From IMG/VR virus record IMGVR_UViG_3300010970_000144, positions 5,591 through 69,590 of that record: a stretch of 64,000 nt of DNA; one strand, given 5' to 3'. Origin of the DNA: a virus. A program made the translations under genes and the position numbers. This document shows positions 1 to 64,000 of the stretch, piece after piece (the first letter of the stretch is position 1; each line of letters opens with the position of its first letter). The notes under the pieces are model-generated. The model searched no databases. It was not told where the DNA came from and was given only the letters and a program-made list of their open reading frames with translations.

Positions 1-462
1 TGGCTTAGCAACCTGCCTTGCTGTTTCTCTCAAGTATTCTACAACACCATTATTCTCTGCGTCTAATTTATATTCAAACTCTTCCAAATTGCCCATCTTA
101 AAGTAATTTTCTTCCATTGATTGTGGTCTACAATTAGCTTCTAACCATCTAGTTCCAAGATTTGCCCTAGGTATAAAGTGGCCGCATTGTATTTCCTGCC
201 ATCTCATCTTTTTGCCTGATGTGTAACATTCTACCATACCTTGTTTGTCTACATATTTACATCTAATATATTGGCTAAATACATGATCTAAATCTGAAAC
301 AAGATTTTGAAAGCTTTCACCATCATCTTCAAATTCTTCCATTCTTCTTTGAGTAGATTCAATAGTAGCGCATTGCTTACACATCTTTTTAGAAAAATGG
401 TAATCAATGTTACCGCATCTAACGCACCTTTTTTTCTTTACTATTATCGTTGAGTTTCTCAT
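1..462 (-). CDS. NinG/Rap-like recombination endonuclease (3' end outside window)
   Basis: Hand translation from ATG at 462: N-terminal CxxC..CxxC, then DLDHVFSQYIRCK..CYTSG..QCGHFIPR..TRWLEANCRPQ, the NinG pattern. Confidence 0.75.
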   Translation of the reverse strand, partial: MRNSTIIVKKKRCVRCGNIDYHFSKKMCKQCATIESTQRRMEEFEDDGESFQNLVSDLDHVFSQYIRCKYVDKQGMVECYTSGKKMRWQEIQCGHFIPRANLGTRWLEANCRPQSMEENYFKMGNLEEFEYKLDAENNGVVEYLRETARQVAKP

Positions 463-589
463 CTTCTTTTAATTTATGTAGTTTATTATTTATGAATCTA
501 TATTTACCAGTGTATTTACCATCCTTTGTTACTTCTATTATTAAATCAAGCTTTTTAGCCAATTCATATATTAGTTCCCTATTTTCCAT
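419..589 (-). CDS. small hypothetical protein (56 aa)
   Basis: Hand translation MENRELIYELAKKLDLII...; overlaps the NinG start; lies just downstream of a minus-strand TAnnTTTG box. Confidence 0.5.
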   Translation of the reverse strand: MENRELIYELAKKLDLIIEVTKDGKYTGKYRFINNKLHKLKEDEKLNDNSKEKKVR

Positions 590-597
590 TTGCAAAT

Positions 598-610
598 TTA
601 ATTAAATTAA
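598..610. promoter_or_regulatory. TTAATTAAATTAA operator-like motif in divergent promoter region
   Basis: One of 8 exact copies of this 13-mer, all at gene boundaries; Bacteroidota -7 box TATTTTTG at 672-679. Confidence 0.55.
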
Positions 611-698
611 TTAAAACACAAAATTATTTTTAAAAAAAATTAAAAATATTTGGGAATTTAAAAATTAATACTATTTTTGCTGTTCAACAATAAATTTT

Positions 699-896
699 AT
701 GGAAGAAATCAAAACAATGAAGCTTCATGAACGAATCAAGGAAGCCATGGATGGTCGTACACAGCGTTGGCTTTCATTAAATGCCAAGATACCAGAATCG
801 GAATTATCACGCAAGATGCAGGGTAAGTTGTTATTCACTGATAGTGAAATTACTCGCATAAATGAAGCTTTAAAAACCGATTTAGTAAACGATTAA
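699..896 (+). CDS. Cro/XRE-like helix-turn-helix regulator
   Basis: 65 aa; TQRWLSLNAKIPESELSRKMQGK has an HTH pattern; first gene after a divergent promoter. Confidence 0.7.
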   Translation: MEEIKTMKLHERIKEAMDGRTQRWLSLNAKIPESELSRKMQGKLLFTDSEITRINEALKTDLVND

Positions 897-905
897 GTAA
901 TAAAA

Positions 906-1634
906 ATGCCAAAAGATACATTCTACTTCTCACACGACTATAATGCTCGTAATGATGAGAAGATTAAAAGGCTGATTAGAAAACATGGTATGCAAGGGTA
1001 TGGTGTTTTTTGGTCAATAGTTGAGGATTTATACAATAATGCGAACGCATTGCGAATGGATTACGAAGGCATAGCGTATGATTTAAGGTCGGATAGCGAC
1101 TTAGTAGCGAGCGTAGTAAATGACTTTGATTTATTCATTTTTAATGGTGATTATTTTGGCAGTAATTCTGTACAAGAAAGACTTGAACAAAGAAATGATA
1201 AGAGCGCAAAAGCAAGAAAATCAGCTAGTTACAGATGGGATAATGCGAACGCAATGCAAACGCAATCCGATAGCAATGCTAAAAAGGAAAGGAAAGGAAA
1301 GGAAATAAAAGGAAAGGAAATAAAAGAAATAAATATATCGTTTGATATTTTTTGGGATTTATATGACAAGAAAGTGGGTGATAAGGATAAGTTGAAAAAG
1401 AAGTGGGAGTCATTGCAAGATTCAGATAGAAAATTAATCATTGACTATTTACCAAAATACAAGACTATCCAACCAGATAAAAAATTCAGGAAGGATCCTC
1501 AAACTTTCTTTAACAATAGTTCATGGAATGATGAATTGGTTGGTTTAGATTTACCAAAGCAGCAGATTTATAAAAATAACGATTTTGAAGCTTACAAGAA
1601 AAGACAACAGGAATTAGGAAAAACTTTAAATTAA
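906..1634 (+). CDS. phage replication initiator (DUF4373/Lin1244-like N-terminus)
   Basis: YFSHDYNARNDEKI..GYGVFWSIVEDLY N-terminus; FDIFWDLYDKKVG..DPQTFFNNSSWNDE C-terminus; internal repeats; upstream of the helicase. Confidence 0.75.
   Translation: MPKDTFYFSHDYNARNDEKIKRLIRKHGMQGYGVFWSIVEDLYNNANALRMDYEGIAYDLRSDSDLVASVVNDFDLFIFNGDYFGSNSVQERLEQRNDKSAKARKSASYRWDNANAMQTQSDSNAKKERKGKEIKGKEIKEINISFDIFWDLYDKKVGDKDKLKKKWESLQDSDRKLIIDYLPKYKTIQPDKKFRKDPQTFFNNSSWNDELVGLDLPKQQIYKNNDFEAYKKRQQELGKTLN
1240..1333 (+). repeat. putative replication origin: tandem 11-bp iterons plus GGAAA purine tract
   Basis: AATGCGAACGC/AATGCAAACGC/AATCCGATAGC/AATGCT at 1242-1280, then (GGAAA)n; ATAATGCGAACGCA also at 1036-1049. 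Confidence 0.55.
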
Positions 1635-1638
1635 TACG

Positions 1639-3504
1639 ATGATAGCTACTATTTTTAAAAACATTTTTAGCAAGGAACCTCACTTTATCACAATTGAAAA
1701 AGCTTTAGAAAGAATTAAATCTGGTTCAAGTAAGGAACTGGTTACTGAAATCAGGAATACTCTTGACAAGGAAAAGTCTAATAAGATTAAGCTAAATTTA
1801 CCTTCAGTTTGCTTTAGTGGTAAGTTTGGTAATGACAGGAAAGATGAGCAGCTTATTGAGCATAGTGGTTTCATTGTGCTTGATTTTGATGACATATCTG
1901 ATTTAAGGGATAAGCAGACCGATATAATTTCACATGATTTTGTGTATTCCTGTTGGGTTAGTCCGTCTGGTAATGGATTAAAAGCATTGGTAAAAATAGC
2001 TGACGGTTCAAAGCACAGAGAGCATTTTCAGTCTTTACAGGAAGTATTTCCTGAGATTGACAGGAGTGGAATCAATGTAAGTAGGGTTTGTTACGAAAGC
2101 TTTGATCCTGAAATTTATGTAAACGATAAGGCTTCTGTGTTTGCGAAAGCTAAGAAAATTGAGAAGATAACCGTAACCGAGAATCAGAATGTAGATTACT
2201 CCGAAAACTTTCGTAGAATATTAAAATGGCTTACGAATAAGAACGATGCTTTTGTAACAGGTGAGCGAAATACATATATTTTCAAATTAGCATCCGCATG
2301 TTGCCGTTTCGGTATTGATGAAAACGCTGCATTAGGCCTAATTTCGGCAGAATACACTGTAAGCAATGACTTTACTATGTCGGAGATGAAAAGCGCCGTA
2401 AAGAGCGGATATAGGGCAAATAGGAGCAATTTTGGAACGGCTTCCATACAGAAAGAAAAGTTGGTTAGTAAAGAAACTAATTATGAGATTGATGTAAAGC
2501 GCGAATTTACAGAAGAAAATGGTGAGAATTATAGGATTGAGGATGTGGTTTATGGTATTGATGTTAAGGACAGGGCTTTATCAATAAACGAAAAAGGGTT
2601 TGAGAAGATTATGGGTGTTGGTGTACCTGAGCTTGATTATTTGTTTAAGCCAAAAAGAGGAGAAATAACATTATTGACCGGCATTGGTAACTACGGAAAG
2701 ACCGCTTGGCAGAAATCACAGATTTTAGGAAGAATCATCATGTTTGGGGAGAAGATTGCTACATTTTCACCTGAAGATACACCAGCTGAAGAATATTTTC
2801 ATGATTATGTTGAGATGTTATTGGGTTGTGAGTGTACTCCATTTAATCCAAATAGGCCATCAAACGAGGTTTATGAAGCTGCTTATGATTTTATATCTAA
2901 ACACATTTTTTACATCAGCGCAGAAATGCTTTCCCCTACTCCCCAGTATATCAAGGAGAAGTTTCTTGAATTGATTGTACAAGAGAAGGTAGATTTTTGT
3001 TGTATTGATCCATTCAATCAGATGACAAATGATTACAAAGGATTCGGTGGGAGAACAGATAAATATCTTGAAACATTATTGGCTGATTTCTCGAGATTTG
3101 CAAAGAAAAATGATGTATATTTCTGGGTAATTGCGCATCCTAAATTAATGGAAAGAGATAAGACAGGTAACTATAAATGTCCTGATGTTTTTGATGTAGC
3201 TGATGGCGCAATGTGGAATAATAAAATGGATAATATATTAGTTTATCATAGACCATTTGCACAAACGGATCCTAATAATCCTTTAGCAGAATTTCATTCA
3301 AAAAAGATTAAAAAGAAAAGCGTTGGTAGAAAAGGTTTTATGTTAGTTGAATATGTTTGGGAAAGAAGGAGATTTTTTATTGAAGGAAGGGATTTTATAC
3401 AAGAGATGTTAAATAAAAAGAATTATGAATTTTGGAAAAGAAAAGAAGCAAGTCAAGCTTGGCTTCCATACCAAGATGAAAACGGAGAAGAAGTAATATT
3501 TTAA
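1639..3504 (+). CDS. primase-helicase fusion (VirE-N/BT4734-like AEP + PriCT + DnaB-like SF4 helicase)
   Basis: SGFIVLDFDD and VSPSGNGLK primase motifs; GERN PriCT motif; Walker A GIGNYGKT; CCIDPFN Walker B; IAHP motif. Confidence 0.85.
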   Translation: MIATIFKNIFSKEPHFITIEKALERIKSGSSKELVTEIRNTLDKEKSNKIKLNLPSVCFSGKFGNDRKDEQLIEHSGFIVLDFDDISDLRDKQTDIISHDFVYSCWVSPSGNGLKALVKIADGSKHREHFQSLQEVFPEIDRSGINVSRVCYESFDPEIYVNDKASVFAKAKKIEKITVTENQNVDYSENFRRILKWLTNKNDAFVTGERNTYIFKLASACCRFGIDENAALGLISAEYTVSNDFTMSEMKSAVKSGYRANRSNFGTASIQKEKLVSKETNYEIDVKREFTEENGENYRIEDVVYGIDVKDRALSINEKGFEKIMGVGVPELDYLFKPKRGEITLLTGIGNYGKTAWQKSQILGRIIMFGEKIATFSPEDTPAEEYFHDYVEMLLGCECTPFNPNRPSNEVYEAAYDFISKHIFYISAEMLSPTPQYIKEKFLELIVQEKVDFCCIDPFNQMTNDYKGFGGRTDKYLETLLADFSRFAKKNDVYFWVIAHPKLMERDKTGNYKCPDVFDVADGAMWNNKMDNILVYHRPFAQTDPNNPLAEFHSKKIKKKSVGRKGFMLVEYVWERRRFFIEGRDFIQEMLNKKNYEFWKRKEASQAWLPYQDENGEEVIF

Positions 3505-3524
3505 TAATTATAAAAAACAAAACA

Positions 3525-3863
3525 ATGATTAGAATTTCAGTTATTGGTCGTTTAGGCCAAGATGCAGTAGTTAACAATGTAAATGGTAAGACGGTGATTA
3601 ATTTCTCAATGGCTTACAGTGAAAAGTTTAAGAAGCAAGATGGTCAAGAAGTTGATAAAACAACTTGGATTTCATGTGCATATTGGACCGAAAAAATCAA
3701 TGTTGCTAGTTATTTAAAGAAAGGGACTTTGATTTACATGGAAGGTAAACCAGAAGCAAAGAATTATACAAATACTAACACTAATGAAACCGTTGCGCAA
3801 TTACACGCAAGGGTAGTTACATTGCAACTGCTTTCTGGTAAACAAGAGGAAGCCCCATTTTAA
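3525..3863 (+). CDS. ssb: single-stranded DNA-binding protein
   Basis: IGRLGQD..YLKKGTLIYMEG OB-fold pattern; acidic C-terminal ..EEAPF. Confidence 0.9.
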   Translation: MIRISVIGRLGQDAVVNNVNGKTVINFSMAYSEKFKKQDGQEVDKTTWISCAYWTEKINVASYLKKGTLIYMEGKPEAKNYTNTNTNETVAQLHARVVTLQLLSGKQEEAPF

Positions 3864-4084
3864 TGTATATACATGAATTAAAAAATATTATAGATGTCCA
3901 TACCCCACTCGGAAAAGGAAAAGCAATTGCATGGATTGATTACGGAAGTGAAGTCAACACTGTTTGGAAAGTTATATTACACGACAGTGGTATCGTGCGG
4001 AATTTTTACGACACCGACATTATCGTCTACCCAAATAAGATGGACGGCGGAGGTATTGACTTAGATTATTTTAAAAATAAATAA
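3863..4084 (+). CDS. hypothetical phage protein
   Basis: ORF translationally coupled to ssb (TAATG). Confidence 0.6.
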   Translation: MYIHELKNIIDVHTPLGKGKAIAWIDYGSEVNTVWKVILHDSGIVRNFYDTDIIVYPNKMDGGGIDLDYFKNK

Positions 4085-4085
4085 T

Positions 4086-4373
4086 ATGCAACAAGAACTG
4101 CAATTTGATGGTACTGATTATGTAAAAGAAAGGGATTATCAAAGATTGGCAAATAACCATTATAAGCTAAAAGAGTTAATGAAAGACTCTGTTTATAGGA
4201 CTCTTGGGGAAATATCTGATTTTACTGGTATTCCGGAAGCTTCAGTATCTGCTGGGTTAAGGGATTTTAGAAAAGAAAAGTTTGGTGGTCATTTTCTGAA
4301 TAAAAGATATGAAAAAAATGGTTTATATTCGTACCAATTAATCCTTAAAAAAGAGCAAAATGGCGAAAATTAA
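4086..4373 (+). CDS. winged-helix/HTH DNA-binding protein
   Basis: RTLGEISDFTGIPEASVSAGLRDFRK HTH pattern. Confidence 0.6.
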   Translation: MQQELQFDGTDYVKERDYQRLANNHYKLKELMKDSVYRTLGEISDFTGIPEASVSAGLRDFRKEKFGGHFLNKRYEKNGLYSYQLILKKEQNGEN

Positions 4374-4482
4374 ATCAGATCCTAGAAAAATTACATTTGG
4401 TAAAAGAAAGACAGGAAGTGCAAAAAAAACTTATAACAAACACTCGCCTAAGCCTAAAGAATATAGAGGTCAGGGGAGATAA
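4360..4482 (+). CDS. small basic protein (40 aa, ends YRGQGR)
   Basis: Hand translation MAKIKSDPRKITFGKRKTGSAKKTYNKHSPKPKEYRGQGR; fills the gap before the MTase. Confidence 0.6.
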   Translation: MAKIKSDPRKITFGKRKTGSAKKTYNKHSPKPKEYRGQGR

Positions 4483-4491
4483 AAATTAATT

Positions 4492-5106
4492 ATGAATGTA
4501 TTGGAATTATTTGCTGGTAGTAAATCTATCGGTAATGTTGCTGAACAATTAGGCATGAATGTTTATTCAAGTGATATTGAACAGTTTGGTGGCATTAACT
4601 ATGTTGTTGATATTTTAGAATTTGATGTAAATAATGTTCCCTTTAAGCCTGATATTATTTGGGCCAGTCCTCCATGCACAGGTTTTAGTGTTGCTGCAAT
4701 AGGTAGAAATTGGACAAAGACAGATGGGGATGCAATACCAAAATCTGACACCGCAAGACTTGGTATAGAACTAGTAAAAAAAACAATAGAAATAATTGAT
4801 TATTTTAATCCTAATTATTATTTTATTGAAAATCCAAGAGGTATGCTAAGGAAGTTGCAAATTATGCAACGTTTTAAGCGTCACAGCGTAACATATTGTC
4901 AATATGGAGATAGCAGAATGAAGCCAACCGATATTTGGACAAATAGCGAAACTTGGATTCCAAGATCTGCTTGTAAAAACGGAGATACTTGTCATGTTAG
5001 TGCGCCAAGAGGTTCAAGAACAGGAACACAAGGACTTGCAAATGCTTTTGAAAGAAGCAAAATACCGAATCAATTATGTGAAGAAATTTTAAAAAGTTGT
5101 ATATGA
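4492..5106 (+). CDS. DNA cytosine-5 methyltransferase (short, orphan)
   Basis: ELFAG (motif I), ASPPCTGFS (motif IV), IENP (motif VI). Confidence 0.85.
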   Translation: MNVLELFAGSKSIGNVAEQLGMNVYSSDIEQFGGINYVVDILEFDVNNVPFKPDIIWASPPCTGFSVAAIGRNWTKTDGDAIPKSDTARLGIELVKKTIEIIDYFNPNYYFIENPRGMLRKLQIMQRFKRHSVTYCQYGDSRMKPTDIWTNSETWIPRSACKNGDTCHVSAPRGSRTGTQGLANAFERSKIPNQLCEEILKSCI

Positions 5107-5246
5107 ATAACAAAGCCGCCAAAAAATTAAGAAGATTATCTGTTGCCCTAGCTGCCGGTTCCGGTAAGACTATTGATGATGCAGAAAGAATCTATAAAAA
5201 TCTAAAAACAGTATATAAAGAAAATAAAAAAGCCCCTAAAAAATAG
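5103..5246 (+). CDS. small hypothetical protein (47 aa)
   Basis: Hand translation MNNKAAKKLRRLSVALAAG...; ATGA overlap with the MTase stop. Confidence 0.5.
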   Translation: MNNKAAKKLRRLSVALAAGSGKTIDDAERIYKNLKTVYKENKKAPKK

Positions 5247-5258
5247 GGGCTTAATTTA
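5225..5258. terminator. bidirectional intrinsic terminator
   Basis: AAGCCCCTA-aaaaa-TAGGGGCTT hairpin flanked by A and T runs between convergent genes. Confidence 0.75.
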
Positions 5259-5259
5259 T

Positions 5260-5523
5260 TTAAGCGTTTGCAGCTGAATTAATTTGTGCTACAGTGGCAT
5301 TTGTGTAGAAGTAAACAGGTACTTGATTTAGTCCTGTTGGAGCTACTTCAACAATTGAGTTCATAGTTACTCCGTTTGCTACTGTTCCAGAAGGAGCTGG
5401 GTAAGCTACAAATCCTTCAACTGGGAATCCGTAAGCAATACCAGATGTTGCTGGAGTTCCATTTGGGTTTAATAAAGCATATTGATTTCTTTGATATGCA
5501 GTAATTGATACTATTTGTGCCAT
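5260..5523 (-). CDS. small putative virion protein, paralogue A
   Basis: Clear paralogue of the adjacent gene (Y.RNQY.L.N.NGTPAT.G..VANGV.MNS..P.GLNQ..ATVA). Confidence 0.65.
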   Translation of the reverse strand: MAQIVSITAYQRNQYALLNPNGTPATSGIAYGFPVEGFVAYPAPSGTVANGVTMNSIVEVAPTGLNQVPVYFYTNATVAQINSAANA

Positions 5524-5557
5524 TTTATAATGTTTTTATTTGTTTTTAAATTTTTAA

Positions 5558-5887
5558 TTAAGCTGCTGTTGTTGTAGTGGTTGTAGGAGCCGCTGTAGTG
5601 GTCGTAGTAGTAGTGGTAGTTTGGATTCCACCGCCATTGATAGCTGCAATTAAACCAGCAACAGTTGCGTCACTGTATAATTTTTCAGCAGGTTGATTAA
5701 GACCACTAGGGTAAATGAGAATTAATGAGTTCATTTGAACACCATTCGCCACAACCGTAGAAGGTTGAACCTGTAAGTTGGCTGTTGGTAAAGAAAATAA
5801 TACACCATTTGTTGCAGGTGTTCCATTTGCGTTTGTTAAATCGTATTGATTTCTACGATAAACATAAACTGATACATGATTTGCCAT
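5558..5887 (-). CDS. small putative virion protein, paralogue B with Thr-rich tail
   Basis: Start revised to ATG at 5887 (MANHVSV) to match paralogue A; C-terminal TTTTTTTTTAAPTTTTTTAA. Confidence 0.65.
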   Translation of the reverse strand: MANHVSVYVYRRNQYDLTNANGTPATNGVLFSLPTANLQVQPSTVVANGVQMNSLILIYPSGLNQPAEKLYSDATVAGLIAAINGGGIQTTTTTTTTTAAPTTTTTTAA

Positions 5888-6010
5888 TTTTTTTATTTTA
5901 TTGTTTATAAATTGTTTCAACAAATATACTTAAAATTTAGTAATTTTTATTTTAAAAAAAAGTATTAAATTAATTAAATTAGTTCTACATTTGTATTAAA
6001 TTAATTAAAT

Positions 6011-6709
6011 ATGAAATTAATTGCTCCGTCAAATAGAGTTATTATTAAAGTAGATTTAGAAAGTAAAAACAGCCATACTTTTAAAGATGGTACTAAAATC
6101 AAGTTGGAAAGAGTTTATGATAACTTTAATATGCGTTATGTAAAGCCAGTAAATGCAATAGTTGTAGCAGCTAAAGATATTCCAGAAGGCGCAGAGATAT
6201 TAATACATCACAATGCTACACACGATACATACAAGCTTTTTAATTACCTAAGACCAACAGCTGAAGCATCTTCAGATATTCAGTATTTTTCAATACCTAT
6301 TGAAGAATGTTTTTTATGGAGAGATGGTCAAAGTAAACCATGGCAGCCATTAAATAATTTTGTTACTGGGTTAAGAATATTCCAGCCGTACAATGGTCCA
6401 CTAGAAGGTATACCTCCTACTTTAATAAAAAATAAGATTTATGTTACAAGTGGTGAGCTTACAGGCAAGGTTGTAACTACTTTAATATCAAGTGACTACG
6501 AGATTATTTACCAGAATGATGATGGAACAGAGGGTAAAATAATTAGATTTAGATATTATCCAGAGGGTCATGAAAGAAATGAAGTAATTGCTATTGACCA
6601 TGACTTAACAACAAGAGTTATTAATAATGAATTTTTAATTGGGTATGGAGTTTCTGATGCATCAAAATTGGTAACAATATCAACACCAAATGTAGTATGT
6701 CTGAATTAG
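6011..6709 (+). CDS. GroES-like-fold protein upstream of terminase
   Basis: MKLIAPSNRVIIKV..AIVVA resembles a GroES N-terminus; TACATTTG -7 box at 5986-5993. Confidence 0.45.
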   Translation: MKLIAPSNRVIIKVDLESKNSHTFKDGTKIKLERVYDNFNMRYVKPVNAIVVAAKDIPEGAEILIHHNATHDTYKLFNYLRPTAEASSDIQYFSIPIEECFLWRDGQSKPWQPLNNFVTGLRIFQPYNGPLEGIPPTLIKNKIYVTSGELTGKVVTTLISSDYEIIYQNDDGTEGKIIRFRYYPEGHERNEVIAIDHDLTTRVINNEFLIGYGVSDASKLVTISTPNVVCLN

Positions 6710-7083
6710 AGCAAAAGGTAAAAGAATTAGAAAAATCAAATGCCTATTTAAGTGGCAAATTGGCTTATTATGAGCAAGATGGGGCAATTAAGCTTTATTA
6801 TAGCTTGCAAAGAAAGGCTAATGAGATGGCAGAATTGCTTAATAGGATTAATTTGCTAGATATTGAATTGATTGATCCAAAAGATAAGTCATTTGAAAGA
6901 TTGCAGAAGCTTTGGTCCGAAGCTGGCACAATTACTGAGTCTATTAGGGCATTAGAAATATCCGCTGGTATTAATCAAGAAGGAAAAGAAAGCAAAAAAG
7001 AGGCAGTTGTAATAAATAAAAGACCATTTTCACCAGAAAGTGTTGCTGATGAGATTGGTGAATTAGCAGGCAAACGCTCATAG
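6697..7083 (+). CDS. putative terminase small subunit
   Basis: Helical 128-aa ORF directly upstream of TerL; positional inference. Confidence 0.45.
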   Translation: MSELEQKVKELEKSNAYLSGKLAYYEQDGAIKLYYSLQRKANEMAELLNRINLLDIELIDPKDKSFERLQKLWSEAGTITESIRALEISAGINQEGKESKKEAVVINKRPFSPESVADEIGELAGKRS

Positions 7084-7084
7084 T

Positions 7085-9133
7085 ATGTACGAAAAAATTG
7101 AAAAAGGTTCCACGATTCACATTCAGGGATTAGATTGTAATCTTCCTCCAGAAGGTTATGTGTTTAATATATTGACCAAACAGGTTGAGCATAGGGGTAT
7201 TTATCAAAGGTCGGATATTCAGTCTGAGCAATATTGGAAAAGAATACCATTGCCAAGCTGGTACGCTGATACTATGAAGGAATGGGATGAGTACGATAAG
7301 AAGAAAAAAGATGATGCCCCAGAATTTTATGATGAAAAATTAGAAGATTTTAAAAAGCAGGAGTGGGATAGAAGATTGAATGGCTTTTGGTACATGAATA
7401 ATGGTAAGCCTACCTTTTTAACAGGTATGCATTACTTGTATTTGCAATGGTGGAGTATAGATATTGGTTATCCTAAATTCAGGATTCCGGATTTAGAGAA
7501 GTTTTATTTTATGGACTATTGCATACAGGATCCATTATGTATGGGAATGTTGGAGGTTACAAAAAGACGTTTTGGTAAGTCATTTGTGGCTGGTTTGTTT
7601 GTTACAGAATATACTACCAGAACCAAAATGACAAATGGAGGTATTCAGTCTAAAACAGGATCTGATGCCAAGAAATTCTTTGCAAAGACGGTTGTAAATC
7701 CATTCAGAAGGCTTCCTAAATTCTTTAGACCTGAGTACGATATGTCTTTGGGTGTTAATCCAAAGTCAGAAATGCGTTTCCAAAAGACAAACGTAAGAGG
7801 TAAGAAGGCAGAGGATAATGTAGATAAAGATGAACTTGGTTCAGTTATTGACCACCAGTCTGCCGATACGGTAGCTTATGATGGACAGAAGTTGCATAGG
7901 TATGTTGCGGATGAGTGCGGTAAAACAACAGAAGTAAACGTTTATGACAGACATGAGGTTGTTCGTTATTGTTTACTGGATGATGAAGGTAAGGTTATTG
8001 GTAAGGCTTTATATACAACTACCGTAGAGAAGCTTACGTCTGAAAAAGATGGTGTTCAAGAGGCATTTAAGCTACTTTGGGAAGAAAGTAATCAGGAGAA
8101 AAGACAAGACAATGGTACTACATCTAGTGGGTTGTATAGATTTTTCATGTCTGCAAAAAGAACAAGAAACTTTGATGATTTTGGTTTTCCAGATGAAGAA
8201 AAGACTTTTTTGCAAATTGAAGCAGATAGGGAAACGGTTAAAAACAACCCAAGAGCATTATCGGCTCGTATTAGAAAAGAGCCATTAACGATTGATGAGG
8301 CATTTAGTACAGATGCCGATGGATGCATATTTAATGTAATGAATATAGCAGCAAGAGAGTCGTATTTAAAAGAAAATCCGGTATTAAAAAGGCATGTTAT
8401 ATTTTATAGAGATATTGACCAAACGGTAAAATGGAGAAACATAAACGATAAAGAGGAAGATTTTCATTGGGTTATCACTCAATTTCCACCTGTTGGAAAA
8501 GAGAACAGTCATGTGTTTGATATTAGAACAAAAAAACCCGGTAGAACAGATGATGGCGCTATTGCAATTGATGGATACAGTAATAGTCAGGGCGGTAAAT
8601 TTGGTTCAAAAGCATCGGCTTGGATTGGTAGAAGATATAACTTATTAGATCCTTCAAATACCGGTAAGGCAATAGGTCATCTATATGGGAGGCCCCATAT
8701 TAAAGAAACGCTACACGAACAGGTGCTTTTAGCAGCAGAATATTACGGTTATCAAGCTTGGTATGAACATAATAGTGATGATTATCTTTCATATTTTAGG
8801 GAAAGGGGTAGAGTTGGTTATTTAGGTTCTTATCCAATTTCTACAATTGATCCTGCAAAAAGAGAAACAGCTGAGAGGTATAAGGGTTTTCCTACTACCC
8901 CATTTAGCCTTACAAAACAAGCTGATGTAGGAATTATGTATTTTGAATCACATATTGATTCTATAGATTTTGAGAATTTATTAGAGGATGCCAAAAAATT
9001 TGATCCAAATAACAGAACAGACTATGATATTACCGTTTCTTTTTTGATGCTTATAGTTTGTTTAATGGAACCTGTTATTAAGCCTCCTAAAAGAGAACCT
9101 TTGGTAAAAAGCTATGTTCCTTCTTTTAATTAA
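7085..9133 (+). CDS. terL: terminase large subunit (crAss-like type)
   Basis: LTGMHYLYL, Walker A KRRFGKS, Walker B YVADECGK, nuclease AIDGY and DYDITVS. Confidence 0.9.
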   Translation: MYEKIEKGSTIHIQGLDCNLPPEGYVFNILTKQVEHRGIYQRSDIQSEQYWKRIPLPSWYADTMKEWDEYDKKKKDDAPEFYDEKLEDFKKQEWDRRLNGFWYMNNGKPTFLTGMHYLYLQWWSIDIGYPKFRIPDLEKFYFMDYCIQDPLCMGMLEVTKRRFGKSFVAGLFVTEYTTRTKMTNGGIQSKTGSDAKKFFAKTVVNPFRRLPKFFRPEYDMSLGVNPKSEMRFQKTNVRGKKAEDNVDKDELGSVIDHQSADTVAYDGQKLHRYVADECGKTTEVNVYDRHEVVRYCLLDDEGKVIGKALYTTTVEKLTSEKDGVQEAFKLLWEESNQEKRQDNGTTSSGLYRFFMSAKRTRNFDDFGFPDEEKTFLQIEADRETVKNNPRALSARIRKEPLTIDEAFSTDADGCIFNVMNIAARESYLKENPVLKRHVIFYRDIDQTVKWRNINDKEEDFHWVITQFPPVGKENSHVFDIRTKKPGRTDDGAIAIDGYSNSQGGKFGSKASAWIGRRYNLLDPSNTGKAIGHLYGRPHIKETLHEQVLLAAEYYGYQAWYEHNSDDYLSYFRERGRVGYLGSYPISTIDPAKRETAERYKGFPTTPFSLTKQADVGIMYFESHIDSIDFENLLEDAKKFDPNNRTDYDITVSFLMLIVCLMEPVIKPPKREPLVKSYVPSFN

Positions 9134-9190
9134 TTAAAATTTTTATTAAATTCTGGAGATTTAGTATATTTGACACAAAATATATTCAAA

Positions 9191-11587
9191 TTGGCAGAGA
9201 GTCCTTTATACATATCCTCGGCAAATAGTAGTGGACAGTCGCTTAAAGACTTCCAAATTACTACTGATGTAGCGTCTAAAAAAGATTATTTATACGGTAA
9301 AAACGTTGCCCAAAATATCTATTCTACAATTTATGGTAACCAAACTTATTTTTGGTTAAGAAACAATAGATTTAGAAAAAACAGACAAATTGCTAACGGT
9401 AAAGTAGACATGAGTGTGTTTATGGACCGATTGGAAATGAATGGCAAAGCCAATTTTGTAAATATAAACTGGAAATCAATTATTATTGGTAATACTATTG
9501 TTGCTAGATTGGTTGGTTCTTGGATGAGTCGTAGAGAAAAAATTACAGTTAATGCTAATGACACCGCATCTGCAATGTTAAAACAAAGACAAGCAGATGA
9601 GGCAGAATTTTTATACAGAAATAAAGAAACTCTTGCTCAATTACAGCAAGAATCTGGTGTTGAAATTATTCCTAAAGATACATTTGTTGCAGAAGATAAA
9701 GATGAATTAGATCAATGGATAATGGAGTTCAATCATTTGCCAGAAGAAATATTATACAGCATTGGTTGTAATAATGTTTTTGAAGCCAATGGCTGGAACG
9801 ATGTTTTGAAACAAAGATTATTGCATGATTCAGCTGAGGTTGGATTAGTTTGTACATATACTTGGATGGATGAAGAAGGTGAAGTTCATGTTCAATGGAT
9901 TAGACCTGAAAATGCTATTTATTCATATTCTGATTTCCCTGATTTTAGAGATACGACTTATAGAGGTCACATTCTTTCAATGAAGATTAGTGAAGTAAGA
10001 GCAAGATATAGTAAAGCAGCAGGAGGTACACTTTCTGAAGAAGATATATTTCAATTAGCTCAATCATCAAAAGAGTATCAACTTACTGATAAGATTAAGT
10101 GGATGCAAGATTGGAATGTCGCTTGGCTAAGACCTTATGATGAGTGGAATATTGATTTAGTGAATTTTGAAATTCGCACATTAGATTCTGATGGTTATAC
10201 TGTTACTAAAACTAAAAAGAATGGTAGCACTATTATCAAAAAAGGTAAGCCAGAAAAATTAGATGAAAATCAAGAATATTTAGAAGAGAAAAAGTGGAAT
10301 ATTTATCATGGTGTTTATTGCCCAGTTACTCAAACAATGATTCATTGGGGAATTAAGAAAAACATGATTCGTCCACAAGATCCAAAAGAAATAGGCAACG
10401 CAGAATTTTCTTATAGCTTTTATATGTATGATCCTTATGACATGCGTAACGTAGCTGTACCAGAAAAAATTGAAGAGCCTATTGAACAAATGATTTTAGC
10501 TAGATTAAAGATACAACAACTTGTAGCTAAAATGGTACCGGCAGGTGCGGCAATTGATGTTGACGCATTACAGGAGCTTGACTTAGGTTTAGGTGATTCT
10601 GTAAAGCCTATTGATGTTCAAAAGATATGGGAACAAACAGGTAAGCTTTATTATCGCGGTAGAGATGCTGAAGGTAATCGTATTCCTGTTCCAATTACAG
10701 AATTAGCTAATACAGGTTTTTCGCCTCAATTACAAGCTTTAATTCAGTTATATCAATTCCATTATCAAGTATTAAAAGATGAATTAGGTGAAGATCCTAA
10801 TTTAATGAACCAAGCTGCACAACCAAGAGTGGCTGCTTCTAATATTGAGGCTTCAAGAGTTTTAGCAAATAACGCTACTGAATATATGTATGATGCATAT
10901 ATCTATGTAATGGAAGAAACTGCTAAAAAGGTGGCTTGTTTAATAAATAAAAGTGTTACACATGGTGCTAAAAAATATAGCGATTTATTAAAGGAAGAGC
11001 AGGTAAAGGACAGAAATTTTGTTGCTTCTATAAAAATGATGCCTGATGACGTTCAACTTGCTACATTGCAAGCAATGATGAACAATGCTATTGCGTCAAA
11101 TCCTCAATTAGTTATTTACTTAGATCCATTTAAAGCAATGAGAATGGCTAAAGAAAATGTAGAACTCGGGGAATTGTATTTTAGACAAGCTCAAAAAAGA
11201 TTTATAAAAACCGAGCAAGAAAAAGCTATGGTTAATTCTCAGCAAAATGCAGAAGCTCAACAAGCGAGTATTCAATCTAAGATGCAGGCAGATAGCTCTC
11301 TTGAACAGCAAAAGTCTTTAACAAAGGAAAAGGAAATAATTTTACAAGGTGTTTTTGATCTTGCAAAAGCAAATATTCCTGTACCAGCAGAACTTCAGAC
11401 ATTAGTTGCAAATATGTTACAGAACGTCACCGTCCCAATTGCTGTTCAAAATCAACAACAACAACAAGCATTAGCTCAACAACAGCAAGCTCAAATGGAG
11501 CAAATGCAACAGCAAGAAATGGAACAAGGTTCTGAAGAACAACAAATGGAACCTGAATTACAAGAACAAATGGAAACACAACAATAA
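9191..11587 (+). CDS. portal protein
   Basis: About 800 aa directly after TerL, with a Gln-rich C-terminus; start probably TTG at 9191 because 9165-9172 is a TATATTTG promoter box. Confidence 0.8.
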   Translation: MAESPLYISSANSSGQSLKDFQITTDVASKKDYLYGKNVAQNIYSTIYGNQTYFWLRNNRFRKNRQIANGKVDMSVFMDRLEMNGKANFVNINWKSIIIGNTIVARLVGSWMSRREKITVNANDTASAMLKQRQADEAEFLYRNKETLAQLQQESGVEIIPKDTFVAEDKDELDQWIMEFNHLPEEILYSIGCNNVFEANGWNDVLKQRLLHDSAEVGLVCTYTWMDEEGEVHVQWIRPENAIYSYSDFPDFRDTTYRGHILSMKISEVRARYSKAAGGTLSEEDIFQLAQSSKEYQLTDKIKWMQDWNVAWLRPYDEWNIDLVNFEIRTLDSDGYTVTKTKKNGSTIIKKGKPEKLDENQEYLEEKKWNIYHGVYCPVTQTMIHWGIKKNMIRPQDPKEIGNAEFSYSFYMYDPYDMRNVAVPEKIEEPIEQMILARLKIQQLVAKMVPAGAAIDVDALQELDLGLGDSVKPIDVQKIWEQTGKLYYRGRDAEGNRIPVPITELANTGFSPQLQALIQLYQFHYQVLKDELGEDPNLMNQAAQPRVAASNIEASRVLANNATEYMYDAYIYVMEETAKKVACLINKSVTHGAKKYSDLLKEEQVKDRNFVASIKMMPDDVQLATLQAMMNNAIASNPQLVIYLDPFKAMRMAKENVELGELYFRQAQKRFIKTEQEKAMVNSQQNAEAQQASIQSKMQADSSLEQQKSLTKEKEIILQGVFDLAKANIPVPAELQTLVANMLQNVTVPIAVQNQQQQQALAQQQQAQMEQMQQQEMEQGSEEQQMEPELQEQMETQQ

Positions 11588-11606
11588 AACTATAAAATAA
11601 AATAAA

Positions 11607-11954
11607 ATGGCAACGGTAAGCAAGCTCTTAATAAGACTTCAAAAATTTAGTTCTAAAATTAGTACAGTTGTAGATGCAACTGATTCTTTTAATGCTAATG
11701 GTAGTTTTTACCAAGATTTATCTGGCTGGGACTCAGCTGTAGTTCAAGTAGTAACTCCTTCTGCGGCAGTTAATTTCACCACAACGAATGATGATGGTTC
11801 AATTGAAGGTCAGTTATTGCCAGCTCCAGAAGTTCCAATTAACTGGGTTACTGTTTTAGGTGTTAATTTAACTACTAAAGCAGACGTTTCATCAATTAAT
11901 GCAAGTGGCATTGTGGCATTTGGCATTATTGGTAAATATTTAAAAATAGCTTAA
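11607..11954 (+). CDS. putative small structural protein
   Basis: Beta-rich ORF in the head module. Confidence 0.5.
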   Translation: MATVSKLLIRLQKFSSKISTVVDATDSFNANGSFYQDLSGWDSAVVQVVTPSAAVNFTTTNDDGSIEGQLLPAPEVPINWVTVLGVNLTTKADVSSINASGIVAFGIIGKYLKIA

Positions 11955-11965
11955 AATAAATTAAA

Positions 11966-12229
11966 ATGGCAAGTTACGCATACGTTTTATCTAAAAATAC
12001 ATATCCAACAGCTCAAGAAGCTTATAATGTTGGAGTTTTACAAGGAACCAGAATAGTTTATGCAACCACAGCAACTTTGACTAGTTCTAATATTCTATAT
12101 GCTGAAAGTGATTTAATCCAACCAATTTACGGAAACGGTTCTGATTGGTATGGAGTTCAATTACTTACAAATACTGGTGTCAAGTATGCCATTACAATTG
12201 ATGTAGATGGCTCTATAGTTATAGATTAA
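11966..12229 (+). CDS. small putative virion protein, similar to the C-terminal domain of 18331-22245
   Basis: LYAESDLIQPIYG..WY..ITIDVDGSIV resembles FFTDSGMTIPFDG..YY..LQIDTDGYVI. Confidence 0.5.
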   Translation: MASYAYVLSKNTYPTAQEAYNVGVLQGTRIVYATTATLTSSNILYAESDLIQPIYGNGSDWYGVQLLTNTGVKYAITIDVDGSIVID

Positions 12230-12252
12230 TAACGAAAAACAAATAAGCATTT

Positions 12253-13443
12253 ATGCTAGAAAATCAAGACATGTCAGCTCCAATAAAGCTGGCAGAAGGT
12301 TACAATCCGTTTTCGGATGAAGATGTTGTACCACAAGTGCAACCGCAAGTAGAAGTAGCCCCTACTGCAAATGAAGAACAAAATGTTGACAATACAGCTA
12401 ATTCATCTCCGGATGCGATAGTTAGTGAGAATCAACAACAACAAACAGATTATTCTACTTTTAACCCAGATTCTTTTATTAAAGAAAGATTTGGTTTTGA
12501 TACAGTAGATGAAGCTGAAACAGAATTTTTGAGATTAATTGAAGAAAGGGAGCAAACTCCACAATTTGATTTTTCTGATGATGTAAGTAGAACTCTTTTT
12601 GATGCAATTAAAGAAGGTAAGACTGATGATGTTTATCAAATTTTAAATGAACAAAAAAAACTTGATAAATTAACTAATTCGGAATTAACAACTGAAATTG
12701 CAGCTGAAATTGTAAAAACAAACATTCAAAACAAGTTTAAGGATTTAAGTGCGGATGAAGTTGATCTTTTATTTTATGATCAATTTTTCGTACCTTTGAA
12801 ACCTGAACAAGGTTATGATGAAACTGATGAGGATTATGCTGATAAGTTAAAGACTTGGCAAGCACAAGCTGATTACACAGAGAAACGTCTGATGATTGAA
12901 GCTAAAGTGCTTAGACCAGAAATAGCAAAGTTAAAAAGTGAAATAAAACTACCAGATATTTATAATGAGGCCGGAAGGGAGGCGCAATATCAAGAGGAAT
13001 TTGAATATTTGCAACAAGCTAGGTCAATTTATGAAAAAACGCTTGATTCTGAATTTCAATCTTTTAATGGATTTAATGTTTCGGTAAAAGACGATGATGT
13101 TGAAATACCGATTTCATTTAATGTAGCAGAGGATGAGAGATTAGCATTAAAGCAAGAACTATCAGATTTTGATGGCGAAGCTTATTTAGAAAACAGATGG
13201 TTTAACGAGGAAGGAAAACCAAACGTAAGACAAATAATGGCCGACAAGTATGTTCTTGAAAATTTGCCTAGAATTTTGCAAAAGGTGGCTAATGAAGCAG
13301 CATCTCAAAGATTGCTTGCTCATTTAAAGAAGAGTGGTAACGTAAGCATTAACCAAACCCCCACTCCGCAAGGAACGGCTCCAAGTCTAAATCCAAATGC
13401 TGCTATACAGGAGCAATTGGCTAATTGGGCTTTTAGTTCGTAA
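12253..13443 (+). CDS. putative capsid scaffolding protein
   Basis: Acidic, helical protein between portal and MCP. Confidence 0.6.
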   Translation: MLENQDMSAPIKLAEGYNPFSDEDVVPQVQPQVEVAPTANEEQNVDNTANSSPDAIVSENQQQQTDYSTFNPDSFIKERFGFDTVDEAETEFLRLIEEREQTPQFDFSDDVSRTLFDAIKEGKTDDVYQILNEQKKLDKLTNSELTTEIAAEIVKTNIQNKFKDLSADEVDLLFYDQFFVPLKPEQGYDETDEDYADKLKTWQAQADYTEKRLMIEAKVLRPEIAKLKSEIKLPDIYNEAGREAQYQEEFEYLQQARSIYEKTLDSEFQSFNGFNVSVKDDDVEIPISFNVAEDERLALKQELSDFDGEAYLENRWFNEEGKPNVRQIMADKYVLENLPRILQKVANEAASQRLLAHLKKSGNVSINQTPTPQGTAPSLNPNAAIQEQLANWAFSS

Positions 13444-13491
13444 CTTAAATATTACCCTTGGAGAAGGTGTTAAAATAAAAAATTAAATATT

Positions 13492-14904
13492 ATGGCAGGG
13501 ATACCTACCTCTAATATTCTGCAACCGGGTGCAATATCACTCCAGTCCCAGAATCGTCAACTGATGGTTGACTTACAATTATTAACCCCACAGTACTACA
13601 AGCAGTACACTCAAAAGTACGGTAACGAAGATTTTACTTGGTGGTTAGCAGCTCATAGTGGCATGGAAGAAGTTAAAAACTTAAACTACTTCTGGTTTGA
13701 AAACCGCGGTAAATTAATGCCGGGTGTTACAAACGAATCTACTGTAGCAGCAGGTGTTGGTGCAACTTTAACTTTAACTCTTGGTCAAGAAGCGTATTAC
13801 AACAGTGGTACTCAATCTCCATTAAGATTAAAAGAAACTTTGCGTGTTGCTTCTTCTAACGTAGAGGGTGTTATCGTTTCAATTGATGATACAACTCCTT
13901 ACGCTTTCACATTTGAAGTTGCTCCTAAGCAAACTAGTCAGCGTTTTGCTTCAGCTGGTGTAAACTCATTACTTGCTGGTGAGGTTTTATTATTTGGCGG
14001 TGACGCTGATGCTGGTGAAGCTTCAACTCAAATCAATCCTTTAATCCAATTGGATCAAAGATATGATAACTATGTAACAGAAATTCGTGATGGTTGGAGC
14101 AATACCGACTTAGCACAAATGGCTGAAACATATTATGAGTTCCCTGTATCTCCTGATATGGCTGCAAATGGTGCAACTGCATTTACATACAAAGGTATGT
14201 ACAAAACACTTGTACGTTTCAAAAACAACGTAGAAGCTAAATTAATGCGTGGTAACTTACAAAACAATAGCGCTATTGATTCTAATTCTCAAGGTTCTGT
14301 AGGTATCATCCCTAAAGTTGTTGCTGACGGTGAAACTGTTGGTTACACTCCGGGTACACTTGATATCGCTAAACTTCATGAGATTACTCGTATCATGGAC
14401 GTTAATGGTTGTGCTAAGCAATCTGCATGGTTAGCTGATATTTTCCAAAGACAAGACTTCAGTGATGGTATCTTCTCTGCATACCCTGCTGGTGCTTTCG
14501 TTTATGGTCAAGGCGAAAAGTCAAAAGAGGCTTCTGTTGCTTATGGCTTCCAAGAAATCTTCATTGACGGTTACTTATTATCTGTTAAGAAGTACTCTCA
14601 ATTCAACACTGAGGTTACAACTGGTTTAACTCCTAACGTAGATTACTTCCGTAATTTCGGTTTAATCTATCCAATGGGTGAAACTAAGGATGCAAAAACT
14701 GCTCAAGTTTACAAGAATATTACTATCATGTATCAGCAACCTCCGGTAGGTGGTACTGTTGGTAACGGTATTCGCGTATGGCAATATGGTGGTGGATCTC
14801 CTAATCCAACAGATGGTACAATGACTAATCAAATCGCAATGATCACTTATCGTGGTACTCGCGTTTGTGCAGCAAATCAGTTTATCATCCTTCAAGGTAA
14901 CTAA
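13492..14904 (+). CDS. major capsid protein
   Basis: 470 aa; strongly biased high-expression codons; position after scaffold; followed by a terminator hairpin. Confidence 0.85.
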   Translation: MAGIPTSNILQPGAISLQSQNRQLMVDLQLLTPQYYKQYTQKYGNEDFTWWLAAHSGMEEVKNLNYFWFENRGKLMPGVTNESTVAAGVGATLTLTLGQEAYYNSGTQSPLRLKETLRVASSNVEGVIVSIDDTTPYAFTFEVAPKQTSQRFASAGVNSLLAGEVLLFGGDADAGEASTQINPLIQLDQRYDNYVTEIRDGWSNTDLAQMAETYYEFPVSPDMAANGATAFTYKGMYKTLVRFKNNVEAKLMRGNLQNNSAIDSNSQGSVGIIPKVVADGETVGYTPGTLDIAKLHEITRIMDVNGCAKQSAWLADIFQRQDFSDGIFSAYPAGAFVYGQGEKSKEASVAYGFQEIFIDGYLLSVKKYSQFNTEVTTGLTPNVDYFRNFGLIYPMGETKDAKTAQVYKNITIMYQQPPVGGTVGNGIRVWQYGGGSPNPTDGTMTNQIAMITYRGTRVCAANQFIILQGN

Positions 14905-14926
14905 TTTTAATTACCTTTAATTAATC

Positions 14927-14964
14927 GGGTAGCGGCAACTTTATTGATTGTCGCTACCTATTTT
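14927..14964 (+). terminator. intrinsic terminator after MCP
   Basis: GGGTAGCGGCAA..TTGTCGCTACCT hairpin followed by ATTTT. Confidence 0.65.
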
Positions 14965-14984
14965 AAACATATAAAAACCATTTT

Positions 14985-15875
14985 ATGGCTCGTTTAAAGG
15001 CAGTAGGCATACAAGATGCCAATTTTTCACAACAAGGTGAACAAGTACAATCAAGACAATACGAAGAATCTACAGCAGCGCTTAATGAAGCGCCCGTAGC
15101 TACCGGTAATACTTTTAAAATTTTCAAATTATCAGACACCAAAAAAAATGGTAAATACCACATGGAAGGTATTGATGATGTTTGGAATCCTGATAAAAAA
15201 AGAATGGAGAGAATTAGACTTTTGAGAGGCTATCCAAGCATTTGGGTTGAGGATCAAAAAGGTCTAGAAAAATCATTCGTAGAGCAAAATAGAAGAAGTC
15301 TAATCTTTGATAGAAGGGTTTTAAGGGTTGCAGAATATGATGTAGAAGCTCTTGAGTTTTTAAATCTTTGTAATGCTAACCTAGATAATCCAAATAGAAA
15401 AGGAACTAGAAAAGTAACATTTTTCCAATGGAATCCTCAGAGAACAGCAGAGCTTGAACGCGCTAAGAGAGTTGCTAAAGTTGAAGCTATTAAGTATGCT
15501 TCCCTAGCTTCTGACGAGGAAATGCGTAAGCACTGTAATTATCTTGGAATTTCATTTGTAGATGAATTAGGTATGCCTAAATCATTGGAAGCATTAAGAA
15601 ACGACTATGAGCTTTACGCTGAGGCACAACCTAATAAGTTTATGCAAAGCGCTGGCTCTAAAGAAGTTGAAATAGCTTACATTGTTAAAAAGGCATTAAT
15701 TGACAATAAAATAGATACTACTACTAAGAAAGGATCTGCTTATTGGTCAGGTGATGGTGGTTTTATTTGCAAGATACCTTCAGATAAAAAGCCACAAAAT
15801 TACTTGGTTGAATTTGCAATGTTCCCTCAAGATGAAAGTAGGGCATTTTTAGAGCAATTAAAGAAGCTAGTTTAA
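14985..15875 (+). CDS. conserved head-module protein following MCP
   Basis: 296-aa ORF in the position typical of crAss-like head modules. Confidence 0.55.
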   Translation: MARLKAVGIQDANFSQQGEQVQSRQYEESTAALNEAPVATGNTFKIFKLSDTKKNGKYHMEGIDDVWNPDKKRMERIRLLRGYPSIWVEDQKGLEKSFVEQNRRSLIFDRRVLRVAEYDVEALEFLNLCNANLDNPNRKGTRKVTFFQWNPQRTAELERAKRVAKVEAIKYASLASDEEMRKHCNYLGISFVDELGMPKSLEALRNDYELYAEAQPNKFMQSAGSKEVEIAYIVKKALIDNKIDTTTKKGSAYWSGDGGFICKIPSDKKPQNYLVEFAMFPQDESRAFLEQLKKLV

Positions 15876-15896
15876 TACTTTCCCCCCAAATATAAG

Positions 15897-15935
15897 AAGC
15901 CCTCGTAACCTAAAAATTACGGGGCTTTTTTATTA
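15897..15935 (+). terminator. intrinsic terminator
   Basis: AAGCCCTCGTAA..TTACGGGGCTT followed by a T run; TATATTTG promoter box at 15944-15951. Confidence 0.75.
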
Positions 15936-15968
15936 CTTTTTCGTATATTTGTTGTATAACTTATTTCA

Positions 15969-16637
15969 ATGAATGTTAATGATGTATATCGTATCTGCCA
16001 GTATGCAGTTAATAAAGCGCAGAATGGCTATTTAACTCCAGCAGAGTTTAATCTGACTATAAATCAAGCGCAGATTTCATATCAAGACTATTTATTAGGT
16101 GAATTTCAACAATATCAATACGGAAGGCCTCAAGCTAGAATTAATTATAGTCAAAATGAAAACACTAGACAAAGGTTAACCCCTTTGATTGCAGAATCTA
16201 ATTTAACTATAAATAGCGGAACTGGAGTTGCTCCGGCACCAGCTGATTTTTTGCAAGTTGATGCTATGTGGAAGTCTGATGGTTTGCATAGAATAAGATT
16301 TGTTTCTCAAGATAAATTGTATTCTTATTACAATAGCCAAATTGATCCAATTGCGGACAACCCGATATACTTGCTAGAAGATAATCAATTTCAGTTTTAT
16401 CCTAAAACATTAGGTACCGCAGTTTTGTCTTATGTAAAATCTGCTCCAGATATTGTTTGGGGTTATACTACGGTTAGTGGTAGACCAGTTTACAATGCCG
16501 GAACAAGTGTTCAACCCGTTTGGGCTGAAATAGATATTCTTGAGATTATTACTCGTGCATTAAAGTTAATTGGATTAAATTTACAAGACGGAGCGGTTAT
16601 GCAATATGCTAATCAAATAAACCAAACTGGACAATAA
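15969..16637 (+). CDS. tail ring/adaptor protein
   Basis: NKAQNGYLTPAEFN..NQAQ pattern of crAss-like ring proteins; synteny. Confidence 0.65.
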   Translation: MNVNDVYRICQYAVNKAQNGYLTPAEFNLTINQAQISYQDYLLGEFQQYQYGRPQARINYSQNENTRQRLTPLIAESNLTINSGTGVAPAPADFLQVDAMWKSDGLHRIRFVSQDKLYSYYNSQIDPIADNPIYLLEDNQFQFYPKTLGTAVLSYVKSAPDIVWGYTTVSGRPVYNAGTSVQPVWAEIDILEIITRALKLIGLNLQDGAVMQYANQINQTGQ

Positions 16638-17269
16638 TGACTAGGTATCAATTAATAGAAAGAATATTAAGGCAAATATACAACGGTCAGCCTTCTGATG
16701 ATTCTAATATCACATACGGATTAGTTAATCAGTGGCTAAATGATGCTATTGGGGCAGCAGCTAAAAAGAATTATACAGACAACATTCAACTAGATGGAGT
16801 GTCTTACATAAATAATTCATTTTATACTACTTTTAAGAATTTAGATATATATGCTGAAACGGTAGACAATGTTACTTATAGGGTTGATTTACCATCTATA
16901 CCTGTTGCACTAGGAAGAAATGAAGGAGTTGCTACATTACAGTTTGTTGGAGATAAAAAAACTTCACAAACAGCAATTCCATTAAGCATGAATCAGATTG
17001 CTTATCAAGAGCAGTTAAGGCCTATTCAGAATAAAATAGCATATTGGGTTGAAGGTCAAAACATTTATGTAAAAAGCTCAATACCTTTGACATCGTACAA
17101 GGCAACAATTAGAATGGTTAGTGGCGGTGATTCAACAGATTTGGATTCAACATTAATTATTCCTGATGATTATATGCCAGTAGTAGTAGAATATATTAAA
17201 GGTCAATTAGTTTTTGAAAAGTCAAGGCCTATAGACCAAAGTAATGATGGAGTAGATAATAATAACTAA
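16637..17269 (+). CDS. tail ring/adaptor protein
   Basis: Coupled to the previous gene; ..IPDDYMPVVVEYI C-terminal adaptor-like pattern. Confidence 0.6.
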   Translation: MTRYQLIERILRQIYNGQPSDDSNITYGLVNQWLNDAIGAAAKKNYTDNIQLDGVSYINNSFYTTFKNLDIYAETVDNVTYRVDLPSIPVALGRNEGVATLQFVGDKKTSQTAIPLSMNQIAYQEQLRPIQNKIAYWVEGQNIYVKSSIPLTSYKATIRMVSGGDSTDLDSTLIIPDDYMPVVVEYIKGQLVFEKSRPIDQSNDGVDNNN

Positions 17270-17281
17270 AAATAACAACCA

Positions 17282-17554
17282 ATGAAACCAATTAGAGATT
17301 TTGTTTTAGTGAAACCATTTATGGCTGATGAAATTACAGAAGGCGGATTATTTATCCCTGAAGGATTTAGGGAAAGAAGTAGTAAAGCAAAAGTAATTTC
17401 TGTTGGTCGCGGAACTGCTAAAGTAAAAATGGAAGCCAAAAAAGATGATTGCATTTTCCATATTAAGGGAGCAGGGGAGCCTGTTGTTGTAAATAATGAA
17501 TTGCATTTTTTGATTCGTCATAACGATATATTAGCTTATTTTTCAAATAATTAA
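17282..17554 (+). CDS. groES: co-chaperonin GroES
   Basis: MKPIRDFVLVKP..TEGGLFIP..AKVISVGRG..LIRHNDILA. Confidence 0.85.
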   Translation: MKPIRDFVLVKPFMADEITEGGLFIPEGFRERSSKAKVISVGRGTAKVKMEAKKDDCIFHIKGAGEPVVVNNELHFLIRHNDILAYFSNN

Positions 17555-17556
17555 AA

Positions 17557-18327
17557 ATGTCCCAAGTAAGAAATTACATAACATTAGATTCAGTTATCAA
17601 TGATTACATTGATGAAAGTGAACAGTCAGTACACAAATACGCTAAGTTATATAATATTGCTGTGCGTGGTATGGAGAAACTTGGTCTTGACTTTTTCTAT
17701 AAAATAAGAACAGTTAAGGTTCCTGTGGACACTACTAATTATACTGCACAGTTACCTAATGATTATATAAGCTATACTAAAATAGGTGTATTAAATTCAG
17801 TTGGGGAAATTATCCCTCTAAAGTTTAATAGTAAAATGACATTTTACGGAGATCAACAACCAAATAGATTGGCTTTGACTCAAGATGATACTTTGGCAAC
17901 ATGGTATCAAACAGACCTACCATTGTGGTTTAATTACTGGGACGGATATGGTTTCCAGAATATTTATGGATTACCAAGTGGCTCTCCATTTGTAGGTCAA
18001 TTTAATATTGATGATTCAAATGGTGTTGTTCTTTTAAATCAGTATTTTTATTATTCTTATTTAATGATAGAATATCTATCTAGTGGTAACCCAGAAGAAA
18101 CATTTTCTATACCTATTCAATTTAGAGAAGCATTGCTTGCATGGATTTCTTGGAGAGATATTGCTTCTATGCCATCTACAAGAAGAGGTAATTTAGGTGA
18201 TAAGAGGGATAGAAAGCAGGAATTTTATAATCAAAGAAGAATAGCTAACGCTCAATTTAAGCCTTTATACTTAATGCAAGGATATGAATTGAATTTAGAT
18301 ACACAAAGAATGACTGTTAAGGCATAA
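17557..18327 (+). CDS. tail tubular/ring protein
   Basis: LPNDYISYTKIG and IEYLSSG..FREALLAWISW patterns; precedes the muzzle gene. Confidence 0.65.
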   Translation: MSQVRNYITLDSVINDYIDESEQSVHKYAKLYNIAVRGMEKLGLDFFYKIRTVKVPVDTTNYTAQLPNDYISYTKIGVLNSVGEIIPLKFNSKMTFYGDQQPNRLALTQDDTLATWYQTDLPLWFNYWDGYGFQNIYGLPSGSPFVGQFNIDDSNGVVLLNQYFYYSYLMIEYLSSGNPEETFSIPIQFREALLAWISWRDIASMPSTRRGNLGDKRDRKQEFYNQRRIANAQFKPLYLMQGYELNLDTQRMTVKA

Positions 18328-18330
18328 GAT

Positions 18331-21300
18331 ATGATAATAAATACTCCTTTTAGTGGAAAATTAAATCTAGATGATGCAGAATACAGAGTCAGTAATAATG
18401 ATTATGTAGACGCATTAAACGTCACAAAAGACGCACAAGGTCGTGGGCAAGATAAAGTAGTTTCTAATATTTTAGGAAACACTTTGATAAGCTATAGTTT
18501 GCCTAGTGGGGTAAGTAAGGTTATTGGATTTTATGGAGATAAGGTAAGGAATAGGGCTTATTATTTTATCTGGAATAGTGATGGTTTTCATACCATCGCT
18601 TATTATGACTTAAATACACAGACTATTACAACCGTTCTTCAAAGTAAGACAAATAGTAATGGTGTTGACATTTTAAATTTCAACCCTTCTTACAAGGTAT
18701 TATCAGTTAATATATTTTACAGAGATTTAGAAGGTGACTTATTATTCTTTAATGATGGATATAACCCTCCTAGGGTATTGAATGTAAATAATTTGTATGG
18801 GACTGATTGGGTAGCTGATTATTTGCTAGTTGCAAAAGCGCCCCCAGTTATGCCTCCTCAAGTTACTTATGAGAATGATACTACTATTACTATTAATAAT
18901 TTAAGAAACAAATTATTTCAGTTTTGTTACAGATACGTTTACGATAATAACGAAAAGTCTGTATGGAGTTCAAAAAGCATAGTTCCTTTACCTCAACAGC
19001 CATCATTAACGCTGACAAATGACATAAGTGATACTTATAATTCAAGAATTGCTGTTAACTTTTCAACTGGAGGTCCTGATGTAAAAGCTATTGAGATTGC
19101 TTTTAGGGAAACTTTAAATAGCGGTACAAGTGACTGGTATTTAATAAAGTCGTTTGATAAGTCTACGCTTTCAATTAATGATAACGATATTCATTATTTT
19201 AGATTTTATAATGATTCTATATATAATCAAATTGATGTAATAGAAGCAGATCAATTACAGGACTGGGTTCCACAAAGAGCCAATGCAGCTGAGCTTGCTA
19301 ATGGTAATGTTTTATTATATGCTGGTATTTTGGAAGGGTATGATAAAACAGATGTTGAATTAGAGGCTACTACATATTCAACTGCATCAAGCTATTATTA
19401 TGACCAATGTGGTTTGTCTTTCTTTGCTTCTGTAAATGGTAATGATAGTGGATTTGGTACCACAATGGATATTTACCTTTATGGTACAGGAACAAATGGA
19501 ATTGATGGTAATGTTACTGAATTGAATAATGCAGCAGGTACTTATTATATTAATTCGTTTAGTGCAAGCGGAACTGATTTGAGTACATCTTATGCAACTA
19601 CAGGTCTTACTACTAATTATTTAGTAAGCGATATATTAGCTGGCATATCTGCTGCTATGGTTTTAGAAGGATATACTCAAGTTTCATTAGTTGGAAATAA
19701 GTTAACTATGAGCTATGCAGGTGGCTTTGTATTAACATCAACAGCTTTTGCTACTATTCCTGCATTGGATAATGATAATACAAGATTTGCAAATGTTTGG
19801 AATGGTGGTTATCAGTATGGTATTCAATATTTTGATGCGCAGGGTAGAACAATTGGTACACAGACATCACCAAGTGCCGTAATTAATACTCCATCAAGAG
19901 TTCTTACGGATGATTTTCCATTAGTAAATTTATCTATTTTAAATAGACCTCCATTATACGCTTCTTATTATCAAATAGTTAGGTCAAACAATACAACTTA
20001 TAATAAGCGTCTTTGCTGGGTAAGTGAATCAGCTTACACTTCATTACCTGATGGTGTAGATAACACCAAATTCTTATATATTGGAATTGGTAACATTCAG
20101 GAATATAATGACCAAATTAGTTCTACTCAAAATGTTGTTTCTTATAATTACACAGAAGGTGATAGGATTAAGTTTATTAGAAGATATGATGTTGCTGGGA
20201 CAGCTCAAAATATTACCAGCCAATTTGATTATGAAATAGTTGGTACTCTTTCTACTATTGAATATACTACAACAGCTAACAATAATACTAATACAGCAGT
20301 TGGGAATTTTCTAAAATTAAGATATCCAACTAGTGATATTGATGCTACATTCCAGTTCCCCGGAACAGAAGATTGGCAGCATTATGAAATATTGTTGTAT
20401 AATTACACAAATAACGCTTCTTCAACACAAAGATTTTTCTATGAGTTTGGTAAGCAATACGGTATTGGAGATGCAGGGCTACCGACAAGGTATCACTATG
20501 GTTTGACAAAACTCCCTAATGGAGGAGCAACTCTTGCTATTAATAACGGAGATTTGTTTTACAGACTTAGAAAAGTTCCTTACAGCAATAAATATGAATA
20601 CACGTCTGGGGTATTTAGTATTGGGGTTAGTGGTGCTTTTACATCAAGAAGCGTATCATTCCCAATAACAGTTTCTCCAACTATTGATAATTCATTATAT
20701 AGAATACAAACTGAGGCAAATGTTGATGTTGATTTAAGTGGTGGCGGTTATCCAGTTTGGTCTGATACAGGTTATTTTTTCTATAATAAGTCTACAACTT
20801 TACAGCAACCTGTTTCTATAAAGGGAACATTTAATATGGCATCAGATGGAACATCTCAGTTTTCTGTTTATGCTCTGATTTGTACTAATTTAGTTCCATT
20901 ATCTCCTAAAATAACTATTTCATTGCTTCCAATTGAAGTTAATGATATAAAACAAAACGTAGATACTACATTTACTATTGATAAGCAAATCACTGTTCCT
21001 CAAACAGGTAAAGTTTATATTGTAGCTAAATCTACAAATGATGCAGTTGGTTCTAATAACGTAATTGTTCAACCAATGACATTTGAGTTTCAGGTTTTAA
21101 AAGGATCTGAAATTGAAATTATTGAAAGTAGTTTTAATGATACATACAATTTAATTACAAATAGTAACGGAAGGCCTTCTGTAATAGATGAAAATGCTGC
21201 AAAAACATACTTCCCTACATTGATTAGATTTGGTCAAGCATATCAATCAAATACAAATCTTAATGCTACAAATAGATTTATTTACGAAGATTTTGATGAG

Positions 21301-22245
21301 TATGACAGGTCGTTTGGTGATGTATTGAGATTGCATGTTAGAGATAGATACTTAAAGGTTTACCAGAATTTTAAAGTAGGTAATGTTCCTATTTTGACTC
21401 AGATTGTAAAAGACGTAACTGGAAACCCATTACAAGCTAATAGCAATCAATTAATTAATAAGATTCAGTATTATGCTGGTGATTATGGGATTGGAGATGC
21501 TGCTACAAGCCTTGCTTGGAACAACTATGCAGATTACTTCGTAGATAATTTTAGAGGGGTAGTTTGTAGATTGGCTCAAGATGGAATTACTCCAATTAGT
21601 ATTACCAATAATACAAATGCTTTCTTTGTAGCCACATTGGCTGCATATAGACAAGATTTGAATAATGGTGTACCTGCAACAGGTGTGGTGTATTCTGGAA
21701 ATCCTTGTATATATGGTGTATTTGATGCTAATACCAACAAATACATTATTGCAATGGAGGAAATTAATAGGTATTTACCTCCTTCTACAACTACTACAAC
21801 GTCTGGTCCTACAACAACAACAACGACTAGTACTACTACAACAACAACGGCTGCTCCTACGACTACAACTACTTCAACAACAAGTACGACTACTACGACT
21901 ACAACTACGGCGGCACCTACGACAACAACTACTAGTACAACAACTTCAACTACCAGTACCACTACTACGACTACGGCAGCTAGTACAAACTTTATTATAA
22001 GTGCTGGGTATTCGGCTCCAAACGAATGTTCTGGTCAAGGTGGTCCGTACCCTAATTCAGTTTATGGGAATAGTTCAGTTTGGTATGATCCGGGAGGACC
22101 GTATGTGACTAGATTCTTTACTGATAGTGGTATGACAATACCATTTGATGGTGTTAATTTATATTATAGTGACCAAGATTCAACATTTGGAACTACATTA
22201 CAAATAGATACTGATGGATATGTAATTGGATATTTTTCATGTTAA
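18331..22245 (+). CDS. tail stabilisation/muzzle protein, N-terminal part with Thr-rich stalk
   Basis: GKLNLD..YVDALNV, LLFFNDGYNPPRVLNV, FCYRYVYDNNEKSVWS crAss-like muzzle motifs. Confidence 0.75.
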   Translation: MIINTPFSGKLNLDDAEYRVSNNDYVDALNVTKDAQGRGQDKVVSNILGNTLISYSLPSGVSKVIGFYGDKVRNRAYYFIWNSDGFHTIAYYDLNTQTITTVLQSKTNSNGVDILNFNPSYKVLSVNIFYRDLEGDLLFFNDGYNPPRVLNVNNLYGTDWVADYLLVAKAPPVMPPQVTYENDTTITINNLRNKLFQFCYRYVYDNNEKSVWSSKSIVPLPQQPSLTLTNDISDTYNSRIAVNFSTGGPDVKAIEIAFRETLNSGTSDWYLIKSFDKSTLSINDNDIHYFRFYNDSIYNQIDVIEADQLQDWVPQRANAAELANGNVLLYAGILEGYDKTDVELEATTYSTASSYYYDQCGLSFFASVNGNDSGFGTTMDIYLYGTGTNGIDGNVTELNNAAGTYYINSFSASGTDLSTSYATTGLTTNYLVSDILAGISAAMVLEGYTQVSLVGNKLTMSYAGGFVLTSTAFATIPALDNDNTRFANVWNGGYQYGIQYFDAQGRTIGTQTSPSAVINTPSRVLTDDFPLVNLSILNRPPLYASYYQIVRSNNTTYNKRLCWVSESAYTSLPDGVDNTKFLYIGIGNIQEYNDQISSTQNVVSYNYTEGDRIKFIRRYDVAGTAQNITSQFDYEIVGTLSTIEYTTTANNNTNTAVGNFLKLRYPTSDIDATFQFPGTEDWQHYEILLYNYTNNASSTQRFFYEFGKQYGIGDAGLPTRYHYGLTKLPNGGATLAINNGDLFYRLRKVPYSNKYEYTSGVFSIGVSGAFTSRSVSFPITVSPTIDNSLYRIQTEANVDVDLSGGGYPVWSDTGYFFYNKSTTLQQPVSIKGTFNMASDGTSQFSVYALICTNLVPLSPKITISLLPIEVNDIKQNVDTTFTIDKQITVPQTGKVYIVAKSTNDAVGSNNVIVQPMTFEFQVLKGSEIEIIESSFNDTYNLITNSNGRPSVIDENAAKTYFPTLIRFGQAYQSNTNLNATNRFIYEDFDEYDRSFGDVLRLHVRDRYLKVYQNFKVGNVPILTQIVKDVTGNPLQANSNQLINKIQYYAGDYGIGDAATSLAWNNYADYFVDNFRGVVCRLAQDGITPISITNNTNAFFVATLAAYRQDLNNGVPATGVVYSGNPCIYGVFDANTNKYIIAMEEINRYLPPSTTTTTSGPTTTTTTSTTTTTTAAPTTTTTSTTSTTTTTTTTAAPTTTTTSTTTSTTSTTTTTTAASTNFIISAGYSAPNECSGQGGPYPNSVYGNSSVWYDPGGPYVTRFFTDSGMTIPFDGVNLYYSDQDSTFGTTLQIDTDGYVIGYFSC
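21787..21989 (+). repeat. mucin-like poly-Thr tract (TTTTAAPTTTT)
   Basis: In-frame ACN repeats using mixed synonymous codons. Confidence 0.9.
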
Positions 22246-22269
22246 AAATAAAAAAAGAAATTAAATTAA

Positions 22270-22815
22270 ATGGCAAATACATTATATTTTCATCAAGATC
22301 CATTTACTATATGTTTTTCAGAGCCTGACAATGCTTTTGAATCATTTTATTCGTATCATCCTGAGTTTATGGGAGAGGTAAATACTACCTTATTTACGTT
22401 TAAAAATGGCGGAATCTGGAAGCATGGAACGAGTCCTTATTGTAATTTCTATGGTACTCAGTATAATGCATCCATTACCCCGGTATTTAATTCAAATTCA
22501 TTAGATAAAAAGACTTGGGTTTCAGTGATGGAAACAGGTAGCGAAGTATGGGCTTGCCCTGTAATATATACTCAAATGGAGAGTGCTGGCACAAGACAGG
22601 ATAGTGAGCTTTTAGCAACAGACTTCCAAGACCTAGAATCCGAGTATCATGCTTCATTTTTAAGGGACGCAAATAGTCCGGGTGGCCTGATTGAAGGGGA
22701 TAGCCTGAAGGGCAATTATATGGTTATAAAATTTGAGAAAGCAAGTGCAAATTCTTTCGTATATTTGAACAGCGCAACGACTAAATATATTAATTCGCCA
22801 TTAAATAATAGGTAA
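22270..22815 (+). CDS. tail muzzle protein, separated C-terminal part
   Basis: TICFSE..FESFYSYHPEFM..TFKNGGIWKH..NFYGTQY..GDSLKGNYM matches the usual C-terminus of such proteins. Confidence 0.65.
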   Translation: MANTLYFHQDPFTICFSEPDNAFESFYSYHPEFMGEVNTTLFTFKNGGIWKHGTSPYCNFYGTQYNASITPVFNSNSLDKKTWVSVMETGSEVWACPVIYTQMESAGTRQDSELLATDFQDLESEYHASFLRDANSPGGLIEGDSLKGNYMVIKFEKASANSFVYLNSATTKYINSPLNNR

Positions 22816-23312
22816 TGATTATTAGGGAAAATGACAATATAGTTGATAATTTAGAAGCAGCTATAATGGAATGTCCTAATGAATTAATAGACGCGCCGCT
22901 AGTTCATAAATTTACGGATGGTATGTATATTAGAGAAATATTTATGCCAGCCGGATCGTTATGGACAAGTAAAATACATAAAACGGAGCATCCGTATGTT
23001 GTATCTTATGGTAAAGCGGCTGTTTCAATAGATGCGCAAGAATGGTATGAAATAACGGCTCCTTATACTGGGATTACAAAGCCCGGGACAAGGAGAATTT
23101 TATTCATAATTGAAGATTGTATTTGGACTACATTTCACAGAATAGATGGAATGAAATCTGATTACAATGATTTGAGTGAAGAAGAAAAGGTGAAGATAGT
23201 AGAAAAAATAGAAGATAAAATATTAGAGCCGCATATAAATCTTATAACAGGTACTGATATTGGAAAAGAATATAGAAAAATATTGAGTAATACTAAAAAT
23301 TTAGAATTATGA
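22815..23312 (+). CDS. cupin-like protein
   Basis: HKFTDGMYIREIFMPAGSLWTSKIHKTEH. Confidence 0.6.
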   Translation: MIIRENDNIVDNLEAAIMECPNELIDAPLVHKFTDGMYIREIFMPAGSLWTSKIHKTEHPYVVSYGKAAVSIDAQEWYEITAPYTGITKPGTRRILFIIEDCIWTTFHRIDGMKSDYNDLSEEEKVKIVEKIEDKILEPHINLITGTDIGKEYRKILSNTKNLEL

Positions 23313-24064
23313 GTTTTGCAGCATTAGGAGTTGCTGGTACAATTGCAGCCGTAGGTACAGCTGGATCACTTGCTATGGGCGGTGTTCAAATGGCAAATGC
23401 AAACAAGCAACAAAAAAGAGCGCAAGCTGAACTTGAAAGACAAGCAGCAAATAATCCTTTAAAAAAAGAAAGTAAAGCTCTTAATGATTATTATCAAGAG
23501 GCTTTAAATAGATATAAGGAAAATCCTTATCAATCAGCAGCTTATCAGCAATCAATGCAAAATGCTAGAAGAACAACAGCTTCTGGTTTAAGCGCATTAC
23601 AAGATAGAAGGTCTGCCATTGGTGGAATATCTAGGCTTGGTGGATTAGAAAGAGGTGGTTCTCAAGGTGCAGTTGCTCAAGGAGAGCAAATGAAGGCTCA
23701 AAGATTTTCTGAATTAGGTAGAGCTACTCAAATGAAAAAAGGAGCTGAAGATGAATTATTTGATACTAATGTAATGACTCCTTATCAACGTAGATTACAA
23801 TTAGAACAAATGAAAGGAGCTGCTGCTGGTGAAAGATATAATGCTGGTATGCAAATGGTAGGACAAGGTTTAAGCAATGCTCTTTCTTATGCTACATATA
23901 TGGATAACCCAGTAAAGCCACAAAGCAATAATCAACAAAGAGATTTAAGCCAAGTTATGGCAGATGCTCAAACAGCGAAGATAGATCAAACTCTTAGCCC
24001 GTTTTATAGCAGAAGAAGAAATACCGGACGTAACGTACCTCTTGTAAACGCAAACATAAAATAG
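23309..24064 (+). CDS. putative ejection/internal virion protein
   Basis: Ala/Gly-rich hydrophobic N-terminus followed by Gln-rich coiled coil; after the tail genes. Confidence 0.6.
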   Translation: MSFAALGVAGTIAAVGTAGSLAMGGVQMANANKQQKRAQAELERQAANNPLKKESKALNDYYQEALNRYKENPYQSAAYQQSMQNARRTTASGLSALQDRRSAIGGISRLGGLERGGSQGAVAQGEQMKAQRFSELGRATQMKKGAEDELFDTNVMTPYQRRLQLEQMKGAAAGERYNAGMQMVGQGLSNALSYATYMDNPVKPQSNNQQRDLSQVMADAQTAKIDQTLSPFYSRRRNTGRNVPLVNANIK

Positions 24065-24068
24065 TAAA

Positions 24069-25406
24069 ATGGCAAGTACAGGATTATTGGGTGTGAACCC
24101 GTATAGAGGAGGAAATGTAGCAATAGATTTTACATCTAAGCCACTTCAATTAGCTATTAACTTAAAGCAAAAGGAACAGGCTAAAGCTGAAGCCGTAGAC
24201 AAGTACTTTAAGGATTGGGAGAAAAGTATAAATCCTGCTGGCTTATCTAAAGCCGAAGTTGATATTTTTGCTAAGAAATTGAAAGAAGTTCAAGAATTTG
24301 GTATTAAAAATAAACAAGCAATCAATAATCCTTCAAAATATGGATATGACGCTCAGTCAACATTAATGGCTGGCTTTAAAGATTTGCAGGGGTATATTGA
24401 GCAAGGTAAACAAGCTACCGCTGAAAGAAAAGCATTTAAGGATTATATCAATCAGGCTATTAAGTCTGGCAAACGCGTTTCTGATAATTACTTAGATGTA
24501 ATGAATAACGCAATGTTGCCTGTAGGGGCTGGTTATACACCTCCAGATATGATGCAGGTAGATATATATGATCCACATGATGAAAAGAAATTTACTACTA
24601 ATGTATGGGGTGGAATAAAATTGCCTACAAAAGAAGTTTTTGAAAAAGAAATTATAAATAATAAGCCAACAGGAAAGGTTATTAAAAAAACTTATGAAAC
24701 TTTAGATGATAATACAGTAAAAAATGCGATGCTAGGTGCTATTAACGAATATAAGAGCAATAAAGGAACAAAAGAGCATTTTGATGAATTATTTAAAGAT
24801 AAAGATTTTACTTCTCAAATAAATGAAAATTTTAGGAAAAAGTTTAATAAAGACATATCAAGTGGTTCTGATTTAGCTGTTGGTTATGCATTAACTCAAA
24901 AGCCGGGTGGATTAATTAAAACAGAAGCTGCGGAATATGATTGGGAAACTAAATTCAATAAAACACAGGCTGCTATAGATGCAAGAGCAAAAGATGATGA
25001 GGGGTATATTGATCCGGTTGATACATACCTTTCTCAAGCAAGGTCAGGTAAAACCTTTGCTGGGGCAGAAGGGGAGAATATTGAGGTTATGAATTTACCT
25101 GAAACTATATTAAAAGATTTAGGTAAGAATAAAAGGTTGGCAGTGGTAGGAAGAGGTCTTGGGGATGGAGAATATTATAATATTGTTTTCCAAAAAGAAA
25201 TAGATAAAAAAACAGGGAAAGCAACAGGGATTAACACAGATAGAATTGATTGGACAAAAACTGAAAAAATACCAGAATCTCAAATAAGAGCATCAACAGT
25301 ATCTCGCGCATTACCAAGTAATGCTAAGGTTGCATTGATACGCGGTAGAGGTAAACCTAAATCTAATCCTAAAGGTAGTTCGGGAATAAATTGGAATAAA
25401 AAATAA
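24069..25406 (+). CDS. putative internal virion (cargo) protein
   Basis: Helical 445-aa protein in the ejection module. Confidence 0.55.
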   Translation: MASTGLLGVNPYRGGNVAIDFTSKPLQLAINLKQKEQAKAEAVDKYFKDWEKSINPAGLSKAEVDIFAKKLKEVQEFGIKNKQAINNPSKYGYDAQSTLMAGFKDLQGYIEQGKQATAERKAFKDYINQAIKSGKRVSDNYLDVMNNAMLPVGAGYTPPDMMQVDIYDPHDEKKFTTNVWGGIKLPTKEVFEKEIINNKPTGKVIKKTYETLDDNTVKNAMLGAINEYKSNKGTKEHFDELFKDKDFTSQINENFRKKFNKDISSGSDLAVGYALTQKPGGLIKTEAAEYDWETKFNKTQAAIDARAKDDEGYIDPVDTYLSQARSGKTFAGAEGENIEVMNLPETILKDLGKNKRLAVVGRGLGDGEYYNIVFQKEIDKKTGKATGINTDRIDWTKTEKIPESQIRASTVSRALPSNAKVALIRGRGKPKSNPKGSSGINWNKK

Positions 25407-25418
25407 AAATAATAATAA

Positions 25419-28400
25419 ATGCCAGACCAGTTTGAACAATATTATAAGTATTTGAAAGCAAATGGAGCTGATGTGGCTCCTGATTTTAATTCATTTAAAA
25501 ATACTTTATCTGATTATAGTAATGCTTCTAAATATTATTCATATTTAAAAGAAAATCAGTTTGATGTGCCTGCGAATTATGAATCGTTTGCAGACACGTT
25601 TGGTTTAAAAAAAAAAGATGGTGGCATCGTATCTTCCCCTACAGAATTACCATTACAAGGATTTAATCAGAAGCAAATTGATTTGCTTAAAAAGGGGGTT
25701 GAAAAACCTATTCAATCGCTTTCTCAAAAGAAAAGTAGCGGATTAGTAGTACCTACTAATTTACCAAAGCAGGAAGCTCTTGCTTATGAAAATGAGTTGA
25801 AGCTAAATGATGTAGCGGTAAATACATTAACTGATATATATAAAAAGAAAGGACTAAAATTTGATCCTTCAAGACCTGCTGCTAAAAAGCAAATACAAGA
25901 ATACGTTGATAAATCTATCAATGGAGATTTAACCAAAGTAGCAGGCAAAGACGGTAAAGAATATTTAGTTAGAAGTCAAGGATTTTTAGAATCTGCTGGT
26001 GATTCATTTGTTAGAAGCTTAAAAGATCCTATAGAATCTACTGAAATTAATTTTACAGATAGTCCAGAAGAACTTGCTAATTTATTAGATGAAAAAATAA
26101 GAAGAGAACCAAATGTTCCAGAAGAAGCTCCTTCTGCTGTTTCCGGTTATTTAGGCGGATTAGCAGGCGGATTACCTAAACTGGCAGCTATTGCAGCTAT
26201 ACCTTATGTAGGTCAAACCGCAATGGTTGGTGAAATGTATTACAATGCCTTGGCTAATCAAAGAAGAGAATTATATCAAAGAGGATTGGAAGAGGGTATG
26301 GACCGCGTTTCAGCCGCAAAAAAAGCTATGGAAATAGCTCCCGTTTCTGCAATACCAGACGCATTAGTAGCGGCTGTTATGGCTAAAGGGGTTGGCGGTA
26401 AATCTGCTGGTGGTATAATACCAAATGCAGCTAAAGAGTCTTTCATAAAAGCCGCTGGCAACGCACTGAAAAGTGTTGGGCTGGTTTCTGCAACTGGTGG
26501 TTTTGCTGGGTATGAAAGGTCAAAAATACAGCAACGTGCAGGGTATAAGGTAACAGATGCGGAAGCAATTGAAAATGGATTTAGAGAAGCTGGTGACTAT
26601 GCCATTATGGATGCTGCTTTTAAGGTGGCTCACATAGGGCCAAAGTATTTATCTTCAGCAGCTAAAAATGTATTATCAACTGTTCCTAAAGAGGTTTTAA
26701 ATGTTGTAGCAGAAAAATATCCAGATGGCCAGAGAACATTAGATGAGATTCCAAAATTTGTTGAAACTAAAGCAAAGGTTCAGGATTTTGTTCCTGAAGA
26801 AAAATTAGCTTCGGTTACTGGTTTAACAGAAAAGACAGATAACATAAAATCTGAAATTAAAGATTTAGAGGAGAAGAAAAAGGCGGTTACTCCTGCAATA
26901 GAAAAAGAAATAGATTTAGAAATAGCTGAAAAAAATAAAGAAGTTGATTTCTACGACAATCAAATTAAGAAAGTAATAAAATCAAAAGACCAAACAGGTA
27001 TTTCAGAAGAAGTAGATGATGCTACTGGATTAAAAGCAGGAGAGCAGATTGTACCTAAAGAATTTAAGATAACAGAAGAAGTTGCTCCTACAGAAGAAGA
27101 AATATCAGTGTATCATGGTGGTGGTATAAAAGATTTATCTAGCGCAGAAGGTGGATTATTTGTATCGGCAGACAAAGGGCAAGCAGAAGCTTATGCGAAA
27201 GGTAATCAAGGTCAGGTTCAAGAATTTAAGTTAAATAAAAATGATATATCTAATGAAAATAATGTTAGAGAAATCATAAACGAATTAGGTTTAAAATCTA
27301 AAGAAGAAGGTTGGGATTTAAATGACTTAATGCTTCATGAGATAATAGATCCTAGATTTGAAACGTCTTTGAGCGAAAGTGATTTAAATAAATTGTTTAA
27401 AGAATTAGAAAAAAGAGGATATAAGGCCATTGAAATGATGGCAACAGACGTTTCTGGCAATCAAAGAAATGTAAATGATATACTTGTTTTAAATCCAAAA
27501 GAAACATTAAAAGGAGTTAAGCCTGCTGAAATTAAGCAACCAGCTAAAGAATTAGCGGAAGGTGAAGGTGTTACATTTAAGACACCTGAAGGAAGTAAGA
27601 TTACTGGTGAAAAAGTAGAAATACCGGGATATGAGGATATGGATTTAGTTTTGGTAAGGGACGGTTTTGAAAATAAAATATATGAGTTATCATCTGGATT
27701 AGAAATGGGTGGTACTCAAGAGGCTTTCAGTAAAGAAGATGCTATAAATTCTTTAAGAAAACAATTGCAAGAAAGAAATATAACTTCTGGTAAAGTACAT
27801 AATGTAATATTTAAAGGAGAAAAAGTAAAGCAGATTAACCCAAGCAAAAAGTTTGAAACTTATGCTGAAGAGAGAAAATCAAGGGAAGCCGCAGATTACG
27901 AAAAAATGCCTTTAAAATATTCTCCAGAGGAAATTAAAAAATTAGAAGAATTAAAGAAAAAATCTATTGAATTTGGTATTGATAAGAAAACTAAGGAAAT
28001 AGAAGATGCTATTGCATCAAGATCAAGGGAGGGTAAATTTAAGGCTCCTGTAACATATTTTGAATCATTATTAGATAAAGAAATAGAAAGGAAGATAAAA
28101 AAAGAATATGAAGTTAGGAAGGAGCCATACCCAAAAGAATTTATAAAAGAAATACCGACACCTACTCTTGAAACTATTAAGAAAACTGTTAATCAAACTT
28201 CTAAAAGGGATAAGTATGAAAAGATACCTGATGATATTAAAAAAATAATGCTTGAGGGGTATCAGAAAAATGTTGATATTTTAAATAAATACGGGTATTA
28301 TCCTTACGAACAAAGTAATGTTTTTTTTGATAATCTTTTACGTTTTATGGGTAATCTAGGCGCTAGAGAAAATAGAGAGGCAAGATTAATTGAGGCAAGA

Positions 28401-29669
28401 AAAAAACTTATATCATCATTAGAAGATGTTAGAAAAGTACACGAAAAAGAGTTCGGTAAAGCAAAAGAAGAGGTAAAGAAAAAAGAAAAAGTTAAATTAA
28501 CTGAAAGAGAGATAGATAAAATAGAAAAAGAAGCAAATAAAACAGAAAAAGATATTTCTAAAGATTACTATAAATCTTTTTCAATTGGGGAAAATGGTAA
28601 AATAAAAGATGGTAGTATTCTTGTAAATACAGATATAAAAAATGGCAACTCTGTTTTTAGAATTGAATTTAAAAGACAAGGTAAAGAAACCGCAAGTCCC
28701 CAAACGGTTAATGAAATAAAAAAATGGGCTGAATCAAAAGGACTTGAATTTACCGGAACAACAAAAGAAGAATTGCGCGAAACAATTGACTTTAAGTTGC
28801 CTTTTGGTAAAAAAGAAGCAGCTTCTGTAAAAGAAAAAGTTACAATCGCTGAAAAGCCAAAAGAAGAAAAAACATTTGCTCAAAAAGACCTAGACAGAGC
28901 TGAAGCTAAAAGAATACATGGTAAAGTTGCTGAAATGGATCCTCCTAGTGATGCCGAGCAAGTTGCATTAAGGTATTTAGCTGAGGGTGGAAAGGTTAGT
29001 CAAGATGCTATTAATGAGGTTTCTGGCACTACAAAGAGAGCTTCTTTGAATACTGGACGCAGAGAGCTTAAAACAGGAGAAGCGAAAGCTAGAGATTATG
29101 CAGGCGGTACAGAATCATTGGATGATTTAGCTCATAGATTATGGGAAGCTAGTGGTCAGGAAATATCAGAAATAGATATTAAAGATGCTCTAATGTCTGA
29201 AATTGGTAATAATAACACCAGATTAGAGGCAAGTAAAGCTTATTTAGAGAGGTATAATATAGAATATCAGGAAGAGCAGTATTACGAAAGGTTTATTGAA
29301 GAAGATAAAGAGCAGCACGCAAAAATTCAAGAAGAGCTTGAGAGGGATTTAAGAAAACCATTAGAAGAGGAAATTGAAGGGATGTCATCAGAAGAGCATA
29401 TAAACAATTTAATCAAACAATATGAAGCAGAAACTAAAAGAGAAAATAAACAACTTGGACCCGAAGGTGAGGGAGAAGCTGCTGAGGAGATTAGCAGCAG
29501 AGATACTAGAAAGAAGGCTCCAGAAGAAGCAGAGTTAGCAAAAGAGTACAAAGAAGCTGTAAATAAGGCTAGCAAAAAAGCTAAAGAAAATGCTAAAAAA
29601 GACTTTGTAGATCGTAACTTTGAGAACTTAGTAGAAAAATTAAAAATCCAAATAAAATGCCCAACGTAA
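25419..29669 (+). CDS. large cargo/polyvalent protein with ADP-ribosyltransferase-like segment
   Basis: 1416 aa; Ala/Gly hydrophobic helices; VYHG..GLFVS.D...AEAYA..GYKAI..ILVLNP at about 27108-27500. Confidence 0.6.
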   Translation: MPDQFEQYYKYLKANGADVAPDFNSFKNTLSDYSNASKYYSYLKENQFDVPANYESFADTFGLKKKDGGIVSSPTELPLQGFNQKQIDLLKKGVEKPIQSLSQKKSSGLVVPTNLPKQEALAYENELKLNDVAVNTLTDIYKKKGLKFDPSRPAAKKQIQEYVDKSINGDLTKVAGKDGKEYLVRSQGFLESAGDSFVRSLKDPIESTEINFTDSPEELANLLDEKIRREPNVPEEAPSAVSGYLGGLAGGLPKLAAIAAIPYVGQTAMVGEMYYNALANQRRELYQRGLEEGMDRVSAAKKAMEIAPVSAIPDALVAAVMAKGVGGKSAGGIIPNAAKESFIKAAGNALKSVGLVSATGGFAGYERSKIQQRAGYKVTDAEAIENGFREAGDYAIMDAAFKVAHIGPKYLSSAAKNVLSTVPKEVLNVVAEKYPDGQRTLDEIPKFVETKAKVQDFVPEEKLASVTGLTEKTDNIKSEIKDLEEKKKAVTPAIEKEIDLEIAEKNKEVDFYDNQIKKVIKSKDQTGISEEVDDATGLKAGEQIVPKEFKITEEVAPTEEEISVYHGGGIKDLSSAEGGLFVSADKGQAEAYAKGNQGQVQEFKLNKNDISNENNVREIINELGLKSKEEGWDLNDLMLHEIIDPRFETSLSESDLNKLFKELEKRGYKAIEMMATDVSGNQRNVNDILVLNPKETLKGVKPAEIKQPAKELAEGEGVTFKTPEGSKITGEKVEIPGYEDMDLVLVRDGFENKIYELSSGLEMGGTQEAFSKEDAINSLRKQLQERNITSGKVHNVIFKGEKVKQINPSKKFETYAEERKSREAADYEKMPLKYSPEEIKKLEELKKKSIEFGIDKKTKEIEDAIASRSREGKFKAPVTYFESLLDKEIERKIKKEYEVRKEPYPKEFIKEIPTPTLETIKKTVNQTSKRDKYEKIPDDIKKIMLEGYQKNVDILNKYGYYPYEQSNVFFDNLLRFMGNLGARENREARLIEARKKLISSLEDVRKVHEKEFGKAKEEVKKKEKVKLTEREIDKIEKEANKTEKDISKDYYKSFSIGENGKIKDGSILVNTDIKNGNSVFRIEFKRQGKETASPQTVNEIKKWAESKGLEFTGTTKEELRETIDFKLPFGKKEAASVKEKVTIAEKPKEEKTFAQKDLDRAEAKRIHGKVAEMDPPSDAEQVALRYLAEGGKVSQDAINEVSGTTKRASLNTGRRELKTGEAKARDYAGGTESLDDLAHRLWEASGQEISEIDIKDALMSEIGNNNTRLEASKAYLERYNIEYQEEQYYERFIEEDKEQHAKIQEELERDLRKPLEEEIEGMSSEEHINNLIKQYEAETKRENKQLGPEGEGEAAEEISSRDTRKKAPEEAELAKEYKEAVNKASKKAKENAKKDFVDRNFENLVEKLKIQIKCPT

Positions 29670-30157
29670 AAAATTTATTAAGCCCAAGCATGAAGAAGGG
29701 CTTGCAGAAAGCAATATATGCAGAACTTTACCAATCTAATCTTTGGAAGCATATAGCAAACAATTTACAAAGATTAGGTTACTTCGGTGGTCAAAAGTAT
29801 TTCTTAGCAGAAAGCGCTGAGGAGCTTACTCATTATCAAATATTTGTTGATTTTATCAACGATATGGGTGATGTAGCAGACGTTCCAAAAATAGACGCTA
29901 TTGAAGATGAAATTGATTCAATTGCAACAGCTTTACAAATAGCTTACGACATGGAGTTAGATGTGTATAACCAATACAAAAAATTCTACAAAGAAGCTGA
30001 AGAAGAAGATTGTGCAGTAGGTATCTTCATGCAGCAGTTTGTTACCATTCAATTAAAAGCAGTTGGTGCTTATGGTGATTTAATTAGTCGTTATAACAGA
30101 TGTGGCACAAACGAAGCCGCTATTTTAGAATTTGATAGATATTTATCAAAACAATAA
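29657..30157 (+). CDS. ferritin-like protein
   Basis: AELYQSNLW..YFLAESAEELTH..AYDMELDV..FMQQFVTIQ four-helix ferritin pattern. Confidence 0.8.
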   Translation: MPNVKNLLSPSMKKGLQKAIYAELYQSNLWKHIANNLQRLGYFGGQKYFLAESAEELTHYQIFVDFINDMGDVADVPKIDAIEDEIDSIATALQIAYDMELDVYNQYKKFYKEAEEEDCAVGIFMQQFVTIQLKAVGAYGDLISRYNRCGTNEAAILEFDRYLSKQ

Positions 30158-30169
30158 TACTTATAAATA

Positions 30170-33100
30170 ATGGGTTGCATTTACATTATAGACGGAATTG
30201 AATACAACGAGGCGCAGCTTAAAGAATACTTAGCTAAAAATTTAGAGTCTTTTTCTAAAGAGTTAGCTGGAGAGGATTCTGAATTTAGGGGCATCAATAA
30301 AGCGGCTAATCAGATAAGGAGAGAGATGCTGGGAATGGAGAGTTATGATCCAGATGTGGTTACTAATATTGAGGCGAATAAAAAAGCTGAAGAATGGTTA
30401 AAGGCCGGAGGTGATGTAAATAAGCTACTAAGTGATATAGAATCTAAAAAACCTGTTACCTCTTTTGATCAAGAAGTTGTAAAGATTTTGAATATTGAAT
30501 TAGATGCTAAGATAGCAGAAAACCCAACTGATGAATTAATTGCTAAGCAGAGAAGATTAGTTCAAATTAATGACTTAATTGCTACTGATGCGGCTAGGTT
30601 ATTACAGGCTAGAAAAGGTATGCCTCCTCCAATGTCAACTATTTCTGATTATTACATTGATAAAATGAATAAAAATGGAGTAGATGTATTGACCGAAAAA
30701 CAAAAAGCAGAAGCAAAAGCTGATTTTGAAAAAATACAAAAAACTGAAAAGGAAGTAGAGGATTTAAGAGCAAAGGTAGATGAAGTTGCTGCTAAAGAAT
30801 TAACTCAAAGGGAAGTAAACGAAACAAAAAAAACAGTTAGATTAGGAGAAGCTCCTAAAAAGAAGGTAGACTATGCTGCTGAAAGAAGTAAGGTAATTAA
30901 TGATATTAGAAAGAAATTAAGATCAAATAAATTAACAGCAGTCCCTATACCGTTTATTGATAAGTATATTGAAATAGCTCCGGATGTTGCAAAGTTAGCA
31001 AGGTTGTATGTTGAAGAAGGTGTTGAAAAGCTTGATGATTTAGTTGCAAAAGTATATGATGTATTAAGCTCTGAAATAGCCGGACTTAATAAGAAAGATG
31101 TTCAGGATATGATTGCTGGCAAATATAGTAAGCCTAGAGAAACAAAATCAGAAGTACAAAGAAAGCTAGAAGATTTAAAGAAAGAAGCTAAATTACTTAA
31201 TGAGATTGAAGATGTAAAAGCAGGTAAGCCAAAAACAGAGAGAGAGGAGATTAAGAAAAATCAAAGAATAGCTGACTTAAACAGACAATTAGTTAAGGTC
31301 AGGGAAGAGGCTGGTTATTATAATGAAGGAAGCAAAAAGCTGGAAGGTTCTATTAAAAATGTTGAATCACAAATAGCTGAATTTGAAAGAAGAATTAAAG
31401 AAGGAGATTATTCTGAAAAGCCGAAGCGTTTAAATATATTAGATGATTTTGAGTTAAGAAAGAAAAACCCTGAATTATTTAATAAGCTATTGGATGCTAG
31501 AGATAGGCTGGATAATTTAAAATTTGAGTATGCTCAAAAAATGGCTAAAGAGGAGATAGAATCTAAAAAAGGTTTTGTAAAAGCAATTGCTAAAACTGGA
31601 AAAATTGCTAAAGAAGGATTTAATACTGTAAAAGCCTTAAAAGCAGGTGTAGATAACTCTGTTATATTTATTCAAAATGGACTTGCTGTTTTAAATCCAT
31701 TGAATATAAAAGCTACTAAAAAGGGACTAGAGGCACAGTTAGATGTCGCTTTTAGTGAGTTAAATTTTAGAAGAAGATTAGTTGCTATTCATGAGAATAA
31801 GCCTTTAATGGATATGGTTAAAAGGTCTGGCTTGGATATTATTGATCCAAAAGGATTTAGAGAATCAATTACAAATGAGCAATTTGGTGGACAAAACTGG
31901 TTAGATAAAATAAAGTTTAAGGTAAAGGGTAAAGAATATAAGGCATCAGGATTAACATCTCCGTTTGAAAGAATTTTTGCTGCATTTAGTAATGAATTTA
32001 GATTGCAAATATTTTTAAGAGGAGCAGAAAGATTGATAGAAAAAGGTAAAACATTAGATAATAATATTGAAGATTTTAAGAGCTTAGCTAGTTACGCAAA
32101 TAATATTACTGGTAGAGGCAAAATTCATAATAGAATAAAAAAGGCAGAACCTATTATATCTTCATTAATATGGGCGCCCGGCCTTATGTCATCTTCAATG
32201 AATATCATGGGGCTTGGGGATATAGTTAGTTTTGCTGATTCAAAATCTTATGGTGCTAAGGGGGTAGGTAAAGGTTATTACAGAGCAATGACTCCTGAAG
32301 TTGCAAAGTATGCCGCAAAAGAAACAGCTGCCGGTATAGCTATGGGTGTATTAATTATGGGTGCAATGGCGATGGATGAAGATAAAGAGGTGGATTACAA
32401 TCCAGAAAGTGTTACATTCGGTCAAGTAAGAGATACTAAAAACGGTTGGTCTTACAATGTATTTGGTAGATTTACTCCTTATATAAGATACTTGGCAATG
32501 ATGACAATGAGAGGGAAGGTAATTGACGGTAAGCCTGTTAAGTTTGATGCTAAAGCAGAAACATATAAATTCTTTAGAGGTAAAGCAGCTCCGTTTGCTG
32601 GGGTGGCAACCGATTTAGCGTTTTCAGAGAATTTTCAAGGTAAAAAATACACTTTAGATAATAAAGGACAGATTGCTAGTGATTTATTTGAGCCATTATT
32701 TGTAAAGGAGGTGAGAGAGCAAATGAAGATAGATGGCACAGATGCAATTTTGACCAGAGCCATTCCTTCTTTTGTAGGTATCAAGGTGGTAAATGAAAAG
32801 ATGTACGATAAGAGAGATTTGGAATCTTTATTAGAAGATACTCAAGTTTCTAGCACAATGGATAAAAATCTTATGGTTAACTATAATGAAGATCCAGCTG
32901 GCAAACCCATAACAAGTAAAGAGTTTGATGAATTTGCAAAACAGAGAGATGAGTTAGTTGGCAAATATGTTACCGATATATATGAAAAAGGGGTTCCTGT
33001 TTTAGTAGATGGTGTTACAATAATCAAGCCAATCTCAGAAGTTCCAAAAGAGGACCTAATAAAAGCCATGGATAAAATAAAGACGCTTGCAACAAAGAAA

Positions 33101-33223
33101 GTGAAAAAGAGTTTATTTGGCGAAAAACCAGAACTAGAAGAGTATGCGCAAGAAGATTTAAGACTAACTTGGAAAGATGTATTAGAGCTAGAAGAGGAAG
33201 AGGATCAACAAGAAGAACAATAA
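30170..33223 (+). CDS. large cargo/internal virion protein
   Basis: 1017 aa; coiled coil plus C-terminal region with hydrophobic helix. Confidence 0.6.
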   Translation: MGCIYIIDGIEYNEAQLKEYLAKNLESFSKELAGEDSEFRGINKAANQIRREMLGMESYDPDVVTNIEANKKAEEWLKAGGDVNKLLSDIESKKPVTSFDQEVVKILNIELDAKIAENPTDELIAKQRRLVQINDLIATDAARLLQARKGMPPPMSTISDYYIDKMNKNGVDVLTEKQKAEAKADFEKIQKTEKEVEDLRAKVDEVAAKELTQREVNETKKTVRLGEAPKKKVDYAAERSKVINDIRKKLRSNKLTAVPIPFIDKYIEIAPDVAKLARLYVEEGVEKLDDLVAKVYDVLSSEIAGLNKKDVQDMIAGKYSKPRETKSEVQRKLEDLKKEAKLLNEIEDVKAGKPKTEREEIKKNQRIADLNRQLVKVREEAGYYNEGSKKLEGSIKNVESQIAEFERRIKEGDYSEKPKRLNILDDFELRKKNPELFNKLLDARDRLDNLKFEYAQKMAKEEIESKKGFVKAIAKTGKIAKEGFNTVKALKAGVDNSVIFIQNGLAVLNPLNIKATKKGLEAQLDVAFSELNFRRRLVAIHENKPLMDMVKRSGLDIIDPKGFRESITNEQFGGQNWLDKIKFKVKGKEYKASGLTSPFERIFAAFSNEFRLQIFLRGAERLIEKGKTLDNNIEDFKSLASYANNITGRGKIHNRIKKAEPIISSLIWAPGLMSSSMNIMGLGDIVSFADSKSYGAKGVGKGYYRAMTPEVAKYAAKETAAGIAMGVLIMGAMAMDEDKEVDYNPESVTFGQVRDTKNGWSYNVFGRFTPYIRYLAMMTMRGKVIDGKPVKFDAKAETYKFFRGKAAPFAGVATDLAFSENFQGKKYTLDNKGQIASDLFEPLFVKEVREQMKIDGTDAILTRAIPSFVGIKVVNEKMYDKRDLESLLEDTQVSSTMDKNLMVNYNEDPAGKPITSKEFDEFAKQRDELVGKYVTDIYEKGVPVLVDGVTIIKPISEVPKEDLIKAMDKIKTLATKKVKKSLFGEKPELEEYAQEDLRLTWKDVLELEEEEDQQEEQ

Positions 33224-33233
33224 AATATTAAGT

Positions 33234-33398
33234 ATGCCATACAAATCTAAGGCCCAAGCCGCCTACTTTAATATACATAAAAAAGAGCTTGAAAAAGAAG
33301 GAGTTGACGTAGCAGAATGGAACAGAGAGAGCAGGGGGATGAAGCTACCCAAAAAAGCTAGTAAATTAGCAGCCATGAAGAAAAGAAAAAAGGGCTAA
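33234..33398 (+). CDS. small basic protein (54 aa)
   Basis: Hand translation MPYKSKAQAAYFNIHKKELEKEGVDVAEWNRES... Confidence 0.6.
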   Translation: MPYKSKAQAAYFNIHKKELEKEGVDVAEWNRESRGMKLPKKASKLAAMKKRKKG

Positions 33399-33441
33399 TA
33401 TAGCTATATTTTTCTTATATTTGGTGTAAAATTTAAAGCAA

Positions 33442-33960
33442 ATGCCTCTTGTACCTAATTTTACGGCCAGTCAATTTAGTGGCACTCCGTCAGTTATTAC
33501 ATTAACCGATACAAGTACGGGAAGTGATGGTTCTATTACTTCTCGCAGAGTATATTTATTACAAGCTAATGGTACGTTTCTAGTACCGGCTGGAACAACT
33601 ACAGATTATGTGGTTTGGGATTTAGTTGATACAAGCATTGATTTAGATGTGTTATCTCAAGATTCTGCATTAAGTATTACTGTACAATGGATGAGCAGTA
33701 CAAATACTGTAGTCACTTCAAAGACTATATCATTCGCATTTACAGCATATAATGAAACTTTTTATTACGGCTTAACTGAAAGTCAAGTTGCAAATTCTAA
33801 TTTGTCTGCAAGCACCAACTGGTACCAAACGAAACTAGTATTACGAGTTGAAATTGATAGTGCGGATCAGGCAATTACATTTGCTTCTGATATTTATTCA
33901 GCACAAGCTGCATTAAACAGAGCAACATACATATCTACTAACCAAGCTTTATTCTTCTAA
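33442..33960 (+). CDS. putative tail hub/structural protein (PKD/Ig-like N-terminus)
   Basis: PNFTAS..ITLTDTSTG beta pattern; TATATTTG promoter box just upstream. Confidence 0.55.
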   Translation: MPLVPNFTASQFSGTPSVITLTDTSTGSDGSITSRRVYLLQANGTFLVPAGTTTDYVVWDLVDTSIDLDVLSQDSALSITVQWMSSTNTVVTSKTISFAFTAYNETFYYGLTESQVANSNLSASTNWYQTKLVLRVEIDSADQAITFASDIYSAQAALNRATYISTNQALFF

Positions 33961-33962
33961 AC

Positions 33963-34493
33963 ATGACACCACAAGAAGTAGTATCTATAGCAGAAATTTC
34001 ACAATACCTTTGGAATGATTCTATTCCTAAGCAAAATGCTTTCTTCAATGGAAGTATTGATCCGCGTAAGGCTCAACAACTTTACCTAGAAAGAAAAGCT
34101 TTGCAATATGGTATTGACCAATCATTATCAGGAATCCCCGGAACTTCTAATTATGTTTATGCACTATGTGGTTCTAAATTGCAAGTGGCAATAGAAATAT
34201 TAGGAACTGGAACTGGTGGTGGCGGTGTAATTCCCGGCGGCGGTGGTAACTTTAGTGTATTTGAATACTCAGACAATGCGGTCTTAGGTTCATTTACAAT
34301 ATACTTCCCACAAGCAGTTGGTAAGAGATGTGTTAACGCATTTAGACAAGGTAACAATATAGGAACCATATTAACTTCAGGTACTCCAACAGGAAACCAA
34401 GTTGTGTGGGATAAAACTACGGGAGCGTTGACTGTAGCAGCTGGTGTTGCTTTTTATAGTAATGAATTTGTTCGTGTGATAGTTCAACAATAA
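33963..34493 (+). CDS. putative tail structural protein
   Basis: Two domains joined by a Gly-rich linker; upstream of the tail fibre. Confidence 0.55.
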   Translation: MTPQEVVSIAEISQYLWNDSIPKQNAFFNGSIDPRKAQQLYLERKALQYGIDQSLSGIPGTSNYVYALCGSKLQVAIEILGTGTGGGGVIPGGGGNFSVFEYSDNAVLGSFTIYFPQAVGKRCVNAFRQGNNIGTILTSGTPTGNQVVWDKTTGALTVAAGVAFYSNEFVRVIVQQ

Positions 34494-34504
34494 AAATAAT
34501 ATAC

Positions 34505-35017
34505 ATGAAATTAATTAAAGGAATGACTGACTATTTAATCACATTGGATGGCAGAGTATTTTCTTTGAAAACAATGAGATTTTTGAAAAATTTTGTTAAA
34601 AATGATTATGTATATGTTAAAATAGGGAGTAAATCGTATTTGGCTCACAGGTTAGTAGCTCAAACATATATTGAAAACCCTGAAAATAAAGCAACTGTAA
34701 ATCACATTGATGGTGTCAAAACAAACAATTTATTGTTTAATTTGGAATGGGCTACCCCCTCAGAAAACATGAAACATGCTTGTGATACAGGTTTAAGAAA
34801 AATATCAGAAGCTTTAAGAGAAAGCGGCAGGATAGCTGCTGAAAGATTTGGGGCAAAAAATGGATATGTATTTAAGAAAATTGTATTAGATACTGAAACA
34901 GGTGTCTTTTATGAAGGTGCTAAAGAAGCTGCTGATACTATTAATGTAAATGCAAAATATTTGTGGAGAAGATTGAATGGCGAGTTAAAAAATACAACAA
35001 AATTTAAATACGTTTAA
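34505..35017 (+). mobile_element. free-standing HNH homing endonuclease
   Basis: AHRLVAQTYIENPENKATVNHIDGVKTNN..NLEWATPSENMKHA. Confidence 0.9.
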
Positions 35018-35018
35018 G

Positions 35019-38000
35019 GTGGCTGTACAAAATTTAATAACGGGAGAGTTCCAAATTCGTCAAGAAAATGGAGTTTTGGTAGCTGTGAACGGATTGGTTT
35101 CCGCAGATACTTCTGGTACTATTGGTACTTCGGGATCTAGCGGTTCATCTGGAACATCAGGATCTAGTGGTTCATCTGGTATTTCTGGTTCTTCGGGTAG
35201 CACCGGTACAAGCGGATCTTCAGGTAGTTCTGGGACTTCGGGATTAAATGGCTCTTCAGGCACAAGTGGTAGTTCAGCGACTAGTGGCAGCTCAGGCACA
35301 TCTGGTACCACAGGTAGCAATGGGACATCGGGTACGTCTGGTACTACGGGGACCTCTGGTAGTTCAGGTACATCGGGTAGTTCTGGTACGTCAGGCACCA
35401 CTGGTACGTCAGGTACGTCAGCCACAAGTGGTACTTCAGGTACTTCGGGCAGCTCAGGTATAGATGGCACATCGGGTACTTCAGGAAGCTCAGCAACTTC
35501 TGGTTCTTCTGGGACTTCTGGTTCATCGGGAAGTTCAGGTAGTTCTGGGGCGAATGGTAGTAATGGCACTTCGGGTACTTCAGGAATTGATGGTACTTCT
35601 GGAAGCTCAGGCAGCTCTGGATTAGATGGAAGCAACGGCACTTCAGGTACATCGGGAATAAATGGCACATCGGGGATAGACGGCACTTCAGGTTCATCAG
35701 GTTCTTCGGGAAGCTCTGGTTCTTCAGGTACGTCTGCTATAGATGGTACGTCTGGTTCTTCGGGTACATCTGGAACTTCAGCAACAAGCGGCACTTCAGG
35801 TACTTCTGCGACAAGCGGCACTTCTGGTACGTCAGCTACATCAGGTACTTCTGGAACTTCAGGATATTCTGGAGATAAATATTACACAACGTCAACATCA
35901 ACCTTTACTCTTGGTAATGCAGGAACTATAACAGTTGGTACAGGGTTAGCCTATTCGGTAGCTCAATCAATTATTGTGGTTTATGATGCAAACAACTTCC
36001 AAGAGTGTGAGGTTATTTCATATAACTCAGGAACCGGAGCATTGCAGTTTGCTGCTCCAGTAAGAACAGTTGGTTCCGGAACATATTCATCATGGACAAT
36101 AAACTTAGATGGTGCTAGTGGAGGCGATGGATCAAGCGGTACGTCAGGAACTTCAGGTGTTAGCGGTACGTCAGGAACTACAGGCACATCAGGTTCCTCA
36201 GGTACAACTGGAACATCGGGCAGTTCAGGTTCTTCGGGTTCAAGTGGGACTTCGGGAACGTCAGGACGTAATGGTATAGATGGTTCTTCAGGAGCTTCTA
36301 TTGCCAACTGGTATGGTTCTTTTTCTAGTTCTTTAACACAAACTGTTACAGCTGCTAATACCCCTACTGTAATTACTTATAATACAGTAGAGATTTCAAA
36401 TGGTACAACTATCAGTGGTTCGCAAATTGGTTATCAGCATGCTGGTATCTATGAAATTGGTTATTCTTTACAAGTAGAGAAAACTCAAGGTGGTGGTGCT
36501 GCTGACGTTGAAATTTGGTTAAAGAAAAATGGTTCTGATATTTTAAGAACAGATTCAATTTTAGGTTTATCTTCTAATAGTATAAAGCAGCTTCCATTCG
36601 TTTCAATAATGTTGGAACTTGCTGCTAATGATTATTTAGAAATATATTTTGCATCTGACAGTGACCATGTTCAAGTAACAGCGGTTCCGGCTCAGACATC
36701 TCCTTATGTGGTTCCAGCAGCTCCATCTGTTATTGTAGTTACAAAGCAAGTTGGTATAGCTGTAGGTACAACATCTGGAACAAGCGGAAGCTCAGGAAGT
36801 TCAGGCACGTCTGGGACTGCGGGTACCTCTGGAAGTAGTGGTGTAAACGGCACATCTGGTACCTCTGGTAGTTCAGGAGTGAGCGGTTCATCTGGTTCTT
36901 CTGGAAGTTCGGGTACGACTGGTACATCAGGTACGACTGGTACGTCCGGCACATCAGGATTTAACGGAACATCTGGTTCATCTGGTACTACTGGAACTTC
37001 AGGTTCATCGGGTACAAATGGAACGGGGGGTACGTCAGGAACTAGTGGTAGTACGGGTACGTCTGGCACATCTGGTACTACGGGTACGTCAGGTTCAAGC
37101 GGTACGAGTGGCAGTTCGGGTACGTCTGGTACGACAGGTACGAGTGGGACATCTGCTGTAAATGGTACTTCAGGATCATCAGGCACGTCTGGGACATCTG
37201 CTACTTCTGGTACAAGTGGATTTACCCCTACCAACCAAGTAACCGGTACAGGTACTACTAACTACCTACCTAAGTTTACAGGTACAAGTACAATAGGTAA
37301 TAGTATTATTCAAGACGCTTCTACTTATATTGATGTAGCAGGTTATGCCTTTTTAAGAAGAGGTGGAAAATATTTATTATTAAATCCTAATTATGCTGGA
37401 ACAACTGTTTATGCAGATATTTCTGCCGAAGCAGGAATGGGTTTATCGTTATCAGCTAATGGGGTAACTAAACAATTATATATTGACACTTCAGGCAATT
37501 TAGGTTTAGGAGTAACACCAAGTGCGTGGGGTTCAACAGTTAGAGTATTACAATTTGAGAATGGCGGAAGCATAGCATCAAACCAATCTACGCAAGTATC
37601 GTTTAACAATAACGTTTATTCTGTTCCGGGTACAAATGACTACTATATTTCAAGTGCATTTGCAAGTAGATATATTCAATTTCAAGGTCAACATATTTGG
37701 TCAACCGCTCCTTCAGGAACGGCAGGTAACGCTATCAGCTTTACACAAGCTATGACGTTAAACGCTTCAGGTAACTTATCCATTGGTAATACTAATGATA
37801 CTTATAAACTTGATGTGAGTGGAACGGGTATATTTAGAGGAGCATTAACTATAAGTGGACCTTCTCCTTTAAAATTCAAATATTCAGATAACTATGACTA
37901 TTATGGAATAGGATATATTTCAGGTGCTGATTATGGTTTTTATAACTATAACTATGGCAGAACAGATTTATTATTTACGCAATCAACAGGTGCAGCTACA

Positions 38001-39665
38001 TTTAGTTCATCGGTTACGGCAGGGGGTAAAATATTTACTTCTGCAAGTGTAAATGATAATATTATTGAAGTAATTAATAGCGATACTACAAACGGATATG
38101 GTCTTTATGTAAGGGGTGGCGGTACTGCTTCAAATAGATATGTAGCAAGATTTAAGAACGGTGCTGACTCTGATGTAATGTGGGTTGGAACTTCTAACGT
38201 AGGTATAGGAACTACAAGTCCGGGCGGTAAATTACATATTGCAGGAGATGGAGATGCCTCTAACTTAATAAGGCTACAACATACAGGAACAGGCGGTAAT
38301 GGTTATTTTGATATTAACGTTAATAGTACGGCAGCAAGTTTAGTAGCTAATTATAGTTCAACTGCAATACCAATGTTATTTTTAACAGGCGCTACCGAAC
38401 GTATGAGAATAACAAGCTCAGGAAACGTAGGTATAGGAACTACAAGTCCTTTCAATAAATTAACTGTTGCAAGTGTCCCTGATAGTGGATATGGTCTTAT
38501 AACTATTGCAACAAATTGGGGCAGTAATATTAGTACAGGAATAAAAATAGGTGCAGCAGGAGATAATGGGAGTTCTGGTGTTGATATAAGAGCGCATACA
38601 AATTATTCTGCAACAGGAGATACGCAAATGTCTTTTTGGACTAATGGGGCATCTTTAGCCGAACGTATGAGAATAACAAGCGGTGGTAGAGTTGGTATAG
38701 GAGTAACTGCACCATTGTCACAATTACAAACATCAGGAGATATAGAAGTAGGATATGTAAACTCTCTTAATAATGCAATGGTATTCAATTGGGGTGGTGC
38801 TTCTGCTCACGGTTCAATACAAACTTATTCATCAAGTAATTTAGCATTACAGCCTTACGGTAATAAAGTAGGTATAGGTACTTTAACTCCTACAAGCCTT
38901 CTTGATGTTCAAGGTCCGAGTGGTAGTAATGGTTCTGTCTTATTGACCTTACAAAAAGCTGGTGGATTTGGAGGAACACAATTTTACCAATACTACAGTT
39001 CTTCAAGTGATTATGGAATAAACTTTGGTTTAAATGTATCAAATGCTACTGATGGGAGAGCAGGTATTATTATACGTTCAGATACTGGCGGTAATGGTAC
39101 TCTTGTATTTAATACTTCTTCTGCGGAACGTATGAGAATAACAAGCGGTGGGAATGTGGGTATAGGAACTACAGGAGCATCAAATGTTCGTTTATATGTA
39201 TTAGGTAGCGATACAACAAGTTCAAATTGGAGTTTATATTCTACTGACACAAATGGAAATATTCTTCTTGCTTCAAGAAATGACGGACTGATAGCAACAG
39301 GTACAAGAACATTATCTCCTTATAATTTAACAACAGGAACTGCTGCTAATTTAGTTGTAGATAATTTTGGATATTTATATCGTTCTACATCTTCATTAAA
39401 ATACAAGACCAATGTTCGTGATTATGATAAAGGATTAGATATTATCAATCAAATGCGACCTGTATATTACAATGGTAAAAATGATGGTAACACGCAATTT
39501 GCAGGCTTAATAGCGGAAGAAGTACACGATTTAGGTTTAACTGAATTTGTACAATATGCAAACGATGGGACCCCTGATGCATTATCTTATCCCAATATGG
39601 TTGCTTTATTAGTCAAAGGGATAAAGGAACTTAAAGCAGAATTAGACACATTAAAAAACAAATAA
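35019..39665 (+). CDS. long tail fibre with Gly-X-Y (GTS/GSS) collagen-like repeats and C-terminal peptidase S74 chaperone
   Basis: Three GTS/GSS tracts; ERMRITSxGNVGIGT repeats; SSLKYKTNV..GLIAEEV..LVKGIKELKAE. Confidence 0.9.
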   Translation: MAVQNLITGEFQIRQENGVLVAVNGLVSADTSGTIGTSGSSGSSGTSGSSGSSGISGSSGSTGTSGSSGSSGTSGLNGSSGTSGSSATSGSSGTSGTTGSNGTSGTSGTTGTSGSSGTSGSSGTSGTTGTSGTSATSGTSGTSGSSGIDGTSGTSGSSATSGSSGTSGSSGSSGSSGANGSNGTSGTSGIDGTSGSSGSSGLDGSNGTSGTSGINGTSGIDGTSGSSGSSGSSGSSGTSAIDGTSGSSGTSGTSATSGTSGTSATSGTSGTSATSGTSGTSGYSGDKYYTTSTSTFTLGNAGTITVGTGLAYSVAQSIIVVYDANNFQECEVISYNSGTGALQFAAPVRTVGSGTYSSWTINLDGASGGDGSSGTSGTSGVSGTSGTTGTSGSSGTTGTSGSSGSSGSSGTSGTSGRNGIDGSSGASIANWYGSFSSSLTQTVTAANTPTVITYNTVEISNGTTISGSQIGYQHAGIYEIGYSLQVEKTQGGGAADVEIWLKKNGSDILRTDSILGLSSNSIKQLPFVSIMLELAANDYLEIYFASDSDHVQVTAVPAQTSPYVVPAAPSVIVVTKQVGIAVGTTSGTSGSSGSSGTSGTAGTSGSSGVNGTSGTSGSSGVSGSSGSSGSSGTTGTSGTTGTSGTSGFNGTSGSSGTTGTSGSSGTNGTGGTSGTSGSTGTSGTSGTTGTSGSSGTSGSSGTSGTTGTSGTSAVNGTSGSSGTSGTSATSGTSGFTPTNQVTGTGTTNYLPKFTGTSTIGNSIIQDASTYIDVAGYAFLRRGGKYLLLNPNYAGTTVYADISAEAGMGLSLSANGVTKQLYIDTSGNLGLGVTPSAWGSTVRVLQFENGGSIASNQSTQVSFNNNVYSVPGTNDYYISSAFASRYIQFQGQHIWSTAPSGTAGNAISFTQAMTLNASGNLSIGNTNDTYKLDVSGTGIFRGALTISGPSPLKFKYSDNYDYYGIGYISGADYGFYNYNYGRTDLLFTQSTGAATFSSSVTAGGKIFTSASVNDNIIEVINSDTTNGYGLYVRGGGTASNRYVARFKNGADSDVMWVGTSNVGIGTTSPGGKLHIAGDGDASNLIRLQHTGTGGNGYFDINVNSTAASLVANYSSTAIPMLFLTGATERMRITSSGNVGIGTTSPFNKLTVASVPDSGYGLITIATNWGSNISTGIKIGAAGDNGSSGVDIRAHTNYSATGDTQMSFWTNGASLAERMRITSGGRVGIGVTAPLSQLQTSGDIEVGYVNSLNNAMVFNWGGASAHGSIQTYSSSNLALQPYGNKVGIGTLTPTSLLDVQGPSGSNGSVLLTLQKAGGFGGTQFYQYYSSSSDYGINFGLNVSNATDGRAGIIIRSDTGGNGTLVFNTSSAERMRITSGGNVGIGTTGASNVRLYVLGSDTTSSNWSLYSTDTNGNILLASRNDGLIATGTRTLSPYNLTTGTAANLVVDNFGYLYRSTSSLKYKTNVRDYDKGLDIINQMRPVYYNGKNDGNTQFAGLIAEEVHDLGLTEFVQYANDGTPDALSYPNMVALLVKGIKELKAELDTLKNK
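35115..37220 (+). repeat. Gly-Thr/Ser-Ser triplet repeats (about 35115-35873, 36111-36293, 36765-37220)
   Basis: Gly at every third residue; X/Y almost all Ser/Thr; codons diversified. Confidence 0.95.
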
Positions 39666-39677
39666 AATAAAACAAAA

Positions 39678-40058
39678 ATGGCAACAACAGTATTTGAATG
39701 GGTAATTTCGCAGCTTAATTGTGCAGTTGAATCAGAAGGTCTACCTGACGTTATCAATGTAATACATTGGAGATATAACGCAACCCAAGAGCATGATGGT
39801 AAAATTTATTTTGCAGACACTTATGGTTCATCAAGTGTAGCTCAACCGAATCCACAAAACTTTATTCCTTACGCAGATGTAACAGAAGCTGAAGTTATTG
39901 GCTGGTTGGAAGAAATATTGCCTGTAGAAGCTATGCAATTAGCTCTAGAGAACAATATCGCTCTTCAAATCAATCCGGTTGAGGTTACACTTCCATTACC
40001 ATGGATTTCAACTACAACTACCACAACTACGGCAGCTCCTACAACAACTGCTCCATAA
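39678..40058 (+). CDS. tail-fibre-associated protein with Thr-rich tail
   Basis: Follows the fibre; FIPYADVTEAEVIGW..LPLPW, then TTTTTTTTAAPTTTAP. Confidence 0.65.
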   Translation: MATTVFEWVISQLNCAVESEGLPDVINVIHWRYNATQEHDGKIYFADTYGSSSVAQPNPQNFIPYADVTEAEVIGWLEEILPVEAMQLALENNIALQINPVEVTLPLPWISTTTTTTTAAPTTTAP

Positions 40059-40109
40059 ATATTTTGTTTAATTAAATTAATTTATTAGTTTTGTTAAAAA
40101 TATATATTT

Positions 40110-40451
40110 ATGAAATCAATTGAACTAGTAGTAGCTAAAGAAAACATTGGTGGTAGAGATACCTTTTTAACCACTTATGATTTATTAAAATCAGCAATCA
40201 ATAATCCAACTCAAGGCGGATTTAATGTTGATGAAATGATCAAAAGACTCCGTATATTAGGAGAAGTTGAAAAGTACAAAGAGCTTTTTGAAATCAACCC
40301 AGAAGATTTTAAAGATGATTTTCTTGATAGAAAAGCCACTTTAGAATTAGAAGATGCTGATTTTACCAAGTTAAAAGAACTATTTAAAGAAATGAAATGG
40401 GGAGTGGTATCATCAACAATTGTAGAATTAAGCAAGCAATTGGATAAATAA
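40110..40451 (+). CDS. hypothetical protein (possible fibre assembly factor)
   Basis: ORF preceded by the 13-mer motif at 40068 and a TAGTTTTG box. Confidence 0.5.
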   Translation: MKSIELVVAKENIGGRDTFLTTYDLLKSAINNPTQGGFNVDEMIKRLRILGEVEKYKELFEINPEDFKDDFLDRKATLELEDADFTKLKELFKEMKWGVVSSTIVELSKQLDK

Positions 40452-40482
40452 GTTTCTGGTTTAGTGGTTTATAATAATAAAT

Positions 40483-40510
40483 TAAGCAGGCTGCGAACCT
40501 GCTTTTTTAT
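40483..40510. terminator. terminator between convergent units
   Basis: AAGCAGG-ctgcgaa-CCTGCTT followed by a T run. Confidence 0.7.
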
Positions 40511-41184
40511 TTAATATTATCAGCTATTTGTTTAAAATAATCAGGCAATTTATCGTAAGTGTATAAGTAACTATAATTATGTGGCCTTTTTTTTATGTTT
40601 CTTCTACATATTTTTAATTTTTTAGCCGCTTGCCTAAATGAATCATATTTAATTAGTTCATTTTCAGATATTTGGTAAATTTCTTTTCTTTTAGGAGAGC
40701 TTTTTATTAATTTTATTTTTACATTTTCTGGAGTAATAGCACCCTTCCTTTTATCAGATATTTTTTTTCTAACTTCCGGATTCTTCATTTTTTCGGTTAT
40801 TATTTTAACCATTTTTTCTCTTACTTCTTTTGAGTGTGTTTTACCAAACATGTAATTTTTCTCTCCTTTATGTTTGTTTCTTGTTTCTTCCGTAACTAAT
40901 ACACCTAATGCACCCTCTCCGCCATCAGTAAGATTGCATAATGGCCCTTCGTTTTTATTTGATCTTCCATAAAATGAAATTAAATATTTTTCAATGGATA
41001 GCGCTTCTTCGTAACATATATCTTTGTGCGTTATTTCTACCCTATACTCTGTATTTTTTACGATATTTCTCCAATATGAGTTTCTTCGTAGGTTGACCTC
41101 GTATGCCCTTTTTTCATTTCTGCCAACTCCTATGTAGAAAACATCATTAGTATCTAGTCTTATGTGTCTATAAACTATTGCCAT
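40507..41184 (-). mobile_element. GIY-YIG-like homing endonuclease with NUMOD3-type repeats
   Basis: IVYRH..FYIGVG..RA..E..NLTDGGEG; NYMFGKTHSKEVREKM. Confidence 0.8.
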
Positions 41185-43223
41185 TACAATAATTTTTGTA
41201 TTTCTTTAATAACCATTTCAGCATTTATTGATGTGTGACATTCAAAGTTTTTAGATCTGGGACACCAATCCCAATTTCCAGCATCTAGCCTATATTCTGA
41301 CCAACAATCATGGCATACTGATTTATTGACTATTCTGCTGCATTTTTGAGTAAATTCGTAATGCTCATTAGTAAAGTTGCTAATCATAACTACATGGGTT
41401 CCTAATCCAAAAGCCAACCAGCTTAGCCCTGAGCTTAAAGATACTTGAAATTTAGCATTTGCAATTATATTCATTGTATTTTCAATAGACGTATCTTCCA
41501 GTGGCTCGCAGTTGTCAAATGGGTTTTTCTCTTTTGAAACATTTATTACCTTGTACCCGTTTTCCGTAAGCCAATTTATAAGGATTTGCCAGTCGTGTCT
41601 TTGCCAGAACTTGCATTGAGCTGTGGAATTGGTCGCTATTGTCACATAGCTGCCCAAATTTGAGCTTTTTTTGTCGTACTTGAGTCTTGGTGCCACTTCT
41701 GTAAATTCAAGCCCCAAAATGTTGGTTGCTGCCTTTTGTAGTGGTATGGTATTCGGCTCTACTGGCTCTCTGTTTGAATCATAAAAATAACCAATCTTGT
41801 ACATAGCGTAACAGCTAACAGAAGTCCCCGGCTCCACTAATTCCAATTCCGGATAGTCCAGTATCTTATTCCAAAAAGTGGACACTATAACCTTACATTG
41901 ATGCTTTTTTCTAAATTCCTCACAATAACCAATCCAAGCCATTGTGTCCCCTAAACTTTTGCTTTCAAAGGCTATAAACACGCTTTTGCCATGCAGGTCT
42001 AATATGTTCTCGTATATTAGCTGCCCGTCTTGATATATGTACGTTTTCCATTTGGTATAGTATTGTCTATTAAGCCTTACCCAGCTATTGCTCTTGATTG
42101 TGTTTTGGTAATGGCACACATCATTTTCATCATAGAATCTAACATCAAAGTCGCTATCGCTTTCTCCTTTGATTTCAAGGAAAGGGTGGTTAATGAAGTT
42201 TTGTGTAATGCGGACATTCTGTACTTGTGCAGGGAGTTCTAGTATCTTTTCGTAGGCCTCCTGATGCTTCATTGCAAAGTGAATAGATTTGTTGTCCTTT
42301 GGTATTTTATACCAGCACATTAGCGTATGCAAATTTGTGTGTTCTATAGGTTCAATATAATCATCATACATTCCGGCATACTGCGGAAGATTCCGCGCAA
42401 CAATGGGCAGTCCATGTCCGATTGCCTCACGAAGCACTAATGGATTACATTCCCATGTAGAATTAAACATGAATATATCTGATGCTGTCATGAAGTTGTG
42501 AATATCAGTTCTTTCGCCCCATACCTTTACATTTGATGGTAGGTCCTGCATCAATGGTTCCCAATAGCTTTTGAAATTTCCGGCTTGATTGCCAACGAAG
42601 TGAAACATCATGTCAGGGTACTTACGGGCTATTTCAAGTCCTTCCCTTTGATTCTTGCCCGGAGTCCATAAGCCTACATTCAGTACATGCTTTTTGTTTC
42701 TATCAAATTTAAGTTCATCTTGACATATCGTTTGGAACTTTTTAAGGTTCTGTTCTTCTATTGGATAAAGTATTGTAACATACTTTGATTCCAAGTCTGC
42801 AAATGTTTCTTCATGGTATGGAGTACAAAAAGAAAATAAGTCTGGGTGAAATACTTTGCTATTCGGATCAAACGAGATGTCATGACATGTTTCTACTATT
42901 CTGTACTTTCTATCTGGGTTGTAAAGCTTCTTTATCATCTCCCTATCCAATCTTTCAGACATTTCATCTATATGGATTATATCGGGCTGGAAGTATTCTA
43001 TCACATCAAATAGCTCCATCTTATTCTCATAAAGGGTAGTAAAATTACTACCAATTAGTACCCTTATAGTGTTCCTTTGGACCACATAATCTAATCCATG
43101 GCACTGATACTCTACTACATAATATTGATTATCAGTGTGGTTTCTCATGCTCTCTAATCTCTTTAATACGAATTGAGGGCAGCCACCTGTACTAAGATGC
43201 GGAGTTAAAAATAATATTCTCAT
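41184..43223 (-). CDS. GT4 glycosyltransferase fused to Aah/TibC-like protein O-glycosyltransferase
   Basis: N-half: HLSTGG, NVG..KNQ, ECNPLVLREA; C-half: SLGDTMAW, LSSGLSWLA, VMISNFT, CHDCW..WCPR..FEC. Confidence 0.8.
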   Translation of the reverse strand: MRILFLTPHLSTGGCPQFVLKRLESMRNHTDNQYYVVEYQCHGLDYVVQRNTIRVLIGSNFTTLYENKMELFDVIEYFQPDIIHIDEMSERLDREMIKKLYNPDRKYRIVETCHDISFDPNSKVFHPDLFSFCTPYHEETFADLESKYVTILYPIEEQNLKKFQTICQDELKFDRNKKHVLNVGLWTPGKNQREGLEIARKYPDMMFHFVGNQAGNFKSYWEPLMQDLPSNVKVWGERTDIHNFMTASDIFMFNSTWECNPLVLREAIGHGLPIVARNLPQYAGMYDDYIEPIEHTNLHTLMCWYKIPKDNKSIHFAMKHQEAYEKILELPAQVQNVRITQNFINHPFLEIKGESDSDFDVRFYDENDVCHYQNTIKSNSWVRLNRQYYTKWKTYIYQDGQLIYENILDLHGKSVFIAFESKSLGDTMAWIGYCEEFRKKHQCKVIVSTFWNKILDYPELELVEPGTSVSCYAMYKIGYFYDSNREPVEPNTIPLQKAATNILGLEFTEVAPRLKYDKKSSNLGSYVTIATNSTAQCKFWQRHDWQILINWLTENGYKVINVSKEKNPFDNCEPLEDTSIENTMNIIANAKFQVSLSSGLSWLAFGLGTHVVMISNFTNEHYEFTQKCSRIVNKSVCHDCWSEYRLDAGNWDWCPRSKNFECHTSINAEMVIKEIQKLL

Positions 43224-43235
43224 AGGTTAATTGAT

Positions 43236-43538
43236 TTAATATCTTTCAAAAAGGAATCTACCAACAAATGGGTGGATTTTAACCATTCCATATTTTTCTA
43301 TAATTTTTACAACATCATCAGATCGTAATGATTGATGTAAATTTTTGACTATCTCTCTGAATGATTCTAAATCATTATCTTTTTTTAAATTTTGACAATC
43401 TTCGCAAATAGGCATCAGGTTTTCAAATTCCATTGATTCAGGTTGCATTTGGTCAACTTTAACTTCTTCTATGGTAATTCTTTGGCCACAATAAGCACAA
43501 AGACCATCATATTTTTCGTATATTTTTTCTATGTTCAT
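43236..43538 (-). CDS. degenerate HNH-like zinc-finger protein
   Basis: CAYCG..VDQMQP..NLMPICEDCQ; catalytic DH and CN residues replaced. Confidence 0.6.
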   Translation of the reverse strand: MNIEKIYEKYDGLCAYCGQRITIEEVKVDQMQPESMEFENLMPICEDCQNLKKDNDLESFREIVKNLHQSLRSDDVVKIIEKYGMVKIHPFVGRFLFERY

Positions 43539-43541
43539 AGG

Positions 43542-44888
43542 TTATTGGTTTATAAATTCTTTAATCTTTTCAATGTTCTTTTCTCCATGATAAAATAGCA
43601 AATGCTCTTTATGTGAAGGTACTTTAATCCATGGCCCTATTAGATTATCGTGACCAGTAAATTCAAGTTCTTTATGTAACCCATTGATGTAGCAGTATGG
43701 CAAGCCTCCAAAAGCCATTCGCTTATATAGTAACGCTTGTAATACGGTTTCTTCGTGGAAGGGTGCATAGTGGTTATGGTTCTTTAAGATTTTAGGGTGG
43801 TTGCACATCCAGTGCCATTCCTCTAAGAAATCAATAGTATTTTGCCCTGCTACATAATATCCTGTTTGCCTGTACCTGTTGCGTACATACTGGTTAATGT
43901 TGAATAGTTCACAAGCCGGAGCTTCCAATGTAGTGCTTAAATCCGTCCTACTTTCAGCGCCACCTCTACCATTAACCATAAGGTATTCATATATACCCTC
44001 TGTAAAAAATGGGTAGCTTGATTCATCATTATAGAAAGTAAAGATATTGTCAACGTATGGACTAGCCACAGAATCAGAGTCAACGTAAGCAATCGTTTCT
44101 GCATAGTTTTCAAGTGCGTGTTTGGTTATTAAAGGTCTTTGTATAAGTAATTTGTAAATGCTTTTATTGGATCTATCAATGTATTCGGACCTTTGTTTCA
44201 GGTGCTTCACATCACAATCCCATCTAATTGTTTTGGTATTTTCTATGTCGGTAATCTTCTTATCAGAGTTTAGCATGTAAACTAATATTGGTACTTCACT
44301 GAACTTACGGATAGATTCAGCGCATACTTGGACCAAATCAAAATAAGATTCATCAGCGTACAATAGGTAGGCTTTCTCATGCTTCTGGGTTCTGTTTACA
44401 TAGTAGCCATAATACTGGTTAGCGTAAAGTAATTGTAGTTCTGGGTATCTAGTTTCCATCACTGCCGGAGTCAAGTCAGGCTGCAAATGTGCTTCATGGA
44501 CGTTACCTTCATGCTCTCCCTGTTCCATAAGGTATGGTACTGCCACTAGACATTGCTTACCGCTATTGACTATCTTTTTGATGATACTTTGTGCATCTTC
44601 CACAGACAAATGTTCAAGCACATCACCCATGATAATAAACTCGTAATAGTCAAAATGGAAACCAACTACGCTCTGTATGAATACGTTGTTGTACTTCTTA
44701 TCTAATTGATAGTTAACTACATAAGGTTCGTATATCTCTACGCAATCCATGTAGTAGCCATAGTTTTTTAGCATATCAGCATAGGTGCCAATACCAGCCC
44801 CCACATCTAATATCTTTTTGTTTATGTCTACATTGTCTACTATGTAATCTCTTACCTCTTGTTTGAAAAATTGAAAGCTGGTTGGCAT
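43542..44888 (-). CDS. class I SAM methyltransferase fused to GT-A glycosyltransferase
   Basis: ILDVGAGIG, GDVLEHL; C-half YVDSDSV (DxD), QTGYYV, HEET, LFYHGEK. Confidence 0.75.
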   Translation of the reverse strand: MPTSFQFFKQEVRDYIVDNVDINKKILDVGAGIGTYADMLKNYGYYMDCVEIYEPYVVNYQLDKKYNNVFIQSVVGFHFDYYEFIIMGDVLEHLSVEDAQSIIKKIVNSGKQCLVAVPYLMEQGEHEGNVHEAHLQPDLTPAVMETRYPELQLLYANQYYGYYVNRTQKHEKAYLLYADESYFDLVQVCAESIRKFSEVPILVYMLNSDKKITDIENTKTIRWDCDVKHLKQRSEYIDRSNKSIYKLLIQRPLITKHALENYAETIAYVDSDSVASPYVDNIFTFYNDESSYPFFTEGIYEYLMVNGRGGAESRTDLSTTLEAPACELFNINQYVRNRYRQTGYYVAGQNTIDFLEEWHWMCNHPKILKNHNHYAPFHEETVLQALLYKRMAFGGLPYCYINGLHKELEFTGHDNLIGPWIKVPSHKEHLLFYHGEKNIEKIKEFINQ

Positions 44889-44958
44889 AAAATTAATTTA
44901 ATTAAGCAAAAGTAATTAATTTAATTAAATAAATATATCTTTGCCTAAAATAATTATT

Positions 44959-45336
44959 ATGAAAATAGAAGTAAGCATTGGCGAGATAGCCGATAAGTAC
45001 ACCATCTTAACCATCAAATCATTTGAAATTTTAGACGAGGAAAAGCAAGCCAACATTAAAAAGGAATGGAAGTACATTAACCAAGTAATCAAAGAGAACT
45101 TTAAGGAGTTGGCATCAGACAAGCTAACGCATAGGCTTCTGGATATAAACAGGCAGCTATGGGTGGTAGAAGATTCGCTACGAGATTGCGAAAATGACAG
45201 GGATTTTGATAAGCTATTTGTCTTTTTGGCAAGACAGGTTTATAGACTAAATGACCAGAGAGCAGCCATCAAGAAAGAAATTAACATTAAGTACAAGTCC
45301 GACATCATAGAGGAGAAGTCATATAACGCATATTAA
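44959..45336 (+). CDS. DUF6165-like protein (glycosyltransferase-associated)
   Basis: IEVSIGEIADKYTIL.IK..LWVVEDSLR..VYRLNDQRAAIKKEIN..EEKSY; start revised to ATG at 44959. Confidence 0.75.
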   Translation: MKIEVSIGEIADKYTILTIKSFEILDEEKQANIKKEWKYINQVIKENFKELASDKLTHRLLDINRQLWVVEDSLRDCENDRDFDKLFVFLARQVYRLNDQRAAIKKEINIKYKSDIIEEKSYNAY

Positions 45337-45383
45337 TTTATAAAATACGGCAGAATTTGGCAGAAAAAAGTTATTTTTGATAG

Positions 45384-45821
45384 ATGAATAGACTCGCTAT
45401 CATAATGATTTTTTTCTGTAGCTGCGCTTCGGTTAAGAAAACCGAGAGGAGAATGGACAGCACAGTAACCAGATCCATTGATAGCGTGAGAGTTACGTTC
45501 TATGACAGCGTTACAAAGGTAATAGAAAAAGAACAATACTTTACTAAAACAATAACATACTACGATACCCTATGGGTAACCAAAGATAGTATGATAACCA
45601 TTCCAAAGTATACAGAAACTTGGACTTCTGGCAGCCGCGAGAAGCAATCTGAATCCAAGTTAACCAAAAAAGATTCTGCCAATATTTCAAAGGCGGAAGA
45701 AATCACAAAAACCATAGTTGAAAAAGATAAGAAGAAAATGGCCAATAACTTTTATAAGTTCTTGTTCTTTATTCTTATTGCCCTATTTGTTATTTACATT
45801 TATACCAAAGTAAAAAAATGA
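45384..45821 (+). CDS. lipoprotein with C-terminal TM helix (unimolecular-spanin architecture)
   Basis: Lipobox FFCSC; C-terminal FLFFILIALFVIYIY; first gene of the lysis cluster. Confidence 0.55.
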   Translation: MNRLAIIMIFFCSCASVKKTERRMDSTVTRSIDSVRVTFYDSVTKVIEKEQYFTKTITYYDTLWVTKDSMITIPKYTETWTSGSREKQSESKLTKKDSANISKAEEITKTIVEKDKKKMANNFYKFLFFILIALFVIYIYTKVKK

Positions 45822-45900
45822 AACGTATAAATCATAATATCAAGGGGTATGTATTAGCTATTGTTTACGTTATTATTGTACTCTTAATATCATTATTTAT

Positions 45901-46161
45901 ATGAAAAAATTATTCAATTGGGTAGCAGGATTCTTTTCGGCAGATAGCCCAAATTCAAGCAAAAGATTAGTAGGTATTGTTGGTGCCGGTTTCTTATACT
46001 GGACACTTTATTCAAATTCACATAGCGAAAGTCATGTAGTTCCAGCCGAATCATTAGTATGGGGTACTGTAACTTTAGTATGTACTTCTTTAGGATTAGC
46101 TTCTGTAAAGGAGATAGGAGATTTAATTGGAAACTTTAAAGGCAACAAAACATCTGAATAA
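45901..46161 (+). CDS. putative holin
   Basis: SSKRLVG motif followed by two TM helices. Confidence 0.6.
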   Translation: MKKLFNWVAGFFSADSPNSSKRLVGIVGAGFLYWTLYSNSHSESHVVPAESLVWGTVTLVCTSLGLASVKEIGDLIGNFKGNKTSE

Positions 46162-46164
46162 AAA

Positions 46165-46425
46165 ATGGAAGCAACTATTGAAAAGCAAGTTGAACAAACG
46201 TGGCACTCAAAAGCTTCGTTAGTTATTTTACTTCTAACAATTTTAGGAGGCTACTATGGTCTTACCGGAAAGTTTGAAGATGATGGTAAAAAGTATGAAA
46301 ACCATGAAGTCCGTATCGGTCAGTTAGAAGCTGATAAGAAAGAGATGAGAGATGACATCAAAGACATCAAGAAAACCAATGAGCAGATTCTAATATTATT
46401 ACAAAATAAAGCAGATCGTAAATAA
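46165..46425 (+). CDS. single-TM coiled-coil lysis protein (holin/spanin-like)
   Basis: TM helix followed by coiled coil. Confidence 0.5.
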   Translation: MEATIEKQVEQTWHSKASLVILLLTILGGYYGLTGKFEDDGKKYENHEVRIGQLEADKKEMRDDIKDIKKTNEQILILLQNKADRK

Positions 46426-46718
46426 TGGCAAAGGCAGTAAGAAAAAAAGCGGAAGAGTCGGAAGGCTTAAAGATAGGTGCTAATCCTTTACCTATTTCAT
46501 TTAAAGAGTTTAGCAAGAATCCAGTTGTTGGCATGTTATTTTTATGCATCTGCGGTATCAGTTACTTGTATATGGACAACGCAAAGCGTAACGAAAAGCA
46601 AGACGAAAAGATAGGCGCTTTGTACGAAATGGTGCGCAAAAGCGATAGCAGTAATGCAGCAAGCACGGCTCGTTTAGAAATGGCAGTAGACCTAAAAGCT
46701 CTTAAAAAATTCAAGTAA
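46425..46718 (+). CDS. single-TM membrane protein in lysis cluster
   Basis: NPVVGMLFLCICGISYLY TM helix plus coiled coil. Confidence 0.5.
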   Translation: MAKAVRKKAEESEGLKIGANPLPISFKEFSKNPVVGMLFLCICGISYLYMDNAKRNEKQDEKIGALYEMVRKSDSSNAASTARLEMAVDLKALKKFK

Positions 46719-47008
46719 TGCGTTATTTGATATTCATAGCTTTGTTAGGTTGTGGCACCAAAGCAGATAACCAAATCAAAGAGTTGCAAGACAAAGTAGA
46801 ACAAAGCCAAGTGCAGAGTGTAGCGGTGCAAGGCGTGGCTTCTGAAGATAATAAAAAGGTAATAACTAAAACAGTGAAAACGATAGTTACCTTAAAAGAA
46901 GAAGTTAAAGAATTAAAAACAGAACTAAATGAAGTTAAAGCTAAATTGGATTCTGCTAATTCTGTTGATACTAATAGCACCAAGTTTCAGCTCCGCCCAA
47001 TACGTTAA
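46718..47008 (+). CDS. lipoprotein, spanin-like
   Basis: Lipobox LLGC followed by coiled coil. Confidence 0.55.
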   Translation: MRYLIFIALLGCGTKADNQIKELQDKVEQSQVQSVAVQGVASEDNKKVITKTVKTIVTLKEEVKELKTELNEVKAKLDSANSVDTNSTKFQLRPIR

Positions 47009-47369
47009 GAAGATAGGTGGCGAAGATAAGATTGTTATTAGCCGAACAGAAGGCGAGAAGATTAACAACTCTTTTGATAGCCTGACTAATTTAGTGGGTT
47101 ACCAAAACTCACGCATTGATAGTTTAATCAAAGCTAACATCAAGACAAGAGATAGCCTTCGCATTGATTTATTTGTGGTAAGAGATAGTTTAAGCACACG
47201 CAATAAAATAGCAAACGATACGTTAAACGACTATCGCAATAGATACTATAAAAATATAGCCATTTACGAGAAGTACGAAAAGGCAGTAGATTTTGAAATA
47301 AAACTACATAGGCTTAATTCTGTTTTGTTTGCTATGCTAACTTTATTTCTATACTCTCAAATAAATTAA
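46929..47369 (+). CDS. secreted/membrane coiled-coil protein, spanin-like
   Basis: Signal peptide and C-terminal hydrophobic helix; overlaps the lipoprotein gene. Confidence 0.5.
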   Translation: MKLKLNWILLILLILIAPSFSSAQYVKKIGGEDKIVISRTEGEKINNSFDSLTNLVGYQNSRIDSLIKANIKTRDSLRIDLFVVRDSLSTRNKIANDTLNDYRNRYYKNIAIYEKYEKAVDFEIKLHRLNSVLFAMLTLFLYSQIN

Positions 47370-47370
47370 A

Positions 47371-47970
47371 ATGAAATTAGACGCGTTATCTAAAAAAATA
47401 CCAGCAAACGTAATGGAGGAAATACCTCTGATAATGGAGAAATTTGGAATAGATGGCCCATTAAGATTATCTCATTTCCTTTCTCAATGCGCTCATGAAA
47501 GCGGTAACTTTAAGTTTGTAAAAGAAAACTTGAACTACTCTGCTGATGGGCTTCGTAAGATTTTCCCTAAATATTTCCCAACTTTAGAAGCAGCAGAAAA
47601 ATATGCAAGACAACCTGAAAAAATTGCCAACAAAGTTTATGGTAACCGCATGGGTAATGGTGATGAAGCTAGTGGAGATGGTTTTAAATTCAGAGGTCGT
47701 GGTTATATCCAGCTTACTGGTAAGGATAATTACGCAGCGTTTGATAAATTCGTAGATGATGATATTATGGCTAATCCTGATTTAGTGGCTACCAAATATC
47801 CACTTACTTCAGCAGCCTTCTTCTTCCATAAGAATAATCTATGGGACGTGTGCGATAAAGGACATAGCCATGATGTAGTAGTGGCAGTAACAAAGCGTGT
47901 GAACGGAGGGACTCATGGTCTTGATGATAGAAAGGATAAATTTAATGTATTTCATAGTACACTAGCATAA
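47371..47970 (+). CDS. GH19 family endolysin
   Basis: HFLSQCAHESG, FRGRGYIQLTGKDNY, TKRVNGGTHGLDDR. Confidence 0.95.
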   Translation: MKLDALSKKIPANVMEEIPLIMEKFGIDGPLRLSHFLSQCAHESGNFKFVKENLNYSADGLRKIFPKYFPTLEAAEKYARQPEKIANKVYGNRMGNGDEASGDGFKFRGRGYIQLTGKDNYAAFDKFVDDDIMANPDLVATKYPLTSAAFFFHKNNLWDVCDKGHSHDVVVAVTKRVNGGTHGLDDRKDKFNVFHSTLA

Positions 47971-48968
47971 TGCCAAATCAACACACAGGTCCAACAGTAA
48001 AGAATAAAGCAATTAGAGAGCTTTTATTAGAGTTCCCTAATAGTTCTAAATCTAATTTAGGGAAGATAGCTTTTGAAAGGCATCCTCATTTGTTTGATAA
48101 TCCAGAATCTGCTAGAATGATGATTAGGCAGATAACTGGAGCTGCTGGGATAAGAAATAAAAAAATAACAAGAAACATAATGGAACACAATCCGCAGCTA
48201 CCTCCTTCAAATTGTAAGGAAAGAGAGTTTCAGGTTTTGCCCAAAGAGTGTAATAACATTCTTTGGCTTTCTGATGTTCACATACCTAACCAAGACAATG
48301 AAGCTATTGAATTAGCCGTTGAGTATGGTAAGAAGAATGATGTCAATTGCATTGTTCTGGGAGGTGATATATTGGATAACACTCCATTTACAAGCCATGA
48401 TGCGCCACCGCCGGGCCTAGATGATGTTAGAACGTGGTTCCAGTATGCAAAACAATTTATAGAATATCTAAAATATCAATTCCCAAAAGCTAAATTCTAT
48501 TGGATTGAGGGTAATCATGATGCGTGGATTAAGCGATACTTAATAAAAAAAGCTCCAATCTTATTTAGTGATGAGTATTACCACCTGCCACAAAGAATGA
48601 AGCTTGATGAGTTAGGTGTAAAGTTCTTTGCGGAGCATGTAGTTTTAATGGCCGGCAAGTTACAGATGCATCATGGACATACAATGATTCGTGGGGTATT
48701 TGCCCCAGTAAACGCAGCAAGAGGATTGTTCTTACGCGTTAAATCAAATGCAATCATAGGTCATGTCCATACCACCAGCCATCACGTTGAAAAGACATTG
48801 AAGGGAGAAACAATTGGCACATGGTCGGTAGGTTGTCTTTGTACACTGGCTCCTGATTATGATCCACATGGCACAAAGCACAATTTAGGCTTTGCCCATA
48901 TTTTAGTAGAAAAGAATGGTAACTTTAAAGTTAACAATATAGCTATTCATGAAGGAAGAATCATCTAA
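47970..48968 (+). CDS. calcineurin-like metallophosphoesterase
   Basis: SDVHIP, GGDILD, EGNHD, HGH, GHVH. Confidence 0.9.
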   Translation: MPNQHTGPTVKNKAIRELLLEFPNSSKSNLGKIAFERHPHLFDNPESARMMIRQITGAAGIRNKKITRNIMEHNPQLPPSNCKEREFQVLPKECNNILWLSDVHIPNQDNEAIELAVEYGKKNDVNCIVLGGDILDNTPFTSHDAPPPGLDDVRTWFQYAKQFIEYLKYQFPKAKFYWIEGNHDAWIKRYLIKKAPILFSDEYYHLPQRMKLDELGVKFFAEHVVLMAGKLQMHHGHTMIRGVFAPVNAARGLFLRVKSNAIIGHVHTTSHHVEKTLKGETIGTWSVGCLCTLAPDYDPHGTKHNLGFAHILVEKNGNFKVNNIAIHEGRII

Positions 48969-49170
48969 GGTAAACCACCCAGCACATTATAACGTAGGAA
49001 AAATTGAGTGTATAGACGCAATTGACGAAGCAGTAAAAGGATTAGATGGTAAAGAAGCATTTGCTACTGGCAATGCCATAAAGTATTTGTGGAGGTGGAA
49101 ACGTAAAGGAGGGAAGGAAGATTTAAAAAAGGCAGTTTGGTATATTAACAGACTAATAAATGAGGACTAA
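48949..49170 (+). CDS. DUF3310 protein (T7 gp1.7-like nucleotide kinase family)
   Basis: VNHPAHY..ECIDAI..GNAIKYLWR..EDLKKAVWY. Confidence 0.9.
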   Translation: MKEESSKVNHPAHYNVGKIECIDAIDEAVKGLDGKEAFATGNAIKYLWRWKRKGGKEDLKKAVWYINRLINED

Positions 49171-49526
49171 TGAAACTAACATCTACACTGAAAATATCTA
49201 CCTATGGTTGCAAGGTGGTACTTATTATTACAGATTCATTAATCAATGAAGCTAATAAAGTATACAAAAAGCATAAAATGGAACAGATGTTTGAAGGAGA
49301 TGCAGAAGGTACAGTTATAACCCCAGACATAGATGTCTATTACATGATTATAGAGCAAAAGTATTTAAGCCACAATACCCTATCACATGAAAATTATCAC
49401 ATAGTAAATGTAATAAAAAGTGACAGAGGTATTGTAGATGATGAAGCTGGAGCATGGCTGTCAGGTCACATAGCTGAGTTTATCTACAAATTCATAGACA
49501 AGAAGCAGCTAATAGTTAAGCACTAA
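49170..49526 (+). CDS. HExxH protein
   Basis: TLSHENYH..DEAGAWL. Confidence 0.55.
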   Translation: MKLTSTLKISTYGCKVVLIITDSLINEANKVYKKHKMEQMFEGDAEGTVITPDIDVYYMIIEQKYLSHNTLSHENYHIVNVIKSDRGIVDDEAGAWLSGHIAEFIYKFIDKKQLIVKH

Positions 49527-49595
49527 TACATAGCCAATATTCCAAAAAATAATTTTTTAATTTAATTAACTCGGTTAACTTTGGAAAAAAAATAC

Positions 49596-50519
49596 ATGAA
49601 ATTAAGGTTCATTTGCGCTCAACCAACCTCACTTTATTATGCATGGCAAGTAGAAGTTATGATTAATAACTTTATTGAAATGGGTATCAACCCCAACATG
49701 ATTGATATTGTTTGCTGGAAGATTAACAATGTGATACCTGAAGAATGGGCCAAGCTCGCGGCTAATTATCCAGCTCGTTTCTTTTTTTATGATGATACCA
49801 GACAAAGCAGACACTACATATCCTCAATACGTCCAAACATATTAAAGCAGCATTTTGAAGCAAATGATTTGAATGGTGAAGCTATTCTTTATCACGATTG
49901 CGACATTGCGTTTACAAAGAAAATAGATTGGGAGCAGTTCTTACAAGATGATAAGTGGTACGGATCTGATTGCCGTTGGTACATAGCACATAGCTACATA
50001 TTAGGCAAAGGCCAAGACGTAATAGATAAGATGTGTGAGATAGTTGATATACCAGAATCACTGGTGAAAGACAATGAACTAAACTCAATCGGCGCGCAGT
50101 ACCTGATGAAAGGTATTGATGCACAGTTTTGGGCGGACGTTGAAAGAGATTGCGAAAGACTATTCCATGAAGTAACTCAACTTAATAACGAAAAGAAACA
50201 AGCAGATGCAACTCATCATGAATTACAGATATGGTGCGACATGTGGGCGGTGCTATGGAATGGCTGGAAACGTGGAGCAGAAACCATTTGTCACCCAGAA
50301 CTAGAATTTTCATGGGGGACAAGTACCGAAGCGGATTGGGATAGATTAAGTATCTTCCACAATGCTGGTGTAACTACCTCAACTGGTGGCTTATTCTACA
50401 AAGCAGAATACATGAACCAGTTGCCCTATAGTGCAACATTAAATATAAATGAAGGTACGGCCAGTAAAAAATATTGGGATATTATACAAGAAACAGCAAA
50501 AAAATCAGTTCTATTATGA
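49596..50519 (+). CDS. GT-A glycosyltransferase resembling peptide O-glycosyltransferases (GT95/GT96-like)
   Basis: YYAWQVEVM, YISSIRP, LYHDCDIAF (DxD), IGAQYLM, IWCDMWA, IFHNAG; start revised to ATG at 49596. Confidence 0.65.
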   Translation: MKLRFICAQPTSLYYAWQVEVMINNFIEMGINPNMIDIVCWKINNVIPEEWAKLAANYPARFFFYDDTRQSRHYISSIRPNILKQHFEANDLNGEAILYHDCDIAFTKKIDWEQFLQDDKWYGSDCRWYIAHSYILGKGQDVIDKMCEIVDIPESLVKDNELNSIGAQYLMKGIDAQFWADVERDCERLFHEVTQLNNEKKQADATHHELQIWCDMWAVLWNGWKRGAETICHPELEFSWGTSTEADWDRLSIFHNAGVTTSTGGLFYKAEYMNQLPYSATLNINEGTASKKYWDIIQETAKKSVLL

Positions 50520-51388
50520 AAGTAATTAAGGCCACATACGGAGGAGTAGATTGTACAGATGTGATAAGTAAAAAGGTGGTAGGCAACCAGCTTATAGTTA
50601 GATCTAATAATGATATAATCGGAGATACTGCCGTTGGTCAGGTGAAATTTTTAGAAGTAGAGCTATTAACTGATAAGGGGACTTTATTAAAGAGTATTGC
50701 AGAAGGTGGTATATTAGTGTTCCCTGAATCTAAAGTAAAGAAATTGGGCATATTCTATTCCAACAACAATAACAAAAAGATATGGCCTTCAATCTACCGA
50801 TCGTTAAATACTATTAAGCAAGCAAGCGAGGGGGTAGCAGACATTGTAACTTGTATGTGGGAGCCTATGCCGGAAAACCCATTCTATCAAGTTAGAAGCT
50901 GGTATCAGTCGCAGTCGCACCTCAATCAGTTGCTCCAAATTATGCAGTGTCTTTATGCAGCCAAAGAAACCGGCGAATATGATTACGTTTCCTTTTTAGA
51001 ACATGATGTAATGTACCCAAAGGGTTACTTTGACTTTCCTGAATTTGCAAGAGGTAACGTGCTTACCAATATGAATTATGGGGGTGTTTGCATTAATGGG
51101 TGGCAAGAGAGAGGTCAAGATGATGAGCCGTTCCACCAAATGACCATGAGATTTGAAGATGCCATTAGCCACTGCTTAGCCATTTTACCTAATGCTTTGC
51201 GTACAAATAGCGGAATGATTGAAACTCAAACAATGAAACGGATCCAATGGAATAGCGAAAATCAGGCTATCCATATCAACCATGGAATACATTTTACCAG
51301 CCATAATTCAATATATCGCAAAGATAATTTATCTTTAACTCATAATTACTGGGGCAACCATTCCGATTATACCAATTTATTCGTATGA
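50516..51388 (+). CDS. lectin-like N-terminal domain fused to GT-A-like domain
   Basis: IKATYGG..DCTD..GDTAVGQVKFLEV (SUEL/DUF3395-like); VSFLEHDVMYP; start revised to ATG at 50516. Confidence 0.6.
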   Translation: MKVIKATYGGVDCTDVISKKVVGNQLIVRSNNDIIGDTAVGQVKFLEVELLTDKGTLLKSIAEGGILVFPESKVKKLGIFYSNNNNKKIWPSIYRSLNTIKQASEGVADIVTCMWEPMPENPFYQVRSWYQSQSHLNQLLQIMQCLYAAKETGEYDYVSFLEHDVMYPKGYFDFPEFARGNVLTNMNYGGVCINGWQERGQDDEPFHQMTMRFEDAISHCLAILPNALRTNSGMIETQTMKRIQWNSENQAIHINHGIHFTSHNSIYRKDNLSLTHNYWGNHSDYTNLFV

Positions 51389-51609
51389 ACAAGTTAAAAG
51401 AAATATTCCTTTCGTATGCTGCGTCCTTCAATCCAACAGAAGAACAAAGCGCACTTGCGCAAGAAAGACTCTTAACTTGTATTGATTGCGAAAACTGGGT
51501 TCAGGGGCCATTACGGGATTATTGTGAGGTATGCGGCTGCACTACGAAAGCAAAAGTTTTTTCACCAAAAGGGGCAGAAGCCTGTCCAAAAGGCAAATGG
51601 CAAAACTGA
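51385..51609 (+). CDS. small Cys-rich protein
   Basis: CIDCE..CEVCGC..KAK..CPKGKW. Confidence 0.65.
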   Translation: MNKLKEIFLSYAASFNPTEEQSALAQERLLTCIDCENWVQGPLRDYCEVCGCTTKAKVFSPKGAEACPKGKWQN

Positions 51610-51767
51610 TGAAAACGTATCGCATCTTCTTTGATAAGGACGGAACCAAAATGACCAAGCTGGTATACGCCGTTTCAATGTCTGATGTGCTGCAAAAATA
51701 TAAGGACCTGAAAATACTATCTGTTGTTCAGATTGACCTCGCGCCTCCCGAAGATGAAGATGAATAA
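51609..51767 (+). CDS. small hypothetical protein
   Basis: TGATG-coupled start at 51609 (MKTYRIFF). Confidence 0.5.
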   Translation: MKTYRIFFDKDGTKMTKLVYAVSMSDVLQKYKDLKILSVVQIDLAPPEDEDE

Positions 51768-51885
51768 TTCCTTTATTGCAAAGGTTACTACAATTGTCCC
51801 GTAAAGCAAGATAAAGGCTGGTATGCCAACCAAAAAGAAAAAGACTACTTGAAAGATCCCAATTAATTTTTTCATGTTTTATTGT

Positions 51886-52125
51886 TTATTCGGTTTCGTT
51901 AAATGCTTTTTGTACTTCTGGATTTGTGCTTAATTGATCATAAATAAACTCATACCGCTGGTTTTGAAATTTCAATGGTACAATTTCATCATACAGACTA
52001 TCTGATTTTGACTGCATTTCAGCCATTTTTATTTGCATGTTGTTCTTCTGCTCTATCATGGCAGCTATAACCACAATTAATGCACCTATAACCCATAATA
52101 AAGCAATGATAATTAATGTTCGCAT
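51886..52125 (-). CDS. small membrane-anchored protein
   Basis: N-terminal TM helix plus coiled coil. Confidence 0.55.
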   Translation of the reverse strand: MRTLIIIALLWVIGALIVVIAAMIEQKNNMQIKMAEMQSKSDSLYDEIVPLKFQNQRYEFIYDQLSTNPEVQKAFNETE

Positions 52126-52427
52126 GTTATAAAGTTAAGGTTTTGCTTTAGTTAAATTGACATAAAGTAAGGGTATTGCTTTACAAATTAATAGAATTTA
52201 CTTTTTTCATCTTCCTCCAATATTTTTTTGCTTTTATCTATAAAGTATACCCATAATATAGAAATAGGTATGGCTACAATAAAAGATATTAGGAAGGCTA
52301 TTAAATATGATTTCATATTAATCTTTTGTTTGTTTATAAACTTCAATTATTTCTATAATAGCAACTAAAACTATTGCTATTCCGATAAGTAATAGAATCA
52401 TGGCTTATATTGTTTCTGGTTTATAGG

Positions 52428-52739
52428 TTATTTGTTTTTTGGATATTGTGTATAAAATTTTCCCATCCATCTTTCTGATTCAGCTTTGTATTTCTGTTTA
52501 GCTTTGAGCAATTGCTCTATGGTGCCCTTTAAATTTTTAACATATTCATCTTGCCTATTGCGTTCACCATTTTTGCGCAACCTTTTATTCTCATCTTCTA
52601 GTTCAGCTATTTGACTTTCTAGAATCCCTACCTTAACTCCATACTCTTTTAGTTGTCTATGTAGGTCCGCAATAATTTCATCATTATTATATATCCTTTT
52701 TACTTGTAACAAAACCTCTCTATCTACAAATGTTTTCAT
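52428..52739 (-). CDS. coiled-coil hypothetical protein (cassette array)
   Basis: Ends in the AAAACAAATAA junction motif. Confidence 0.6.
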   Translation of the reverse strand: MKTFVDREVLLQVKRIYNNDEIIADLHRQLKEYGVKVGILESQIAELEDENKRLRKNGERNRQDEYVKNLKGTIEQLLKAKQKYKAESERWMGKFYTQYPKNK

Positions 52740-52742
52740 AGG

Positions 52743-52994
52743 TCATATTGTTTCTGGTTTATAGGTTTGGTTGTAATATTCTGTTGCACCTCTTGGAGTA
52801 ACTAATTTAGTCAATCCTTTTTGATACTTATAACAATCATTGTATCCTGTTGTATGTGCAAGTTCTATTTGTAGATTTTCTTTTTCAAATGCTTCTTTAA
52901 ATAATTTATCCATTAATTCATAATCAGCATTCATAACAATCCATTTTAAATTATCTTTCAACTTATCTTCTAATTCTTGCATTGCTGTTTTCAT
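52743..52994 (-). CDS. MKTAMQ-family paralogue 4
   Basis: MKTAMQEL..EKE..YYNQTY. Confidence 0.7.
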   Translation of the reverse strand: MKTAMQELEDKLKDNLKWIVMNADYELMDKLFKEAFEKENLQIELAHTTGYNDCYKYQKGLTKLVTPRGATEYYNQTYKPETI

Positions 52995-53010
52995 AGGTTA
53001 TTTGTTTTGG

Positions 53011-53166
53011 TTAAATGTTTCGTAAATTATAGTCTGAAATATCTTTTATGTTAGTAATACTTTCACCATTGTATCTTTTGTGAAATACTCTCCTTGCTTC
53101 ACCTTCACTTGAGGCAAACACAATAGAGCCATTAAATGTTCCTGTTACTGCGTAAACTTTTTTCAT
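53011..53166 (-). CDS. small hypothetical protein (51 aa, cassette insert)
   Basis: Hand translation MKKVYAVTGTFNGSIVFASSEGEARRVFHKRYNGESITNIKDISDYNLRNI. Confidence 0.6.
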   Translation of the reverse strand: MKKVYAVTGTFNGSIVFASSEGEARRVFHKRYNGESITNIKDISDYNLRNI

Positions 53167-53169
53167 AGG

Positions 53170-53388
53170 TTATTTGTTTTGGTTATAGTTATCATTAAAA
53201 TATTCCTCATTGCTATAATGTGGTAGAGTTGGGTGGTTTATTGGTGTTTCTTGACCATCTGAAAATGCTTTTTGTATCTGCTCTTTTTCTTTTTCAAGAC
53301 ATTCATGTACTTTATCAATAAATCCTTTATTAACCATAAATTCTGTTTCTTCCATCCATTGCATTAATTCCTGCATTGCTGTTTTCAT
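53170..53388 (-). CDS. MKTAMQ-family paralogue 3
   Basis: MKTAMQEL..LEKEKEQI..NQNK. Confidence 0.7.
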   Translation of the reverse strand: MKTAMQELMQWMEETEFMVNKGFIDKVHECLEKEKEQIQKAFSDGQETPINHPTLPHYSNEEYFNDNYNQNK

Positions 53389-53390
53389 AG

Positions 53391-53594
53391 TTATTTGTTT
53401 TTAGGTTGTTTGTTTTGTATACACCACATTGCAAAAGTGTGTAATGAATCTGAATTATGGTATTCTTGATACCATTTTTCAATTAATTCGTATGCTATAT
53501 TTGGGGTAGACATTTTAGATTCAGGGTTTTGTAATTTATATAACATATCAGCTACATTAAATACCTCTTGTCTTGAAAGATGTTCTTTATCCAT
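53391..53594 (-). CDS. small hypothetical protein (cassette insert)
   Basis: Bounded by junction repeats. Confidence 0.6.
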   Translation of the reverse strand: MDKEHLSRQEVFNVADMLYKLQNPESKMSTPNIAYELIEKWYQEYHNSDSLHTFAMWCIQNKQPKNK

Positions 53595-53597
53595 AGG

Positions 53598-53849
53598 TTA
53601 TTTGTTTTGGTTAAAGGTTTGGTTGTAGTAATAAGAGCCATTTGTAGGAAAGGCAAATTCAATACCTTGTTCAAAAGCATTTACTATCTGCTCTTTTTCT
53701 TTTTCAAGTAAGTATTCAATAATAGTTAATACAGTTCCATAAGCTACATTATGGCTATATTGATATTCGCTTAATTCTCCGTTTTCTTTACTTGATGGGA
53801 TTATTTTATTTTTAATTTCTTCCTTTAAAAATTGCATTGCTGTTTTCAT
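53598..53849 (-). CDS. MKTAMQ-family paralogue 2
   Basis: MKTAMQ..LEKEKEQI..YYNQTFNQNK. Confidence 0.7.
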   Translation of the reverse strand: MKTAMQFLKEEIKNKIIPSSKENGELSEYQYSHNVAYGTVLTIIEYLLEKEKEQIVNAFEQGIEFAFPTNGSYYYNQTFNQNK

Positions 53850-53870
53850 AGATTTATTTGTTTTGGTTTG

Positions 53871-53966
53871 TAATAGCGATGGGAATTGAACCCTATGACT
53901 TTTCTTATAACCACTATAAAGATGTCATACTGTTGACGGCAGGTGTAACCATACACTTCGCTATTA
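53871..53966 (-). ncRNA. tRNA-like structured RNA (non-canonical)
   Basis: 9-bp closing stem TAATAGCGA/TCGCTATTA; GTGTA-TGGT-TACAC hairpin; long TATGAC/GTCATA arm; GGG-TTCAATT-CCC T-loop. Confidence 0.55.
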
Positions 53967-53989
53967 GGAGAGCTCAACTTTGAGCGCTC

Positions 53990-54214
53990 TTATTTGTTTT
54001 TGTTAAATGTTTGGTTGTAGTATTCTTCCGAATCTTTATATTTATATGCATCTCCAAAATATGCATCATTATAAGCATCTATTATCTGCTCTTTTTCCAT
54101 TTCTTTGGCTTGTTGCCATATACTTGACTCTTTATTAATTCTTTCTATTACTGAATCTGTTGATGTATTATTTTTTGATAATTCATTATACAACCATTCT
54201 ATTGTCGTTTTCAT
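53990..54214 (-). CDS. MKTAMQ-family paralogue 1
   Basis: MKTTIEWL..EMEKEQIIDAY..EEYYNQTFNKNK. Confidence 0.7.
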   Translation of the reverse strand: MKTTIEWLYNELSKNNTSTDSVIERINKESSIWQQAKEMEKEQIIDAYNDAYFGDAYKYKDSEEYYNQTFNKNK

Positions 54215-54396
54215 ATTTTATTTGCTTTAGTTAACCATTCATTAAATCTTTCATATACATTGTGTATGTCATCTATTTCTTCATCTTTCCAATAAAATTT
54301 GCCATTGCTTATTTTCATAACTGGTGTAACTTCATCCTTTAAAGTAAAATAGATACTATTTTCAGGAACTAAATTTATTTTTTCTTCTTCTTTCAT
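54211..54396 (-). CDS. hypothetical protein
   Basis: ORF with ACCTATG start context; ATGA overlap with the next gene. Confidence 0.55.
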   Translation of the reverse strand: MKEEEKINLVPENSIYFTLKDEVTPVMKISNGKFYWKDEEIDDIHNVYERFNEWLTKANKI

Positions 54397-54529
54397 AGGT
54401 TATTAATTTAATTAAATAATATACAATATACCATATCCAACATACTATATACTATAAATAAAGAACAGGTATAAGTAGATAGTAGTATGATATATTGAAA
54501 TAAAGAATAGGTGTACTTAAGTGCAACTT

Positions 54530-54742
54530 TCATATTGTAGATGGGTTATAGGTATCTACATCAAAGCAATTGGCTGGGGTTCTATGTTCATGCCTTCTAC
54601 CTCTTTTCTTTAATGGCTCATATCCCATAGATTTATAGTAGGTCAATATCTGCAAATAGGTCATGTTGATATTGGGTATCATCATGGATATTGGCTCATA
54701 CTTGTAGCGTTGGTCTATGTATTGCTTTTGTAGGTCGGTCAT
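54530..54742 (-). CDS. hypothetical protein
   Basis: ORF in co-oriented early cluster. Confidence 0.5.
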   Translation of the reverse strand: MTDLQKQYIDQRYKYEPISMMIPNINMTYLQILTYYKSMGYEPLKKRGRRHEHRTPANCFDVDTYNPSTI

Positions 54743-54759
54743 TTACTTTTTTTTAATAG

Positions 54760-54993
54760 TTACTGGGTTGGTTTTTGGATATACTTTTCAAGGTAATATT
54801 TTTCAGTGACTGCTTTCCGCCATGTCTTGCTATGCCCGTCCTCATCAAAAGCATATTCCATGGCCTCGGCTATCATAGATTTCTCCTCATTATATAGCCT
54901 ATCAAAGTTATCCAAAAGCCATGAGTCAAAATCATTTTGGTTACGAAAACTACGAGCTTCCATTACTTGTCTAATTGGTGTCATGTTTGTCAT
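54760..54993 (-). CDS. hypothetical protein (distant similarity to MKT family: EEKSMIAEA..EKYY)
   Basis: ORF in co-oriented cluster. Confidence 0.5.
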   Translation of the reverse strand: MTNMTPIRQVMEARSFRNQNDFDSWLLDNFDRLYNEEKSMIAEAMEYAFDEDGHSKTWRKAVTEKYYLEKYIQKPTQ

Positions 54994-55208
54994 AGGTGCA
55001 TTGGTTTTACTACTAAATAAATTTTTCTTGGTTCATAGGGTTTGCCCAACCTTTGCAGCCATTCCTGAATGATTTTACTGCGGTGGCCTCTCCCTTTAAA
55101 TTGTTTCGTTGCATACAAGCTATCATTTACCCATACTTCAATTATCCCTGAAGATTTGAGTTCCTGACGTTTGCTCTCCATTATATCCTTCTCTACTGAC
55201 TTCCTCAT
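54990..55208 (-). CDS. hypothetical protein
   Basis: ATGA-coupled ORF. Confidence 0.5.
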   Translation of the reverse strand: MRKSVEKDIMESKRQELKSSGIIEVWVNDSLYATKQFKGRGHRSKIIQEWLQRLGKPYEPRKIYLVVKPMHL

Positions 55209-55329
55209 ACGATAATAACTTTTCCTTTAAATACTTTACTTCATTTTTTAATAATTCTATCCTCTCCTTTAGGTAGTCATTTTCCATTTGGATCATGGCA
55301 GATTCGGATATTTGATACTTGTTCTTCAT
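55138..55329 (-). CDS. hypothetical coiled-coil protein
   Basis: TAATG-coupled ORF. Confidence 0.45.
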   Translation of the reverse strand: MKNKYQISESAMIQMENDYLKERIELLKNEVKYLKEKLLSYEEVSREGYNGEQTSGTQIFRDN

Positions 55330-55526
55330 TAGATTAGAAGCATGGCCTCCTTATCCAAATAAGCAGCTAATAACTGGCTTTCTTCCCCATATATGTCTGC
55401 CTCAGCCATGCCGTCTTTGGCTAACCTGAATTTGTAAAGTCCAATAATGACTTCGCAAGTTTTTAATTGTTCTAAATTGGTGCATGAATTAATGCAGTTG
55501 ATTACCCATTCTAAATTTGTTTTCAT
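55329..55526 (-). CDS. hypothetical protein
   Basis: ORF in cluster. Confidence 0.55.
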   Translation of the reverse strand: MKTNLEWVINCINSCTNLEQLKTCEVIIGLYKFRLAKDGMAEADIYGEESQLLAAYLDKEAMLLI

Positions 55527-55544
55527 TTTTGTTGGTTTTTGTTA

Positions 55545-55748
55545 TTAAAAATTTGAATCTACGGTCAAAACGTGTACTTTCCCTACCCTATTGTACTTTA
55601 ATACTTCGGGTAGGGGCATATTGTTCTTAATGCGGTACATAATTGCGTGCCTTGTTATTGGTGTGTCAGGATATTTCCTATTCTTCCTGAAAAATTCAGG
55701 GTTAATTTTATTGGCATACTCCAATACGCTAATTTGTTTAGTTTTCAT
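55545..55748 (-). CDS. putative DNA-binding protein
   Basis: SVLEYA..ITRHAIMYRIK HTH-like pattern. Confidence 0.45.
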   Translation of the reverse strand: MKTKQISVLEYANKINPEFFRKNRKYPDTPITRHAIMYRIKNNMPLPEVLKYNRVGKVHVLTVDSNF

Positions 55749-55870
55749 CTTTTAATCTATTATATTCATTTACTAATCTAACTAATTCATTATAGTCATT
55801 GGCTTCTGCAATTCGGATTCCCAGTTGGTTCAGTTTTTTTCTTTTTTCTTTCTGCTCTTTTGAGAAATAT

Positions 55871-56083
55871 TTAATTAGCATTTGAATCATTTACTTCAAA
55901 GGTTTTAAGGGTTTCATAAATAGGCTCTAATTTTTTGCTATTTTCAAGTTCTTGGAACATTTGTTCTGCTTTTTCTTGGCTCATAGTCCAGCTATTTTCT
56001 ACTGAATAGCCATCATCTTTGCGAATAAAATACCATACTTCGCCATTAATTTCTGTCTTTTTTACTAATTCGTACTTTTTCAT
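55871..56083 (-). CDS. hypothetical protein
   Basis: ORF in cluster. Confidence 0.55.
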   Translation of the reverse strand: MKKYELVKKTEINGEVWYFIRKDDGYSVENSWTMSQEKAEQMFQELENSKKLEPIYETLKTFEVNDSNAN

Positions 56084-56103
56084 TTTTTTGTTTTTATTGG
56101 TTG

Positions 56104-56517
56104 TTAATATAATTCTTCTTCTTCTTCTTCTTCTTCTTCGGCATAAAAGAAACCTTGATCATCACAAGTTTCGGGACCAAGTTCATTGTAAACCCACCCA
56201 TTAGCTTCTTCTACTAAATTAGGGTATTTAACCCCTTTAGTATGTTCTCCACTTCCATTGTTTTTGAAAGCAATACTAATACCTTTAATCCTCATATCTT
56301 CGGTATAATCTCCTTCATTACTGGGTGCTGCTCCATTCATCTCGGCAAGTAATTCATAATAATCCTTGCCCCCAAATGTGCCATAACCTTCGTAATTGTT
56401 TTCAGTCCATACATTACCTTTATCATCAATCATATCAACTTTAAAGGTATTTCTAATTGAATAGCTATTTGCTATACTCTTGTCAGTATCTTGTGTTTTC
56501 CAGCTAAAAAATCCCAT
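56104..56517 (-). CDS. hypothetical phage protein with poly-Glu tail
   Basis: MGFFSW..YEGYGTFGGKDYYELLAEMN..DQGFF. Confidence 0.65.
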   Translation of the reverse strand: MGFFSWKTQDTDKSIANSYSIRNTFKVDMIDDKGNVWTENNYEGYGTFGGKDYYELLAEMNGAAPSNEGDYTEDMRIKGISIAFKNNGSGEHTKGVKYPNLVEEANGWVYNELGPETCDDQGFFYAEEEEEEEEELY

Positions 56518-56704
56518 AATTTTTAAGTTTTATTGTTTATTAATTTGTTCTTCTTCAATTTGATTTTCAGTTTCGTTTCTTAATTCCCATTCTTCATCAT
56601 CAATAACTTCCCAATCGCAATGTTCTTTACAATCAGGGCATAATTCATACCAAATTTGACTTTCGTAATTGCAACAAGTGTTTATTAACATAATTGATTT
56701 TTTT

Positions 56705-57364
56705 TTAAAATTTGTATACTTTAGTTTCCTTTCTACATTTTACTTGCCAGTCATGATTATTTAATTCCTGAAAGCCAAAAGTCAATTTGCTATCAATCTT
56801 TTTAATAACCAATCCTTCATACATATCGGTCTTAACTATGTCTTTATACAATTCAGCAAAGCCAGTCATATATGTAGGTGCTTTGTATATGTTGTTTAGT
56901 TTAGTCAGGCATAAATGTTCGTATATTTCTAACCCATTTTCGGTTATTCTACCTCTATCACAAGGGTATGTTTCTTCAAGTAGCTTTACTCTTGCCAAAA
57001 GATCATCACCTACTAAATACTGGTCTGCCCAAACTAAAACATCCCATATAACAAATTTGTCTTTTTCCTTAATACCATTTTCCCCTAATTTACCCTTGTT
57101 AAGATATTCCCCAGTATATACATACCATTGCTCGGATTGTGCTAATCCTTTGAAGTCTATGTCTTTACTATAATAAGATATAGGTTCTTTATGTCGGTTA
57201 TATACATAAACATTAGTTCCATTTGTAAAAACGATACAGCAAGTGCCATTGTACTTTGGTTGCACCACATATTCTCCATTATCAAAAATATGCAAGTCTT
57301 TGGGTGGTATCTTATATTCAGGTCGGGGTGGGTATATGTAATTGAAGTTTAAATAAGGTATCAT
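56705..57364 (-). CDS. ATP-dependent ligase-like nucleotidyltransferase (adenylation domain only)
   Basis: QPKYNG (I), TGEYL (III), FVIWDVL (IIIa), EGLVIKK (IV), WQVKCR (V); no OB domain. Confidence 0.75.
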   Translation of the reverse strand: MIPYLNFNYIYPPRPEYKIPPKDLHIFDNGEYVVQPKYNGTCCIVFTNGTNVYVYNRHKEPISYYSKDIDFKGLAQSEQWYVYTGEYLNKGKLGENGIKEKDKFVIWDVLVWADQYLVGDDLLARVKLLEETYPCDRGRITENGLEIYEHLCLTKLNNIYKAPTYMTGFAELYKDIVKTDMYEGLVIKKIDSKLTFGFQELNNHDWQVKCRKETKVYKF

Positions 57365-57615
57365 AAAAAATATTTATCAAATATTGAATTGAATACATTT
57401 TGCCTATTGGATGCCTCACTATTGACTTCTTCGGCAAATTCTTCCCATTGTTCATCATCTATTCGGATATTCCACTGGTCTGCTAATGATTGCCACATCA
57501 CTAAAAAATCATCCATATCTAAATAGGGCAAATGATTGTCTTTAAACATCACATACATAGTTTCCTTAAACATTTCGTGTTTGCTTATTTTGTTATCCAT
57601 TTTTTTAATATCCAT
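57361..57615 (-). CDS. hypothetical protein
   Basis: ATGA-coupled to the ligase-like gene. Confidence 0.55.
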   Translation of the reverse strand: MDIKKMDNKISKHEMFKETMYVMFKDNHLPYLDMDDFLVMWQSLADQWNIRIDDEQWEEFAEEVNSEASNRQNVFNSIFDKYFL

Positions 57616-57619
57616 CTTA

Positions 57620-58204
57620 TTATTTTTTAAGTGCTACAATTGGGTTAATTAGTTCAAATATTGCCTCTGGAGTATCATATTGCATAAGCCTATCAATGCT
57701 GCCTTTTGCTACTGAAAAGGTCTTTTCTCCACTAATCAAGTTACCTTTGTCTAAATCATCTATATCGGGGCAATTAAGAATAAGTTCACTTAATACTGCC
57801 CCATATTTTTCTACGAGATCCGCATTAAACTTATAAACTACATTTTCATTCAATAAGCCATTATACTGGGATAAGATATTTGCCTTGTTTTCATCAACAA
57901 GGGTGTATTTGTCCATACATATAAACATACAAGAATTGCCCGTATCATCTTGAATCTTGAAATTATCGGGTGTACTTCGTTGGGAACGATATTCCTTCAT
58001 AAATAGGTCTTTGCCTACTGCTTTAATATCTCCTTCAATCATTTTAAGTTCTCCAGTAGCACTATCAATTGTTTCCTTGAGTTCTGCATACCTTTGTATT
58101 TTACTGCCTAATGATGGGGCAGAAATGACCTTTTTATCGGTCTTTTTTGTTGTTTCTTTTACTTTGGTTGCGGTTGTAAATAGGTTTGTGGTTGTGGTTT
58201 TCAT
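57620..58204 (-). CDS. hypothetical phage protein
   Basis: 194-aa ORF downstream of the 13-mer motif at 58241. Confidence 0.6.
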   Translation of the reverse strand: MKTTTTNLFTTATKVKETTKKTDKKVISAPSLGSKIQRYAELKETIDSATGELKMIEGDIKAVGKDLFMKEYRSQRSTPDNFKIQDDTGNSCMFICMDKYTLVDENKANILSQYNGLLNENVVYKFNADLVEKYGAVLSELILNCPDIDDLDKGNLISGEKTFSVAKGSIDRLMQYDTPEAIFELINPIVALKK

Positions 58205-58264
58205 TTTCTTTTGTTTTTTTGAAAATTAAAATTAGAATAATTAATTTAATTAAAAAAATATTTT

Positions 58265-58906
58265 TTATGCAAATGGGTTTACATCAATGGGGTAGAAATC
58301 TTCATCTTCAATCAAAACTCCAGTATCTTCGTATTTCCATAAATGTTTTTCGCTATCATAAATAACCTTATTATCTTCTTCATCAGTAAAATAAGGCTCA
58401 CCTACTTCCATATCAATTTCACCTTCAATTGCACTAATTTTGCCACAAAAGGCATAAGATTCTTCATCAAATGTTAGTTCAAATTCTAATTCGGGGTACA
58501 TTGGTACAATCTTTTTTATCCATTCTATTGGCGGACTCCAAGCGGTATTGAATCTAACGTGGAAAAGATCATCTTCTAATATTTGTATTGAAGTACTACT
58601 GGCGTTCCATTTTGTTCCCCAATTTTGGATATTCCATTCATACCAATCTTCTGCCCCATATAATCGTATATTTTCAGCTATTCTTTCTTTATACTGGGTA
58701 TCATCTTCTCCTTCTTTTCTTGGTAAAGGAGAGAAACCACCTTCTAATGGTTTAGGTAATGGGTGTAGAATATTAAAGGTAAATTTACCTCTTTCATCTT
58801 CCCAATCATCATTTTTATCAGTTGGGATAATTGTTTTACTTACAAAGTCTGCAAGTGTTTCTTTGTTTCCACTTACGATAAGTGAATTGTAGCACCAATT
58901 TGGCAT
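58265..58906 (-). CDS. DUF1281/Api92(YubB)-like protein
   Basis: MPNWCYN..DWYEWNIQNWGTKWN..FNTAWSPP. Confidence 0.8.
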   Translation of the reverse strand: MPNWCYNSLIVSGNKETLADFVSKTIIPTDKNDDWEDERGKFTFNILHPLPKPLEGGFSPLPRKEGEDDTQYKERIAENIRLYGAEDWYEWNIQNWGTKWNASSTSIQILEDDLFHVRFNTAWSPPIEWIKKIVPMYPELEFELTFDEESYAFCGKISAIEGEIDMEVGEPYFTDEEDNKVIYDSEKHLWKYEDTGVLIEDEDFYPIDVNPFA

Positions 58907-58917
58907 AATTTTTAGTT

Positions 58918-59133
58918 TTAAATATTAGTAATTTCGTTTAAATGGCATAATTCAATTGCAATAATACATTTGTCCCTTAATGCACCTTCAAATTCAAGCT
59001 CGGTGTTTATAAGGTGTTCCGTTTGGTCATCATATATGGCATACAATTCAAAGTCTTGAGATTGCCATAAGCTGGATGCTATTTCAGTTACATCCATCCA
59101 TAAAAATTCATCATAGGTTTTTAATACTTTCAT
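58918..59133 (-). CDS. acidic early protein
   Basis: ORF in cluster. Confidence 0.5.
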   Translation of the reverse strand: MKVLKTYDEFLWMDVTEIASSLWQSQDFELYAIYDDQTEHLINTELEFEGALRDKCIIAIELCHLNEITNI

Positions 59134-59426
59134 ATTTCCGTATTTTTTACATTATCAATTATAAATTCTTCTTCTCTATGTTCAAATGTGCCACTGAAAT
59201 ACAATTCGCAAGTAGCTTTTCCATTGTTATCTTCTACATCCATCAAAGTTTCACATTCGTATAAATGCTCTTGTTCAATGTATGTGAGTGTATCATCCAA
59301 TTCATTATCATTAAATTCAACTATCATTTGTTTAATAGCTTCATCTTTTGACTCTGCCGATATGGAGTGTTTTTCTCTTATCCAAGTGGTTACTTTTCTA
59401 TCTACATAAAAATAAAATTGTTCCAT
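59130..59426 (-). CDS. acidic early protein
   Basis: ORF in cluster. Confidence 0.55.
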   Translation of the reverse strand: MEQFYFYVDRKVTTWIREKHSISAESKDEAIKQMIVEFNDNELDDTLTYIEQEHLYECETLMDVEDNNGKATCELYFSGTFEHREEEFIIDNVKNTEI

Positions 59427-59437
59427 ATTACTGGGGT

Positions 59438-59716
59438 TTAAATTGTTAATGTATCAATGTTATCAATGGTATAAAAATCCACTAAATTGTGCGGGTAATG
59501 ATCCTTTAATGCCCATACCAATCCTTCATTGTCATATTCTTCTTCTTCTTCTCTTTCAGCCTCAACAATAGGTGTAACAATATCTTTAATTTGTTGGTCG
59601 GTTAGGTCAGTTATCAATAAGAAATCTTCTTCATCCCAGTAGGTTGTTTTTAACCTAACTAATCTAATTGATTCCTTTAATAATAAAATTGTGTTTTGTT
59701 CATTTAAATTTTTCAT
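59438..59716 (-). CDS. acidic early protein
   Basis: ORF in cluster. Confidence 0.55.
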   Translation of the reverse strand: MKNLNEQNTILLLKESIRLVRLKTTYWDEEDFLLITDLTDQQIKDIVTPIVEAEREEEEEYDNEGLVWALKDHYPHNLVDFYTIDNIDTLTI

Positions 59717-59721
59717 TTTGC

Positions 59722-60267
59722 TTAATTTATTAGTCTTTTAATTTTTTCAATTACTGGTTTATCTGCTGCAAATTCTTCAATGTTTGAATAAAAGCTTTCG
59801 GTGTGTGAATTAACATAGCACCCAATTTGATATTCTTTTATTTTTTGTTCAATACTGGGTATTCTGCTTTCAAATGATACAATTTTACTTTTTAATCGGT
59901 ATCTTAATATAATTGAATTATCACTATAATTTCCGCTATTTTCTTTTTGATGAATTGTATCAATGCAAAAACTATGGTAACTTGCTCCCCAAATTTTAGG
60001 GATAAAAGTTGTCAATCCTAATTCTTTTAAATCAACATTTAATTGTTCCATATCATTTTCAATTATTTCTTTTAGCATTTCTTCATAAAATTCATTGTCT
60101 AAATGTATTTGATACCTTTGTTCAGTATCTGCTTCTTTTTGCCCTAACAATCCCTCAATGTCAAATAGAGTTCCTTTTGGTCTATTCTTTTTTTCTTGAT
60201 TAATTTTTGAAAATTCACTGGTAATGTTTGCAATAATCATTTGTTGCTTTTCGGTTAAATTTTTCAT
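59722..60267 (-). CDS. hypothetical early protein
   Basis: 181-aa ORF. Confidence 0.55.
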   Translation of the reverse strand: MKNLTEKQQMIIANITSEFSKINQEKKNRPKGTLFDIEGLLGQKEADTEQRYQIHLDNEFYEEMLKEIIENDMEQLNVDLKELGLTTFIPKIWGASYHSFCIDTIHQKENSGNYSDNSIILRYRLKSKIVSFESRIPSIEQKIKEYQIGCYVNSHTESFYSNIEEFAADKPVIEKIKRLIN

Positions 60268-60280
60268 TTTTATTGATTTT

Positions 60281-60802
60281 TTAATTTAAAAATTGTTGTG
60301 GTATGTTAGTGTTAAGTAATTTATGCCCATTTTTAGCGTATTTATCCAAGCTATCCTTAAGTGTTTTGCTGAAAAAGTTAGGATCTTCAGTCCATACCTT
60401 GATTAATGGCACATTAAAGCCTATAATTCGGTAGCTATAATCGTTGCCTATCAATATACCTTTTTCCATTTTTTTGGTCATTTTAGCCTTCTCTTTGGCT
60501 TTTAAATGGGTTTCAAATAGATTATCCAAATAATGCTCTAAATTCATCTCAATAGTGATTTTTTCTCCTTGATGTAAATGGCTATCATATTCTAATGGGG
60601 GCAATCCTTTACAATATTCTTCCATCTCTCGTATTACCTTATAATCTACGTTAGGTATGCGGTTATAATTTGTGCAACCGCCTTTCCCATCATTGTCGCA
60701 AATGCCTACTAACTTCCCATTGAGGTATATATTTGCTTGAAAGCAATGTGTTTCGTCGCTGCCCCATTCGGAGTGCTTGATGTTTTTTAATTCAATTTTC
60801 AT
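60281..60802 (-). CDS. hypothetical phage early protein
   Basis: Likely start MKIELKNIK; SDETHCFQA..NDGKGG motif. Confidence 0.6.
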   Translation of the reverse strand: MKIELKNIKHSEWGSDETHCFQANIYLNGKLVGICDNDGKGGCTNYNRIPNVDYKVIREMEEYCKGLPPLEYDSHLHQGEKITIEMNLEHYLDNLFETHLKAKEKAKMTKKMEKGILIGNDYSYRIIGFNVPLIKVWTEDPNFFSKTLKDSLDKYAKNGHKLLNTNIPQQFLN

Positions 60803-60812
60803 AAAATTTAAT

Positions 60813-61001
60813 TTATAATGATAAATAATTTTCCCAATAATGATTTTCCATTTCAATTTTCAGGCTTTCTTTCAAGCCTTCAATCTTATTAATTACTGGG
60901 TATGGGTTTTTGACTTTCCCTTCTTTTAGACGGGTGTTTAGTGCCTTGATTTGGCTTTTAATCTTGTTGATTGTTTGGATTGGTGTTAATGCTTTTTTCA
61001 T
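60813..61001 (-). CDS. hypothetical protein
   Basis: ORF downstream of the 13-mer motif at 61029. Confidence 0.5.
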   Translation of the reverse strand: MKKALTPIQTINKIKSQIKALNTRLKEGKVKNPYPVINKIEGLKESLKIEMENHYWENYLSL

Positions 61002-61128
61002 ATAACTTAATTTTGTGTAAAATAAAGATTAATTTAATTAAATACCAAAAATATTTTTATAGTGCAAAAAAAGATCCTATGAAAGGTATTTAAAAAGGCA
61101 GTTTTAGAGGTCTGCCAACTCTTAAAAA

Positions 61129-61353
61129 CTAACTATTTAAATATTTTTGTACATTTTCATTTAATTGATGCCATAAACTGGGATGGATTATTGATTTCTC
61201 CCAATCTTGGGGGTTTTTTCGGATATCTTCTTCGGTTATTTCCATAATCTTTAAAATTCTCTCTAATAGTAGAGCATTTAAAATGGTTGGATTTTCTGCA
61301 ATTAGTTTTTTTAATCGGCTCTCGTTGGTTGGTTGTTTTTTACTGGTTGCCAT
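61129..61353 (-). CDS. hypothetical protein
   Basis: ORF in cluster. Confidence 0.55.
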   Translation of the reverse strand: MATSKKQPTNESRLKKLIAENPTILNALLLERILKIMEITEEDIRKNPQDWEKSIIHPSLWHQLNENVQKYLNS

Positions 61354-61601
61354 TGTTTTTGATTTTTGTAAATTAAAAAAGATAGTTTTTGACTGCTTTT
61401 AATGTTTTAAATGTAATTGCCCCAATGATGACAAAAAAAGATCCTACGCAAAGGGTTAAATTGATTGCATAAAGGATGGGCAAAAGTGCGTTGATTGTTC
61501 CCATTTTTAAGGTTTTAGAGGTTATCGGTTAAGGTTATAAGTAAAAATAAAATGACAATTAAAAGGGCGGTTTTTGTTGATTCTTTCATTTTAATTTATT
61601 T

Positions 61602-62138
61602 TTAGTGTTGTTGAAAAACTGAGCCATCAATAAATACATAATCATTTATAAATAAATCTCGTGCAAAACTTTCATAGTCAAAATAGTATCGTAAGTGTTG
61701 CGGTATTTGGTCAAGGTCGCCTGTTTCATCCAATAATTGCTCCGCATATTCTTGCTCGCTATCATATTCTCCCATATAGTAGCTACTAAAATCCTGCGGA
61801 TGGTAGCCATAATCTACAAACTTCCTCAAGGCTTCTTCGTTACTCGTTCCATTGTATGCCTCTAAATATTCCCAAAATTCCCTATTAAAACCGCTTTCGC
61901 TTACATATTTACTTGGTATGCTTTGCCAGTCCTGAAACATAAATTCCGCATCTTCTTCCATATAATGGATGGCACTGCATAACTCGTTGAAATCTTCTTC
62001 ATCATTAATCAAGGTTAAGTCAATCCAAGCACCAAAGATGCTGCCGTCATTATACTTGCCATAAGTACCTACATAGACCGCCATTTGGTCGGTGATTTTT
62101 GATTGAATCGCTGGGTGTGTTGTTGTTAAATTTTCCAT
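61602..62138 (-). CDS. ardA: antirestriction protein ArdA
   Basis: VYVGTYGKYNDGSIFGAWIDL..EFMFQDW..YFDYESFARDLF; highly acidic. Confidence 0.92.
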   Translation of the reverse strand: MENLTTTHPAIQSKITDQMAVYVGTYGKYNDGSIFGAWIDLTLINDEEDFNELCSAIHYMEEDAEFMFQDWQSIPSKYVSESGFNREFWEYLEAYNGTSNEEALRKFVDYGYHPQDFSSYYMGEYDSEQEYAEQLLDETGDLDQIPQHLRYYFDYESFARDLFINDYVFIDGSVFQQH

Positions 62139-62589
62139 TTGTTTTTTGTTGTGGGTTGCCCCGTGTTAGTTAATAAGACGCAATCTAATACGCTTTTTTG
62201 TAAATTAGAACAACCAAATGATCATTTAAGAAAACTTTAACAAATGGTTATTTTATATAATATGATCCCCCCCCTACTACCCCCCTACATAAAACAAGAG
62301 CAAACCACACGCCACACCACAACCAGCAACGCAACAAATTGCAAGACCAAAACCAAAGCCCACAACCCACCGAAAACCGCACCACACACCACACGCAAAG
62401 AAACTGCAAGGGAAAACGCAAAAGCGAGGTACTGGGTGCAAGAAAATCAAAACCCCGAAAAAATAAAAACTTTTTTGGAGCGGGGGGGTAGCTTAAACAA
62501 ATGTTTATGCAGAGGGTTTGAAATTTTTTTTTTGTAATATGGAATGGAAATGGTGAAAATATGGTATATTTGGGTATAAAAACATAGCT
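62139..62589. other. non-coding strand-switch region (candidate terminus/packaging/control region)
   Basis: Divergent transcription; A/C-skewed stretch; CTACCCCCC/GGGGGGTAG inverted repeat; TATATTTG box near 62565. Confidence 0.5.
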
Positions 62590-63102
62590 ATGTTAAAATC
62601 AATGAAGAAGCTTGGTGGTAAAAGAAAGCCAGCTGAAACAGTTGCTACTTACGAAAAGAAAAAAGCAGTAATTGCTCCAAAATCAATATCAAAAGCTGAC
62701 TCAGAGGCTAAAGTAGCCAGTATTGAAGGCATGAAAGAAGCGCAAGCTGAATTAACTCAAGGTGAAAAAGACTTTGGTTCTGCATATAAATCTTTAGGTT
62801 TAAAAGGAACTAGAAGAACTGAACTTGATCCAAAAACCGGAGATGTTTCAGTAAAGGCTAAATATAAATCTACCGAAGGTGATGAAGAAGTGGAAAGAAT
62901 ACCTAATTCAGAAATGTTGCAAGTTAAAAGAATTGGTGAAGCAGGAGAATTAGCAAAAGGAACAGGTTATGAGAATTTCAAAGAAACTTTTAAAGATAGA
63001 ATTGAAAGACTAGCTTCTGAGAAAAAAGCCAGACTTAAAGCAAAGGGAATGGCTATTCTTGAAGCTGAAAAAAGAAAGGCTGAAGCTAAAGCAAGAATGT
63101 AA
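62590..63102 (+). CDS. Lys/Glu-rich hypothetical protein
   Basis: 170-aa ORF after promoter box. Confidence 0.6.
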   Translation: MLKSMKKLGGKRKPAETVATYEKKKAVIAPKSISKADSEAKVASIEGMKEAQAELTQGEKDFGSAYKSLGLKGTRRTELDPKTGDVSVKAKYKSTEGDEEVERIPNSEMLQVKRIGEAGELAKGTGYENFKETFKDRIERLASEKKARLKAKGMAILEAEKRKAEAKARM

Positions 63103-63113
63103 AAATAATAACA

Positions 63114-63335
63114 ATGCAAGATCCAAAAAAGAAAGAAGTAGGAGAAATGGGTAAGCCTAGTTTAAAGGCTAAATTTGAGGCTGCTATGCAAAAGCAATAC
63201 AAATCTCGTCCCGATAATAAAGCTCCTTTAAAAGATAATATAGGAAAGACTATGACAGAATCATGGAAAGAAGTTATGGTTCCTATAAAAAAGAAATCGT
63301 CTAAGTTATCAATGATGACTAAAGCAAAGTATTAA
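63114..63335 (+). CDS. small basic protein
   Basis: 73-aa ORF followed by a terminator. Confidence 0.55.
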   Translation: MQDPKKKEVGEMGKPSLKAKFEAAMQKQYKSRPDNKAPLKDNIGKTMTESWKEVMVPIKKKSSKLSMMTKAKY

Positions 63336-63364
63336 ACTCGGTTAGTTGGTTTGTTATTACTTTG

Positions 63365-63393
63365 AGCCTCCCTTAAAAAAGGAGGTTTTTTTT
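63365..63393 (+). terminator. intrinsic terminator
   Basis: AGCCTCC..GGAGGTT followed by a T run. Confidence 0.7.
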
Positions 63394-63438
63394 GTCCTTA
63401 CATCATTGTTTCGTATCTTTGTCGTAAACTATACGGAG

Positions 63439-63594
63439 ATGAATAAACTAAGAAAAGAAGTTCAACTTGAACAAGAAATCATTGACAAACTAACAGTATT
63501 AGCAGACAAAAAGCAGTGGTCATTAAAAAAGATGATGGAAACTATTTTGATCAAGGCAGTAAAAAATGTATCACTTGAGGAAAGTAATTCTTAA
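63439..63594 (+). CDS. ribbon-helix-helix DNA-binding protein
   Basis: Start revised to ATG at 63439: RKEVQLEQEIIDKLTVLADKKQWSLKKMMETIL; TATCTTTG box upstream. Confidence 0.65.
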   Translation: MNKLRKEVQLEQEIIDKLTVLADKKQWSLKKMMETILIKAVKNVSLEESNS

Positions 63595-64000
63595 CATCAC
63601 ACCTCAAACTCACGTCAGGGCAACTCAAGGTGATTCAATATTTTTTAGGATACCAAGAGATAAGTTAAGACCAGCCGGACTCAAAAGGTTACTTAGACTA
63701 GAGAGGTATAACAACTACAAACTAGAACTTTCAGCAGAAGCGAAAAGAAAATCTTTTGTCATGCCTCCGGTGGGAGCATCAATTACATTTGTGATTCCGG
63801 TACCTCCATCTTGGTCCAAGAAGAAAAAGAAATTGTATCATGGAAGATTCCATCAGTCAAAACCAGACATAGATAATTTACAAAAGGCTTTCTTAGATTC
63901 ACTGATGATGGAGGATAAGCAGATCGCGCATCTGGAAGTTCAGAAAAGATGGGTTGACTTTGAAGTAGGGTGGATTGAAATTACATTAAAAGAATATGAG
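63575..64000 (+). CDS. rusA: RusA-like Holliday junction resolvase (runs off window end)
   Basis: Hand translation ..PVPPSWSKKKK..HQSKPDIDNLQKAFLDSLMMEDKQI.. Confidence 0.85.
   Translation, partial: MRKVILNITPQTHVRATQGDSIFFRIPRDKLRPAGLKRLLRLERYNNYKLELSAEAKRKSFVMPPVGASITFVIPVPPSWSKKKKKLYHGRFHQSKPDIDNLQKAFLDSLMMEDKQIAHLEVQKRWVDFEVGWIEITLKEYE

Follow-up and report, generated by a model that had tools for sequence, protein, structure and literature searches.

IMGVR_UViG_3300010970_000144 is an uncultured phage with a 70-kb genome, and the stretch analyzed here, hereafter called the window, comprises 64,000 nucleotides of it (positions 5,591 to 69,590 of the record). A DNA search of cultured phages with the enzyme module gave no match, indicating no close cultured relative, and the terminase is 28–29% identical to those of podophages of Flavobacterium and Cellulophaga. 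The host is probably a member of the Bacteroidota, because this terminase occurs together with a BT4734-type primase and a crAss muzzle-like protein.

The features of the locus are listed in Table 1. Four glycosyltransferase (GT) genes, all of them open reading frames (ORFs), encode five GT domains and one SAM methyltransferase domain; as the initial annotation had described, they lie downstream of the tail fiber gene and around the lysis genes, with a DUF6165-like gene nearby. The homing endonuclease gene is a selfish insert that adjoins the module and stands outside the proposed mechanism, and the HNH endonuclease gene splits two module genes that adjoin each other in relatives. The DUF6165 gene is transcribed divergently from the module and stays beside it in many of the 80 module loci compared for synteny. 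The three Thr runs that had been reported are real and have a T(n)-AAP-T(n) motif in common.

Table 1. Genes and tracts considered in this study, with positions in the window.
Feature	Position	Strand	Basis
C5 DNA methylase	4492–5106		
121-aa protein with C-terminal T9-AAP-T6	5558–5923	-	sequence
Thr run in the 121-aa protein	5561–5620	-	
1304-aa virion protein	18331–22245	+	phrog_14478 'virion structural protein', 4.1e-55
Thr run in the 1304-aa protein	21784–21975	+	
Tail fiber, 1548 aa: three blocks of G-S/T-S/T repeats and a C-terminal Peptidase_S74 intramolecular chaperone	35019–39665	+	Pfam, tail-fiber PHROGs
DUF7936 protein, 126 aa, C-terminal STTTTTTT-AAP-TTT	39678–40058	+	Pfam DUF7936, 2.1e-25
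Thr run in the DUF7936 protein	40008–40031	+	
NUMOD1/NUMOD3 homing endonuclease	40507–41184	-	family searches (Pfam, PHROGs)
Two-domain GT, 679 aa: N-terminal GT4 (GT-B) and C-terminal TibC/Aah-type (BAHT) domain	41184–43223	-	Pfam, NCBIfam, PDB matches
HNH endonuclease	43236–43538	-	phrog_2118, 1.5e-15
Class I SAM methyltransferase (aa 1–167) fused to GT-A (aa 168–448), 448 aa	43542–44888	-	predicted structure, fold matches
DUF6165 protein	44941–45336	+	Pfam, E 1.2e-9
GH19 endolysin	47371–47970		
Soluble GT-A-like enzyme of family phrog_4417	49596–50519	+	phrog_4417, E 6.9e-60; Atlas model
GT-A-fold protein with N-terminal beta domain	50516–51388	+	predicted structure
ArdA (anti-restriction)	61602–62138		

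The two-domain GT carries a GT4 domain at aa 170–284 (Pfam Glycos_transf_1, 41.1 bits against a gathering threshold of 26.4) and, at aa 357–678, a domain that scored 212.6 bits with NCBIfam TIGR04414 (hepto_Aah_TibC), above the curated equivalog cut-off of 200, and matched PDB TibC (4rap) with an E-value of 3.5e-37. With residue roles taken from PMC4358343, the catalytic base is conserved, the D of SLGD being aligned to Asp-110 of the TibC LGD motif (Ala in the D110A entry 4rb4), and the iron-finger cysteines Cys-339, 342, 358, and 370 are all aligned (C-x-x-C, WCP, FEC). Three of the four sugar-binding residues (Thr-226, Lys-230, and Trp-305) are aligned and identical, and the fourth, Arg-286, is replaced by Thr, suggesting that a sugar donor other than ADP-heptose may be used; TibC Pro-300 corresponds to Ser here, the same as in AAH. 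Heptose pathway genes, including GmhA-like genes, were not found among the scanned ORFs of this genome. No autotransporter gene was found in this genome either, and the neighbor of the TibC-type gene encodes a collagen-like fiber, suggesting a BAHT-like enzyme that would work on a different class of acceptor.

The structure model of the methyltransferase–GT-A fusion (pLDDT 80) bears out the SAM methyltransferase domain of the initial annotation: aa 1–168 adopt a class I fold with Z scores of 15.3–13 to many SAM methyltransferases, and G30, G32, and G34 of the G-x-G-x-G SAM loop are invariant in the family, with a Pfam Methyltransf_23 score (24.3) below the cut-off of 27. Its closest cultured relative is gp145 of Mycobacterium phage Phrappuccino (34% identical), whose gene follows three GT genes. 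A PDB sequence search with the fusion protein gave nothing usable. The GT-A half has an invariant DxD-type motif (D270-x-D272), occurs with a TibC domain in a single ORF in three other phages, and matched by fold WbbM (Z 16.2), BoGT6a (16.1), LgtC (15.8), glycogenin (15.6), and GlyE (range 16.2–14.9), as well as chlorovirus A64R (PDB 2P6W, Z 13.8). As it fits the LPS enzymes WbbM and LgtC as well as it fits protein GTs, its target is not decidable from the fold alone.

These matches bear on an alternative in which the enzymes alter host envelope glycans (LPS, capsule, or teichoic-acid-like polymers), for example in superinfection block or release, and the Ser/Thr tracts are plain flexible linkers. 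GT4, GT9-like, and GT8/GT6-like folds are those usually seen in enzymes of LPS and capsule, the fused GT-A domain has WbbM and LgtC among its best fold matches, and the TibC-type domain also has weak matches to RfaC and heptosyltransferase I. Against this, the RfaC match reaches 21.8 bits, whereas the score of the same domain lies above the cut-off of a protein-glycosylating family; the four GT proteins are soluble, no segment in a hydrophobicity scan reaching the level expected of a membrane span; and family scans of the ORFs found no integrase, Wzx/Wzy/GtrA-type partner, or lipid-carrier enzyme. Since envelope modification also leaves unexplained why each enzyme family tracks its own tract type (see below), we regard it as quite unlikely.

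The gene at 49596–50519 belongs to a family of 1020 clusters at 50% identity that is annotated as 'unknown function'. Its product had no Pfam match even at an E-value of 10, and a PDB sequence search gave nothing usable. Three features make it appear GT-A-like, namely an ESM Atlas model, a DxD motif, and fusions to GT domains: the model (pTM 0.93) aligned with a TM score of 0.78 to a cluster with PF23452 in 44% of its members; in the H100-D101-C102-D103 motif, H-D-x-D is invariant or nearly so across 33–92% identity; and 9 of 22 long phrog_4417-type members carry a second GT domain, the fusion partners being GT6, GT2, GT32, and GT29. No HPAT or PF23452 match was found in 10 diverse relatives (E-values up to 1) or in the 22 long relatives (E-values up to 0.001). 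Two of the GTs had been likened to protein O-glycosyltransferases; the TibC/Aah likeness holds at the family level, but that to GT95/GT96 is a structural lead only. The downstream gene, whose start overlaps the stop of this gene by 4 bases, matched no family by sequence. In its model (pLDDT 86.8), aa 73–287 form a GT-A fold with Z scores of 13.6–12.2 to GT2-type enzymes, nucleotidyltransferases being nearly as good matches (Z about 12); an Atlas search gave weak leads to GT2 and GT6 clusters (0.85 and 0.84), and E162-H163-D164 is invariant among relatives. The gene is missing from three relatives that retain Thr tracts, and we propose that it encodes an accessory or extending transferase. Profile-profile comparison among the three GT-A-like proteins was uninformative (probabilities of 8%, 0.5%, and 0.2%).

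The candidate acceptors fall among four genes that the initial annotation had taken as probably structural. This description suits the fiber and the 1304-aa protein, the latter being the sole Thr-tract protein with a 'virion structural' PHROG, but a structural role was not borne out for the 121-aa and DUF7936 proteins. The GTS repeats of the fiber are present, but they are collagen triple-helix repeats rather than low-complexity sequence: Pfam Collagen scored 173.7 bits against 27.2 (6e-52, nine stretches), far above chance, and the C-terminus matched Peptidase_S74 (4.3e-6). We propose the fiber as the acceptor of the TibC-type module. The 1304-aa protein, a further proposed acceptor, has a 66-residue Thr-rich linker (aa about 1151–1216) followed by a small C-terminal domain. 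The DUF7936 protein is a proposed acceptor of the 49596–50519 enzyme, and the 121-aa protein a possible one; a family search with the latter gave no match, Thr-tailed orthologs of it exist in relatives, and two P366 orthologs in enzyme-positive genomes have no Thr tail.

To evaluate the distribution of tracts and enzymes across phages, we used viral contigs whose sole selection criterion was an ORF of 150 aa or more with a Thr12 run (40 searchable, 6 left out) or an ORF of 300 aa or more with (G-S/T-S/T)7 (45 searchable, 4 left out), and acidic-tract contigs as a control (35 searchable, 15 left out); the samples are small and many contigs are fragments. Among the contigs listed, the 49596–50519 family occurred in 8 of 40 poly-Thr contigs, and in seven of the eight the gene was no more than about 1.2 kb away from the run; it was present in one of the 45 collagen-type contigs and in none of the 35 with acidic tracts (Fisher p 6e-4, inflated by relatedness among contigs). 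The TibC-type domain was found in 17 of the 45 collagen-type contigs listed, which range from 10 to 299 kb, always with an E-value of 3e-24 or lower, and the controls listed gave one strong match in 75 (1/35 acidic-tract, 0 strong/40 poly-Thr; Fisher p 8e-8, likewise inflated by relatedness). A GmhA-like gene was present in 1 of the 17 TibC-positive contigs (1/45 collagen-type contigs). Neither enzyme is required for such tracts, since 32 of 40 poly-Thr and 28 of 45 collagen-type contigs listed have no cognate enzyme. A collagen-like fiber was present at 42 of 46 module loci having at least 6 kb downstream, at a median distance of 2.2 kb. In Microcystis phage Mel-JY01, the TibC-type domain is part of a 1226-aa protein whose gene follows that of a Ser-rich, non-collagen-like 'structural protein'; this region also has an open frame rich in G-X-Y, which overlaps annotated genes.

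The same coupling was seen among closer relatives. In a set of 15 related genomes (61–69 kb), all 12 with the 49596–50519 gene have three to seven Thr-tract ORFs, and the three without it have no Thr tracts, save one TTSTTT within a fiber. These absences correspond to three separate changes on the TerL tree, which in mosaic phages may differ from the history of other modules. Of the 12 genomes with the enzyme, 11 have the Thr linker in their ortholog of the 1304-aa protein, as against none of the three enzyme-free genomes, and the DUF7936 ortholog of one enzyme-free relative has no Thr run. Among seven cultured siphophages with homologous major tail proteins, the gene is confined to the two that have a Thr run at the end of this protein, namely Enterococcus phiFL1A, where it is the next gene after that of the tail protein, and Lacticaseibacillus R3.3.

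Such coupling could be real without being that of enzyme and substrate, if the genes were inherited jointly as mobile cassettes or if the 49596–50519 family assisted poly-Thr proteins in a non-catalytic way, for example as a chaperone. The enzyme gene usually adjoins the tract gene, as a hitch-hiking cassette would, and Pfam finds no GT family in the 49596–50519 product or in 10 relatives. In this genome, however, 9.5 to 44 kb separate the enzyme gene from the three Thr-tract genes, and even so the presence or absence of enzyme and tracts agrees across whole genomes; the tract proteins have tract-free orthologs in enzyme-free relatives, indicating that a tag rather than a cassette was gained or lost; and both the near-invariance of H-D-x-D over so wide a range of identity and the fusion of family members to recognized GT domains argue against a non-catalytic role. 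We therefore consider this explanation unlikely.

Tracts and GTs are not independently distributed, which lends comparative support to the core claim of the initial annotation that the Ser/Thr tracts in the phage's particle proteins are substrates of its own GTs. The co-occurrence comparison across phages, set beforehand, was positive and splits into two pairs; the coupling of GTs to tracts thus stands, but the single pathway of initiating and extending GTs that had been envisaged gives way to two separate enzyme-acceptor pairs. From these genomic patterns we infer that the coupling is that of enzyme and substrate and that two independent systems probably O-glycosylate proteins of the phage's own particle while these are in the host cytoplasm, either ahead of assembly or while it proceeds. 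In one, the 49596–50519 product, a proposed poly-Thr O-glycosyltransferase, would attach a sugar to Thr of the T(n)-AAP-T(n) linkers or tails of the 1304-aa, DUF7936, and 121-aa proteins, and the translationally coupled GT-A protein would probably add a further sugar. In the other, the TibC/Aah-type domain would attach a sugar to Ser/Thr of the G-S/T-S/T repeats of the fiber, encoded 1.5 kb away; the fused GT4 domain and the GT-A domain of the fusion protein would lengthen the glycan, and the fused SAM methyltransferase would methylate it.

Sugar donors would come from the host; as initially reported, no nucleotide-sugar synthesis genes were found among the ORFs scanned (the window and 5.6 kb outside it). 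The scan of the same ORFs found no thymidylate-synthase-like hydroxymethylase or other DNA-hypermodification gene, a result that bears on whether the enzymes instead glycosylate phage DNA (hydroxymethylated bases) against restriction. Phage GTs are classically DNA-modifying, as described in PMC12619734, and this genome invests in anti-restriction through ArdA and a C5 DNA methylase. Glycosylation of DNA is nevertheless very improbable, given that lack of hypermodification genes among the scanned ORFs, the membership of the TibC family among protein transferases, and the co-variation with protein tracts that it leaves unexplained.

A broader reading, on which we are evenly balanced, is that there are two portable glycosylation tags: poly-Thr tails, served by soluble transferases of the phrog_4417-type GT-A family, and G-S/T-S/T collagen repeats, served by soluble BAHT-like transferases. 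Each tag would be gained and lost along with its enzyme in phages as different as aquatic crAss-like podophages, 100–300-kb phages, and Enterococcus and Lactobacillus siphophages. In the literature searched, which lay mostly outside subscription journals, we found no report of either enzyme-acceptor pairing and none joining TibC, phage, and collagen-like. If the portable-tag reading is true, glycan-coated virions would be common in nature and not a mycobacteriophage oddity, and if both pairs work as proposed, many environmental, gut, and dairy phages would be glycan-coated. Such coats could change how phages adsorb, how stable they are, how they stick to mucus or particles, and how immune systems recognize them, and would be relevant to phage therapy. 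The large family phrog_4417 would gain a function, collagen-like fibers would become a new class of acceptor for the autotransporter heptosyltransferase family, and tag and enzyme together would provide a ready-made orthogonal system for cytoplasmic protein O-glycosylation.

To our knowledge, mycobacteriophages are the only phages in which particle glycosylation has been measured; their GT clusters reportedly act on C-terminal stretches of the phages' capsid and tail-tube subunits. The predicted system resembles these in its phage-encoded GT cluster and in the methyltransferase domain related to Phrappuccino gp145; it differs in its probable Bacteroidota host, in its BAHT-like and phrog_4417 enzymes, and in its likely acceptors, a collagen-like fiber and pure poly-Thr tags. 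Glycosylated collagen-like proteins are also known from BclA of the Bacillus exosporium. According to PMC7157674, the dedicated GT SgtA of Clostridioides difficile glycosylates Thr of BclA3, a collagen-like G-X-Y exosporium protein that forms surface filaments; a GT paired with a G-X-Y protein is common to both systems, but the enzyme families are unrelated and BclA3 lies on the surface of a spore, not of a virion. As described in PMC4358343 (eLife 2014), in the TibC-TibA and Aah-AIDA-I pairs of E. coli (BAHT; PDB 4RAP, 4RB4) a soluble cytoplasmic GT-B enzyme hyper-glycosylates Ser of a repetitive protein encoded nearby, namely the passenger beta-helix of the cognate autotransporter, with TibC forming a dodecameric ring and transferring heptosyl groups. 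The phage domain belongs to the same family by curated HMM, with Asp-110, Thr-226, Lys-230, Trp-305, and the four iron-binding Cys aligned; unlike TibC/Aah, it follows a GT4 domain in the same polypeptide, would probably modify a collagen-like triple-helix repeat instead of a beta-helix autotransporter, and lacks Arg-286. The likeness to plant HPAT (GT95, PF23452) lies in the Atlas model and in extended low-complexity peptides on which both would act, whereas the phage protein has no sequence match to HPAT, is soluble, and would probably act on Thr instead of hydroxyproline. Chlorovirus PBCV-1 likewise encodes soluble GT-A enzymes for its capsid glycans, among them A064R, which we take to be a multi-domain protein including a methyltransferase domain; PBCV-1 differs in being a eukaryotic virus with N-linked glycans, and the likeness here is by fold alone.

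The window covers bases 5591-69590 of an IMG/VR virus record. This parent record (69,590 bp, G+C about 33%, 'complete' by CheckV) carries, as assembled, exact inverted repeats of 1730 bp at both ends (L225:1-1730 and the end of the window), which encode a RusA-like protein and other small genes. It contains the tailed-phage genes for terminase, portal and virion proteins; the terminase shares 28-29% identity with its counterparts in Flavobacterium and Cellulophaga podophages, and the primase is of the Bacteroides type. A small ORF adjoining the gene of the 1304-aa virion protein has matches to the C-terminal end of the muzzle protein from crAssphage, which hints that the 1304-aa protein may itself be muzzle-like. 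Because of these structural genes, the crAss-muzzle-like protein, the primase and the terminase relatives, the window is likely from a podovirus-like phage of Bacteroidota. The initial annotation had called it a podovirus; a tailed phage with a podophage-like terminase is supported, but podovirus status is no more than likely.

Features of the window, with positions, context and family matches
Feature	Position (strand)	Context	Match
C5 cytosine DNA methylase	4492-5106	204 aa, truncated-looking	
121-aa poly-Thr protein	5558-5923 (-)		
GroES-like co-chaperonin	17282-17554	within structural module	phrog_3188, 1.8e-14
1304-aa poly-Thr virion protein	18331-22245 (+)		
crAss-muzzle-like small ORF	22270-22815	directly after 1304-aa Thr-linker protein	crAss_MUZ 1e-6, crAss_MUZ_C 1.2e-4
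Ferritin/rubrerythrin-like gene	29657-30157	amid large tail genes	Pfam Ferritin 9.5e-15
Homing endonuclease (HNH)	34505-35017	flanks fibre and split glycosyltransferase module	
Collagen-like fibre	35019-39665		
DUF7936 poly-Thr protein	39678-40058 (+)	adjoins fibre	
Homing endonuclease (NUMOD1/3)	40507-41184	flanks fibre and split glycosyltransferase module	
GT4/TibC-type gene	41184-43223	TibC-type module	
Homing endonuclease (HNH)	43236-43538	splits glycosyltransferase module	
Methyltransferase/GT-A gene	43542-44888	TibC-type module	
phrog_4417 gene	49596-50519	poly-Thr kit	
Second kit gene	50516-51388	poly-Thr kit	
ArdA anti-restriction protein	61602-62138		9.6e-34
Inverted terminal repeat	62271-64000	end of window	

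In the fibre, the proposed acceptor of the TibC-type module, three blocks of G-S/T-S/T repeats precede a Peptidase_S74 chaperone. The repeats had been described as a low-complexity GTS tract; they are present, but Pfam classes them as collagen triple-helix repeats (173.7 bits, 9 stretches). Pure Thr runs were found in three proteins, the proposed acceptors of the poly-Thr kit: the 1304-aa virion protein has a Thr-rich linker of 66 residues, and the DUF7936 and 121-aa proteins each have a run at the end. The motif T(n)-AAP-T(n) is common to all three.

All four glycosyltransferase (GT) genes were confirmed as open frames, and none of their products has a stretch whose hydrophobicity would suit a transmembrane segment. 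The first module gene encodes a GT4 domain (Pfam Glycos_transf_1, 41.1 bits against a cut-off of 26.4) and a C-terminal domain that scored 212.6 bits with TIGR04414, the autotransporter O-heptosyltransferases (NCBIfam curated cut-off 200), and E 3.5e-37 with TibC in the PDB, bearing out the proposed TibC/Aah likeness. Alignment with PDB TibC showed matches at the catalytic base Asp-110, at the sugar-binding residues Thr-226, Lys-230 and Trp-305, and at all four iron-finger cysteines (Cys-339, 342, 358 and 370), with roles as given in PMC4358343. TibC Arg-286 is replaced by Thr, so any sugar transferred need not be heptose. The predicted structure of the second module protein (pLDDT 80) has two parts: a class I SAM methyltransferase fold (Z about 15), followed at aa 168-448 by a modelled GT-A domain nearest to WbbM, BoGT6a, LgtC, glycogenin, Skp1 galactosyltransferase and GlyE (Z 16.2-14.9), with PBCV-1 A64R at Z 13.8. 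GT6 enzymes ranked first in Foldseek (E 1e-8), and D270/D272, an acidic motif typical of GT-A enzymes, is invariant in the family. The nearest cultured relative of the methyltransferase is Phrappuccino gp145 (34% identical), which sits after three GT genes.

Searching with the methyltransferase/GT-A protein yielded 80 viral loci, in which the two module genes were adjacent wherever both matched, in 65-kb and approximately 110-kb phages alike, and the GT-A domain sometimes occurred without the methyltransferase. In the window an HNH endonuclease is inserted between the two genes, which are directly adjacent in relatives. An ORF with G-S/T-S/T runs was present in 42 of the 46 module loci having at least 6 kb downstream, at a median distance of 2.2 kb. 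These fibre neighbours may reflect mere conserved gene order, and contigs chosen by tract alone were therefore scanned. The pattern (GGNWSNWSN)7GG gave, among the matches listed, 49 contigs with an ORF of 300 aa or more that contains (G-S/T-S/T)7; 45 of these contigs were searchable. The co-occurrence of tract and GT expected from the initial annotation was seen for the collagen-type repeats: among the matches listed, the TibC-type domain was present in 17/45 of these contigs (E at most 3e-24, 31-66% identity) and in 4/5 of those at least 90% complete, versus 1/35 acidic-tract controls (a 548-kb phage) and 1/40 poly-Thr controls (a marginal match interrupted by an internal stop). Fisher's test gave p 8e-8 for strong matches and 5e-7 with the marginal one, for modest samples of contigs that are partly related and fragmentary and among the matches listed. 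The ORFs with the 17 hits measure 113-1527 aa (the shortest lies at a contig end), on contigs of 10-299 kb. In three collagen-type phages the GT-A and TibC-type domains share one ORF, which links the two window genes within one putative pathway. Microcystis phage Mel-JY01 (L582, PP395634, 3460-7140) encodes a 1226-aa 'methyltransferase FkbM' with a C-terminal TibC-type domain (35% identical), located after a Ser-rich 'structural protein'.

The first gene of the poly-Thr kit encodes a member of phrog_4417, annotated 'unknown function', in a family of 1020 clusters at 50% identity. Its proposed GT95 likeness is at most a structural lead: the ESM Atlas model (pTM 0.93) aligned at TM 0.78 to a cluster with the plant hydroxyproline O-arabinosyltransferase (HPAT) family in 44% of members, but the protein had no Pfam match at E up to 10 and HPAT was found in none of the 22 long family members scanned. 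Nine of these 22 carry a second recognised GT domain, and the extra domains in the family comprise GT6, GT2, GT32, Glyco_transf_7C, GT29 and, weakly, GT25; the members P0372 and P0400 are fusions to radical SAM/SPASM or GT29 sialyltransferase-like domains. D101/D103, again a GT-A-typical acidic motif, is invariant. For the second kit protein no family was found by sequence; in its model (pLDDT 86.8) residues 73-287 adopt a GT-A fold (Z 13.6-12.2 to GT2-type enzymes, nearly equalled by nucleotidyltransferases), and E162-H163-D164, likewise acidic and GT-A-typical, is invariant in its family. This gene is accessory, because three related genomes with the phrog_4417 enzyme lack it and keep their Thr tracts.

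Among the window and 14 related genomes of 61-69 kb, all scanned whole, Thr tracts and enzyme co-occurred as had been anticipated: all 12 enzyme-positive genomes (window included) have 3-7 ORFs with Thr tracts, totalling 63-191 tract residues, whereas the three enzyme-negative genomes, two of them rated 100% complete, have none save one TTSTTT within a collagen fibre. A Thr-rich linker is present in the ortholog of the 1304-aa protein in 11/12 enzyme-positive versus 0/3 enzyme-negative genomes, and a DUF7936 ortholog from an enzyme-negative genome ends without Thr. The three absences require three changes on the TerL tree.

A scan of IMG/VR with (ACN)12 gave at least 125 stretches, of which 80 loci were taken; among the matches listed, Thr12 fell within an ORF of 150 aa or longer in 46 contigs not from giant viruses, 40 of them searchable. 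The phrog_4417 family was present in 8/40 (38-62% identical to the window protein), in seven of the eight within about 1.2 kb of the Thr run, versus 0/35 acidic-tract contigs obtained with (GAN)12 by the same procedure and 1/45 collagen-type contigs, all among the matches listed (Fisher p 6e-4 for 8/40 versus 1/80; contigs partly related and fragmentary). The other 32 poly-Thr contigs listed lacked the family, and most tract-bearing contigs of both samples, among the matches listed, lacked their respective enzyme; Thr-run contigs without phrog_4417 may have other enzymes or no glycosylation. Pure Thr runs occur commonly in long ORFs across many viral contigs unrelated to one another (L092-L171), often punctuated as T(n)-AAP-T(n) or as T(n)-PP.

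The family also occurs in 75 cultured-phage records, chiefly from Enterococcus, Lactobacillus, Staphylococcus and Lactococcus. In Enterococcus phage phiFL1A (L082, NC_013646, 3345-4909), a Ser/Thr run of 23 residues, nearly pure Thr, closes the major tail protein gp50, whose gene is directly followed by that of the phrog_4417 member gp51 ('hypothetical'), inserted ahead of the genes for tail chaperones; neither the Thr-run tail nor a gp51-type gene is present in homologous phages of Streptococcus and Lactobacillus. Across seven whole records with homologous major tail proteins, the enzyme was found in 2/2 with a terminal Thr run of at least six in that protein (phiFL1A and Lacticaseibacillus R3.3) and 0/5 without such a run (p 0.048).

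It is unlikely that the same enzymes instead modify host-envelope glycans or the phage DNA. Family scans of the window ORFs and 5.6 kb outside detected ArdA, a C5 DNA methylase, a ligase and RusA; against these alternatives, no hydroxymethylase-type enzyme, integrase or flippase-type partner was found. If the enzymes glycosylate virion proteins, the sugar donors would most likely be host-made, because no nucleotide-sugar enzyme was found in the same scans, as the initial annotation had noted, and a GmhA-like gene appeared in only one of the 45 collagen-type contigs among the matches listed (TibC-positive; 180 bits, under the cut-off of 209). Any order of the glycosylation steps, like the donors and a role for the methyltransferase in modifying the candidate glycan, would be a guess from analogy.

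Our literature search found no publication pairing a TibC/Aah-type enzyme with collagen-like phage fibres, or phrog_4417 with poly-Thr tags. In mycobacteriophages, glycosylation of the virion by phage GTs is known, and a paper citing that work (PMC12619734) places the glycans on capsid and tail-tube subunits, at their C-termini.
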